Shown: positions 1 through 38,974 of the stretch, in pieces
Layout of the letters: every line of letters starts with the position of its first letter
Numbering within the stretch: position 1 is the stretch's first letter
DNA from: Deltaproteobacteria bacterium
Lineage (GTDB): Bacteria > Desulfobacterota > Desulfobacteria > Desulfobacterales > C00003060
Direction of reading: 5' to 3'
Assembly (NCBI GenBank): GCA_019309815.1
Contig: JAFDFO010000003.1
Location: 1 to 38,974, forward strand
Length of the DNA stretch: 38,974 nucleotides
The notes under the pieces: generated by a model
Told to the model about the DNA's origin: nothing
What the model saw: the letters and a program-made list of their open reading frames with translations, nothing else
Databases searched by the model: none
Position numbers and translations under genes: made by a program

Positions 1-66
1 CTTAGCAGCTCAACCGCAAGTGCGCGATAAGCCGGTCAATGTTTTTTTCTTCCTGAAAAACATCAT
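1..66 (-). CDS. selD: Selenide, water dikinase (selenophosphate synthetase), 5' fragment with in-frame UGA (Sec)
   Basis: Minus strand reads MMFFRKKKTLTGLSRTCG-UGA-AAK to the window edge (UGA at 10-12). This matches the SelD N-terminal LT..S...G[C/U]AAK motif. AGGAG RBS at 71-75, with ATG at 66 or 63. Gene continues off the left edge, so SECIS is not visible. Confidence 0.85.
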
Positions 67-135
67 CCATCTCCTATTCTACGAAAGTGTATCTATTGTG
101 ATCTCACTAAACAAGTGGATTCTGTTGGGCATTCG

Positions 136-714
136 CTATGGGCGAAGCACACTCAAAATCCGATTGAACCCGGCTGAAAGTTTTGTATCCCGAGCACACA
201 GGAACTCCAAATCAGCTTGGGCCACAAGCTCGGGACGGGCCTCCAGAATCAGCCGAGCCGCTGCCTGGGCTGCTTTTCCGGTATGGAGTGTGCACAGCTT
301 CATCAAGGCCTTTTGATCGTGGCGAACTTTTTTTGTCAGGACTTTGCAGCAAGTGGATCCGAATTCGGATCGAAAGAGGTCATGCAGTTCTCTGCCTTTA
401 ACCTGGACTGTCTTGAGCCCCCTAGCGCCCAAGCCCTGCCGGCCGAGGAACAATCCCACGGCCATCAAGGCCCCGCTGAAACCTCCGCAAGCGCAGCCGG
501 CTCCGCCAATGCCCTCGGAAAAAGGAGAGGCGATCCGAATGGCGGCCTCCGGGGGCAGCCCCCCTTCCAATCCTTGATTCAGCGTGTGGAGAACAGCCTC
601 GGAGCAGAGGAGTTGGTGGGTCTTGAAGAGGTTTTCCGCCCGGCGGCGGATCAGGCCCACCAACTCGTCAGCGCTTCGGGCCAAAGTGACTTCGTTTGTG
701 TCTTTTAGTGACAT
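136..714 (-). CDS. C-GCAxxG-C-C family putative redox-active protein
   Basis: LLCSEAVL, GGAGCACGGFSG, STCC and late CT..TG motifs. Start taken at MSLKD (714), just after the upstream stop at 722. Confidence 0.85.
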   Translation of the reverse strand: MSLKDTNEVTLARSADELVGLIRRRAENLFKTHQLLCSEAVLHTLNQGLEGGLPPEAAIRIASPFSEGIGGAGCACGGFSGALMAVGLFLGRQGLGARGLKTVQVKGRELHDLFRSEFGSTCCKVLTKKVRHDQKALMKLCTLHTGKAAQAAARLILEARPELVAQADLEFLCARDTKLSAGFNRILSVLRP

Positions 715-721
715 CGACTGT

Positions 722-1270
722 CTATTTGACTTTCTCAACCGGATAATTCGCTTCTTTCCACCCCTTGATACCGCCGGGGTATCGGTAGACGTTTTTGTAG
801 CCAAGCTTAACCGCCCACATGGCTCCGTTGTGACTCCGGTCGCATTTGACGAAGCCGCAATACACCACAATTGTCTTGTTCTTGTCCGGACCCAGGAGCT
901 TCGCATAATCCTCTTTGCTCTTGCCGGCTGTCTCAGATGTATTCCACGCCGTCATATCACCTGCTTTGGGAAACAAGAACTGAACAGCACCCGGCACATG
1001 GCCTTTCTTGTAGCCGGCCTCGAAGGGCATGGTGTCGACAATGACCATGTCTTTCTTGTTGTCTATCCAGGCCTTGAGTTCATCTGTGGTAACGATTTGG
1101 TATCCACCTCTCTGAACTTCTCTGACCAGATTCACAGAAATCTTTTCCGTCTCGAGCTCCTTTTTGCCAAGGCAAAGCCCGTTGCTCGCCAGACCCAGAG
1201 TAAAGATCACACACATCAAAACCACCAAAGACGCTTTTCTGTCACACATCCTTTTGCATTCCCCTTTCAT
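722..1270 (-). CDS. Exported rhodanese-like (sulfur/selenium transferase) protein
   Basis: Hydrophobic signal-like N-terminus, VIVDTMP, GHVPGA, active-site loop VVYCGFVKCDRS, YPGGIKGW. Start at 1270 or 1249. Confidence 0.9.
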   Translation of the reverse strand: MKGECKRMCDRKASLVVLMCVIFTLGLASNGLCLGKKELETEKISVNLVREVQRGGYQIVTTDELKAWIDNKKDMVIVDTMPFEAGYKKGHVPGAVQFLFPKAGDMTAWNTSETAGKSKEDYAKLLGPDKNKTIVVYCGFVKCDRSHNGAMWAVKLGYKNVYRYPGGIKGWKEANYPVEKVK

Positions 1271-1283
1271 GATATTTGACAGT

Positions 1284-1802
1284 TTATGAAGCAGTCTGTC
1301 TGAGCCTTCTTAGGGAGCTATCCCGTTTCACGAAGGCTTTCAGGGAAAAAATGTCCCGGGGGGAGGATCTGGTGGCCCAGCGCCACCAGAAAAGATAAAG
1401 CCCTGCGGCAAACATCCCCAAATCTCGATACAAAGCCAGCCTAAGAGAGCTGTGTTCCGCCAGCTCGTCTGCGGAAAAACAACCGCAGTCAATGTCCAGA
1501 TCCTTGAGGATTCCAAACCACAAGACAAAGGCGAACATTACCAGCAGAGCGAGGATGGTGGTCAAGCTGCCTCGCACATCGAAGATCAGGCAAAGCCCAG
1601 CCGCCAGCTCCACTGCCGGAAGACCGAACGCCACTGGTATCAGTAAGTTCTCCGGTACCAGTTCGTAGGTAGAGATGATGTTGGCAAAGCTTTCAACGTC
1701 TAAGAGCTTGGCCAAGCCGGCCCAGACAAAGATGGTTCCCAGGCTGACGCGGACCAGCCGATATGTCCACAAGGAGACCAGTATGTTTTTCAGGCTCTGC
1801 AA
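1284..1802 (-). CDS. MauE/DoxX family membrane protein
   Basis: R..LG.IF..AG.AK, LP.VEL..G, DIDCGCF and RD motifs, about 4 TM segments. TTG start behind a GGAGAGG-type RBS. Confidence 0.88.
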   Translation of the reverse strand: MQSLKNILVSLWTYRLVRVSLGTIFVWAGLAKLLDVESFANIISTYELVPENLLIPVAFGLPAVELAAGLCLIFDVRGSLTTILALLVMFAFVLWFGILKDLDIDCGCFSADELAEHSSLRLALYRDLGMFAAGLYLFWWRWATRSSPRDIFSLKAFVKRDSSLRRLRQTAS

Positions 1803-2000
1803 TTAGGTTCCTCTCCCTGCTCCTGTTTTTCTGGTGAGGCAAGGGGTTGTTTTTGTAACCAAAAACTACTTGATAAAGCTTGTAGAAGTCCAATACTTAA
1901 TATCGATAGAAGCCGGGGGGTATTATAGAAAATATCTATGGGAGAGAAGGTTGGCCGGTTGGACCCGTTTTGCCGGTTAAGCCCGTTTCTTGGTGCACAA

Positions 2001-2065
2001 AGATTTCTCGCTTCCGCCTTCGTCGAGCCCACAGTACTTCGGGGAACAGGTCGCTCGAAATGACA
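2001..2065. repeat. REP-like hairpin element (AGATTTCTCGCTTCGCTCGAAATGACA type) interrupted by a 38-nt insert
   Basis: 2001-2012 and 2051-2065 rejoin into an imperfect palindrome. 2013-2050 (TCCGCCTTCG...GAACAGG) is the intervening piece. Confidence 0.55.
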
Positions 2066-2078
2066 AGACGGAAGAGTC

Positions 2079-2128
2079 GTAGGGGCGGGGTTTATCCCCG
2101 CCCGGGCGGGCATAAAGCCCGCCCCTAC
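2079..2128. repeat. Inverted pair of GTAG-type REP sequences
   Basis: GTAGGGGCGGGGTTTATCCCCGCCC immediately followed by the inverted copy GGGCGGGCATAAAGCCCGCCCCTAC. Each copy has GTAG at the foot of a GC-rich hairpin. Confidence 0.8.
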
Positions 2129-2183
2129 ATCACTGGTTCTTCAAGATAGCAAAGGGCGTTAGATGAGATTTTGAAATGACTTC

Positions 2184-4103
2184 TTAGGTGAGGCGGGTGC
2201 CGGGTTCAGCGGGCCCGTCCACAGTGACCAACCGGCAGGTCCCCTTGTTCGTGGCAGTCAAGACCATCCCGTGCGACAGGATGCCCATCAACTTGGTGGG
2301 TTTGATGTTTGCCACAACAACGACTTGTTTTCCAATCAAATCTTCAGGATCGTAGTTTTCCGCGATTCCAGCAACCACGGTCTGGTTTTTCCCCATATCT
2401 ATCTTCAATTTGAGAAGCTTTTTTGATCTTGGCACAGGTTCGGCATCAAGGACCGTGGCGACGCGAAGATCCATTTTTTGAAACGCTTCCAGGGGAATCT
2501 CGGCCTTTTCGGAGATGGATGCTTGCTTTGACATGTTTGCCTCGCGGTCTGAGGACTGAACTTTAGTTTGCTCGATCCTTGGAAAGAGGGTAAGCGTTTT
2601 CGGGAGCTGGGTGCCGGGAGCTGTCTTCCCCCAAACGCTGAGGTCCGCAAGTGTCTGGAATGATTCTGGCGATGACATGGCCAGATGTTCTTGCATGATT
2701 CGGGCGGTCCGCGGCATGACGGGATAAATCAGCCCGGCAATGATACGGAGCCCCTCAATGATATTATACAGGACTGTCTGCAATTCTTCGTGCAGCTCCT
2801 TCCTCTTGGCAAGTTCCCACGGGGCAGTCACATCAATGTATTTGTTGATGTGGTTGATGAATTCCCAAATCGCCATCAGGGCCTTGTGAAAGGCATATTC
2901 CTCCATGGCTTCATGATAATCCTGCAATGCCTTCTCAGAGTTGGCTACCAAGGCCGAGTCCAGACCGCTTTCCGTCCCCGGGACCGCTTGTGGGACTACC
3001 CCTTTAAAGTATTTGTGAACCATGGTCAGGCTGCGACTGAACAGGTTCCCAAGGTCATTAGCCAAATCTGAGTTGTAGCGTTGAATAAAGGCCTCTTCAT
3101 TGAAGCTCGAATCAAGACCGAAGACCATCTCCCGCATCAGGAAATAGCGAAATGCATCTGCGCCGTACACTCCTTTTAACTCAAGGGGATCTACGACATT
3201 CCCAAGACTCTTTGACATCTTGGTTTCGTCCACATTCCAGTAGCCATGAACGTTCAGGTGCTGATAGAGCGGGATCCCTGCTGCCCTTAACATGATCGGC
3301 CAGTATATGCCGTGCGGTTTGAGGATGTCTTTTGCTACCAGGTGGGAGACACCGGGCCACAACTTCTCAAAGAGTTCACCATCAGGGTATCCCAAGGCAG
3401 AGACATAGTTTAGAAGGGCATCGAACCAGACATACGTCACGTAGTTGTCATCAAAGGGGAGGGTAATGCCCCATTGAAGCCGACTCTTAGGACGAGAAAT
3501 GCAGAGATCCTCGAGAGGTTCCCGCAAGAAGGCGAGCACCTCATTCTTGTAACGTTCGGGGCGTATGAAGTCAGAATTCGTGTTGACGTAATCGATGAGC
3601 CACTGTTGATATTTGCTCATCCTGAAGAAGTAATTGGATTCGCGGATCACTTCAGGAATCGTCTTGTGGTCCGGACACCTGCCATCTACCAGCTCACGTT
3701 CTGAATAGAACCGCTCACATCCAAAGCAGTATGCGCCTTCGTATTCACTAAAGTAAATGTCTCCGCTATCATAGATTTGTTGGAGGACTTCCTTAACAAC
3801 CTTGATGTGCGCCGGGTCTGTGGTTCGTATAAAGTAGTCATATTCTATATCGAGTTCGGGCCACATGGCTTTGAACAGTCCGCTGATCTGATCCGCGTAT
3901 GCCAGCGGGCTCATGCCCTCGTCCTTGGCTGCTTGGACCACTTTGTCACCATGTTCATCCGTCCCTGTGAGAAAATAGGTCTCCTCGCCGCAGATCTTGC
4001 GGAATCGATTCAAGACGTCGGCAACCACCGTTGTATAGGCATGCCCAAGGTGGGGACGGGCATTCACGTAGTAGATAGGGGTAGTAATGTAGAATACACT
4101 CAC
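2184..4103 (-). CDS. metG: Methionyl-tRNA synthetase with C-terminal tRNA-binding domain
   Basis: YITTPIYYVN, HLGH, TGTDEHG, zinc knuckle CFGCE..CPDH, KMSKS, C-terminal OB-fold (DLRVA...VVAGIA...SHGM). Confidence 0.98.
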   Translation of the reverse strand: MSVFYITTPIYYVNARPHLGHAYTTVVADVLNRFRKICGEETYFLTGTDEHGDKVVQAAKDEGMSPLAYADQISGLFKAMWPELDIEYDYFIRTTDPAHIKVVKEVLQQIYDSGDIYFSEYEGAYCFGCERFYSERELVDGRCPDHKTIPEVIRESNYFFRMSKYQQWLIDYVNTNSDFIRPERYKNEVLAFLREPLEDLCISRPKSRLQWGITLPFDDNYVTYVWFDALLNYVSALGYPDGELFEKLWPGVSHLVAKDILKPHGIYWPIMLRAAGIPLYQHLNVHGYWNVDETKMSKSLGNVVDPLELKGVYGADAFRYFLMREMVFGLDSSFNEEAFIQRYNSDLANDLGNLFSRSLTMVHKYFKGVVPQAVPGTESGLDSALVANSEKALQDYHEAMEEYAFHKALMAIWEFINHINKYIDVTAPWELAKRKELHEELQTVLYNIIEGLRIIAGLIYPVMPRTARIMQEHLAMSSPESFQTLADLSVWGKTAPGTQLPKTLTLFPRIEQTKVQSSDREANMSKQASISEKAEIPLEAFQKMDLRVATVLDAEPVPRSKKLLKLKIDMGKNQTVVAGIAENYDPEDLIGKQVVVVANIKPTKLMGILSHGMVLTATNKGTCRLVTVDGPAEPGTRLT

Positions 4104-4906
4104 GCAGCTGTCTCCTCGATGACCTGATCCAATCCGACGTCCAGCTCATCACCCTCGTCGGTCTTGATGGTGATTGATTCCTTCAACATATTTTGTCTAA
4201 GTACCTTGCCGTTCCCCAACTTCGTCCGGATCCGTTTTCCGGTTTCCGGGAACTTACATTTGAGATCACAGTATGCTTTGTGTTCAAAGGCTAAACAGCA
4301 CATCAGTCGTCCACACAGGCCCGAAATCTTGGACGGATTCAGCAAAAGGCCTTGCTCTTTGGCCATTCGAATTGACACAGGCTCGAAGTCTTTCATGAAG
4401 GTGGCACAGCAGAGAGTATGTCCGCACCTTCCGATTCCACCGCATATCTTTGCCCGGTTGCGCACGCCGATCTGGCGGAGTTCAATACGCATCCGGTACT
4501 CCTTGGTTAGCATCTTAACCAATTCCCGAAAATCGACGCGCCCATCGGCTGTGAAATAAAAGGTAAGCTTGGTGACATCAAATTGGCTTCGCACAGAAAC
4601 GAGGTTCATTTCCAGCCCAAGTTCATTGATGCATTTCTGGCAGTAGACACGGGATTTCTTTTCCATGTCCACGTTCTTTGTGTGTTGGGCCATATCCCGT
4701 TCGTTTGCCAGGCGGTAGACCTTCTTCATAGGAATCTTCGACTCTTCCTCGGTCGCCGGTCTGGGGGGTGTGGCTACAGAGCCGAACTCCAGCCCGTTCT
4801 CGGTCTCCACAATGACCTGACTGCCGGGGGAGAGCACAAACAGACCGGCATCAAGGGTGTACATCCTGCCTCCCGGTCCTACGCTTACGCCGACGATTTT
4901 ACCCAT
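4100..4906 (-). CDS. ricT: PSP1-domain / stage 0 sporulation family protein (YaaT/RicT)
   Basis: FYFTADGRVDFRELVK, RIELRQIGVR, GGIGRCG..LCC, KISGLCGRLMCCL. Start at MGKIV. Confidence 0.93.
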   Translation of the reverse strand: MGKIVGVSVGPGGRMYTLDAGLFVLSPGSQVIVETENGLEFGSVATPPRPATEEESKIPMKKVYRLANERDMAQHTKNVDMEKKSRVYCQKCINELGLEMNLVSVRSQFDVTKLTFYFTADGRVDFRELVKMLTKEYRMRIELRQIGVRNRAKICGGIGRCGHTLCCATFMKDFEPVSIRMAKEQGLLLNPSKISGLCGRLMCCLAFEHKAYCDLKCKFPETGKRIRTKLGNGKVLRQNMLKESITIKTDEGDELDVGLDQVIEETAA

Positions 4907-4944
4907 GATGGCTCCACAAAAAGTGTCCAAAAGAACAAAAAACT

Positions 4945-5205
4945 ATCACGAAAGCACGAAAGAAAACGAAAGCACGAAAAGCCTAACAATAAACAACTAT
5001 TATGAAAACACGTGATGTTCTCAAGGCACAAGCCGCAAAAGAAGAGAAAGCACGAAACAAGAGAGATGTAAACATTAGTTTACAACCCCCTCCAATTCGT
5101 TGGCGGTGCATGATCTTGTGATGACGTTCGTCCATTATATCTATCTCTTTCGTGCTTTTCTTTCACTTTCGTGTTTTGCGGCTGCGCCTTATACTGAAGC
5201 GTGAT
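4945..5205. repeat. Intergenic element bounded by inverted (AT)CACGAAA tandem arrays
   Basis: Left arm ATCACGAAAGCACGAAAGAAAACGAAAGCACGAAA (4945-4979), second direct copy at 5001-5057, inverted right arm 5148-5205 abutting the holB stop. Confidence 0.8.
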
Positions 5206-6191
5206 TAATTTCTTCCATCACCTCTCCGGAGGTGCAGGAGCATCACCTCTATGGTCAGCCGGGCATTGGCGTTTTTAGAGAGGGCCTTTTGTGCAGAATG
5301 CACAGCTTCCACTTTTTCCAAGAGCGAACTAACTGACTCCCTTTGCGAAGCCAACCGGAGCTTGGCCTCAAAGTCCTCATTAATAATCCTGTCCGGAGTG
5401 ACCTTGAACATAAGAACGTCCCTGAACCACATCATGATCATCTCCAGAGCATCGGCGAGTCTATCCTTGGCTCCGGACAAGGTCTCCGCAAAGGCAAAGA
5501 GAGGCTGAATCGTCTCTCCGGAAAGCGTTGAAATCTGCTCAACGAGACTGCTACGCCACGCTTTCCACTTTTCTACATCCATTGACAGCGCCTTGCCGAG
5601 GCTTCCCTTTGTTGTTATTGCCAGCGTCCTCGCCGTTTGCCTGTCAAGCCCCCGGTCCTCAATCAAAAGCTGCGCCACTTTTTCGTGGGGAATCGGCCTG
5701 AAAGCAATTTGCTGACACCGAGAGACAATCGTGGGAAGCAGGTCTGTTGTCTGACTTGCAGTAAGGATGAAGATTGTATGCTTGGGCGGTTCCTCCAAGA
5801 TCTTGAGCATAGCATTCGATGCTTCAAGGTTCATTGCTTGGGCATCATTGATGATCATGATCCGCCAGCCTCCCTCAAGGGGGGCGAATCTCAGCTGCCT
5901 GGATATGTCCCGCACCTGGTTAATCTTGATGAATACCCCATCAGGTTCTACGGTGACCATGTCCGGGTGGGATCCGGAAATTATCTTGTGACACGAGGCA
6001 CACTTTCCACAAGCCGACACGCCCACAGGATTCGGGCAGTTGAGCGCCATGCCCAAGGTTATAGCCGTCCTCTGTCTACCAATCCCGTCTACTCCCGTAA
6101 ACAGCAAGGCGGTGGGAATACTCCTCTTCTCAAGCATTTGGGTCAAGAACCGAGCGGGGCGTTCTTGGCCAATGATAGCATCAAACACCAT
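5205..6191 (-). CDS. holB: DNA polymerase III delta' subunit
   Basis: F..IIGQ, ALLFTG..GIG, zinc motif C...CGKCASC, HPD, A.NAMLKILEEPP, LLPTIVSRCQ. Sits upstream of PSP1-metG. Confidence 0.96.
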   Translation of the reverse strand: MVFDAIIGQERPARFLTQMLEKRSIPTALLFTGVDGIGRQRTAITLGMALNCPNPVGVSACGKCASCHKIISGSHPDMVTVEPDGVFIKINQVRDISRQLRFAPLEGGWRIMIINDAQAMNLEASNAMLKILEEPPKHTIFILTASQTTDLLPTIVSRCQQIAFRPIPHEKVAQLLIEDRGLDRQTARTLAITTKGSLGKALSMDVEKWKAWRSSLVEQISTLSGETIQPLFAFAETLSGAKDRLADALEMIMMWFRDVLMFKVTPDRIINEDFEAKLRLASQRESVSSLLEKVEAVHSAQKALSKNANARLTIEVMLLHLRRGDGRN

Positions 6192-6744
6192 CTGTATCGT
6201 TCTTCTCCACAAACCACCACTCATCTGAGGCGGTATTCAGGATCTCTTTTGCGATGGATTGACCAGCACTGGTTCTAACCCGGCCTACCACATGGGGAAG
6301 CCAGCTTTCGGGTCCATCGTTTCCTGCATCTTGCAGGGCTTTCAGTTCCAAGACAAGGGCGAGTTGATCCGCGTCATGGGCAAGCTGCGCTTCCAGGGTC
6401 TCTGCCCCATTGAACTCTTCTATGAGGTCGGCCACGGCCTCACCAAAGGGAAGATTTTCCGTAAGATCTTCAACAGCCCGAGATTCATCAACTGCAAGGT
6501 ACTTCTTTTGAACATAGTTCAGATCACCGGTTCTGGCTTCCGTGAGATCATGAATCAGGCACATCTGAAGAAGTTTCAGCGCGTCTGCTTCCGGGACCAC
6601 ATGCGACAGGACATAACCTATGAAGGTCGTCATGAAGCTGTGATCAGCCACTGATTCACTGCCAGACCCCAGGAAGTTGAACCCGGACCTTGGAATGCCT
6701 TTCAGGATTCGGGCCTCAAAAAGGAGGTTTGCTATGGATTTCAT
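6181..6744 (-). CDS. HD-domain hydrolase (YfbR/HDDC2-like 5'-deoxynucleotidase family)
   Basis: LK.IPRSG, ESVADHS, LIHDLTEARTGD, DAD.L motifs. Confidence 0.88.
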   Translation of the reverse strand: MKSIANLLFEARILKGIPRSGFNFLGSGSESVADHSFMTTFIGYVLSHVVPEADALKLLQMCLIHDLTEARTGDLNYVQKKYLAVDESRAVEDLTENLPFGEAVADLIEEFNGAETLEAQLAHDADQLALVLELKALQDAGNDGPESWLPHVVGRVRTSAGQSIAKEILNTASDEWWFVEKNDTDGV

Positions 6745-6834
6745 AAATGCTGTAGCTGCCGATCTCTGGAATATGGTGTTATTTATAAGCGTTTGGCGAA
6801 ATTTCCGGGTTTCATGGCTTCATCCGCAAAGAAC

Positions 6835-6902
6835 CAGGCCAGAGGCAAGAGGCCAGGGGCCAGAGGAAAACCTATTGCCTCTCGCCCATTGCCTCAAGCC
6901 TG
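6835..6902. repeat. Inverted heptamer tandem array (CAGAGGC-like / GCCTCTN-like)
   Basis: CAGGC-CAGAGGC-AAGAGGC-CAGGGGC-CAGAGG, AAAA loop, then CCTATTG-CCTCTCG-CCCATTG-CCTCAAG-CCTG. Confidence 0.75.
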
Positions 6903-7003
6903 ATGAAGTCGACCATACTGCTCAACGCTTGTATTCAATATTCCGTGTGTTTTCAGAGTTTACATTTATACAAAAGGGGGGAGTAAGGCAACCGGAAAAT
7001 GAC

Positions 7004-7032
7004 TTGACACCCTCAAGAACGTCATATAACTT
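7004..7032 (+). promoter_or_regulatory. Candidate sigma70 promoter for the tol-pal operon
   Basis: TTGACA (7004-7009), 17-nt spacer, TAACTT (7027-7032), about 90 nt upstream of tolQ. Confidence 0.55.
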
Positions 7033-7119
7033 CGCTCCAAAATTACACATTTTGCAAAGCTGCGTTAAGGAGAAATGACGCATTGAAAGACAGAACCCTA
7101 CCTTATTGAAAGGTGTGCC

Positions 7120-7845
7120 ATGTTGGAAGCAACGAGCAGCGACATCATTCACATGATCATTTACGCGGGCCCGATGGTTCGTCTTGTCCTATTGTTACTG
7201 CTGTTCTTTTCGGTCGTTTCCTGGGCCATCATCTTCGCGAAGTATCGGTCTATTAGAAAAGCCCGAAGAGAATCGGCCCATTTCCTTGACATCTTTTGGA
7301 ATAGCCGTGATCTTGCCGAGGCCTTTGCAGCCTCAAAACGTCTTCGGCAAAGCCCCGTTGCGAGGGTATTTCGTGTAGCTTATGTCGAACTCAGAAGGGT
7401 GAACAAATCACAGCCGGCGGCCACGGGTGACATCAATACGGACGAGGGATTGCTGACTCAAAACATGGTTGCTGGTGATAACGTCAAAAGGGCGCTGCGG
7501 CGAGCCGTCAACATGGAACTGACCGGACTGGGCAAGGCCCTGCCTTTCTTGGCAACGACCGGGAACACAACACCTTTCATCGGTCTTTTTGGAACGGTTT
7601 GGGGGATCATGAACGCCTTTCGAGGCATCGGCCTGAAAGGTTCCGCAAGTTTGGCGGTGGTGGCCCCAGGCATTTCAGAGGCCCTCATTGCAACGGCTGC
7701 AGGATTGGCTGCGGCAATACCAGCCGTTGTGGCCTTCAATTATTTCAACAATAAGGTCCATATTCTGGAATCAGAGATGCAGAATTTCTCGGCCGACTTC
7801 TTGAACCTCGTAGAACGAGACCTCATGAGGCGAAGGGGGAATTAG
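7120..7845 (+). CDS. tolQ: TolQ (MotA/TolQ/ExbB family)
   Basis: [45 protein letters not shown]. First gene of the tol-pal cluster. Confidence 0.95.
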
Positions 7846-7849
7846 ACGC

Positions 7850-8278
7850 ATGTCTATACAAGGTGGCAATAGCAGTTCCTTCATGTCGGACATAAACGTA
7901 ACGCCTCTGGTAGATGTCATGTTGGTTCTGCTCATCATTTTCATGGTCACAGCCCCGATGATGATGCAGGGGGTTAACGTGTCACTGCCAAAGACCACGT
8001 CCAAGGCGCTTCCTGCTGAAAAAGAGCATCTGATTATCACGATCGACCGTAGCCAGCAGGTTTACATTAATGACTACAAGGTTTCATTGGAGGCTCTGCA
8101 ACTCAAGCTCAAGAGGATCTATGAAGGCCGTCGTGACCGCAAGGTCTACCTTCGAGCTGACAAGGGTGTGCCTTACGGCGTTGTCGTGCGAGTGATGGCA
8201 GAAGTGAAGAACGCTGGTGTGGAGAAGTTGGGGATGGTCACCGAGCCGATGAAGGAGACCGCCAAGAGGCAAAAATAG
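7850..8278 (+). CDS. tolR: TolR
   Basis: INVTPLVDVMLVLLIIFMVTAP, LRADKGVPYGVVV. Confidence 0.95.
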   Translation: MSIQGGNSSSFMSDINVTPLVDVMLVLLIIFMVTAPMMMQGVNVSLPKTTSKALPAEKEHLIITIDRSQQVYINDYKVSLEALQLKLKRIYEGRRDRKVYLRADKGVPYGVVVRVMAEVKNAGVEKLGMVTEPMKETAKRQK

Positions 8279-8281
8279 CCC

Positions 8282-9139
8282 ATGCCTGCCCGTGCAGATC
8301 TTTGGGACCAAGGCCCGGGCACCCTCCGTGTCTGGGTCGTGATGACAGGGCTTTCCGTCCTGTTTCATGTCCTTTTTTTCTCAGGTGTTCTCTTCCTGCC
8401 TGAGTTGAGAAGCCATAGACAATATATACCGTCTAGTGTTGAGGTGGATCTTGTAAGTCTCCCGAGAGCTGCTCCCCAGGGCCAGCCAGCCCCCCGGCAG
8501 GTCGGCCCCCCCCCAAAGCCGGCGGAAGACGCGGAACCGGTGAAGCCGGAGCCAAAACCCATAGAGCCTCCTCCGCCGAAGCCAGAGCAAGTGTCCGAAA
8601 AGCCTGTACCCGTAAAACCAAGTAAGTTGGAGGTCAAGAAATCAGTAAAAAAGAAGACCTTTGATGCGTCCAAGGCCATCAAGAGTGCTATTGCGAGGAT
8701 CGAGAAGGAGGCTGTCGAATCAAGGCCACACTCGGTGCTTCAGGCCATCGATAAGCTGAAAACGGAGGTTGGCAGCGAAGGTGGGGTGGTCATGCGGGGA
8801 GGCACCGCGACGGGCGGACAAAGTAAGAAGACGATAGATCTTCTGGACATCTACAACGCCGAAATCTGGCACCAGATACAAAGGAACTGGGCCTTTTCCG
8901 AGGAGATGGTTCGAGGGCGTACTGATTTGGAAGCCACGATTATTGTAAAGATCATGAAACAGGGTGAGATACGGGATGTGTGGTTTGAAAGTAGGTCAGG
9001 CAACACGTATTTCGACGACACCGTCTTTAAGGCTGTGAAGAAATCTGATCCACTACCGCCATTGCCTGAAAGCTATCGTGGGCCCTTTTACGAAGTGGGG
9101 TTTCGTTTTAATTTGTCTGAGCTTCAAAGTGGATATTAG
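8282..9139 (+). CDS. tolA: TolA / TonB-family energy transducer
   Basis: N-terminal TM with S...H, Pro/Lys/Glu-rich linker, TonB_C-like domain (IQRNW...SRSGN.YFD...PLPPLP). Located between tolR and tolB. Confidence 0.85.
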   Translation: MPARADLWDQGPGTLRVWVVMTGLSVLFHVLFFSGVLFLPELRSHRQYIPSSVEVDLVSLPRAAPQGQPAPRQVGPPPKPAEDAEPVKPEPKPIEPPPPKPEQVSEKPVPVKPSKLEVKKSVKKKTFDASKAIKSAIARIEKEAVESRPHSVLQAIDKLKTEVGSEGGVVMRGGTATGGQSKKTIDLLDIYNAEIWHQIQRNWAFSEEMVRGRTDLEATIIVKIMKQGEIRDVWFESRSGNTYFDDTVFKAVKKSDPLPPLPESYRGPFYEVGFRFNLSELQSGY

Positions 9140-9156
9140 AGAGCAGTAAAAAATGA

Positions 9157-9367
9157 ATCACGAAAACACGAAAGAAAAAGAAAAACGAATCACGAAAACA
9201 CGAAAACAGAGTGACAGCCCTTCGGGCTGTTTCTACCGACTCCACTGCCTGCGGACTCGTCTGATAGAAGAGGAAGTTGCAGCGCGGAGCGCTGCAACTT
9301 TCTTTCTTTTTCGTGCCTTCTCTTTTCTTTCGTGCGTTGCGGCTTACGCCTTATAAAGAGGCGTGAT
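9157..9367. repeat. Second CACGAAA inverted-array element with two internal hairpins
   Basis: ATCACGAAAACACGAAA at 9157 and 9189. Inverted arm 9309-9367. Perfect hairpins at 9214-9230 and 9274-9300. Confidence 0.8.
9274..9311 (+). terminator. Possible intrinsic terminator/attenuator between tolA and tolB
   Basis: 12-bp perfect stem AAGTTGCAGCGC-GGA-GCGCTGCAACTT followed by TCTTTCTTTTT. Confidence 0.45.
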
Positions 9368-9399
9368 AATTCTTTTCTTCACTTCATCACTCCTTCGAA

Positions 9400-10740
9400 T
9401 TGGATTGTAAGAAATTGAAAAGATTACACTTTGCCGTTGTCCTGATGCTGCTCGCTGCACTGCTGTTTTGCCTGTCCAGGCCATGCGAAGCGGGGCGTGT
9501 GTATATCGACATAAATGCCCCCTATTTGAGGAAAATCCCAACAGCAATCCCGATCTTCAGGGACATGGCCGGAGGACAAACCCAGGGTCAGGTGGCAAAC
9601 AAGCTTTCCGATCTTCTGACCGCATCATTAGACTTTACGGGCTTCTTTAAGATCCTTAACCGTGAGAGCTTTCTGGAAAACTCCGAAGAAGCCGGTCTGG
9701 TGCAGCAAGAGATCAATTTCTCCAACTGGACCGTGATCGGTGCAGAGCTCCTGATAAAGGGCGGGTTCAAGTATAACGGGGACCTGCTTGAGGTAGAGCT
9801 GCGGCTTTTTGACACCTTCAGCGGTCGGCTGATTGTGGGCAGGCGCTATACGGGCCGCATGGAGGATCGCAGGCGGATCATCCACCGCTTCTGCAACGAG
9901 GTCATCCTTCGACTGACCGGCCGCCCCGGTATCTTCAGTAGCCAAATTGCCTTTGTGTCAACCACAACAGGGGTCAAGGAGCTCTACATTGCAGATTTTG
10001 ACGGATATGATCCCAGGCAGTTTACCAAGAGCGGAACGATTTCCATGTTTCCGGCCTGGTCTTCGGATGGGAGATGGCTGGCTTACACAGATTACGAGCG
10101 GGGGCAACCAGATCTTTTCATCAGGAATATTAAGAGCAAACAGGACACCGTGGTCAGCTTAAAGGGATTCAGTATTACACCGGCTTGGGTTCCCGGGCAG
10201 TTTGCTTTGGCGGCTTCCCTTTCCCATAAAGGGAACCCCTCTATCTATCTGTTGAGTGGAAGCGGAAAGATCTTGCGAAAACTGACACGCCATTGGGGGA
10301 TCGATGTCGCTCCTACGTATTCACCTGATGGTAAGAAGTTTGCGTTTGTGTCGAACCGATCAGGATCTCCCCAGATTTACATCCAAAACGTCAAAGACGG
10401 CAAGGTCCGCAGACTGACATACGAGGGGAAGTACAACTCCTGGCCCCAGTGGTCCCCCCGAGGGAACTACATTGCCTATGTGGGCTCAAGCAATACCTTT
10501 TCCGATATTTATGTGATTCGGGCCGACGGGAAGGGACGGAAGCAATTGACCCGAAATGCCGGGCACAATGAGTCCCCTACCTGGTCTCCGGACGGGACGC
10601 TTATTGCCTTTAGTTCTACCAGGGAAGGGCCGTCCAGGATCTATGTCATGAATGCGAACGGAACGGATCAACGGCGCCTGTTGGTCCTGAAGGGTGAGCA
10701 GAGCAACCCGAGCTGGTCACCGCGGCTCACCGGGCGCTGA
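9400..10740 (+). CDS. tolB: TolB beta-propeller protein
   Basis: Signal peptide, TolB_N domain, repeated P.WSPDG (PD40) motifs. Exact start uncertain (TTG). Confidence 0.96.
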   Translation: MDCKKLKRLHFAVVLMLLAALLFCLSRPCEAGRVYIDINAPYLRKIPTAIPIFRDMAGGQTQGQVANKLSDLLTASLDFTGFFKILNRESFLENSEEAGLVQQEINFSNWTVIGAELLIKGGFKYNGDLLEVELRLFDTFSGRLIVGRRYTGRMEDRRRIIHRFCNEVILRLTGRPGIFSSQIAFVSTTTGVKELYIADFDGYDPRQFTKSGTISMFPAWSSDGRWLAYTDYERGQPDLFIRNIKSKQDTVVSLKGFSITPAWVPGQFALAASLSHKGNPSIYLLSGSGKILRKLTRHWGIDVAPTYSPDGKKFAFVSNRSGSPQIYIQNVKDGKVRRLTYEGKYNSWPQWSPRGNYIAYVGSSNTFSDIYVIRADGKGRKQLTRNAGHNESPTWSPDGTLIAFSSTREGPSRIYVMNANGTDQRRLLVLKGEQSNPSWSPRLTGR

Positions 10741-10808
10741 GGCTCGATGTTGCCCCGAGTTGGCCTATAGTCGTGAGGGGTTTTTACAGGCTTTCTGAAT
10801 GATGATCT

Positions 10809-10879
10809 GATGCTGGATCCTGGATACTTGATCCTGGCTAATGCTTTATTCCAGCATCCAGCATCCAGCATCCAGTATC
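10809..10879. repeat. Inverted heptamer tandem array (GATNCTG / CCAGCAT)
   Basis: GATGCTG-GATCCTG-GATACTT-GATCCTG-G, 13-nt spacer, then CCAGCAT x3 and CCAGTATC. Confidence 0.8.
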
Positions 10880-11082
10880 GTGACGCTTAGCACTCAACGC
10901 AATCAGATTTGGGGGTGAATGCGCTGCTACCGTCATATAGCTCGGAGTCCCGACGGGATTGTGGCATTTGCTTGACTTTTTTCCAGGTTTCAACTAATTA
11001 CATGAGTTCAAATGTACATGTGGGCACTGTCCCGTGAAAATATTCTCTAGTACTCAACTTTTGCTTTAGAGGAGGTAGGATC

Positions 11083-11622
11083 ATGAGAAACAGGTTCTGG
11101 GTAGTCTTGGCGCTTCTGTTGGTGATTCCGGGGCTGATGTTGACAGCTTCCTGTGCCAAAAAACAGGTTTCTGGGGCCGGGGTAACTCCTTCACCGGAAG
11201 GGGCAGCTATGAGCGACGAGGACGCTCGAGCGCGGGCCCTCGAAGAGCAGCGCTTGCGGGAGCAGCGTGCAGTCACGGCTGCTATGGAAAGATTCGAAAA
11301 CCAGGACATCAACTTCGATTTTGACAAGTCTTCCCTTACGCCGGCAGCGCAGGCAATTCTCCGCGACAAGGCAGCATATCTAATGGCAAATCCCGATGTC
11401 TCGGTTATTATTGAAGGGCATTGTGACGAACGCGGAACCAACGAGTACAATATGGCTCTTGGGGATCGACGTGCCGGCAGTGCAAAGAGTTTTCTGGTCG
11501 ACTTAGGGATCGAATCGCGACGGCTGACAACAATCAGTTATGGCGAGGAGAAACCGGTCGATCCGGCGAGCAATGAAACGGCATGGACCAAGAACAGACG
11601 GGGTCATTGCATCATAGACTAG
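11083..11622 (+). CDS. pal: Peptidoglycan-associated lipoprotein
   Basis: Lipobox TASC, F.FDKS, IEGHCDERGTNEYNMALGDRRA, SYGEEKP, KNRR. GGAGG RBS. Confidence 0.97.
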   Translation: MRNRFWVVLALLLVIPGLMLTASCAKKQVSGAGVTPSPEGAAMSDEDARARALEEQRLREQRAVTAAMERFENQDINFDFDKSSLTPAAQAILRDKAAYLMANPDVSVIIEGHCDERGTNEYNMALGDRRAGSAKSFLVDLGIESRRLTTISYGEEKPVDPASNETAWTKNRRGHCIID

Positions 11623-11648
11623 AATACAACTCACGACCATCATCGGTG

Positions 11649-11685
11649 TTCCCATTGATTCCTTTCATAACCGGGTCAATGGGAA
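11649..11685 (+). other. Stem-loop 3' of pal (possible mRNA-stabilising or partial termination structure)
   Basis: TTCCCATTGA (11649-11658) and TCAATGGGAA (11676-11685) form a perfect 10-bp inverted repeat with no U-tract. Confidence 0.45.
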
Positions 11686-11808
11686 GGCCTTGCTCCACAT
11701 GGCTTCAAGACTGAACCGCCGACCGTTTTTTCAAACGGGGGAAAGAAGTCTACTTCCTCAGCGTGCCTGAACTAGACCGATTGGCAGTCTGCAGAGAGTT
11801 CAAGTTTT

Positions 11809-12612
11809 ATGCGTGAAAAGATAGGTGTATCTTGGGTCGTCCTTATGACAGCAGGGCTCATCCTTTGGGGGGGGTGCGCCACCCAGGATGGTCTTGTAAC
11901 GCTCAGTAATCGGGTGACTGCCTTAGAGCGCAGGGCCGAGAAAGAGAGGGCAGGACTTCGGTCCGATCAAGAAGATCAGACGCAGGACTCGCGCAGCAGA
12001 GACGCTGAACTGCGCGCCCTTTTTGATGAGCTGAGGGACGAGATGACGGGGCTGAGAGGAGCCGTGGAGGAGGACCAACACGGTGCCGATCAGTGGCAGA
12101 CCCGCTTCCAAATTCTCGAAGAGTCTCTTCAAAGCCTTGAGGATCGGCTTGTTCGTATAGAACTATATTTGGGGCTCCGGCTGTCAGATGAAGTTCCCGC
12201 TTCGGATACGGATCAGGTTAAGCCGACAGTAGAACCCAAAACGCCTGAGGCCCTTTATGACAGGGCCGAACAGCTTTTTGACAAGGGTGAGTATGAGGAT
12301 GCCCGAGAAGTGCTTCGGTCTTTCTTGAAACAGTATCCGAGGTCCAAAACAGCTGGCAGTGCCCAGTTCTTACTGGGAGAGATATACTTCCACGAGAAAT
12401 GGTACGAAAAAGCCATCCTGGAATACCAGAAGGTGATTGAGAACTACCCAAAGGCGGACAAAACGTCGAACGCTTTACTTAAGCAAGGCTTTGCCTTTTT
12501 CAGTCTTGGCGACGACGCAAATGCGGGACTCATCTTGAAAGAGTTGATTCGGAAGTTTCCGGATTCCGACGAGGCTAATATCGCCAAGAACAAGCTAAAG
12601 ACACTGAAATAA
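11809..12612 (+). CDS. cpoB: Tol-Pal system protein YbgF/CpoB (lipoprotein-type)
   Basis: GGC lipobox, coiled coil, TPRs (F...YP.S..A..AQF.LGE, ALLKQG). Follows pal. Confidence 0.9.
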   Translation: MREKIGVSWVVLMTAGLILWGGCATQDGLVTLSNRVTALERRAEKERAGLRSDQEDQTQDSRSRDAELRALFDELRDEMTGLRGAVEEDQHGADQWQTRFQILEESLQSLEDRLVRIELYLGLRLSDEVPASDTDQVKPTVEPKTPEALYDRAEQLFDKGEYEDAREVLRSFLKQYPRSKTAGSAQFLLGEIYFHEKWYEKAILEYQKVIENYPKADKTSNALLKQGFAFFSLGDDANAGLILKELIRKFPDSDEANIAKNKLKTLK

Positions 12613-12634
12613 TCAATAGGGCCGAAACCTGGGT

Positions 12635-13120
12635 TTGAAGAAAACACTAAAGGTTGTCGGGATAGATCCAGGGTTAGCTGAGACCGGGTTTGGGGTTGTC
12701 CACGGGTCCATTTCCCGGATCAGAGACTACACCTTCGGCACAATTCGAACCTCAAAGGCCGAAACTTTGCCTGACAGGCTTCACCACATCTTTTCTGAGC
12801 TTTGTTCCATTCTTGATTCCGAGAAACCCAATCTGATGGTCATTGAAGACATCTTTTCCATCAAGGAATACCCAAAGTCGGGGATTGCCCTTGGAAAGGT
12901 TTGCGGGGTCATTTTGCTTGCCTGTTCTCAGTACGGCGTTCAGGCGATGGATGTCCCTGTGCGGGAAGTCAAGCGCATACTGACAGGAAGCGGAAGCGCT
13001 TCCAAGAGCCAGATGGAAAGGGTGGTCAGACACTTGTTGAAAAGGGACAAACCCATTACGCCGTCACACGCATCCGATGCCATAGCCCTGGCACTGGTGG
13101 GGGTATTCAGGAACGGATAG
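12635..13120 (+). CDS. ruvC: Holliday junction resolvase
   Basis: VGIDPG..TGFG, VIED, VK..LTGSG.ASK.QM, DAIALA. Confidence 0.95.
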   Translation: MKKTLKVVGIDPGLAETGFGVVHGSISRIRDYTFGTIRTSKAETLPDRLHHIFSELCSILDSEKPNLMVIEDIFSIKEYPKSGIALGKVCGVILLACSQYGVQAMDVPVREVKRILTGSGSASKSQMERVVRHLLKRDKPITPSHASDAIALALVGVFRNG

Positions 13121-13166
13121 TGGGATGATCAGGGGTTGGCATCATTGAGGTCCGTATCGACCCATT

Positions 13167-13256
13167 TGGAGTAATGGAGTAATGGAAGAAGCCAAGCCAA
13201 CCAGTTCTCAGGATCCACCTTCTCTTTCAGCACTCCAGTACTCCAATACTCCAGCA
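13167..13256. repeat. Inverted octamer array (TGGAGTAA / TACTCCA)
   Basis: TGGAGTAATGGAGTAATGGAA (13167-13187) faces TTCAGCACTCCAGTACTCCAATACTCCAGCA (13226-13256). Confidence 0.8.
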
Positions 13257-13316
13257 TTTTTGTATTCTATGAGTCTGTTACCACACAGGGCAGGGTTACC
13301 ATAACGGGGCGAACAG

Positions 13317-13943
13317 ATGATCGGGTATCTGGAAGGCAAGCTGCTAAAAAAGGATGAAGACCGGATATTGCTGTTGAATAACCAGGTCGGCTACGAAATA
13401 CTCCTTCCCGCTTTTGTCAGAAAAACCTTTCATTCTAAGGAAATTGGAGATGATGTTGCCCTGTACATTCACTACCATCAAACTGAGCGGCAGCCAAAAC
13501 CGATCCTGATTGGTTTCAACCTGGAGGTGGAGCGGGAGTTCTTCCGTCATTTCATATCCGTTGAAGATATTGGACCCATGAAGGCTGTTCAGGCGCTAAC
13601 AGTTTCGGTCCGGGACATTGCCAGGGCCATAGAGTCGAGGGATTCAGCGTATCTTATAAGGCTGAAGGGGATCGGAAACAGGACAGCGCAGAAGATATTG
13701 GCCACGCTAGAAGGAAAGGTGGCTAAGTTTGCCCTGATCCGGCAGGTCGAAAAAGCCGCAACGGAGACCCCGCCGGAAGATTTCATAGATCAGGTCCAAG
13801 AGGTCCTTTCAAAACAACTTGGCCACACGGTGAGAGAGGCCAAGGAGTTGATCGGCGCCGCCTTGAGAAGGAATAAGAACATCACTACAGCAGAGGAACT
13901 GTTTGAAGAGGTCTATCGCGGGGAAGCATCAAACGCCGGATAG
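13317..13943 (+). CDS. ruvA: Holliday junction branch migration protein RuvA
   Basis: MIGYLEG, VGYEI, V.DIGP, LKGIG.RTAQKI HhH motifs. Located between ruvC and ruvB. Confidence 0.93.
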   Translation: MIGYLEGKLLKKDEDRILLLNNQVGYEILLPAFVRKTFHSKEIGDDVALYIHYHQTERQPKPILIGFNLEVEREFFRHFISVEDIGPMKAVQALTVSVRDIARAIESRDSAYLIRLKGIGNRTAQKILATLEGKVAKFALIRQVEKAATETPPEDFIDQVQEVLSKQLGHTVREAKELIGAALRRNKNITTAEELFEEVYRGEASNAG

Positions 13944-13962
13944 ATTAGAAGAAGAAAAGATT

Positions 13963-13996
13963 ATCACGAAGACACGAAAAGAACGAAAACACGAAA
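13963..13996 (+). repeat. Solo arm of the CACGAAA element
   Basis: ATCACGAAGACACGAAAAGAACGAAAACACGAAA closely matches 4945-4979. No inverted partner nearby. Confidence 0.75.
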
Positions 13997-14014
13997 GGTA
14001 TTTCTAAAAGGCTG

Positions 14015-15025
14015 ATGCCAGACAGAGACCCTGAAGAGAACACGGATATGGATGAGAAGTCGGAATTCATTAGCCTTAGGCCAAAGCACCTGGAGGAATA
14101 CGTTGGTCAGGCCAAGGTGGTGGAGACTCTCCAGATTGCCATTGAGGCGGCGCTTAAACGGAATGAGCCACTGGATCACGTCTTGTTTCACGCTCCTCCC
14201 GGTCTGGGGAAAACGACTCTTGCTCACATCATTGCTGAAGAGATGGGTGTCAGGATTACTGTTACATCCGGGCCCGCTTTGGAGAAAGGGGGCGATCTTC
14301 TGGGTATTCTCACCCATCTAGAAGAAGGAGATGTCCTCTTCATCGACGAGATTCACCGCCTTCCCAGGGTGATTGAGGAGTTTCTCTATCCTGCGATGGA
14401 AGACTTTGCGGTTGATTTCATCTTTGACAAAGGGATACATGCGAGGAGTCATCGTTATCGGCTCGAACGGTTCGTTTTGGTTGGGGCCACGACTCGAGCA
14501 GGATCTCTATCGCCCCCTCTACGTGAGCGGTTTGGGATATTCAGGACTCTTGATTTCTATGTTGAGGAGGACTTGACTCGCATTGCGAAGCGATCAGCGG
14601 CCCTGTTGGATGTAGTCGTGGACGATAATGGTGCCCAAGAGATCGCCTGCCGTTCACGAGGCACCCCTCGAATCGTAAACCGGCTCTTGAAACGGGTACG
14701 AGACTTCGCCCAGGTGAGGGGCGACGGAGTCATCCATAAGGGGACCGTCCAGGAGGCATTGGCACTGGAAGGGGTAGATGAAAAGGGGCTAACCACCCTG
14801 GACAGAAAGTTTTTGAGAAGCATCATAGACTTCTACAAGGGTGGTCCTGCGGGAATCGAAGCCATTGCCGCTACTCTGCAAGAAGAGTCTGACACGCTTG
14901 TTGACGTGGTAGAACCCTATCTACTGCAAATCGGATTCCTGACACGCACCTCTTCCGGCCGAAAGGTCTCGGAAGACGCATACAAGCATTTCGGTTTGCC
15001 AGTCCACCCCGGGCTGTTTCAATAG
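14015..15025 (+). CDS. ruvB: Holliday junction branch migration helicase RuvB
   Basis: [45 protein letters not shown]. Start at 14015 or 14048. Confidence 0.98.
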
Positions 15026-15235
15026 TAGAAGATTGGAATAATGGAAGACTGGAATGATGGAAGACTGGAAGAATAGAACTATGGAAGAATGGAATAGTGG
15101 AAAATTGGAATGGTGGAGCAATAATAATCCGGAGTAATGGAGTATTGGAGTGATGGAGTAATGGTTGAGAAAAAAGATAAAGGAGTCTCTGTTTCTCGTT
15201 CCAGTACTCCAATACTCCAGCACTCCAATACTCCA
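15023..15235. repeat. Long octamer array (NNNTGGAA x12) plus inverted TGGAGTAA/TACTCCA array
   Basis: Twelve 8-nt units at 15023-15118 starting at the ruvB stop codon. GGAGTAAT-type units at 15131-15164 face CCAGTACT-type units at 15201-15235. Confidence 0.85.
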
Positions 15236-15291
15236 AAAGCGTTTGATACCTCGCATGAGTCTCAGCCGCTGTAATCCCAGCAATACCCAAC

Positions 15292-16116
15292 ATGAAGAAA
15301 TCCTCCGTTATTACGCTTCTCACTGATTTCGGCCTTCAGGACGAGTACGTGGGCGTGATGAAGGGGGTTATCCTGTCCATAAACCCCAGGGTTCAACTGG
15401 TCGATATCACCCACAACATAAGCAGGCACGATATTGGACAGGCAGCGCTCGCACTCAATGCCTCCTTCCGGTTCTTTCCGAAAGGTTCCATCCACGTGGT
15501 TGTTGTTGATCCCGGGGTCGGCGGAGAGAGAAAGACCGTTTGTCTTAAACAGGAAGGGCATGTCTTTATCGCCCCGGACAATGGCGTGCTGACAATGGTC
15601 ATCCAGGATAAGAAAGTCCGGAAAATCTGTGCTGTAACAAAACAGAGATATTTTCTTAAGCCGGTGAGTGACACTTTTCACGGCCGTGATATATTCGCCC
15701 CTGTGGCAGCCCATTTGTCAAAGGGATTGGACATGCTGAGCCTGGGGAAAGAGCTCGGGCTCAAGGACCTGGCTACACTGGAGATTCCCGTGCCCTTTGT
15801 CTCTGCCAAACATGAGCTGGTTGGCGCTGTTATGGCGATTGATCGTTTCGGAAGCCTCGTGACGAATATCAGCGAGCGAACCCTAAAGAAGTTTCAAGAT
15901 GATGAGGGATCACAACGGGTTGAACTCAGGCTGGGAAGGTTCAAGATTAAGGGGGTGTCGCAGTCTTATGACAGTGTGAAGGTGGGTGCGCCAATCGCCA
16001 TCATCGGAAGCCGAAACCTCCTTGAGATTGCGTTAAACCAGGGAGATGCCCGCAAGTATTTCAAGGCCAGAATCGGCCAGGCAGTGAAGGTCAGGTTTGT
16101 CGCCAGGGGGAAGTAA
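15292..16116 (+). CDS. SAM hydroxide adenosyltransferase / chlorinase-fluorinase family (DUF62)
   Basis: ITLLTDFG..D.YVGVMKG, VVDPGVG..R, APDNG, TFHGRDIFAP, IDRFG. Confidence 0.93.
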   Translation: MKKSSVITLLTDFGLQDEYVGVMKGVILSINPRVQLVDITHNISRHDIGQAALALNASFRFFPKGSIHVVVVDPGVGGERKTVCLKQEGHVFIAPDNGVLTMVIQDKKVRKICAVTKQRYFLKPVSDTFHGRDIFAPVAAHLSKGLDMLSLGKELGLKDLATLEIPVPFVSAKHELVGAVMAIDRFGSLVTNISERTLKKFQDDEGSQRVELRLGRFKIKGVSQSYDSVKVGAPIAIIGSRNLLEIALNQGDARKYFKARIGQAVKVRFVARGK

Positions 16117-16219
16117 CGACTACGGTGCGCTTTACGCCGCCAGCTTATATCGCTATCATATTTCGCCTTTTACTCACCGCCTGCATGGCCAAGGGCCTTC
16201 GCCTACTGACTGCACCAAA

Positions 16220-17272
16220 TTACTGACCGAGTATTCTCGCGCAGATCGGTTTGAGAACTTGTGCTGCATCCAGGTGCATCTCGGGAGTCGGATAGTACAG
16301 GTTGTATTCCCAGAGCCCATGAAAATCTTCTCTGTCCAGACTTAGATCGACAGTTGTCGGCCTGCCCGTAAATCGATCTACCAGCAACTGGGGGGTTCCT
16401 CGCTTGCTAATGCACTCAACATAGTGATCACAGTGCCCCCTTAGTTCATGAATCATCTGCGAGTTGACTAACTGAGGAAAACCGCTGAATAGCGATTGAA
16501 GCCCATCGTAACGTTCTTTATAACCGGGCTCCCTCCTTGAGAAGTAAAAGAGGATCTTCGGAACCTTAATTCTGTGTATCAGTTGCGTGAAGTTTCTTGT
16601 CCAATTGGCTCTTGTCTCGCTCACGATTCGTTTGACGCGATTTCGCGCAAGAAAACAAAGGGAGATCTGTTTCCCTCCTAACTTGATGCGCCATCTTGTA
16701 TGTTTCCTCAGCAGATCTTGGTAAGCGGCGTCGGCACCGATCCGAACACCATCACTTAGCCTTGTCAGGTATTCGAGTCCGCCGCTGTGGAACAAGGAAT
16801 TGCTCTCACTCCTTCCGGACATTACCAGAACGATGGCGAACCGGGCATTGTTGACATACTCCAGCAGGGCCGGGTGCTTTAGGAAGAAGAAAGGTCCAGC
16901 CCCGCCGTAACCCAGGTTCAGTACATCAAGGCCTATCCTCTCCTGTAACAGCACCGGATAAGGTTTTTCACAGAAGCATCCAAACGTTTGGGCGGCGCCA
17001 ATGCATGCGAAGTAGTTATTGCGCTGCAGGTTGTCGGGCTTGGGGCCACGAAACCAAAGATTGGTATTGGGCAGGCAGTACAAATGGTAGTCTACAATTC
17101 TCCAGTCTCTTTGCGCGTAGCCGGGCAGGTGCTCCGTCGATCTGAGCAAATTACTCCTCGCAGGGTTTCTCTTCGTTCTTTGAGGGCTCTTGGATGATGC
17201 AGTAGAGTGTTTTTTCGCTTTCAACCAATCAAAGACAGCCTGAGGGGCACGATATAATAACTGATCCTTCAA
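16220..17272 (-). CDS. DUF6473-like protein (SGNH-like, function unknown)
   Basis: FRGP, CIGAAQTFG.F...YP, LNLG.GGAG and C-terminal YYP..EMH, recalled as DUF6473 motifs. Start uncertain. Confidence 0.65.
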   Translation of the reverse strand: MKDQLLYRAPQAVFDWLKAKKHSTASSKSPQRTKRNPARSNLLRSTEHLPGYAQRDWRIVDYHLYCLPNTNLWFRGPKPDNLQRNNYFACIGAAQTFGCFCEKPYPVLLQERIGLDVLNLGYGGAGPFFFLKHPALLEYVNNARFAIVLVMSGRSESNSLFHSGGLEYLTRLSDGVRIGADAAYQDLLRKHTRWRIKLGGKQISLCFLARNRVKRIVSETRANWTRNFTQLIHRIKVPKILFYFSRREPGYKERYDGLQSLFSGFPQLVNSQMIHELRGHCDHYVECISKRGTPQLLVDRFTGRPTTVDLSLDREDFHGLWEYNLYYPTPEMHLDAAQVLKPICARILGQ

Positions 17273-17790
17273 GCCTTCAGGTACATTTCGAACATCTGCT
17301 CAGTCAGCTTTCTCCCCCACTGTTCAAGATCATGCTTTTCGCGAAGTTGGAACCCCGCACGTTCGTATAGAAAGCGGGCTGCGTCCAGGCCCTCAAATGT
17401 CCATAAATATATCTTCTTGTAACCAGTGCTTCTACAGAATTCGATGGCTTCTTTGAGCAAAAGCCGTCCTATGCCGCGTCCGTGGAACGCTGGATCAACG
17501 ATGAGCCACCGGAGTCGAGCCTCATGCAAATTTGCCTGTTTCCCATCAATAGCAATGGAGCCCGCAAACTCTCCAGCCACGGTGGCTACCCAGAATCCGT
17601 CCTGATTCTTCTGAAATCCACTGATGAACTCTGATAGCTCCCTCCCCACCTGGGTTTCAAAAGAGACATCCAGATCCCAGTTGTCATGGTAGTATGTGGC
17701 GTGAAGTTCGGTTATCTTTCCTATTGCACCCGGAAAATACCCGGTCAATTGCACATCACTCAACGGAGAACCCTCATCTATCACGCGCAA
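17269..17790 (-). CDS. GNAT family N-acetyltransferase
   Basis: GSIAID, ARLRWLIVDP.FHGRGIG, LWT...L.AA..LYE..GF. Confidence 0.92.
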   Translation of the reverse strand: MRVIDEGSPLSDVQLTGYFPGAIGKITELHATYYHDNWDLDVSFETQVGRELSEFISGFQKNQDGFWVATVAGEFAGSIAIDGKQANLHEARLRWLIVDPAFHGRGIGRLLLKEAIEFCRSTGYKKIYLWTFEGLDAARFLYERAGFQLREKHDLEQWGRKLTEQMFEMYLKA

Positions 17791-17802
17791 AGGCAGGCCC
17801 TA

Positions 17803-18252
17803 TCACCTGACTTCGGTTTCTGCCTTTGCGAGGCTTGTGGCCGGTACGGCCATCAACGTTACCAAGGCCTTAGAGACCAGTCTTTCCTGTTCACCAGAAA
17901 CGCTAAAGACTTCAGACTCTGAAACAATGATCTTCTTTCCCCTGTTGATCACCTTTGAACGGCATACAATGGTCTCATCGGTAGCAGGCCTGAAGTAGTT
18001 TATCTTGAATTCGATTGTCAGAATACGGGATTCTGCTGTGACCGTTGTAAAAGCCGCATATCCCGCCGAATGGTCCGCCATGGTCGCAATCACCCCTGCA
18101 TGGACAAATCCGTCCTGCTGTCTATGATCAGGACGGACCTTCAGGCTGGTGTGGAACTCACCATCTCCAACCAGATCGACTTCGTATCCACAATAAGCCG
18201 GAAACCCCTGCACAAAATCCCGTCGCAAAAACCGGGCCCATTCCTCGTCCAT
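17803..18252 (-). CDS. PaaI family hot-dog thioesterase
   Basis: QQDGFVHAGVIATMAD, LTIEFKINYFRPA. Start at MDEEW. Confidence 0.9.
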   Translation of the reverse strand: MDEEWARFLRRDFVQGFPAYCGYEVDLVGDGEFHTSLKVRPDHRQQDGFVHAGVIATMADHSAGYAAFTTVTAESRILTIEFKINYFRPATDETIVCRSKVINRGKKIIVSESEVFSVSGEQERLVSKALVTLMAVPATSLAKAETEVR

Positions 18253-18665
18253 TGATTGCCACTGTCCCTTTCTTCCGCCAGGAGACAAGGCGGATTTACT
18301 CGTGAAGCTATCTCTGATTTCGTGCACTATGAGAGTGTTTACACAGTATATACGCACGGATGACTCCGTATATAGGGTGACATCAAAATCGTCAAGGCCA
18401 AAGGCAACCCGCTGTCAGTGTGGCTCCACTGCCTTTCCCCCCGCGTTTTGCCCGCAATAAAGGAGCGTTGCAATTCAAGACACATGTGGCATCGTGACCG
18501 ACATGCTCCCCGCCCGCACTGTCCGGAAAGGCGGGGGGGCTTGACTTCCATCCAAACGTATTTTCTGCTGTTGATCGTCCTGAGGATTATTCCTCAATGT
18601 CTCGCAAAGCGGGGAGTTGGCTGGAGGGTAAAAGGAAAAGGAGAACTGAAAAAAGGAGGCTCACA

Positions 18666-18947
18666 ATGAAACATTGTAGACAGGTAGTCACGTTATGCTT
18701 AGTGATAGGGTTGGTTGTGGCTCTATCGCTCCCGTTATGGGCTGAGGAAACACAGCAGGTCAACATCAACACAGCTTCTGCTGTGGAGCTTACTCAACTG
18801 AAGGGGATAGGAACGAAATACGCCGAGCGCATCGTTCAGTACCGCGAAGAACACGGACCCTTTAGCAGCGCCGAGGATATGACAAAGGTACCAGGCATAG
18901 GTCCGAAGACCTGTGAGGTAAACAAAGATCGAATAACTGTGGAATAG
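18666..18947 (+). CDS. comEA: ComEA-like helix-hairpin-helix DNA-binding protein, exported
   Basis: Signal peptide, VNINTAS..EL..LKGIG...A..IV.YR..HGPF, VPGIGPK. AAGGAGG RBS before the ATG at 18666. Confidence 0.9.
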   Translation: MKHCRQVVTLCLVIGLVVALSLPLWAEETQQVNINTASAVELTQLKGIGTKYAERIVQYREEHGPFSSAEDMTKVPGIGPKTCEVNKDRITVE

Positions 18948-19016
18948 TTTTTCACAAAAGCCCCCCTTTCCCGGACAAAAAGAGTTAGAGAAACCCAGAG
19001 AACATTCCTCTTACAT

Positions 19017-19180
19017 GTGAAGTCTCCCCGCCCTTCCGGGCGGGGGGTCTGCCTTGAGGCAGTGCTTCACAGCCCGGAAAGGAAATTTGCCATTCTGAGA
19101 TAGTTCCCCTCGACCCCGCCCTTCCGGGCGAGCGTTCCGCCTGGCGGCGGCAGTTCGTGTCCGGGGAGCATGCCGGTCGA
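19017..19180 (-). mobile_element. Non-autonomous IS200/IS605-like miniature element (two subterminal hairpins, no ORF)
   Basis: Two copies of CCCCGCCC-TTCC-GGGCG(GGG) at 19026-19045 and 19114-19130. Minus-strand 3' end reads ...GGGGAGACTTCAC. The opposite end recurs inverted at 18495-18511 (15/17 match). Confidence 0.55.
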
Positions 19181-19733
19181 GTTTCCCCATGGCAGACGGG
19201 TTGAATCGAAACCCCAAATCGCGTACCCTCCGCACGCCCCAATCTAACTCTCGAAAATCCTGTGGAAGCATCCATTTCTTTGTTGATTCTTGACCAAAAA
19301 TGTGGTTATGTTCTGGGCGTTCAAAATTTGAACACTTGCCAATTTCCGGCAATTGATTTAATCATTCATTCTGAACTTGGCAATCCAGCTGTCACAACAA
19401 AAATATATACATATCAGTCGCTTATGGAAGGCGCCCTTGCGTAATCGACCAAGCGGAGCTGTGGCGCCGTACTTCATGCCTGACCCAACCTCCTCTCCAG
19501 AGCCAACTTCCCAAACCCCCCAGCCCATTGTACGTCTTCCCATGGTGTAAAACGGTTACGTTCAAGGGGAGTGGAGTATGCTGGGATCGAACATCTCGCA
19601 GAAGGGTGAGTTGATGAAAAAGGCCCTTATCTAGTTGCATATCTTACGGGACTGTTGACAGGCTGTATTGATGGTATGTTGGGTTACATAACTGAACAGA
19701 GAGTGCCGTTAACTTGCCATAGGATTGGTTAGC

Positions 19734-20423
19734 ATGGTTTTTAAAGATGAAGTAGAACAGCGTTACCGTGGAGAAGCTGGAAAGGGGTATCACCAAACAA
19801 CACATTCCGTCCCTGATTTGTCTTATTCGTGGGTTGCACAGCTTCGGGCGAGCAAGATCAGTCCTTATGTGCATAGGAAGGATACAGTACTTGAATACGG
19901 TGTGGGGATCGGCTGGAACCTGGCACGGTTAGAATGCGAAAGGAGGCTCGGTTTTGATCTATCCGAGAGCGTAGAACCTGTCATTCAGAGCCATGGCATT
20001 GAATTCGTGAGAGATGTCAGTAACATTGCCGACAAATCCATAGACATAGTTATCTGCCACCATGTGCTTGAACACACCAGCCATCCACCGGAAATCCTGG
20101 AAGAGATAAAGCGCATGCTTTGCCACAAGGGTAAACTCCTGTTGTTTGTTCCATACGAAAAAGAAAGACGATTCCGTCATTACAATTCAAAGCAAGCTAA
20201 CCATCACCTTTATTCCTGGAATGTACAAACACTTGGCAACCTTGTCGAAAATATGGGGTTAAAGGTCGTGGAAGGAAAGCTCGGGAGATTTGGTTATGAC
20301 CGTTTTGCAGCTGTCTGGGCCAGTCGGTTTCGCCTGGGTGAATCCGGATTCAGAGTGGTGAGAAGAGCGGTTCATCTTCTAAAGCCTATGTTTGAGGTTC
20401 GAGTCGTTGCTGAGAGGGAATAA
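19734..20423 (+). CDS. Class I SAM-dependent methyltransferase
   Basis: VLEYGVGIG, GFD, DIVICHHVLEH, G.LLLFVP. Confidence 0.9.
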   Translation: MVFKDEVEQRYRGEAGKGYHQTTHSVPDLSYSWVAQLRASKISPYVHRKDTVLEYGVGIGWNLARLECERRLGFDLSESVEPVIQSHGIEFVRDVSNIADKSIDIVICHHVLEHTSHPPEILEEIKRMLCHKGKLLLFVPYEKERRFRHYNSKQANHHLYSWNVQTLGNLVENMGLKVVEGKLGRFGYDRFAAVWASRFRLGESGFRVVRRAVHLLKPMFEVRVVAERE

Positions 20424-20756
20424 GGCCACTTACCCGGTAAAGCGGGCCCCTTGCCTGGTCTCTCCGAGCCGGTTTGACACCGGTGGTATGCGGCATGAAC
20501 CGTCGATGCAAATAGCTGTTATTGATGGATATTCTCATCCAGCAGGGTGTTTTTCAGGCTAACCGTTTGACGTTCCGTTTGGATACCTGTAAAAGGTCAC
20601 ATTTCCTCCGAATTTGTTGCTATGTCCTGACCACTGTGCATTCCTTCTATGAATTCCCTTGTCCCTTACCACACTTGATACGCGACGGGTCATTCCAGAA
20701 GGGTCGCCAATCGAGGTCCTTATGCGAAACCACATACTGATGACTGAGGAAAAACC

Positions 20757-22235
20757 ATGAAACGTGTCGTGTTGCTTTATCCATCGAACAAACTTGGGGG
20801 TTCAGTTCAACCGAGAGTTGAGTTGCCTTTAGGCCTTCTCAGCGTGGGCACACCGCTGGACAGGGCAGGGTATGACGTTAGGATCATAGATGAGAGGATA
20901 GACGAGCACTGGAGAGAAAGTCTTCTAGAAGAAATCAGAAAGGAGCCGATTTGCGTTGGGATAACCTCCATGACAGGGCCGCAGATACAAAGCGGGTTAG
21001 AGGCGTCGCGTTTTGTAAGACAGCATGGAAATATTCCGGTTGTGTGGGGAGGTATCCATGCCACGTTGCTGCCCGAACAAACACTGCAAAATGAAAATAT
21101 CGATATTGTTGTACAGAGAGAGGGGGAAGAAACCTTCTTTGAGCTAGTACAGGCACTGGAAAATGGCAAGGACCTAGCTCGGGTGAAAGGAATCTGGTAC
21201 AAGGAAGACGGAGAAACAAAAAACACGGGGCCAAGGCCTCTGATTAACTTGAACCAACAACCTCCGCTGTCATACCACCTGGTTGACATGAAGCAATACA
21301 TGGTCAACGTCTTCGGAGAGGGTCACATAAGCTTTGAGACAAGCAGGGGTTGTCCGTTTCAGTGTACTTATTGTTATAACTCCACGGTTTATAAAGGCAG
21401 ATGGAGGGGGTTGACGGTCGATGAGACGATAAGGCGAATCAAGTTACTCATAGAAGAGTATGGGGTGAAGGGCATATTGTTTTCTGATGATAATTTTTTC
21501 GGAAACAAGAAGAGGGCGCTGGAGATCCTGCGACGGATAGCAGAAGAAAACCTTGGAGTTCTGTTGTCCAAGATCGACGTTCATGTTTCGATGCTATCAA
21601 GGCTGACTGACAGCGAAATGCGCCTTATTAGGAGAAGCGGCTGTAAAATGGTGATGATGGGGATAGAATCAGGCTCGCCTAGAATGTTGAAAATAATGAA
21701 AAAGAGGATGAGGATTCCTGAGCTAATAGAAGTGAACAAAAGGTTAAAAAAATTCGATATCATGCCTCACTATTTTTTTATGATGGGTTTTCCTACGGAG
21801 ACCGAGGAAGATTTGGCCAAAACCATGTCGCTGAAAATGAGACTTTCATCTGACAACAGGCATGCGGTGCCGCGATTCAATATCTACACGCCTTTTCCTG
21901 GAACCGAGCTTTTCAACCTCTCAGTGAAAAATGGCCTTAAAGTTCCCCAGAAGCTGGAGGATTGGGTGTCATTCAATTATCGGACAGTAAATGACAGCGC
22001 TGTGTGGGTATCGGAGAGGATGAAGAAATTAATCCGTATGCTGCACTTTGCTACCCTGCTGGCAGAGCCGAATAACTTCATAAATTCTTACAAAAGGACA
22101 AGTTTTCCGGTAGCCCTCGCAGCAGCAATCTATTACCCCATCGCAAAAATGAGGGTGAAAAATTTGTACTATCAGTTTCCGATTGACCTAAAACTCGCAG
22201 AATTGTTGGGCGTCTATCCAAAACAAGGAGGGTAA
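20757..22235 (+). CDS. Cobalamin-binding radical SAM protein (paralog 1)
   Basis: B12-binding N-domain (PLGL, VVWGGIHAT, EGE), SRGCPFQCTYC, DDNFF, GIESGS, FMMGFPTET, PFPGT. Confidence 0.93.
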   Translation: MKRVVLLYPSNKLGGSVQPRVELPLGLLSVGTPLDRAGYDVRIIDERIDEHWRESLLEEIRKEPICVGITSMTGPQIQSGLEASRFVRQHGNIPVVWGGIHATLLPEQTLQNENIDIVVQREGEETFFELVQALENGKDLARVKGIWYKEDGETKNTGPRPLINLNQQPPLSYHLVDMKQYMVNVFGEGHISFETSRGCPFQCTYCYNSTVYKGRWRGLTVDETIRRIKLLIEEYGVKGILFSDDNFFGNKKRALEILRRIAEENLGVLLSKIDVHVSMLSRLTDSEMRLIRRSGCKMVMMGIESGSPRMLKIMKKRMRIPELIEVNKRLKKFDIMPHYFFMMGFPTETEEDLAKTMSLKMRLSSDNRHAVPRFNIYTPFPGTELFNLSVKNGLKVPQKLEDWVSFNYRTVNDSAVWVSERMKKLIRMLHFATLLAEPNNFINSYKRTSFPVALAAAIYYPIAKMRVKNLYYQFPIDLKLAELLGVYPKQGG

Positions 22236-22239
22236 TGAA

Positions 22240-23727
22240 TTGAAGGATAAGGGGCACATTGTTCTTTTCACCCCCGCCGTGAGAATGGGAAAAGAGCAAC
22301 AAAGAAGGACCGGCATACCTTCCGGTTTGCTCGCCATAGCGACACCGCTAGACCTGGCAGGGTATACGATCAAGATAATCGACCAGAATTTTGAAGACAG
22401 ATGGAAGGATATGCTTCTCTCAGAACTGAAGAAGAGACCAATCTGCGTGGGCGTGTCGGCAAAGACCGGTCCTCAGATCAAATATGGGATCGAGGCATCG
22501 AGGATGGTCAAGCAATACGATACAATTCCAGTGGTCTGGGGAGGCGTCCATGCCAGTTTGGCTCCGGAACAGACACTCGCGAATGAGAACATTGATATCG
22601 TTGTTCAGGGAGAAGGGGATGAAACATTCTTTGAACTCGTTCAGGCGTTGGAAAAGGGCGAGCCTCTGAGCAAAGTCAGAGGAATCTGGTACAAAGAAAA
22701 TGGTGAAATCAAGAAGACCCAACCCAGACCGTTTATCGATTTGGAGAAGCAACCTTCGCCCTCATACCATCTCATAGACGTGAAAAAAGTCCTGGTAAGG
22801 AGTTTTGGTGAAGATCACCTCAGGTTTTCAAGTGCCAGAGGGTGCCCATACAGGTGTGGTTTCTGCTACAACACGACATTCTACAAAAGAAGATGGAGGG
22901 CCTTATCAGCTGAAAGAACATATGAAGAGATAAAGAAAATAAGGACCAAATTCGGGATCAGGGGTATTCGGTTCTCAGATGATCTCTTCTTTGGGGATGT
23001 AGAAAGGGTCAGAAAGCTCCTCACAAAGATTGTGGATGAAAAACTCGATGTCGTTGTCACAAAGCTAGACATACACGTGAACGAGCTTTCCAGACTGGAC
23101 GATGATTTTTTGAGACTCCTTGAAAGGGCTGGGGCTAAGGCACTCGTGGTGGGAGTGGAATCCGGCTCTCAGAGGATTCTGGATCTGATAAAGAAGGGAA
23201 TCAAGATTTCAGAGGTTATTGATTTCAACAAGAGGGTGGCGAAATTCAACCTGATCCCCAAATATTGCTTTATGATGGGATTTCCTACTGAGACGAAAGA
23301 AGATATTCGTGAGACCGTTGCCCTGATTTTTCGACTTTTGGAAGACAACAAAGAAGCCATAAAAGACATCAACATTTACACGCCGTATCCCGGCACGGAA
23401 CTGTTCCATTTATCTGTCAAGCACGGGTTTAAACCCCCGGAAAAGCTTGAAGGTTGGGTATCTTTTAACTGGCGTACTATCAACAGAAAGCGTACGCCCT
23501 GGATCACGAAGGAGAGGGAGCGGTTGTTAAGAATGCTCCATTGTTCTTCGCTATTCTTGGAGAAGAACTACTTCCTGGAGCCACAATGGCCCACAAACCC
23601 CTTGGTTGTCATGTTGGCCAGGCTTTATCACCCCATAGCCAAGAAAAGGGTTGAGAATCTGTATGATAAGTTTCCAATAGAGATTAAATTGGTGGAGTGG
23701 CTACGTCTGTATCCAAAGCAGGTTTGA
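22240..23727 (+). CDS. Cobalamin-binding radical SAM protein (paralog 2)
   Basis: Same architecture as paralog 1: ARGCPYRCGFC, DDLFF, GVESGS, PYPGT. Confidence 0.93.
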   Translation: MKDKGHIVLFTPAVRMGKEQQRRTGIPSGLLAIATPLDLAGYTIKIIDQNFEDRWKDMLLSELKKRPICVGVSAKTGPQIKYGIEASRMVKQYDTIPVVWGGVHASLAPEQTLANENIDIVVQGEGDETFFELVQALEKGEPLSKVRGIWYKENGEIKKTQPRPFIDLEKQPSPSYHLIDVKKVLVRSFGEDHLRFSSARGCPYRCGFCYNTTFYKRRWRALSAERTYEEIKKIRTKFGIRGIRFSDDLFFGDVERVRKLLTKIVDEKLDVVVTKLDIHVNELSRLDDDFLRLLERAGAKALVVGVESGSQRILDLIKKGIKISEVIDFNKRVAKFNLIPKYCFMMGFPTETKEDIRETVALIFRLLEDNKEAIKDINIYTPYPGTELFHLSVKHGFKPPEKLEGWVSFNWRTINRKRTPWITKERERLLRMLHCSSLFLEKNYFLEPQWPTNPLVVMLARLYHPIAKKRVENLYDKFPIEIKLVEWLRLYPKQV

Positions 23728-23866
23728 AAAAGGCAGCAAAGAATCGCCCTCAAAGATGTTCAGTTCCTATATCAGATGGGGCTGTCCGCCTGAAGGAGAC
23801 GCCGGCGGGGCGGGGAATACCGTTGTTTCTGCCGTTCAGAATAGTGTTTGTGGGTTAGAATAAAGC

Positions 23867-25003
23867 ATGGCAACACTGAATGAAAAGGTGAGATTGTTCA
23901 GAGGGCTGCTTACCGGTGAGACCGCCGAAGCAGGGCCGTTCTATGTCCTGGTGGACGTCACGCGTTCATGCAATCTCGCCTGTCTGGGATGTCGCTATCA
24001 TTCTCCTCACGTGAAGGTCCCGTCACCAGGTGACAGGAGCAAGAAGAACATCTCTTTCCATCTCTTCAGGGAACTGTGCAAGCAACTCAGGGCCATGGGT
24101 ACAGGGAGGTTAATTCTAACGGGAGAAGGGGAACCCTTTCTCCACCCTCGTCTCCTGGAAATGATTTCTACTGCCAAGAGCGTGGGACTTCACGTCACCT
24201 TGTTTACCAATGGTACGTTGCTTGACGAAGGCAAGGTACAATCGCTCATAGATTCTCAACTCGATGTCCTGACAGTGAGTCTGTGGGCTGGTTCACAAGA
24301 AGAATACGAACGAAACCACCCAGGCGCGGGGCCGGAGTACTTCAACACCATTGTTGATGCTCTCCAGCGTATGGCCCGTCTCAAGGCCGACCAAGCGAGT
24401 CATCTTCCCTCAGTTGTTATGCATCATCCTATATATCGCAACAACTTTGGCAGTATCCAAGCAATGGCTGACCTTGCTCAAGAAACGGGGTGCAATACGC
24501 TGTCTTTTTCTCCGCTCAGAACCCGGCGGGGGAAACTAGAGTCATTTGCTCTGACCCAGGATGAGACGAGACTCTTAAGCCTGAACTTGGCGGGGATCAA
24601 GAGGCGGCTGGATTCACTTGCCATAGGGCACAATATAGACAATACCATTTTGCGCTACCGGACGGGCGAAAAGGTGTGGGAAAAAGTGCCTTGTTACGTT
24701 GGCTGGGTCCAGGCTCATATCAAAGTGGATGGTACAGTCCTCCCGTGCAATTCATGCAGCTTGCCGATGGGCAATCTCAATGAGGACAGGTTGAGCGATA
24801 TATGGAATGGCCCTTCTCTGAAAAGGTTCCGCAGGCAGACGCTTACGAAAGAAGGCCTGGCACACGTGGGGTTGCACTGTGACTGTCATTTCTGTTGCCA
24901 TGTGGAGGACAACATGCGTGTTCACCGGATCTTTCGCTGGTTTTCGCCCTTTTTACCCGGCAAGAGAAACAGAAAAGCGTGGTTGCCTCTTGAGACATCG
25001 TAG
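23867..25003 (+). CDS. Radical SAM protein with SPASM/twitch domain
   Basis: CNLACLGC, GEGEPFLHP, TNG, C-terminal CYVGW..DG.VLPC..C...GN...IWN...CDCHFCC. Confidence 0.92.
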   Translation: MATLNEKVRLFRGLLTGETAEAGPFYVLVDVTRSCNLACLGCRYHSPHVKVPSPGDRSKKNISFHLFRELCKQLRAMGTGRLILTGEGEPFLHPRLLEMISTAKSVGLHVTLFTNGTLLDEGKVQSLIDSQLDVLTVSLWAGSQEEYERNHPGAGPEYFNTIVDALQRMARLKADQASHLPSVVMHHPIYRNNFGSIQAMADLAQETGCNTLSFSPLRTRRGKLESFALTQDETRLLSLNLAGIKRRLDSLAIGHNIDNTILRYRTGEKVWEKVPCYVGWVQAHIKVDGTVLPCNSCSLPMGNLNEDRLSDIWNGPSLKRFRRQTLTKEGLAHVGLHCDCHFCCHVEDNMRVHRIFRWFSPFLPGKRNRKAWLPLETS

Positions 25004-25101
25004 CTCAAAGGGTCTTTAGGATACGATCCCTTGTCATCCTTGCGGTTCAATCCCTCTGAAGCGGGACTGCAGGGATTTTCAATTCTTTGTTTGGAAGCCG
25101 A

Positions 25102-26703
25102 ATGAATCGCACATCAGGGGTTCGAATTGAAGAGCTTTGGTTGGGTACCCGCTTCCTCCTGGAGTTGCCGTTTTTCCTGCGACGTCCGGTGCAAAGGAAG
25201 GAAGCGGACAAATGTCTCCGACTCCGTTTTGAGAAAAGGCAGCCCCGGTTTCTGAACCTGGTGCGTGACACCATTTACAGCGCACCTGGGAGTCCTTATC
25301 GGAAACTTCTTGGCTGGGCGGGGTGCGAGGCCGGAGACCTGGAGAAGCTGGTCCATCACGAAGGTGTTGAAGGAGCACTCACAGAATTGTGCCGAGCAGG
25401 GGTCTATCTTACCGTGGATGAGTTCAAGGGCCGTTGCCCGATCGTTCGGGGCAGTCAAAAGCTCACAGTTCAACCCCATCTCTTTCACAACCCAACCCCA
25501 TCTCCCTCCATAGGCATTCGAACCAGCGGCAGTCGAAGCGCCGGTATTCCTGTACCGGTGGATTTCGCGTTTATCCGAAGCCGCTCAATAAACGCCTTGC
25601 TCGGCCTGTCAGCCCGAGGAGGAAATGAATGGCATCATGCCGTCTGGGGAATTCCGGGCGGCTCGGCAATGGTTCACCTGCTGGAATTCAGCGGGTTTGG
25701 GATCCACCCTGTGAAGTGGTTTTCGCACGTGGATCCGGCGACACCGGGACTACATCCGCGCTACCATTGGAGTGCCCTCACACTCCGTTGGGCAGGATTC
25801 CTGGGAGGCGTGTCCCTTCCCGGTCTGCAGTATGTTCCGGTCAGTGATCCTTTGCCGATATTGGACTGGTTTATCCAGGTTCTGCGCTCCGGCAAGGTGC
25901 CTCACCTTCTCACCTACATGAGTTCTGCTCTGCGTCTTTGCCGGGCAGCAGAGGAAATGGGTGTCGAAATTCCTGGGGCTCAATTCACGGTGTTGGGAGA
26001 GCCGGTCACAGAGATTGGTCTGTCCACAATACGGCGGACCGGAGCAGAGGCCGTTTCCAGATACGGCAGCGCCGAGTGTGGAACAATCGGGTATGGATGT
26101 CTCAGACCTGAAGCGCCCGATGAGGTGCATCTCCTACACGATCGCGTGGCCCTCGTTCAGGTAAAAGAAGAGAACAAGGATGCGGGAATCCCTTCGGGCG
26201 CGCTTTTCGTTTCTACGCTTGAGTCAGCCACACCGTTTATTCTGCTGAATGTTTCACTCGGGGATCAGGCGGTTATGGTAGAACGCGACTGCGGGTGTCG
26301 TCTCCAAGAACTCGGCTGGACAAGACACCTGCACTCAATCCGCAGCTATGAAAAACTCATTGCCGGAGGCATGTCGTTCTTAGATACGGACCTGGCCCTG
26401 GTGATGGAGGAGACCCTCCCGGAACGCTTCGGAGGTGCTCCGACGCACTATCAGTTGCTGGAAGACAGTGACGAGGGGGGACTCCAATGTTTTCGGCTTC
26501 TGGTGCATCCCGAGGTGGGGCCGGTCGAACCTGAGGCAGTCGTCGAGACATTCCTGACCGCCCTCAGTTCGGGCAATGGGGTTGAAAGGATGATGGGTAT
26601 GGTGTGTAAGGATGCTCAGCTCCTCACCGTGGAGCGTACCCCTCCTTTGACGACAAGTTCGGGCAAGATTCTCCATTTTCACCAGGCGCGCCAGGCACCT
26701 TGA
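25102..26703 (+). CDS. PaaK/CapK-like adenylate-forming (acyl-CoA ligase-like) protein
   Basis: RTSGS (A3-like), GEP, RYGSAECG, LLNVSLGD...CGC, terminal SGK. Confidence 0.75.
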   Translation: MNRTSGVRIEELWLGTRFLLELPFFLRRPVQRKEADKCLRLRFEKRQPRFLNLVRDTIYSAPGSPYRKLLGWAGCEAGDLEKLVHHEGVEGALTELCRAGVYLTVDEFKGRCPIVRGSQKLTVQPHLFHNPTPSPSIGIRTSGSRSAGIPVPVDFAFIRSRSINALLGLSARGGNEWHHAVWGIPGGSAMVHLLEFSGFGIHPVKWFSHVDPATPGLHPRYHWSALTLRWAGFLGGVSLPGLQYVPVSDPLPILDWFIQVLRSGKVPHLLTYMSSALRLCRAAEEMGVEIPGAQFTVLGEPVTEIGLSTIRRTGAEAVSRYGSAECGTIGYGCLRPEAPDEVHLLHDRVALVQVKEENKDAGIPSGALFVSTLESATPFILLNVSLGDQAVMVERDCGCRLQELGWTRHLHSIRSYEKLIAGGMSFLDTDLALVMEETLPERFGGAPTHYQLLEDSDEGGLQCFRLLVHPEVGPVEPEAVVETFLTALSSGNGVERMMGMVCKDAQLLTVERTPPLTTSSGKILHFHQARQAP

Positions 26704-26836
26704 TGGGTTTATGTCTCTCACTTTGCCGGATGCTTTCTAAAGGGAATGAAGGATAGGAGTTCAACCTGGTAGAATAAAGCGGAAACAGGGTTTCCCCAAA
26801 ATCTTTTTGTAGTCAGATGCCTAGGAGGTCTCTACA

Positions 26837-28312
26837 GTGTCAGAGAGCAATCTAATCGAAAGAGCAAGAGAAATTAGAAGACAACTGAACACCGAACTCA
26901 AGGAGTTGCAACAACTGGGCTTGGAGATAGAGGATTATGAACAAAGAGGGAGATACATATACTTCTTTAAGAGCGGTTCACGAATAAAGTCGAAAGATGT
27001 GTTTTCATCACACATCTCTGACGTACAGGAGATAAATCTATACGTACACATACCGTTCTGCATAAACAGGTGTACATTCTGTTGTTGTTTCAGCACCGGT
27101 AAACAGCCGGAATCAATAGTAGAGGAGTACATCAATACACTAAAGAAAGAAGTGGAGCTACTGATAAGGACCTCCAGATTCGAGAATGCTGCCATAAGAT
27201 ACATCTATTTTGGCGGTGGAACCCCCACTTATCTCAGCGCCAAACAACTCGAAGATCTCATTGGATTTCTAAAGAGCAGACTGAACATTCTTCCCGACGC
27301 AGGTTTCACATGCGAAACGAGTCCTGAAACCACGGTTGGGAGTGCCGGGAAAGAGCGACTTCAAGCCTTACTGGAAAACGGTGTCAACCGGTTAAGTATG
27401 GGCATACAGTCCTTCGACGACAATATCCTCAAGCGGATTGGCAGAAAGCACAGTGCAAAGACAGCGATATCTGCATATAGAAATTCCCATGAGGCAGGTT
27501 TCACAAACATGAACATCGATCTCCTGTTCGGCTTACCCGAACAAACACTTGAAAAATGGGAAGCCGACCTGAAGATTGCCACTGACCTAAATCCTGGTTG
27601 GATTAGTTCATACCGTCTTCGGATAGAAAATCCAAAGATGCATGGAGCATTCATAAGAGAAGCCGATCTTTTTCCGGACAAAGAAACCGTCTTGTTGATG
27701 AATATCATGTCTATTGAAAAGCTCACCGATTCAGGATACCAACAGGCACAGGCCCCTCATACTTTTCTTCTGCCATCTAAACTACAACTCACCCCGCGCC
27801 ATTACCTGGGCGAAGAAGAACTTGGTCTTGGCGTATCGGCACGGTCCTATCTCGACGGTGTTCGATATGAGAACTTTCATAATCTAAAAAGATACATGGT
27901 GTCCGTCGACAAAGGACAGTTGGCAATTTCATTTGCAGGGAAATATTCCAGGAGGCAACAGATGGAAAGAGAGACTGTCATGATGTTCAGGGGGCCAAAG
28001 GGAGTCAATAGAGGTGATTTCAATACCAGATTTGGGCTTGACGTTGACAGCGTTCTTGGTGAACGCCTTCAAAGACTGAAAAAGGCAGGGATGATCACCG
28101 ACGATGGAGAAACCCTTAGATTGTCAAATAAAGGTTTGCTCTTTGCTGTTGAGGTACTCAAACAGTTTTACTCTCAAGACGCTGTTAGCAGGTTCAAGAA
28201 TATGATTTACAACAACGAATCGTTAAAAGGTCTCTTCCTCGACAAGAAGTATAGTAGATCCGGTGAAGTCATCGCAAATATCGTTAAGACAGTGGCTGGT
28301 TATGCAAAATGA
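26837..28312 (+). CDS. HemN-family radical SAM protein (possible class C methyltransferase)
   Basis: LYVHIPFCINRCTFCCC, YFGGGTPT, RLSMGIQSF, NIDLLFGLP.QT, LGLGVSA, HemN_C-like tail. GTG start behind AGGAGG. Confidence 0.88.
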   Translation: MSESNLIERAREIRRQLNTELKELQQLGLEIEDYEQRGRYIYFFKSGSRIKSKDVFSSHISDVQEINLYVHIPFCINRCTFCCCFSTGKQPESIVEEYINTLKKEVELLIRTSRFENAAIRYIYFGGGTPTYLSAKQLEDLIGFLKSRLNILPDAGFTCETSPETTVGSAGKERLQALLENGVNRLSMGIQSFDDNILKRIGRKHSAKTAISAYRNSHEAGFTNMNIDLLFGLPEQTLEKWEADLKIATDLNPGWISSYRLRIENPKMHGAFIREADLFPDKETVLLMNIMSIEKLTDSGYQQAQAPHTFLLPSKLQLTPRHYLGEEELGLGVSARSYLDGVRYENFHNLKRYMVSVDKGQLAISFAGKYSRRQQMERETVMMFRGPKGVNRGDFNTRFGLDVDSVLGERLQRLKKAGMITDDGETLRLSNKGLLFAVEVLKQFYSQDAVSRFKNMIYNNESLKGLFLDKKYSRSGEVIANIVKTVAGYAK

Positions 28313-28489
28313 GAAGGAGGGGGTTTTTGCGGACGCCCGACGGGTTTGAACTTGGACAGTGACTGCAACTTTTCATGATAAGAAACTCTTTTCGAAGACA
28401 ATAGACTTCATGAATTCAGAGCGACTGCGACTTCACGCAAATCCGACCTGAACACTTGGAAACTAGACCAAGGGAAAAGACATAAATAA

Positions 28490-29305
28490 GTGGTTCTGAT
28501 CATTACAGGACATCAACGCTCTGGTACCACATTGCTCCTGGAACTGTGCAACAGTCATCCCGACATCTCACTGACTATGGAATTTGGAAATTTTTGTTCC
28601 ATTGGTAAGCCTTATATAGTGTACATGTCACGGATGATTAAGCGGTGGTTGGGTATCGGGATAAGATATTGGCCTTTAGTCGTAACACAAGCCGGGGTCT
28701 TTACATCCATTGTCAAGAGGCAGAAGCGAATGACGATTGCACGAAACCATGCCTTTGTCCTGCATTATCTTTTCAAGATGTTGAGACATTGGCAGAGACG
28801 TGTAAATGTCCAGGCCATTGAAGCAACCCTCAAGAATATCTTTCCTGGAAAGCGCATTGTTGGTGATAAGTACCCTGATTACGTTTTTGAACTGAGCGAA
28901 CTGGCAGGCGCTGATAATCTGTCTATCCTGGTTATATGTCGTGATTGCAGGGACGTAACCAGCTCTGCTTTAAGGACGGTGTCCACAGCATGGCGAAACA
29001 TGCCGGTGCTCAGGAAGAAGATGGATACAGCCGAAAAAATTGCAGAACGTTGGGTGCAAGCTATTGAACTGATGGATCGCCACAGGGACAAATTATGCGT
29101 TATTCACTACGAGGACCTGATTAAAGAGAAGGAGCGGGAACTCAAAGCGCTTGGGAACTGGTTAGGCGTGGACCCTGCGGGTTTTAATGCAGAGGTGATC
29201 CGTGACAATACGATAGGAAAATACAAAAATGGTCTTTCAGATATAGACCTGATGACGGTTATGGACGTTGCCGGGCCGACAATGGCTAAAATGGGTTATC
29301 TGTAG
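28490..29305 (+). CDS. Sulfotransferase family protein (Sulfotransfer_3-like)
   Basis: 5'-PSB loop ITGHQRSGTTLL, SHP, GDKYP, RD.RDV.SS, IHYEDL. Confidence 0.88.
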   Translation: MVLIITGHQRSGTTLLLELCNSHPDISLTMEFGNFCSIGKPYIVYMSRMIKRWLGIGIRYWPLVVTQAGVFTSIVKRQKRMTIARNHAFVLHYLFKMLRHWQRRVNVQAIEATLKNIFPGKRIVGDKYPDYVFELSELAGADNLSILVICRDCRDVTSSALRTVSTAWRNMPVLRKKMDTAEKIAERWVQAIELMDRHRDKLCVIHYEDLIKEKERELKALGNWLGVDPAGFNAEVIRDNTIGKYKNGLSDIDLMTVMDVAGPTMAKMGYL

Positions 29306-29352
29306 ACCGTCTTTCATTGTCAGACTTCTTTTCGGTCAATATCTTTACATAG

Positions 29353-30495
29353 GTGACGAGCATGAATGATGGCTTGACATTGAGTGGGATGATTCCAGGT
29401 TGGACGTTTCCCTCAGGCGAAAAAGCAGAATATACGATAGGGGTTCTGCCGGGAGAGGGGATTGGTCCGGAGATTATCGAGGTGTCCCTGAACGTGCTGG
29501 ATGCCGTAACTCGAGGGACCCCCGCCCAGTTCGAAGTTAAAGAAGGGGGGGACATTGGACTGCTGGCCGAACAGAAGACGGGTCAGATTCTGACCAAGGA
29601 AGTTGTCTCCTTTGTCGAATCCGTGTTTTCAGCAGGGGGCGCAGTGTTGTGTGGGCCTGGCGGCGGACGTTTCGTCTATGAGCTTCGCTCCGAGTTCGAT
29701 CTCTTTTGCAAGGTCACCCCAATACGGCCTCTGTCCCCGTTGCTGGACGTGGGCGTCATCAAGACGGACAACTTGAACGACGTGGACGTCCTGATAGTGC
29801 GGGAGAACGCGGGGGGCATTTATTTCGGGCGATGGGAAGAAACGCAGGAGACGGATGAGTTAAAGGCCTCACACACGTTTGAGTATCGGGAGAGCGAGGT
29901 GGAAAGGATCCTTGGCGTTGCTGTCGCACTTGCCCGTGGGCGGCGTCGGCGTCTGACCCTGGTACTTAAGCCTGACGGTATACCATCCATCAGTCGCTTG
30001 TGGATTGAAGTATTCAAACGAGTGGTAAAGGATTCGGGTCTTGAGTCCCAGATCTTGCAGGTAGACTATGCTGCCTATCATCTCATCCATGCAGCTCAGG
30101 ATTTTGATGTCATTGTCTGTCCCAACCTTTTCGGCGATATTCTGTCTGACTTAGGCGGTTTGTTGATGGGTTCGCGCGGCATGTGTTTCTCGGGAAACTT
30201 CGGAAAGGAAGGGAGAGCAGTCTATCAAACCGGGCACGGCGCGGCTTATGATCTATCCGGCCGCGACCAGGCCAACCCGATTGGACAGCTCTGCTCCCTG
30301 GCCATGTTGCTTCGCGTGAGTTTCGGCCAGCAGGGGCTTGCACAGCGCATTGAGGCTGCCATGGGAAAGGTCCTTCGAGAAGGGTGGAGGACACCGGATA
30401 TCGTATCGCCAGGTTGCAGAGTCATCGGGACCCGGGAACTGGGCGATCGAATCGTTGAAGCAATTGAAGCGCTCAACGAAGCAAGGGCCGCATGA
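29353..30495 (+). CDS. Isocitrate/isopropylmalate dehydrogenase family protein (divergent)
   Basis: LPGEGIGPEI, IVREN.GGIYFG, FDVIV.PNLFGDILSD, HGAAYD..G...ANP. Confidence 0.9.
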   Translation: MTSMNDGLTLSGMIPGWTFPSGEKAEYTIGVLPGEGIGPEIIEVSLNVLDAVTRGTPAQFEVKEGGDIGLLAEQKTGQILTKEVVSFVESVFSAGGAVLCGPGGGRFVYELRSEFDLFCKVTPIRPLSPLLDVGVIKTDNLNDVDVLIVRENAGGIYFGRWEETQETDELKASHTFEYRESEVERILGVAVALARGRRRRLTLVLKPDGIPSISRLWIEVFKRVVKDSGLESQILQVDYAAYHLIHAAQDFDVIVCPNLFGDILSDLGGLLMGSRGMCFSGNFGKEGRAVYQTGHGAAYDLSGRDQANPIGQLCSLAMLLRVSFGQQGLAQRIEAAMGKVLREGWRTPDIVSPGCRVIGTRELGDRIVEAIEALNEARAA

Positions 30496-32525
30496 AACCC
30501 GTTCTGCTGTTAGTGGATCTGCAAAAGGATTTCCTGTCCAGGCCGGCCCTGGAGCCTCCGGCTGAGGAACTCATCCCACGAGTGGGGCAGTTGCTCAAAG
30601 GCTGCCGGGAGTTAGGCGTTCCCGTTATTCATGCCCATACAGTGGTTCGGGCTGACGGGGAAGACCGGATGCCGCACTGGAAGAGCGCAGGGATTTGGGA
30701 GTGTATTGCAGGCAGACCGGGTTCAGCCCCCCCCGAGGAATTGCAACCACGAGACCAGGAGCCGGTTTTTGAAAAGCAGTTCTACAGTGCCTTTGCTGAC
30801 AGGTCCCTTCACGCCACGCTGGAAGAGTTAGACGCAGATACGCTCATTGTAGCGGGGGTCTACCTGCACGGATGCGTGCGCTCCACGGTTATGGATGCCT
30901 ACGAACGGGGCTTCGAGATCTGGGTAGCAGAAGACGCCACAGCTTCCACCGAAGCCGTTCATGCAAGAGTAACCAAGGACTACCTCGCAGATCGCATGGC
31001 CACCTTCCTCTCCTCTGACACGATACTGGCCAGACTCAAAAGGAATGGAACGGTTCTCCGAACCCCTGGGGTGAGGGTCCATCCGGTAGGCAATATTGGA
31101 GGGGACTGGTTGGGGGCATCCAGCCATGGCCTGTGGGAACAGAGAAACCCGTCGAAATGGGACGAAATTCTGGGCCTGATACCGCTGGCGTCACGGGAAG
31201 AAGTAGCCGGTGCCGCCGCTGCTTCCAGGAGTGCACAGGTCGACTGGCGTCGGATTTCGCCAAGGTCCAGGAGCGAACTGCTTATTGCCTGGGCGGCGAA
31301 GTTGGCAGGGCGGGAAGCCGATTTCGCGGGTCTCATGGCACTCGAGCTGGGCAAACCGATCGGTGTCGGTCACGATGAGGTACGTTTTGCGGTGGAATTG
31401 CTCCACGAAACGGCCTCCATCGTGGCCAGAGAGCAGGCTCTGACGGGCTACGACCTAAATAGGGCCAAAACCCGTTCTTGTCCGGTGGGCGTCATTGGAG
31501 TTATTACTCCTTGGAATAACCCGATTGCTATTCCTGTTGGAAAGCTGGGGGCGGCCATTGTCTTTGGCAACGGTGTTGTGTGGAAAGCAGCCCTTCAGGC
31601 TCCCCGCACCACAAGACTGGTCCTTGAGACGCTGTTTGAGGCTGGACCGCCCAATGGACTGGTGAACCTCCTTTTCGGGGGTGTGAACACGGCTAAGCAG
31701 CTGATTCTTCAGCCCGAGGTTCAAGGGATATCACTGACCGGGTCTTGTGCAACGGGCAGGGAAGTGGCAAGGCTGTGCGCTCGTTTTCCGAAGCCCTTTC
31801 AGGCGGAGCTGGGAGGAAACAACGCTGCCATTGTCATGCCGGACGCAGACGTGGAAAGGGCCGCGCAGGAGTTAGCGCTGGCGGCTTTCAGCTTTTCGGG
31901 CCAACGCTGCACTGCAACACGGCGGTTCATCGTGCATCGAGACATACGTAAGGGTTTCATCGAGGCATTGGTCGCTTCCATAAACGCTTTGAAGTTGGGC
32001 GATCCCCTGGATGTTGAGACCCAGATGGGGCCGGTCATCTCCCGGACAAAGCAGACAAGGCTCGAAGACCTGGTGAAAGCTGCTGTTTCCCATGACGCAA
32101 GGATTCTGTGTGGGGGGAGAATTCCGGCCGAGTGGGACTTTGGATGCTGGTTTGAACCCACACTTCTGGACACCCCGGAACCGACCCTTGGCGTGGTTCA
32201 GGAAGAGACCTTCGGTCCGATCGCCGTACTTCAGACGGCCAAGGACTTGGATGATGCCTTGTCATTGCTCAACGGGGTACCTCACGGTCTTGTCGCCAGC
32301 CTCTATTCAGAAGACCCTGCCTGTCAAAGACGTTTCCTGGAAGGGGCAGAAGTCGGGATTCTGAAACTTAACCAGTCCACTTTGGGGGCAGCACCCGGGG
32401 CTCCTTTCGGGGGCTGGAAGGCCTCTGGCGTGGGCCCCCCCGAGCACGGTGTGTGGGATCAGATATTTTACACCCGACCGCAGGCTTTGTATGGACAGTC
32501 TCTGGATGAAGACGCACTGCCGTGA
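30492..32525 (+). CDS. Fusion protein: isochorismatase-family cysteine hydrolase plus aldehyde dehydrogenase
   Basis: N-terminal VDLQKDF / FEKQFYSAF / GCVRST triad. C-terminal ITPWN.P, LTGS, ELGG, GQRCTA, EETFGP, PFGGWK.SG. Single uninterrupted ORF overlapping the upstream stop (ATGA). Confidence 0.92.
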   Translation: MKPVLLLVDLQKDFLSRPALEPPAEELIPRVGQLLKGCRELGVPVIHAHTVVRADGEDRMPHWKSAGIWECIAGRPGSAPPEELQPRDQEPVFEKQFYSAFADRSLHATLEELDADTLIVAGVYLHGCVRSTVMDAYERGFEIWVAEDATASTEAVHARVTKDYLADRMATFLSSDTILARLKRNGTVLRTPGVRVHPVGNIGGDWLGASSHGLWEQRNPSKWDEILGLIPLASREEVAGAAAASRSAQVDWRRISPRSRSELLIAWAAKLAGREADFAGLMALELGKPIGVGHDEVRFAVELLHETASIVAREQALTGYDLNRAKTRSCPVGVIGVITPWNNPIAIPVGKLGAAIVFGNGVVWKAALQAPRTTRLVLETLFEAGPPNGLVNLLFGGVNTAKQLILQPEVQGISLTGSCATGREVARLCARFPKPFQAELGGNNAAIVMPDADVERAAQELALAAFSFSGQRCTATRRFIVHRDIRKGFIEALVASINALKLGDPLDVETQMGPVISRTKQTRLEDLVKAAVSHDARILCGGRIPAEWDFGCWFEPTLLDTPEPTLGVVQEETFGPIAVLQTAKDLDDALSLLNGVPHGLVASLYSEDPACQRRFLEGAEVGILKLNQSTLGAAPGAPFGGWKASGVGPPEHGVWDQIFYTRPQALYGQSLDEDALP

Positions 32526-32583
32526 CCAACCGATTTGTCAGATATACCTTCCGAATATTTTGCCTTGTGAGGGGATTTCCTGA

Positions 32584-33585
32584 TTGATGGATTCCTTTCA
32601 AGGTCCAACAGTCTCGATTATCATACCGGTATACAATGGAGGGGAGAAGTTTCGGCGTTGTTTGTCAAGTGTTGCGGCATGTACCCCTCCTCCGGAAGAA
32701 GTCATCGTGGTGGCAGATGGCGACACCGACGGCTCCTGGCGTGTGGCAGAGGAATACGGGACTCAGGTTCTCAGAATGCCTACCCCTGGGGGACCTGCCC
32801 GAGCACGAAATCTGGGCGCGGGAGAGGCAAAGGGGGACATCCTTTTCTTTGTTGATGCAGACGTGACCATCCCGCAAGATGCCATAAGCCAAGTCGCGGG
32901 GGCATTTCAGGACGATTCCGAGTTATCTGCTATTTTCGGGTCTTATGATGACGCGCCGTTTGAGACAAATTTTTTGTCACAGTACAAGAATCTTTTTCAC
33001 CACTATGTCCACCAGGGTGCTAAGGAAGATGCCTCCACCTTCTGGGCAGCTTGCGGGGCAATTCGCCGCGGGGTGTTTTCTGCAATGGGAGGCTTTGACG
33101 AGGCATACCGCCGACCCTCCATTGAAGACATAGAGTTGGGTTACAGGTTCAGAAGGGCTGGCCACAAAATTCGTCTCCTGAAGGGACTCAAAGTGAAGCA
33201 CCTGAAGCGCTGGGGTATTGTTTCCCTTTTGCGAGCCGACTTCTTCTACCGGGCCTTGCCCTGGACGGATTTGATTTTGCGTGAAAGCGAGTTCATCGAC
33301 GACCTGAACGTAACAATCTCCAACCGCGTAAGTGTCATATTTACTTACGTATTTTGCCTGGCCTTGTTGGGGTCGTGGTGTATGCCATGGCTTCTTCCTG
33401 TTGCCCTTCTCGCGATGATAGGGCTGCTTGTGATTCATTGGGATTTCTATCGTTTCTTCAAAGATAAACACGGCTGGGCATTTGCGGCAAAAACAATCCC
33501 CTGGCACTGGTTTTATTTCTTCTACGGCGGACTGGCTTTTGGTATAGGTTCTGCGAAGTTTCACTTTGAGAGACTAAGATCCTGA
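32584..33585 (+). CDS. Glycosyltransferase family 2 with C-terminal TM helices
   Basis: VSIIIPVYNG, VADG.TD, GPARARN.G, FVDAD, GGFDE, EDIELG.R. Confidence 0.93.
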   Translation: MMDSFQGPTVSIIIPVYNGGEKFRRCLSSVAACTPPPEEVIVVADGDTDGSWRVAEEYGTQVLRMPTPGGPARARNLGAGEAKGDILFFVDADVTIPQDAISQVAGAFQDDSELSAIFGSYDDAPFETNFLSQYKNLFHHYVHQGAKEDASTFWAACGAIRRGVFSAMGGFDEAYRRPSIEDIELGYRFRRAGHKIRLLKGLKVKHLKRWGIVSLLRADFFYRALPWTDLILRESEFIDDLNVTISNRVSVIFTYVFCLALLGSWCMPWLLPVALLAMIGLLVIHWDFYRFFKDKHGWAFAAKTIPWHWFYFFYGGLAFGIGSAKFHFERLRS

Positions 33586-33589
33586 TGGC

Positions 33590-35398
33590 ATGCCGGACAT
33601 CATCTCGGACCAGCACCAACCGAAACTGGCCATGAGTAACGAATCTGTTGTTATCATAGGAGGCGGCCCTGCAGGTCTGTCAGCAGCCCATGAGTGCATT
33701 AAGGGGGGCATCAAGCCCATTGTGCTCGAAAGGGCTGACAAGGTCGGAGGGATTTCACGCACAGAGACCTACAAAGGCTACTATTTCGATATTGGGGGGC
33801 ACCGTTTCTATACAAAGATTGAGGAGATTGACCGGCTGTGGCACGAAATGCTCGGCGACGATTTTCTCAAGGTCCGTCGGATGTCCCGCATTTATTATCA
33901 GGGCCGTTTCTTCAACTATCCCCTTGGGTTTGCCAATGCCCTGATGAACCTGGGGTTGGTTGAAACCTCTCTGATCCTGTTGAGCTATCTTAAGGCGCAG
34001 GTCTGGTCCCACCCGGAAGAAGTAAACTTCGAGCAGTGGGTGTGTAATCGTTTTGGCCAGCGTCTCTATCAGACGTTTTTTCGGACATACACGGAGAAGG
34101 TGTGGGGAACCCCTTGCCATAAGATTCAGGCCGACTGGGCGGCGCAGCGCATCAAAGGATTGTCACTTATTGTGGCGGTGTCTAATGCGCTTTTCGGGGG
34201 CCAGAAAGCGAAGACCTTGATCAGTGAGTTTGACTACCCATTAAGGGGTCCGGGAATGATGTGGCAGCGTTTCCAGGATGTGGTGGGGGCAAATGGAGGG
34301 GAGGTCCGACTCAACACAGACGCTACTGGCCTGAGCCATGAAAATGGCCGAATCGTGAAGGTGAATTACGTTGACAACGGCGAAACAGTAACCATCCCGG
34401 CTGACCAAGTCATTGCCAGTATTCCCGTCACCAGGCTTGTAGCCTTGCTTGATCCGAAAGCACCGAAGCATGTCCTCGAGGCGGCTTCCAACCTTTCCTA
34501 TCGGGCATTTGTTCTTGTGGGACTTATTGTTGACCGGGAAGACCTTTTTCCGGACCAGTGGATATATGTACACAGTCCCGATGTGAGGGTTGGGCGCATT
34601 CAGAACCTCAAGAACTGGAGTGCAGCCATGGTCCCCGATCCTAAGAAGACAAGTGTGGCAATGGAGTACTTCTGTAACGAAGATGACGAAACCTGGACGA
34701 TGCCCGATAGTGAACTGATAGACCTGGCATCTCAGGAATTGTCCAAGCTGGGACTGGCTGACACTGATGATATCATGGACGGGTTTGTAATACGCCAGCC
34801 AAAGGCATACCCGGTCTATGATGATGCATACAAAGAACATCTCATGGTCGTTCGGGATTACCTCGCGACCTTCGACAATCTCCAAACCGTAGGCCGAAAT
34901 GGCATGCACCGATACAATAATATGGACCATTCGATGCTCACGGGAATGCTTGCCGCCCGAAACTTGTCTGGCGCAAATCACGACCTGTGGGAGATAGGTG
35001 AACAGGACGAGTATCTTGAAGCAGATAAAAAGGCGAAAGCCCAACGGCTCGTTCCTGAGAAAATACTCACAAAGACATTTGCCAGGATAGACAAGCTGGC
35101 ATTTGCAACAGCCATAGGAGGCGTATCAGGCCTGTTCATGTTTCTTGCGACCATTTGGCTGGTCATGAAGGGGGGCGAAATGGTCGGCCCCACTCTCAGG
35201 CTTCTCTCCCAGTATTTTGTTGGCTATTCCGTGACCGTAAGAGGGGCCTTTGTTGCTTTTGGTTACACGTTCTTCTGCGGCTTCTTGTTTGGCTGGCTGT
35301 TTGCCTATCTTCGGAACCTCTTTCTTGCCTTCTACGTCTATAGTGCAAAGAAGAAAGCTGAGTTGCTGTCTCTCAGAGATTTTTTTGATAACCTGTAG
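33590..35398 (+). CDS. FAD-dependent oxidoreductase (UDP-galactopyranose mutase/HemY-like) with C-terminal membrane domain
   Basis: GGGPAGL, DIGGHRF, YTEKVWG, AYPVY, GRNGMHRYNNMDHSM. The last ~110 aa are hydrophobic. Start at 33590 or 33632. Confidence 0.85.
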   Translation: MPDIISDQHQPKLAMSNESVVIIGGGPAGLSAAHECIKGGIKPIVLERADKVGGISRTETYKGYYFDIGGHRFYTKIEEIDRLWHEMLGDDFLKVRRMSRIYYQGRFFNYPLGFANALMNLGLVETSLILLSYLKAQVWSHPEEVNFEQWVCNRFGQRLYQTFFRTYTEKVWGTPCHKIQADWAAQRIKGLSLIVAVSNALFGGQKAKTLISEFDYPLRGPGMMWQRFQDVVGANGGEVRLNTDATGLSHENGRIVKVNYVDNGETVTIPADQVIASIPVTRLVALLDPKAPKHVLEAASNLSYRAFVLVGLIVDREDLFPDQWIYVHSPDVRVGRIQNLKNWSAAMVPDPKKTSVAMEYFCNEDDETWTMPDSELIDLASQELSKLGLADTDDIMDGFVIRQPKAYPVYDDAYKEHLMVVRDYLATFDNLQTVGRNGMHRYNNMDHSMLTGMLAARNLSGANHDLWEIGEQDEYLEADKKAKAQRLVPEKILTKTFARIDKLAFATAIGGVSGLFMFLATIWLVMKGGEMVGPTLRLLSQYFVGYSVTVRGAFVAFGYTFFCGFLFGWLFAYLRNLFLAFYVYSAKKKAELLSLRDFFDNL

Positions 35399-35427
35399 TT
35401 GATTTACCGACGTCAGGAGATTTTATC

Positions 35428-35748
35428 GTGAAAACAAAGAATGAAAACCAGACGACGGAAGAAGAAAGGCTGTTTCGTGGGGTCCTCTGGCTGAACGCTA
35501 AGGCTCTCGGGCTTGTTCTCGGCTTGCTGTGCGGCCTTGCGGTATTTGTCGCGACAAACTGGCTTGTGATCAAAGGAGGGGATCCGGTGGGCCCGCACCT
35601 GAGACTCTTGAGTCAGTACTTCATTGGCTACAGGGTTTCTTTTCTTGGCAGCCTCATTGGGTTTGTTTATGGTTTTGCGGTGGGGACCTTGAGCGGAGCA
35701 CTCATTGGGTGGATTTATAACGCGGTTGCCTCGTTCAGGAAATCCTAG
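35428..35748 (+). CDS. Small membrane protein, paralog of the oxidoreductase C-terminal domain
   Basis: ATNWLVIKGGDPVGPHLRLLSQYFIGYRVS aligns with ATIWLVMKGGEMVGPTLRLLSQYFVGYSVT. AGGAG RBS, GTG start. Confidence 0.85.
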   Translation: MKTKNENQTTEEERLFRGVLWLNAKALGLVLGLLCGLAVFVATNWLVIKGGDPVGPHLRLLSQYFIGYRVSFLGSLIGFVYGFAVGTLSGALIGWIYNAVASFRKS

Positions 35749-35788
35749 CTCTTTCCATGATGTACCTCATTCTCCCCTGATAAAAACG

Positions 35789-36598
35789 ATGTCCGACAGT
35801 TATACCAGCCATTATTGGGACACGATTGTTGAAAGACCGGGCGGCAGGGACCATGAAGATTTATGGAGAGCCCACCTGCAAGGGATTTACAGGGAGTTAA
35901 TGGACAGATGGACAGTCGGTTCCCCGGATGGACTTATCCTCAAGACCGATCTATATGACGAAGCCGTAAGCAAGTATAATCTTCTACCTTTGTGCAGGGG
36001 GAAGTGTGGGCGTGTCATTGGAACAGATGTTTCTTTTGAAGTTGCGGCGGCAGCCAAAGAAAGGATGACCAGAACATGGGACGGTTGGCATAATGCTGTG
36101 TGCGCTGACGTCAGGCGGTTACCGTTCATGTCTGAGTCATTTGACGCTGTCATCTCTAATTCAACGCTGGATCACTTTTCACATAAGGAGAGTATCCTGG
36201 CGAGCCTTAGAGATATTCACAGATTGTTGAAGCCCGGAGGATCACTGCTCATTACCCTTGACAACCCATCAAATCCAGTCATCTTCTTAAGAAATGCGGT
36301 TCCTTACAGGTTATTGAAGGGCTCCCGACTTATTCCGTTCTACATGGGGGTCACTTTGTCAGAATCTCAACTGGTCCGCATTTTGGAAGTGTGTGGTTTT
36401 GAAGTTCATGAGACCATGGCCATTGTCCACAGCCCCCGTATTCTCGCCATTTGGACGGGACACATCCTGAACAGGACGGGGAACAAAAAGATAAAGCAAT
36501 ATGCGAGACAGGTTCTTAGGATATGTGAACGGCTGGAAAAACTCCCGACGAGATATCTGACCGGGTATTATGTTGCCGCAATAGCTACGAAGAGATAA
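35789..36598 (+). CDS. Class I SAM-dependent methyltransferase (atypical motif I, LKTDLYDEA)
   Basis: GTDVS, ADVRRLPF..ESFD.VISNSTLDH, LLKPGG.LLIT. Start at MSDSY. Confidence 0.85.
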   Translation: MSDSYTSHYWDTIVERPGGRDHEDLWRAHLQGIYRELMDRWTVGSPDGLILKTDLYDEAVSKYNLLPLCRGKCGRVIGTDVSFEVAAAAKERMTRTWDGWHNAVCADVRRLPFMSESFDAVISNSTLDHFSHKESILASLRDIHRLLKPGGSLLITLDNPSNPVIFLRNAVPYRLLKGSRLIPFYMGVTLSESQLVRILEVCGFEVHETMAIVHSPRILAIWTGHILNRTGNKKIKQYARQVLRICERLEKLPTRYLTGYYVAAIATKR

Positions 36599-36743
36599 GT
36601 TGCATTCTCCTCGCCCCTAAACGCGAACCCCTCAAGATCGCCCAGAAGTCTCATCGAGTCATGCAACAGGCGGCTTTCATTTTGGTGTGAAAGCCGTCTT
36701 TGGGGCTATCTGTCAACACATAAGAAGTAAAATACAGTTGCCA

Positions 36744-37604
36744 ATGATCAGGAAATACGCAAAAGGGACCCTGCCGAACCTGATAATAATTGGGGCCCAA
36801 AAATGCGGTACAACAAGTCTGCATTACTATTTGGGCCTTCATCCCCAAATATCGATGTCCAGAGAAAAAGAGCTGGAATTCTTCATGGAAGACCGTACCT
36901 GGCACAAGGGGATCGAATGGTACAAGTCACATTTCATGACCAGGGCGAAGGTTCACGGGGAGTCGTCGCCTAACTACACAGCTTATCCTAGATGGGAGGG
37001 CGTGCCGGAGAAAATGCATTCTGTCATACCGGATACCAAATTGATCTATATCCTTCGAGATCCCATTGATCGAATGGTTTCTCAGTATGTTCAATACCTG
37101 TCGGTAGGATTGGACAACAGGGCAGTAGAAATCGCTTTCAAACCTCTTAATAATGACAACTACTATGTTCGCAGGAGCAGATACTTTATGCAACTGCAGC
37201 AATATCTAAAATATTTTCCGAGCTCCAATATTCTGATAATGACTGCGGAGGATTTGCTCAATGAGCGTCGAAAAACATTGGAGAAGGTATTTGCATTCTT
37301 AAATGTTGATGAAACCTTCTATTCCCCAAAGTTTCTCAACCTCAAGCATGGGTCTGTCGGAAGAAGGCAGAAGAACCGGATTGGTTTGCTTCTGAAGCAG
37401 TTTGCCGAAAGCAATATTGCAAAGATATTTTCAACTGACGTGCGAATGAAGATTGGGGGAGTGATAGAATTGGCGTTCTCGACTGAAATTGCCAGACCCG
37501 TATTGGGTGAGAGCTTACGGGCCGAACTGATTAGTTTTTTCAAAGAGGATACAGATCCTTTGAAAGAATTCACCGGCTCCGATTTTGCGGCCTGGTGTGT
37601 ATAG
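36744..37604 (+). CDS. Sulfotransferase (heparan-sulfate sulfotransferase-like)
   Basis: PNLIIIGAQKCGTTSL, KE.EFF, WY...F, GESSP.Y, KLIYILRDPIDR.VS. Start at 36744 or 36687. Confidence 0.9.
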   Translation: MIRKYAKGTLPNLIIIGAQKCGTTSLHYYLGLHPQISMSREKELEFFMEDRTWHKGIEWYKSHFMTRAKVHGESSPNYTAYPRWEGVPEKMHSVIPDTKLIYILRDPIDRMVSQYVQYLSVGLDNRAVEIAFKPLNNDNYYVRRSRYFMQLQQYLKYFPSSNILIMTAEDLLNERRKTLEKVFAFLNVDETFYSPKFLNLKHGSVGRRQKNRIGLLLKQFAESNIAKIFSTDVRMKIGGVIELAFSTEIARPVLGESLRAELISFFKEDTDPLKEFTGSDFAAWCV

Positions 37605-37755
37605 CTCCTGCAAATTAGTCATAAATGAAAAGGCGCGGGGCAGTCTTTCAGCGAAAAGAACAACTCGGATGTTTTGAAACCCATGGAAACGGTGAAGTGT
37701 CCTCAGGAATCCTCCCCTGTGTCCGGCCAATGACAGAACAACCAATCAAATTAGC

Positions 37756-38974
37756 ATGAACAGAGTGAATCAACCTTCTCAGCACCTTGTTCGCAACATG
37801 ATGACAGGAAGTATCCGCATCTTCTTTGCTGAGGTGCTGATAATTCCTGTCGGATTCATAACAGCGGTCTTTCTTGCCCGCCAACTCGGCCCGGTTAACT
37901 TTGGCCTATTTGCCATAGCCTTAAGGCTTGTCACATGGGTCGAGTGGACCAGCCTGACCGTCTTTTACAGCGCCACAGTCAAGTTTGTTAGCGAGGAAGA
38001 TGATTGGCGGGCGGTTGGGACTACGGTAGTTCGGCTGCATCTTGTAGTAGGTGTTGGTATTGCAGCTTTGCTATGGATAACGGCTTCGCCTTTAGCCCGT
38101 GCATTCAATGAACCGGCCATGGCCACCTACCTGAAGCTTTTTGCCATAGATATTCCGATTTTTAGCCTGTTCTCCGTACATAGCAGCATCTTGGTTGGAA
38201 GGGGTTTGTTCAAGGAGCGGGCCTGGACTCGTTTTGTTCGTGGAGATGGGCCTGTCTGTTAACGGCGCGATTATAGGAGTCATTGGTGCCTCCATGGTTG
38301 GATTGATAATGAGCAGATTTTTTATCAGACCCCCTGTCTTTTCCGGAGCTACATTCCCAGTGCGGCGTCTGTTGGGCTTCTCAGCTCCAGTTTTCATGTC
38401 GTCGCTGAGTTTGCGAATGCTCAGGCTGGACGTAATCGCCCTAAAGGTGCTGGGAGCAACGGCTGCCCAGGTGGGCTTCTATAGTGCGGGACAGAGCCTG
38501 TCCATTCATACTAGTCTGCTTTCCGGGGCACTCTCTCCACCTTTGCTGTCCACTTTGAGCCGCTTGATTAGACAAGGAGATGAGTCCAAGGCCAAAGATA
38601 TTGGGCGGACCGCGATGCGTTTGGTGATTTGGCTGCTGCCGTTTGCTGCGATGACGGCTGGGGCAGCTACGGAGATAGTTGACCTTGTTTTCGGCAAGGA
38701 ATTCGTGTCTGCCGGTCCAATTTTGGCCTATTTGATCTTTGCAGCCGTGGGGTTTATCGGTATCACCATGGCAAGGGCCATCATCCTTGCTATAGGGAGG
38801 CCCGGCTGGACTTTCCTGGTGACCGGTCCGATGTTCCCAATAGCCGTCATTGGTTATCTGATCCTCATACCATGGATGGGTGGGGTTGGAGCAGCAATTG
38901 TAACGACTTGTGCCACCTGTTTGGCAGCGGTTGCCTCATTTCTGGCTGTCTACAAGCTTTGGGGAATCCTGCCG
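37756..38974 (+). pseudogene. Wzx-like oligosaccharide flippase, frameshifted, 3' end beyond the window
   Basis: First frame gives LARQLGPVNFG..., stopping at 38262. From about 38228 the +1 frame (LVLFVEMGLSVNGAIIG...LD...VGFYSAG...FGKEF) stays open and hydrophobic to the window end. Confidence 0.8.

Follow-up and report, generated by a model that had tools for sequence, protein, structure and literature searches.

The window analysed here, a stretch of 38,974 nt from a sediment bacterium of the order Desulfobacterales, contains repeat arms built of TTCGTG units, in which three inserts of 22 – 24 nt separate TT from CGTG. This raises the question of what these inserts are and how they enter and leave their sites. 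Although their small size leaves no room for a coding sequence, their behaviour is that of mobile DNA. Like the small dispersed repeats (SDRs) of cyanobacteria, with which they are probably of one kind, they would represent a very small, non-coding insertion module.

The modules of the window and their anatomy

A regular expression for the module retrieved three matches only in the window (5009 – 5038, minus strand; 5176 – 5203 and 9337 – 9365, plus strand), and none of 100 dinucleotide-preserving shuffles of the window contained a match. The modules proper are 24 nt (5013 – 5036, minus strand), 22 nt (5178 – 5199, plus strand), and 23 nt (9339 – 9361, plus strand) long; all three are preceded by TT and followed by CGTG, have one polarity relative to the TTCGTG units, and lack a flank duplication. 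On these points, the search and direct reading of the sequence agree with the first-pass annotation. The first locus is a palindromic element between holB (5205 – 6224, minus strand) and a gene encoding a PSP1-domain protein (4100 – 4930, minus strand). Its left side (4943 – 5012, minus strand) consists of a module-free extra outer TTCGTG arm (approximately 4943 – 4981) and of the CGTG unit that terminates the inner arm, followed by a class A module of 24 nt (5013 – 5036; minus-strand reading GCGGCTTGTGCCTTGAGAACATCA) between ..TT and CGTG. The inner left arm (5037 – 5066, minus strand), reading as CACGAAA units on the plus strand, pairs with 5146 – 5177 across a central loop (5067 – 5145). 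The right arm of TTCGTG units (5146 – 5177, plus strand) ends in ..TTTT, directly after which a class B module of 22 nt (GCGGCTGCGCCTTATACTGAAG; 5178 – 5199, plus strand) occupies the last junction of the arm, before the terminal unit CGTGATTAAT (5200 – 5209, plus strand). The 5013 and 5178 modules thus lie at mirror positions of one hairpin-shaped element, and their heads pair in the predicted fold (-89.7 kcal/mol; z -4.8), a stability equalled by 0 of 200 shuffles. The 5013 copy had been placed in a different unit of the arm and the three inserts had been counted as separate events; as the 5013 and 5178 copies mirror each other within a single palindrome-shaped element, neither view is supported.

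The second locus has its centre (9208 – 9299), with two GC-rich hairpins (9214 – 9230 and 9269 – 9305), between a TonB_2-domain gene (8282 – 9139) and tolB (9400 – 10740). Its left arm of CACGAAA units (9156 – 9207, minus strand) is free of modules. The right arm of TTCGTG units (9300 – 9338, plus strand) ends in ..GTT, directly followed, at the last junction of the arm, by a class B module of 23 nt (GCGGCTTACGCCTTATAAAGAGG; 9339 – 9361, plus strand), with CGTGATAAT behind it and CGTGATAATT as the terminal unit (9362 – 9371, plus strand). A third TTCGTG arm of the window, between ruvA and ruvB (13955 – 13996, minus strand), is unoccupied, its empty site being junction 13968|13969.

The module consists of GC, a 3-bp stem (GGC/GCC) enclosing a free loop of 3 – 4 nt, TT, and a conserved tail of 8 – 10 nt, its 5' end reading GCGGC. 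The tails, initially described as variable, fall into conserved classes: class A (GA[GA]AACA[GT][TC]A; 98 copies in the genome), class B (AT[AG]AAGAGG, GAGAAGAGG or ATACTGAAG; 31 copies), and a third, rarer class. Class A modules have GTA at their 3' end, class B modules lack it. The small hairpin proposed for the head was recovered in heads retrieved by their tail alone (n = 124), 109 of which had GGC/GCC, 11 GCC/GGC, and one GGC/GTC, whereas three were broken. Pairing is hence kept in 121 of the 124 heads, including 11 with both sides swapped, which may go back to one event. Stem and tail are conserved, whereas the loop between the stem halves varies freely.

Genome-wide census and target rule

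The genome (2.88 Mb) harbours 129 copies of the module, 22 – 25 nt in length, all of them intergenic when spurious open reading frames are set aside. TT precedes 117 of the 129 modules and CG or GG follows 102, which corresponds with the boundary between heptamer-like units; CGTG follows directly in 44 of 129 only. Therefore, the specificity for TTCGTG that was suggested by the window alone does not hold, the junction being TT^[CG]G of any heptamer-like unit. The base directly upstream, with the modules read in their own orientation (n = 129), is T in 118 cases, A in nine, and G in two, indicating that at most two candidate modules are reversed relative to their array. In addition, the 7-mer after the module ends in T for 94 of the 98 class A copies, and neighbouring modules form 31 divergent pairs versus no convergent ones.

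The host system consists of mosaic intergenic repeats, with hairpin-shaped elements whose two arms are both runs of heptamer-like units ending in TT, among them CGTGNTT, CGGATTT, CGAATTT, and GGAATTT. Arrays of at least five unit types carry the module. In other metagenome-assembled genomes (MAGs), it occurs in arrays of other unit types and once outside any array, in non-repeat sequence. Within one element, one arm may carry a module more than the other, and tandem A-A copies occur. Furthermore, in some copies of a larger repeat, an A module is interrupted by a 44-nt piece that contains a reversed B-like module, whereas other copies of this repeat have a simple A module instead. Because many modules sit within larger repeated elements, their copy number mostly reflects copying of the host elements rather than separate insertions. 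Near-identical outer ends of arms were found 58 times in the genome, of which 21 were filled and 37 empty. The empty ones have the form TTCGTG-N-TTTCGTGAT[ATG], confirming, together with the unoccupied arm between ruvA and ruvB, that removal of a module restores the arm.

Filled and empty sites in relatives and competing explanations

The closest relative (G006) possesses 101 modules, 47 of which have an orthologous region in the present genome. Thirteen of these 47 are shared, 19 correspond with a gap in the present genome, and 15 lie in diverged sequence. Among the 19 gaps, six are clean indels of the size of a module (22 – 24 nt) with conserved flanks (L063/C158, L067/C365, L080/C233, two in L216/C281, and L235/window). 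Each comprises exactly one module, seamlessly placed at TT^CGTG, without duplication and without microhomology. The other 13 gaps are parts of larger differences, an alignment artefact (L068), or cases too complicated for scoring (L079 and L203). Filled and empty orthologous sites could hence be demonstrated, as could exact module boundaries, a fixed polarity, and nesting within another module. As to the three window modules at 5013, 5178, and 9339, the closest relative contains no clean empty orthologue, since its spacers are wholly different there.

The pair that involves the window concerns junction 13968|13969 between ruvA and ruvB, which is empty in the present genome and filled with one class B module in the closest relative. 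A third allele, on the related metagenome contig L238, carries a different B variant and an A module. The flanks group the present genome with its closest relative (20 informative sites versus 4 and 3). Between the closest relative and L238, 5 of the 23 positions of the B copy are different, as against about 9% in the flanks. As both the outgroup allele and the sister genome are B-filled and the present genome is empty, a single loss is as parsimonious as two gains; judged from these sequences, the pattern would fit a precise loss here and two independent gains equally well.

Turnover is fast, whole spacers and arrays being replaced between close relatives. In one slot (L051/C2), the modules of the two genomes are unrelated though similar in length, and L072/C72 represents decayed orthologous module copies. 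The flanking DNA of the strains compared, whose modules or arrays have changed, is about 93 – 96% identical. The metagenome contigs compared (runs X1, X2, X4, and X20) stem from related populations and not from this strain, and therefore reveal no alleles within one population; runs X3 and X5, with similar shares of sampled words, lie outside the contig comparison. Metagenome assemblies break at module and array spacers inside housekeeping operons, which, together with the turnover between strains, is relevant to binning and strain typing.

Alternatively, there might be no dedicated mobility, modules being shuffled among the many paralogous arms by template switching during replication or by non-allelic gene conversion. 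Crossovers within identical flanking units would make each such event look like a precise insertion or deletion. The arms are indeed a dispersed repeat, as is evident from their 58 near-identical outer ends, and the wholesale replacement of spacers and arrays, the 15 diverged cases, the 13 gaps that are not clean, the two B variants at the ruvA-ruvB junction, and the unrelated modules in the L051/C2 slot are all in line with shuffling. However, the six clean events comprise the module and nothing more, and the module occurs in at least five array unit types, once in non-repeat sequence, and also inside another module. Also, the perfect flank identities available are short (approximately 10 – 25 nt). 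Moreover, the mirror arms of the first window locus, and likewise those of L063, have different tail classes (A versus B), indicating that 'correction' within the palindrome is not their source. Altogether, shuffling seems a rather unlikely explanation.

It is far less probable that the module has long been an integral part of the arms and that the sole process acting on it is an occasional precise deletion. The ruvA-ruvB junction, with a B module in both the outgroup allele and the sister genome and none here, and the decayed orthologous copies (L072/C72) would agree with this. Yet, the junctions lack any direct repeat or microhomology to drive a deletion, only 21 of the 58 outer ends are filled, congeners differ patchily in copy number, the closest relative and L238 have B copies that diverge more strongly (5 of 23 positions) than the flanks (about 9%), and nested and tandem forms require additions. 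Least probable of all is that the module serves chiefly as a cis-acting signal under selection, be it a binding site for a protein or a terminator-like hairpin that faces outward, and is spread by its usefulness with mobility as a secondary trait. Such a role would suit the terminator-like score of 9344 – 9366 (class B module, CGTGA flank, and T-rich tail), the conserved stem and tail beside the free loop, stem covariation that also fits a putative symmetric GGC-N-GCC binding site, and the scarcity of modules in spacers between divergent genes (4 of the 85 modules for which both neighbours are called, versus 261 of 1488 spacers overall). However, modules point with and against the gene ahead about equally (class A, 27 with and 46 against; class B, 10 and 12), close relatives differ in module presence within identical housekeeping operons, no Rfam family matches them, and promoter-like matches do not exceed those in shuffles.

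Known systems, a possible mover, and distribution

When the inserts are taken as a small insertion module, their closest known parallel appears to be the SDRs of Nostocaceae, the likeness being one of description rather than of comparison with the SDR1-8 sequences. Elhai, Kato, Cousins, Lindblad, and Costa reportedly defined families SDR1-8 in 2008, of 21 – 27 nt, often embedded in tandem heptamer repeats, nesting within their own copies, and sharing a hairpin that is said to be backed by compensatory changes. Similarly, the module is very small (22 – 24 nt) and numerous (129 copies), interrupts a short host sequence precisely at one constant position, the filled and the empty state of the site both being visible, and is found within heptamer arrays, in tandem A-A copies, and as a reversed B-like unit inside an A module. 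Its stem, in contrast, is only 3 bp long, with pairing kept in 121 of 124 heads and 11 swaps that perhaps trace back to one event. It further differs from SDRs in its target, the TT^[CG]G unit boundary instead of HIP1, and in its occurrence in Desulfobacterales MAGs, in another phylum than Nostocaceae. According to the cited passages, SDR5 is 21 nt long and of still unknown function in a paper of 2026 (PMC13756078), splits HIP1 behind its third base, ahead of the fourth (PMC4390886), and SDRs have not been found outside Nostocaceae (PMC5861425). As far as these passages go, they offer a close precedent for inserts that the first-pass annotation could not match with any named element (PMC4390886, PMC5861425, PMC13756078). 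How SDRs move has been an open question since 2008, and a second, unrelated lineage now displays the same behaviour.

Other families of small repeats are less similar. The module cannot be classified as a miniature inverted-repeat element of a DDE transposon, as it has no inverted ends and the six clean events left no duplication. Elements of the IS200/IS605 family insert and excise seamlessly and strand-specifically, just 3' of a fixed short word, without target duplication or terminal inverted repeats, and need a hairpin at each end. Module insertion resembles this in being seamless and strand-specific, 3' of a fixed short word, without duplication and without inverted ends, although these elements are more than ten times longer. 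A miniature of this family was rejected, the module having one mini-hairpin only, no linked cognate TnpA, and no full-length version that encloses an open reading frame. REP/REPIN elements and BIMEs are, as described in the passages cited, likewise short, extragenic, lineage-specific, and of high copy number, form hairpins as inverted pairs and mosaics with other motifs, and are rare between divergent genes; REP/REPIN elements are moved by RAYT (Y1 HUH) transposases (PMC3116915, PMC3733652). The module was not assigned to them either, given that it has neither a 20 – 40-nt palindrome nor a 5'-terminal GTAG or CGTC tag nor an adjoining RAYT gene, the RAYT-like gene of the genome having its own, different flanking palindromes. 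The host arrays themselves resemble the intergenic tandem heptamer arrays known as STRR in cyanobacteria, in that all string 7-nt units together in short intergenic runs, frequently arranged as inverted pairs, and lack a known role. The same likeness extends to the 'global regulator sites' of Geobacter metallireducens (PMC2700814) and the TAACTGA repeats of Beggiatoaceae (PMC4679880), the cited passages on which describe arrays only and no discrete module at unit boundaries.

In the favoured reading, the module is gained and lost as one unit, seamlessly and always with T-rich-strand polarity, at ..TT^[CG]G.. between two units, presumably moved by an enzyme acting in trans. Most likely, this would be a nuclease-ligase acting on single-stranded DNA that is exposed when the palindromic arms fold back, recognising mini-hairpin and tail and cutting and rejoining at TT^ without leaving a duplication. 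HUH enzymes of the Y1 type perform such duplication-free cutting and rejoining for IS200/IS605 elements and REPs and, by analogy, an HUH-type step may be envisaged, as a possibility rather than a probability. A stem of 3 bp is far below the hairpin size of known HUH substrates. Three matches to Y1_Tnp were found in the genome, none of them with modules on its flanks, where the single intact match has a different palindrome; Y1_Tnp genes are present in 34 of 37 genomes of the genus, module-free ones included. No link with the module could be established for any HUH nuclease, reverse transcriptase, or recombinase, no longer version bearing an open reading frame was retrieved, and no head-to-tail module pair encloses one. 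Of the site- and strand-specific process proposed at first, the six pairs uphold that a discrete module is gained or lost with its target left unduplicated, but not the attribution to these enzymes.

A different association concerns the arrays. Seven genes for the four-helix-bundle protein 23S_rRNA_IVP (PF05635) pass the cut-off in this genome, and all six intact ones viewed are bracketed by inverted 7-8-mer arrays that share the grammar of the module-bearing host arrays, an arrangement resembling that of 23S rRNA intervening sequences. The module is not part of these six brackets, the IVP link being demonstrated for the host arrays. The IVP count tracks the module count within the genus (rho 0.60, n = 37, the genomes being related and not independent). 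Tentatively, SDR-type mobility may be general and extend beyond cyanobacteria, with a trans-acting enzyme, possibly within or alongside the IVP and heptamer-array system, splicing mini-hairpin modules of 20 – 25 nt seamlessly at TT^ of the T-rich single strand in heptamer-armed hairpins. If so, the genus, with 37 genomes and a patchy 0 to 136 modules per genome, would provide a comparative system for finding this enzyme. The question has become testable through the target rule TT^[CG]G, the six seamless pairs, and congeners that range from no copies to more than 100. A restriction to one lineage was demonstrated with the full 24-nt pattern, which was present in five of 301 genomes sampled from the order, all five belonging to this genus. 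A variant of the module in another family of the order follows the same junction rule in all 15 copies viewed.

The inserts of the window and their genome-wide family

The search pattern of the first-pass annotation matched the window exactly three times, at 5009-5038 (minus strand), 5176-5203 (plus) and 9337-9365 (plus), and none of 100 shuffled windows contained a match. Direct reading of the sequence placed the inserts where that annotation had put them, namely at 5013-5036 (minus; 24 nt, class A), 5178-5199 (plus; 22 nt, class B) and 9339-9361 (plus; 23 nt). The first two are located in the 274-bp spacer between holB (5205-6224, minus) and a PSP1-domain gene (4100-4930, minus), and the third is located between a TonB_2-domain gene (8282-9139) and tolB (9400-10740). 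With TT on one side and CGTG on the other, all three run the same way as the TTCGTG units and lack a duplicated flank, confirming the common orientation and the absence of target duplication reported before. The hexamer TTCGTG is over-represented in the window (37 matches versus 19.4 expected), and TTCGTG arms without an insert are present at about 4943-4981 (outer arm of the holB spacer), at 9156-9207 (left arm of the tolB spacer) and at 13955-13996 (ruvA-ruvB spacer).

As a single strand, the region 4925-5215 is predicted to fold into a long hairpin (-89.7 kcal/mol; shuffle mean -67.8; z -4.8), in which the heads of the 5013 and 5178 modules pair with each other. Each of these modules occupies the final junction ahead of the terminal CGTG unit of its arm. 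The former claim that the 5013 copy had hit a different unit was hence mistaken, as both copies sit at the last junction of mirror arms, and their independence did not hold either, as they are mirror partners in one predicted hairpin. Their tails differ in class, so that neither copy was simply made from the other. The arms of a single element may also differ by one module, as found on contig C333 of the source genome and at place L063 of its closest relative, G006. Two GC-rich hairpins lie at the centre of the tolA-tolB element (9214-9230 and 9269-9305); the second has a 17-pair stem with T runs on either side and resembles a two-way terminator.

In the whole assembly of the source genome (2.88 Mb, 416 contigs), the same pattern gave 37 matches, and a census with looser patterns retrieved 129 modules (98 of class A and 31 of class B), indicating a family instead of isolated inserts. 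The class A tail reads GA[GA]AACA[GT][TC]A, and the module is exactly 24 nt long in 86 of the 98 cases; class B modules are 22-23 nt long and end in AT[AG]AAGAGG, GAGAAGAGG or ATACTGAAG. Less common is a third tail class, found at the ends of CGGATTT-type arrays. What had been described as a variable tail is therefore a small set of conserved classes. The third class (GAACACAAT or GAACAGAAG) was seen at the outer end of such arrays on contigs C48, C89, C129, C15 and C231, where it is followed by CGGATTTATAAT, in parallel to class B being followed by CGTGATAAT. The 129 modules are without exception intergenic; crude ORF calls had put 23 of them inside ORFs that were spurious (at most 120 amino acids) or had over-extended starts.

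The small GGC/GCC hairpin noticed in the head was surveyed in 124 modules located via their tails alone, the head thus being unselected. Pairing was kept in 121 of these heads, namely as GGC/GCC (109 heads), with both sides swapped as GCC/GGC (11) or as GGC/GTC (one); three stems were broken. This supports constraint on the 3-bp stem, although the swapped copies may represent one subfamily and a symmetric duplex binding site would leave the same pattern. The loop of 3-4 nt is nearly free compared with the fixed stem and tail, most of the fixed positions being set by the search pattern and the loop positions being left free. Class B modules and a flanking CGTGA may together fold into a longer hairpin with a T-rich stretch behind it, and this was terminator-like in a scan; in the ATACTGAAG variant the stem is weakened and compensation is absent.

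Modules can also be nested in one another. A larger repeat carries a simple class A module on contigs C111 and C166, and a split one on contigs C184, C277, C416, C338 and C306. The splitting piece is 44 nt long, contains a reversed B-like module with a swapped stem (GCC...GGC) and follows TTT on its own strand. Tandem copies of class A occur as well. A variant from one genome of another family of the order has a loop and tail distinct from these and obeyed the same junction rule in all 15 cases viewed.

Target junction, host arrays and neighbouring genes

Directly upstream of the module, TT was present in 117 of the 129 cases, and directly downstream CG or GG in 102. Among class A modules, the commonest following heptamers were CGGATTT (27), CGTGCTT (12), GGAATTT (8) and GGGATTT (7), with T at position +7 in 94/98. 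These counts indicate that the host DNA consists of arrays of heptamer-like units ending in TT, with the module between two units. The register of reading matters here, as the module lies inside TTCGTG in the earlier register and at a junction when the unit is read as CGTGNTT. Specificity for TTCGTG, as previously proposed, fails under the refuting condition set in the first-pass annotation, a head motif just as frequent outside such sites, only 44 of the 129 modules preceding CGTG. The target rule that replaces it is TT^[CG]G in one polarity, which is broader and equally strict. At the last junction of TTCGTG arms, 21 sites were filled and 37 empty genome-wide. In other metagenome-assembled genomes (MAGs), the module was found within CAGGTTT-type arrays and, in one case, in non-array sequence.

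Module pairs at most 400 nt apart were divergent in 31 cases and convergent in none. This excess follows from the way the host elements are built, with two unit arms running outward from a centre, so that the top strand shows an A-rich arm, the centre and a T-rich arm, and may fold into a long hairpin. Similar arrays have been described elsewhere, namely tandem heptanucleotides in Geobacter metallireducens, termed 'global regulator sites' in the accessible text (PMC2700814), and the TAACTGA repeats in the available part of another report (PMC4679880).

With respect to neighbouring genes, the modules are oriented with and against transcription about equally. They are rare in divergent-gene spacers (4/85, versus 261/1488 spacers overall), a deficit that is only indicative because modules cluster. 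A promoter reading was rejected, as inspection by eye revealed no constant spacing of sigma-70 or sigma-54 hexamers, a scan gave 3 matches versus 3.8 expected, and the modules have no preferred orientation towards genes. Searching Rfam with window positions 4800-9500 at E-values up to 1 returned no family, a single miRNA match being due to chance. On contig C72, a stretch at about 1500-1950 resembles a structured-RNA gene (candidate) and has module-bearing arrays on either side.

Filled and empty sites among relatives

The closest relative compared, G006, has flanking genes 93-97% identical to those of the source genome and gave 95 pattern matches; all its module places were taken, yielding 101 distinct modules for comparison. 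An orthologous region was not identifiable in the source genome for 54 of them. The remaining 47 comprised 13 present in both genomes, 19 opposite a gap in the source genome and 15 in diverged sequence. Nine gaps with a flank score of at least 0.75 were viewed individually. Six proved to be clean: between conserved flanks, the two genomes differ by a single whole module of 22-24 nt (L063/C158, L067/C365, L080/C233, two at L216/C281, and L235/window). The L068 gap concerned a module in fact present in both genomes, and the L079 and L203 gaps were complicated. In each of the six clean cases the sequence runs TTT^[module]^CGTG, with neither a duplicated flank nor a repeat at the junctions that would allow slippage, and every module involved is distinct in loop or tail. 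The module is a discrete unit of 22-24 nt with a fixed polarity and junction, seamlessly present or absent in close relatives.

One of these events concerns the ruvA-ruvB spacer, where the junction between positions 13968 and 13969 is empty in the source genome and holds a class B module in G006 (L235). At the same junction, a related metagenome contig (L238; RuvA 95% identical) carries a different B variant, plus a class A module one junction further in, and more distant relatives lack the array altogether. The flanks group the source genome with G006 (20 informative sites versus 4 and 3), which implies either that the source genome lost a module seamlessly or that the junction gained one twice. 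The B copies of G006 and L238 differ at 5/23 positions and their flanks at about 9%, a sequence comparison that leans towards separate gains. The ruvA-ruvB pair is itself flanked by inverted arrays of 8-nt units (13166-13256 and 15033-15238; TGGAGTAA-type facing TCCAGTAC-type); these hairpin-arm repeats share the grammar, use a different unit and lack the module.

For the three copies at 5013, 5178 and 9339, no clean empty orthologue was found. The holB-PSP1 spacer of G006 is shorter, quite different and built of other units, its tolA-tolB spacer has a different arrangement with a reversed, degenerate B-like module, and still other arrays occupy this position in further congeners. Among public sequencing runs (best share of sampled words at most 31%), the contigs of X1, X2, X4 and X20 represent related populations and break at the arrays in all four; a loose end of X1 at 4906 leads into a G006-type holB-PSP1 spacer. 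Because of these breaks and the relative's spacer, no within-strain filled and empty alleles were obtained from these contigs; they provided no usable RNA evidence either.

Within the genus, at least one match was present in 33 of 37 genomes (counts 0-136). Among 301 genomes sampled across the order (155 genera), the full 24-nt pattern was found in five, all belonging to the source genus. When bacteria and archaea were scanned with one genome per species, at least 115 matching stretches emerged; of the 80 matches listed, almost all came from MAGs of Desulfobacterales or Deltaproteobacteria, and two from MAGs labelled Proteobacteria and Gammaproteobacteria. Among the matches listed, that of the haloarchaeon Halovenus lay in GC-rich, coding-like sequence and was attributed to chance. 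The modules combine nesting and fast turnover with restriction to a single lineage. A viral origin was rejected too, since 17 short-pattern matches in viral contigs had a coding-like context without upstream TT, tail or arrays and were judged to be chance.

Possible mode of movement and precedents

These observations would best fit movement in trans of a very small insertion module that is itself non-autonomous. HUH Y1 enzymes act with strand-specific polarity and join DNA seamlessly, and as the polarity and seamlessness of the module match theirs, the favoured mover would, by analogy, be an enzyme that acts on the single-stranded DNA of fold-back arms. Of the insertion process proposed in the first-pass annotation, the site-specific, strand-specific, seamless and recurrent character stands. 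Three details do not, namely how the target was defined, the variable tail and the view that the two holB-spacer copies are independent. The chief alternative would be non-allelic conversion among the numerous near-identical arms. It may account for the TTCGTG events, where identical flanks would hide its traces, but it accounts poorly for nesting, for the variety of array types and for the module outside an array. Replication slippage was rejected, as no repeat is common to both junctions of the indels, and so was palindrome correction between arms, as mirror partners carry different tails.

As for possible movers, Y1_Tnp (HUH) genes are present in 34 of the 37 genomes of the genus. Across these 37 genomes, gene count correlated with module count moderately for Y1_Tnp (rho 0.49) and with a rho of 0.60 for the IVP genes (23S_rRNA_IVP, PF05635; four-helix bundle), values that are not tests because the genomes are related. 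A link to RAYT was rejected, as the flanks of all three Y1_Tnp matches in the source genome lack the module. An intact Y1_Tnp-like ORF of 342 amino acids (C333, 15056-16370) has its own, different palindromes on either side, built on GGGGACGTCCATGA. This palindrome pair recurs at a distance of 2 kb, as the centre of an element with TTCGTG arms (C333, 13205-13297). Apart from one spurious pair of 554 nt, pairing of orphan heads and tails within 4 kb retrieved the 73-nt nested form alone; no head-to-tail pair encloses an ORF, so that the longer versions with a reverse transcriptase, HUH or recombinase ORF envisaged earlier were not encountered. Seven IVP genes pass the family cut-off in the source genome, and the six intact ones viewed (C213, C79, C356, C35, C41 and C219) are all bracketed by inverted arrays of 7-8-mers, each with a unit type of its own. 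In G006, the holB-PSP1 spacer is filled with the AGTGCCTAA units that surround the C41 gene.

Judged by analogy, the module belongs to an already known kind of element, the nearest precedent being the small dispersed repeats (SDRs) of Nostocaceae. According to Elhai et al. in 2008, SDRs are reportedly 21-27 nt long, often lie within tandem heptamer repeats, nest in one another and share a common hairpin. In the accessible parts of the respective reports, SDR5 is described as 21 nt long, with a function still unknown in 2026 (PMC13756078), and as inserting at an exact point of HIP1, between bases 3 and 4 (PMC4390886); the available text of a further report states that none was found outside Nostocaceae (PMC5861425). 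The accessible portions of the literature on small dispersed repeats and small mobile repeated elements contained nothing on Desulfobacterota.

Two further repeats of the window deserve mention. Just downstream of metG, a GTAG-headed palindrome pair (2079-2128; 25-nt arms, 92% complementary, gapless) resembles a REP doublet. Finally, a GC-rich hairpin on CCCCGCCCTTCCGGGCGGGG is present at 19026-19148 in two copies 88 nt apart.

Follow-up and report, generated by a model that had tools for sequence, protein, structure and literature searches.

Fifteen consecutive plus-strand genes of a Desulfobacterales MAG, a relative of sediment sulfate reducers, bring together radical SAM enzymes, an acid-handling trio, and a glycan cassette with a flippase. 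From the genes present, their folds and intact catalytic motifs, the conservation of modules and the links between these modules, we regard it as an even call that the region encodes a single pathway, accessory and assembled by horizontal transfer, whose product would be a decorated glycoconjugate unit linked to a lipid. The grouping itself is more than chance, because a sister MAG keeps the gene order and sub-clusters recur in other phyla; the lack of conservation that the earlier, sequence-only reading had feared was not borne out. The repeated co-location in distant lineages suggests that the radical SAM and acid-handling genes belong with the glycan genes. That reading had matched the region to no characterised pathway, and our literature searches likewise found no published description of such a locus.

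In the proposed pathway, the membrane-embedded glycosyltransferase g10, the membrane-anchored flavoprotein g11 and the small protein g12 would assemble or alter a sugar on the cytoplasmic side of the membrane. The trio g08, g09 and g05 would ready a small carboxylic acid, which g05 would turn into an acyl-adenylate and join to the sugar or the sugar carrier as an amide or ester. The radical SAM enzymes (two B12-dependent, one SPASM and one HemN-like, all oxygen-independent) would modify the acid or the sugar at carbon centres, C-methylation being the likeliest reaction; the two SAM methyltransferases would add O- or N-methyl groups, and the two PAPS-dependent sulfotransferases sulfate. Finally, the MOP flippase would translocate the completed unit across the inner membrane. 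Judging from the enzyme families, the product would be methylated, sulfated and acylated; we infer the substrates, the step order, the acid-to-sugar attachment and where the product ends up, presumably the cell surface.

Gene content and assembly state

The window, that is, the whole 38,974-nt stretch analysed, is an entire contig of the MAG, so the 3′ end of the locus is an assembly break. Counting ORFs of ≥100 aa with family matches, the genes occupy 19725–38974 on a single strand (+), with inter-gene gaps of ≤334 bp. Pfam and NCBIfam profile searches of the window ORFs reproduced the tally of the sequence-only reading (15 consecutive plus-strand genes, with four radical SAM enzymes, two methyltransferases, two sulfotransferases, dehydrogenases and a hydrolase) and confirmed its GT2, mutase-like oxidoreductase and flippase:

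19725–20423, plus strand: g01, class I SAM methyltransferase (Methyltransf_23, E 4e-16); ATG at 19734
20757–22235, plus strand: g02, B12-binding radical SAM enzyme (Pfam B12-binding and Radical_SAM)
22240–23727, plus strand: g03, second B12-binding radical SAM enzyme, paralogue of g02 (Pfam B12-binding and Radical_SAM)
23867–25003, plus strand: g04, radical SAM/SPASM enzyme (Pfam Radical_SAM and SPASM)
25087–26703, plus strand: g05, PaaK-like adenylate-forming ligase of an unnamed family (fold match); probable start 25102
26837–28312, plus strand: g06, HemN-like radical SAM enzyme (Pfam Radical_SAM and HemN_C)
28490–29305, plus strand: g07, sulfotransferase (Sulfotransfer_3, E 9e-17; Sulfotransfer_1, E 2e-9)
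29353–30495, plus strand: g08, Iso_dh-family beta-decarboxylating dehydrogenase, extra paralogue (Iso_dh, E 2e-72)
30492–32525, plus strand: g09, fusion of a cysteine hydrolase (isochorismatase fold) and an aldehyde dehydrogenase (Isochorismatase, E 4e-38; Aldedh, E 2e-119)
32584–33585, plus strand: g10, membrane-embedded GT2 glycosyltransferase (Glycos_transf_2, E 3e-28)
33590–35398, plus strand: g11, UDP-galactopyranose-mutase-like flavoprotein with a C-terminal membrane domain (FAD/amine-oxidase type, NF005548)
35428–35748, plus strand: g12, small membrane protein, paralogue of the g11 C-terminal domain (BLASTP)
35705–36598, plus strand: g13, class I SAM methyltransferase (Methyltransf_11, E 2e-16)
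36687–37604, plus strand: g14, sulfotransferase (Sulfotransfer_1, E 8e-22)
37756–38974, plus strand: g15/g16, MOP-family (Wzx-like) flippase (Polysacc_synt_3 matches in both pieces)

Start codons are uncertain for several genes, g05 and g13 among them; that of g13 is probably 35789, judging from a 269-aa sister ORF. The flippase consists of two frames of one gene (37756–38262 and 38195–38974), cut by the contig end. At its frameshift, 35 bp are missing near 38226–38229 in the window assembly; they are present in a 90–95% identical contig of run X4 and in the sister MAG, where the flippase is one intact gene of 507 aa. Besides this broken flippase, the window has one glycosyltransferase only (g10) and, by family profile searches, no priming transferase, Wzy or exporter, all of which speaks against a single-pathway reading. 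The MAG as a whole, which is 92% complete, yielded no Bac_transf gene either.

In the sister MAG, gene set and gene order recur over two contigs, at 88–97% amino-acid identity. The downstream genes could be retrieved from it: past the intact flippase lie a SPASM radical SAM gene, a GT2 gene and another SPASM radical SAM gene, so that radical SAM genes bracket the glycan genes. Within the genus, the g09 fusion occurs in 2 of 37 genomes, and the locus is missing beside RuvB in three others (G001, G027 and G019). It is thus accessory and rare; surface-glycan loci are usually accessory.

The acid-handling module and its linkage to glycan genes

No sequence match to g05 was found in Pfam, NCBIfam or the PDB. 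Its AlphaFold model (pLDDT 88.8) gave Foldseek top matches to PaaK1, BT_0428, NatL2 and AjiA1 at probability 1.00, the best PDB fold matches being PaaK1/PaaK2 and BT_0428 (E 1e-16 to 1e-14). The ligase proposed from the sequence is therefore upheld as a predicted PaaK-type adenylate-forming fold, an identity recognisable at fold level only. Homologues number at least 1348, and Lys527 and Glu330 are conserved without exception across 31 homologues. In 62 g05-homologue loci, no neighbour family is common to more than four; 58 were not found to match the window strongly over several genes, eight of them showing one or two weak matches (25–33%), for example to g09, g13 or g02/g03. This, too, counts against a single pathway.

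The closest PDB relatives of g08 are 3-isopropylmalate dehydrogenases (E 5e-62); its score falls under the leuB cut-off, and the genome has two other Iso_dh genes. In g09, which has 277 relatives in species genomes, the hydrolase domain aligns with cysteine hydrolases and retains the Asp9-Lys95-Cys128 triad, and the aldehyde dehydrogenase domain retains the ELGGN and GQRCTA motifs.

The locus is modular, with modules that are cross-linked in distant lineages. Module (i), comprising the ligase, Iso_dh and the cysteine-hydrolase/aldehyde dehydrogenase fusion, spans more than 10 phyla, which makes this enzyme trio widespread in bacteria. Iso_dh adjoins the fusion in 74 of 80 loci. A ligase lies near this pair in 41 of 79 loci, mostly within ~1.5 kb (28 AMP-binding, 10 PaaK and 6 g05; three loci hold two types), and is its regular partner.

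The clearest cross-linkage is seen in a Competibacteraceae MAG (L251/L261), where a hexapeptide acyltransferase, two GT4 genes, a B12-binding radical SAM gene (59% to g02), Iso_dh and the fusion are followed by a g05-like ligase, a flippase fused to a g13-like methyltransferase (38% to g13; a single 743-aa frame in L251), a second ligase and GT2; the flippase pieces of the window have homologues here at 52 and 47% identity. Iso_dh, fusion, ligase and flippase genes lie together in an Acidobacteriota locus (L253), and GT2 (55%), HemN-like, Iso_dh, fusion and flippase genes in a deltaproteobacterial one (L198). A Nitrospinota locus (L034) carries homologues of g05 (59%), GT2 (60%), g11 (51%) and g13 (40%) with Wzy_C, Bac_transf, UDP-GlcNAc 2-epimerase and PMT_2.

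These links bear on a reading that we consider rather unlikely: that the region holds two or more unrelated units, a g02–g09 small-molecule module beside a g10–g16 glycan cassette in a variable genomic island, with g02–g09 making or degrading a free organic acid, osmolyte or cofactor-like compound. Indeed, in an Acidobacteriota genome (L005) the B12-binding radical SAM/ligase/Iso_dh/fusion module stands alone, between CstA and an ECF sigma factor, and no glycan gene was found in the flanks (8–10 kb) of either this locus or that of Aminicenantes (L007). A rough BLAST count, made against references annotated in this analysis, recognised a GT or flippase gene in 20 of the 79 fusion loci, a lower bound, and no glycan-type gene in the other 59. 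The solitary modules and this low count also weigh against a single pathway. Proteins that typify small-molecule pathways, of the PCP-thioesterase or AMP-binding kind, often join the Iso_dh/fusion pair, which could be degradative because a Rieske oxygenase accompanies it in 17 of 79 loci and the same Iso_dh, aldehyde dehydrogenase and Rieske families make up a catabolic operon of Acinetobacter, where the triad breaks down carnitine. GC is mosaic along the locus (0.45 to 0.57). However, the module adjoins a MOP flippase and/or window-homologous GT2 and methyltransferase genes in four independent distant lineages, SPASM and B12-binding radical SAM homologues repeatedly adjoin the glycan cassette, radical SAM genes flank the sister flippase on both sides, and the sulfotransferase g07 sits inside the supposed small-molecule half. 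The sequence-only proposal of a glycan or glycolipid with a purpose-built substituent is partly supported: the glycan-type 3′ half and the cross-lineage co-location speak for it, the occurrence of the acid module alone (L005 and L007) against it.

The glycan cassette

The C-terminal third of g10 is hydrophobic, and its model (pLDDT 89.6) finds its longest structural matches in BcsA, PcManGT and hyaluronan synthases (TMq 0.58–0.64). With 673.9 bits, g11 is well above the NF005548 cut-off (389), versus 38.6 bits for TIGR00031 (cut-off 303.75); its closest PDB relatives are eukaryote-type UGMs (E 6e-21), and its transmembrane segments lie at 502–572. By BLASTP, g12 is 39% identical to g11 residues 480–581 (E 1e-21), and it is kept adjoining g11 in L085, L086, L087 and L092.

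Together, the GT2, the mutase-like flavoprotein and the small membrane protein form module (ii), which in relatives lies in O-antigen-like loci, adjoining Wzy_C, GT4, GT10, GT61, NDP-sugar enzymes, PMT_2 and flippases. Thus, G011 has Wzy_C, GT61, GT10, two GT4 and GT2; G052 has GT2, an NDP-sugar transferase, an epimerase, a C-methyltransferase and GT4; and G188 has SPASM, GT2, PMT_2 and a flippase. This company supports a glycan-type assignment of the 3′ half.

It also makes it improbable that the locus yields a glycolipid of the membrane or a modified lipid head group (e.g. a sulfated, methylated glycolipid) rather than a polymeric surface glycan, with the MOP protein flipping a lipid, and the flavoprotein and B12-binding radical SAM enzymes acting on it as do their distant relatives HpnJ, HpnR and CrtI-type enzymes. 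Such a product would suit the single GT of the window, its lack of Wzy and priming transferase, the membrane-embedded g10 and g11, and the cassette in G008, which lies outside polysaccharide loci and adjoins VTC/DUF4956/CotH genes. Yet Wzy_C, several GTs and NDP-sugar enzymes adjoin the cassette in G011, G052 and L034, and g11 resembles UDP-galactopyranose mutases (E 6e-21) far more than phytoene desaturases, matched in the Rossmann region only. HpnJ, HpnR and 'lipid biosynthesis B12-binding/radical SAM protein' are among the weak best NCBIfam neighbours of g02/g03, but every lipid-enzyme match is far under its curated cut-off.

Radical SAM enzymes

All four radical SAM enzymes keep CxxxCxxC, as CPFQCTYC in g02 and CPYRCGFC in g03. 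The best NCBIfam matches of g02 (BchE, HpnJ, ApyD and PhpK) are all far under cut-offs. Its homologues (57–63% identity) adjoin ligase/Iso_dh/ALDH genes in L005 and L251 and a g06-like gene in L098, and those of g03 (42–46%) adjoin g04-like SPASM genes in L093, L094 and L096. Homologues of g04 (38–55%), which 7 of 300 other Desulfobacterota genomes carry, have neighbours of two types: g11, g12, GT2, flippase and PMT_2 genes, or B12-binding radical SAM, g13-like methyltransferase and g14-like sulfotransferase genes. About 13 proteins are related to g06 at ≥53% identity, and the next, HemW-like proteins share 31–37%, which suggests a small distinct clade of HemN-like enzymes. None of the 300 other Desulfobacterota genomes has a g06 homologue at E ≤ 1e-70; the sister MAG has a second copy (65% identity).

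That this block matures a RiPP, which is then glycosylated, sulfated and exported, is very improbable: RiPP maturases are commonly B12-binding radical SAM and SPASM enzymes, and ApyD, the RiPP C-methyltransferase family TIGR03975 and several sactipeptide maturases are among the weak NCBIfam matches, but all RiPP-family matches are far under cut-offs, the intergenic gaps of the locus hold no plausible precursor ORF, the window lacks a peptidase, LanB/C, YcaO and ABC exporter, and g03/g04 homologues elsewhere accompany Zn-dehydrogenases, amino-acid or oxo-acid enzymes, or glycan genes.

Methyltransferases and sulfotransferases

The methyltransferase g01 recurs at 93–95% identity on the sister contig L002, at that contig's broken start; no homologue was found in the distant analogue loci. 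Homologues of g13 additionally occur in L096 (37%). Of the sulfotransferases, g07 has an RSGTT-type loop near its N terminus, and g14 carries KCGTT and RDPIDR motifs; a g14 homologue (49% identity) adjoins SPASM genes in L097. An APS kinase is encoded elsewhere in the genome, on contig C194, so PAPS can be made.

Gene content of the locus

From position 19725 to the contig end, fifteen genes follow one another on the plus strand, the largest gap between them being 334 bp. Their families were assigned with Pfam and NCBIfam. What we observed directly is the gene content, together with the folds, motifs, modular arrangement and linkage described below; that the genes constitute a single pathway for a glycoconjugate is, in our judgement, an even bet.

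Genes of the locus, in order
g01, plus strand: methyltransferase
g02 and g03, plus strand: two B12-binding radical SAM proteins
g04, plus strand: radical SAM/SPASM protein
g05, 25087-26703, plus strand: 538-aa protein, no family match
g06, plus strand: HemN-like radical SAM protein
g07, plus strand: sulfotransferase
g08, plus strand: Iso_dh dehydrogenase
g09, plus strand: isochorismatase-fold/aldehyde-dehydrogenase (ALDH) fusion
g10, plus strand: GT2 glycosyltransferase
g11, 33590-35398, plus strand: FAD protein, NF005548
g12, 35428-35748, plus strand: 106-aa membrane protein
g13, plus strand: second methyltransferase
g14, plus strand: second sulfotransferase
g15/g16, 37756-38262 and 38195-38974, plus strand: MOP flippase in two frames

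Apart from the NF005548 match of g11 and a borderline HemW match of g06, the NCBIfam equivalog matches of the locus enzymes fall far under the curated cut-offs, and on these profile scores none of the enzymes is a member of any named functional family.

The window is an entire contig (C321) of a 2.88-Mb MAG in 416 contigs, with 92.33% completeness and 5.29% contamination. Evidence for the locus comes from MAG contigs only, and the window copy is truncated at the contig end. In a sister MAG (G006), one contig carries g01-g09 and a second one the genes from g10 on, with 88-97% amino-acid identity to the window; there the flippase gene is uninterrupted (507 aa), and behind it come a SPASM radical SAM gene, a GT2 and another SPASM radical SAM gene, up to the contig end. 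The sister also carries a second HemN-like gene (L002:8441-9919, 65% identical to g06) between g06 and g07, where the window has the gap 28313-28489.

Both frames of the window flippase, 37756-38262 and 38195-38974, have Polysacc_synt_3 and Polysacc_synt matches. The gene is 35 bp shorter at 38226-38229, which shifts the frame, and the sister has the bases concerned, as does a contig from sequencing run X4 that is 90-95% identical. None of the sequencing runs contains at least half of the sampled words; the best, X1, reaches a share of 0.22, the others being small, and it holds two contigs of 151-224 bases that are identical to the window over their overlap, with the 35-bp site outside their reach. 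No near-identical contig was found to span this site; the gap reflects either a genuine pseudogene or a fault of assembly.

Radical SAM enzymes

The cluster motif is intact in all four radical SAM proteins. For g02 and g03, PF02310 and PF04055 are both over their cut-offs and the CxxxCxxC motif lies at residues 199 and 202; by sequence, the two have the B12-binding and radical SAM architecture of Class B radical SAM enzymes. They share this domain pair and the cluster motif with the B12 radical SAM tailoring enzymes of the HpnJ, HpnR, PhpK, BchE and AprD4 families, which are also their best, if weak, profile matches. However, the scores remain far under the curated cut-offs (for example, BchE 177 versus 481 and HpnJ 159 versus 578), and, judged by these profiles, both proteins fall outside every named B12 radical SAM family. 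GenK is another B12-dependent radical SAM tailoring enzyme of the group that acts on sugars and lipids.

Of 300 other Desulfobacterota genomes, 7 carry g04 homologues, and these adjoin the g10-g11-g12 cassette, a g03-like B12 radical SAM gene, a g13-like methyltransferase or a g14-like sulfotransferase; a scan with g04 as a single protein returned the sister contig only. In two genomes of one genus (family f75; L093 and L094), a g04-like SPASM protein and a g03-like B12 radical SAM protein are paired with a zinc alcohol dehydrogenase, and at a further locus (L096) such a pair shares an operon with genes for HMGL-like, PLP-dependent, nitroreductase and Glu/Leu-type dehydrogenase proteins.

The g06 product reaches 208.2 bits with the HemW model TIGR00539 (cut-off 205.4) and 183.8 bits with the HemN model (cut-off 324.95). 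It belongs to a small clade of its own, of proteins about 491 aa long with only 31-37% identity to named HemW proteins, whose members adjoin g02-, g04- and g05-like genes on metagenome contigs. When metagenomes were scanned with this clade, 2 of the 80 loci (L098 and L099) proved to be close relatives, the others being generic HemN/HemW. Together, the radical SAM proteins would carry out oxygen-independent tailoring, probably C-methylation.

The ligase, the dehydrogenase and the hydrolase-ALDH fusion

The product of g05 has no Pfam match even at E<=5 and no NCBIfam match, and phmmer returned nothing under E 1 in the PDB. An AlphaFold model built from 31 homologues (pLDDT 88.8) nevertheless matches PaaK1, PaaK2, BT_0428, NatL2 and AjiA1 (Foldseek probability 1.00, E 1e-16 to 1e-12), the best figure being that for PaaK1 (E 1.2e-16, probability 1.00). 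Two residues are invariant in the 31 sequences: Glu330, the glutamate of YGSxE, and the C-terminal Lys527, which we take to be the A10-motif lysine of ANL enzymes. The model thus indicates a two-domain ANL fold and, at fold level, a PaaK-type adenylate-forming enzyme, so that the sequence-only reading, which had called g05 a ligase, was correct at that level, given the PaaK-type Foldseek matches and the invariant Lys527 and Glu330. While the two-domain fold is shared with the PaaK-family ligases (PaaK1/PaaK2, BT_0428, NatL2 and AjiA1), identity to them is only 15-17%, g05 exceeds them in length by about 100 residues and has a helical extension at its N-terminus, and it fails the sequence models of the ANL/PaaK families (AMP-binding, GH3).

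The g05 family is large and unnamed, with at least 1348 matches at E<=1e-3 among 8000 candidates scored, and a Pfam domain is absent from all 120 relatives among the matches listed. Relatives 50-57% identical are spread across Methylomirabilota/Rokubacteria, Chloroflexota, Acidobacteriota, Armatimonadota and Actinomycetota (L003-L063). Some individual Rokubacteria-type MAGs have several copies; one 'binchicken_co279_6' MAG, for instance, appears in 8 loci. In the neighbourhoods of g05 homologues (62 loci, 833 ORFs), no family is common to more than 4 loci, Pfam searches with 60 flanking ORFs returned a miscellany only, and 58 of the 62 loci lack a strong multi-gene match to the window, 8 of these 58 having scattered one- or two-gene matches at 25-33% identity.

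The N-terminal domain of g09, aligned to 3hu5, keeps Asp9, Lys95 and Cys128 in the motifs VDxQxDF, K..SAF and G....C. These residues presumably form the catalytic triad of the cysteine hydrolase branch of the isochorismatase fold, and on that assumption point to a cysteine amidohydrolase, not an isochorismatase proper. The ALDH half retains ELGGN and GQRCTA. The nearest relatives of g08 are 3-isopropylmalate dehydrogenases, and it is the third Iso_dh gene in the MAG.

A profile scan of species genomes with g09 recovered 277 relatives, and more than 10 phyla are represented among the best 80 loci. A g08 homologue lies beside the fusion in 74 of these best 80, the remaining six being short or cut contigs. 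Excluding the sister locus, 79 of the best 80 loci serve for the following counts. An adenylate-forming enzyme is present in 41 of the 79, mostly within about 1.5 kb, and is AMP-binding-like in 28, of a PaaK-like 462-aa family in 10 and of the g05 type in 6, with 3 loci holding two types. Other partners in the same 79 loci include VanA/LigXa-type Rieske oxygenases (17), GT28-like proteins (9), methyltransferases (9), HemN-like radical SAM proteins (8) and PCP-thioesterases. The Rieske oxygenase often stands directly 3' of the Iso_dh and hydrolase-ALDH genes (L185-L244; 17 of 79 loci). The Rieske and HemN-like partners may represent oxygen-dependent and oxygen-independent versions of one step, with a split that is not clean, because both are present in 4 of the 79 loci.

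In Smithellaceae/Syntrophaceae MAGs (L201, L222, L224 and L241), the Iso_dh/fusion pair belongs to a conserved block some ten genes long, made up of an ADP-forming acyl-CoA synthetase pair, a 91-aa protein, a 908-913-aa AMP-binding protein, Iso_dh, the fusion, an NAD-dependent epimerase, a CMP-sugar-type cytidylyltransferase, an HI0933-like flavoprotein and DUF2600. Three neighbour clusters (unk437, unk438 and x709) were set aside as probable antisense shadow ORFs of the simple ORF caller in high-GC genomes. Among the loci with homologues of g05, g08 or g09, L230 is recorded as a strain and not as a MAG.

From these features, g08 and g09 would yield a small carboxylic acid, which g05 would adenylate and attach. 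It is possible, if doubtful, that this trio represents a widespread, previously undescribed pathway that builds a small organic acid and grafts it onto lipid-linked glycans, with oxygen-independent tailoring by B12/HemN-like radical SAM enzymes in anaerobes and tailoring by Rieske oxygenases in aerobes, and that in the present locus, with two sulfotransferases added, it would lead to a sulfated, C-methylated and acylated envelope glycan, which would extend sulfated surface glycans beyond the cyanobacteria to a sulfate reducer.

A comparable combination is found in the carnitine operon of Acinetobacter baumannii, which contains TDH (of the Iso_dh family), the CntAB Rieske oxygenase and malate semialdehyde dehydrogenase (PMC6562126). 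As far as the available text of that report describes the operon, its likeness to the wider g08/g09 family, which likewise combines Iso_dh, ALDH and Rieske proteins (17 of 79 loci), is by family only. Unlike this carnitine-type triad, the window ORFs give no Rieske match, the ALDH of the window is fused to a cysteine hydrolase, and the genes around the pair encode a ligase, radical SAM proteins, sulfotransferases and glycan-type proteins; the Rieske partners of g08/g09 relatives elsewhere are VanA/LigXa-type by Pfam, which we count as a further difference from the CntAB operon (PMC6562126).

Glycan-side proteins

The g10 product is a membrane-embedded GT2 whose longest structural matches are cellulose-synthase-like. 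Its assignment as a polyprenyl-phosphate sugar synthase was considered and dropped, as the fold search returned generic GT-A together with BcsA, PcManGT and HAS matches and was not discriminating.

For g11, the uncharacterised NCBIfam model NF005548 scores 673.9 bits against a cut-off of 389. The resemblance to eukaryote-type UGMs is limited to residues 19-353 (E 6e-21), and g11 fails the mutase model TIGR00031 (38.6 bits versus a cut-off of 303.75). In contrast to UDP-galactopyranose mutase (Glf/UGM), it adds a C-terminal membrane domain, of which g12 is a free-standing paralogue (39% identity, E 1e-21). The g12 gene is kept beside g11 in four other loci, and the only NCBIfam hint for either protein is a sub-threshold 'holin_4' match; g12 and the C-terminal domain of g11 may pair in the membrane. 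The g10-g11-g12 cassette recurs in the same order in other genomes.

Neighbours of the g10-g11-g12 cassette in other genomes
G011: Wzy_C, GT61, GT10, GT4
G052: NDP-sugar genes, C-methyltransferase
G188: SPASM, GT2, PMT_2, flippase
G008: VTC/DUF4956/CotH

Both g07 and g14 match PF13469 and PF00685 over the cut-offs and keep P-loop-like motifs. An APS kinase is encoded on another contig of the MAG (C194, 228 bits) and, as annotated, can supply PAPS to these two predicted sulfotransferases.

In the single-pathway reading, g10, g11 and g12 would make or remodel a membrane-bound sugar, g01 and g13 would methylate, g07 and g14 would sulfate, and the MOP protein would flip the unit.

One pathway or neighbouring modules

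The main alternative, which we consider rather unlikely, is that the modules are neighbours unrelated to each other. Counting for one system, the modules are joined in four distant lineages. One stretch of a Competibacteraceae MAG (L251) carries a hexapeptide acyltransferase, two GT4s, a B12 radical SAM gene (59% to g02), Iso_dh, the fusion, a g05-like ligase, a flippase-methyltransferase frame, a second ligase and a GT2 (43-47% to g10). The 743-aa frame in this stretch (L251:11347-13578) unites a MOP flippase (52/47% to g15/g16) with a g13-like class I methyltransferase, and is, by its sequence, a gene fusion linking two window genes. An Acidobacteriota MAG has Iso_dh, fusion, ligase and flippase together, and a deltaproteobacterial MAG has a GT2 (55%), a HemN-like gene, Iso_dh, fusion and flippase. 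In a Nitrospinota MAG, a g05 homologue (59%) stands among Wzy_C, Bac_transf and UDP-GlcNAc 2-epimerase genes, in the same stretch as a GT2 (60%), g11 (51%), g13 (40%) and PMT_2.

Counting against one system, however, the acid-handling module stands alone in L005 and L007, a glycan gene is recognisable in only 20 of the 79 fusion loci (of the best 80; a lower bound, based on BLAST to references annotated here), and the 58 g05-homologue loci without a strong multi-gene match to the window weigh in the same direction. In addition, the available text on Acinetobacter assigns an Iso_dh, ALDH and Rieske family triad to carnitine catabolism (PMC6562126).

The product might instead be a glycolipid rather than a polymer, although we regard this as less probable still. 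That the radical SAM block serves a RiPP is very improbable, since no precursor ORF was found beside the maturases: in a scan of the sequence alone, the short ORFs of the nine gaps between genes look like chance ones.

Relation to described glycan loci

The frame of the locus, that of a Wzx-type glycan locus, is of a known kind. Among the features that define Wzx/Wzy loci, only the flippase is found within the window. The window ORFs include no priming phosphoglycosyl transferase of the Bac_transf/WbaP type, and PF02397 has 0 matches in the 92.33%-complete MAG. They include no Wzy or PCP/OPX either; elsewhere in the MAG, Wzy_C genes lie on two contigs (C4 and C37) and a Poly_export gene on a third (C43). 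As for glycosyltransferases, the window has one GT2, and the continuation in the sister one more before its contig ends.

Among sulfated examples on record, the closest is the xss (synechan) cluster of Synechocystis 6803, which comprises 8 GTs, Wzx, Wzy, PCP, regulators and two sulfotransferases (PMC8205485). Both loci combine a MOP/Wzx flippase, GT genes and two sulfotransferases of different subfamilies in one accessory cluster, and by analogy with xss the modification enzymes would be expected to act on the lipid-linked unit before flipping (PMC8205485). In the available text of that paper, however, no radical SAM, ligase, Iso_dh or ALDH is described for xss, whereas the window has one GT, with no Wzy, PCP or priming GT seen, and its host is an anaerobe of the Desulfobacterales rather than Synechocystis (PMC8205485). 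The same text describes sulfated extracellular polysaccharides as unique to cyanobacteria among bacteria, and its authors knew of no other bacterial EPS cluster with sulfotransferase genes (PMC8205485). Our full-text searches, with subscription journals outside their coverage, returned no described locus with the present gene combination.

If the single-pathway reading is true, radical SAM chemistry, familiar elsewhere from antibiotics, cofactors and RiPPs, tailors envelope glycans in anaerobes, of which we found no description in the literature, and bacterial sulfated glycans would reach beyond the cyanobacterial case. Regardless of the glycan question, two uncharacterised and directly assayable families have been isolated: the large family of PaaK-like ligases, as yet unnamed and with 1348 homologues or more, and the hydrolase-ALDH fusion, with 277 relatives, which in the best 80 of them is nearly always accompanied by an Iso_dh paralogue and often by a ligase.

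Surroundings and distribution in the genus

On its 5' side, the locus is preceded by housekeeping Tol-Pal and RuvCAB genes, a SAM hydroxide adenosyltransferase gene and a minus-strand set of DUF6473, GNAT and thioesterase genes. Within the genus, 2 of the 37 genomes encode a full-length g09 fusion, and the RuvB-anchored regions of G001, G027 and G019 contain no g01-g16 gene, the SAM hydroxide adenosyltransferase coming next after RuvB in two of them. The locus is thus truncated, variable and accessory.

GC content along the locus fluctuates between 0.45 and 0.57. Searches of the whole window for Rfam families at gathering score and for tRNAs both came back empty; accordingly, it has neither a cobalamin nor a SAM riboswitch, and no tRNA that could mark an integration site. 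Scans for promoter-like sites (15 observed versus 16.5 expected) and terminator-like sites (23 versus 22.4) were uninformative.

The SAM hydroxide adenosyltransferase gene (SAM_HAT_N/C, 15292-16116) lies between ruvB and the accessory region, a position kept in the genus genomes G006, G001 and G027. Between it and the GNAT gene, the window has the DUF6473 gene (16220-17272), which is not in the sister and occurs in 1 of 37 genus genomes. At 136-2113, on the minus strand, genes for a C_GCAxxG_C_C redox protein, a rhodanese and a MauE/DoxX membrane protein stand in a row beside metG, the first two ORFs of the row, as listed, overlapping by about 185 bp.
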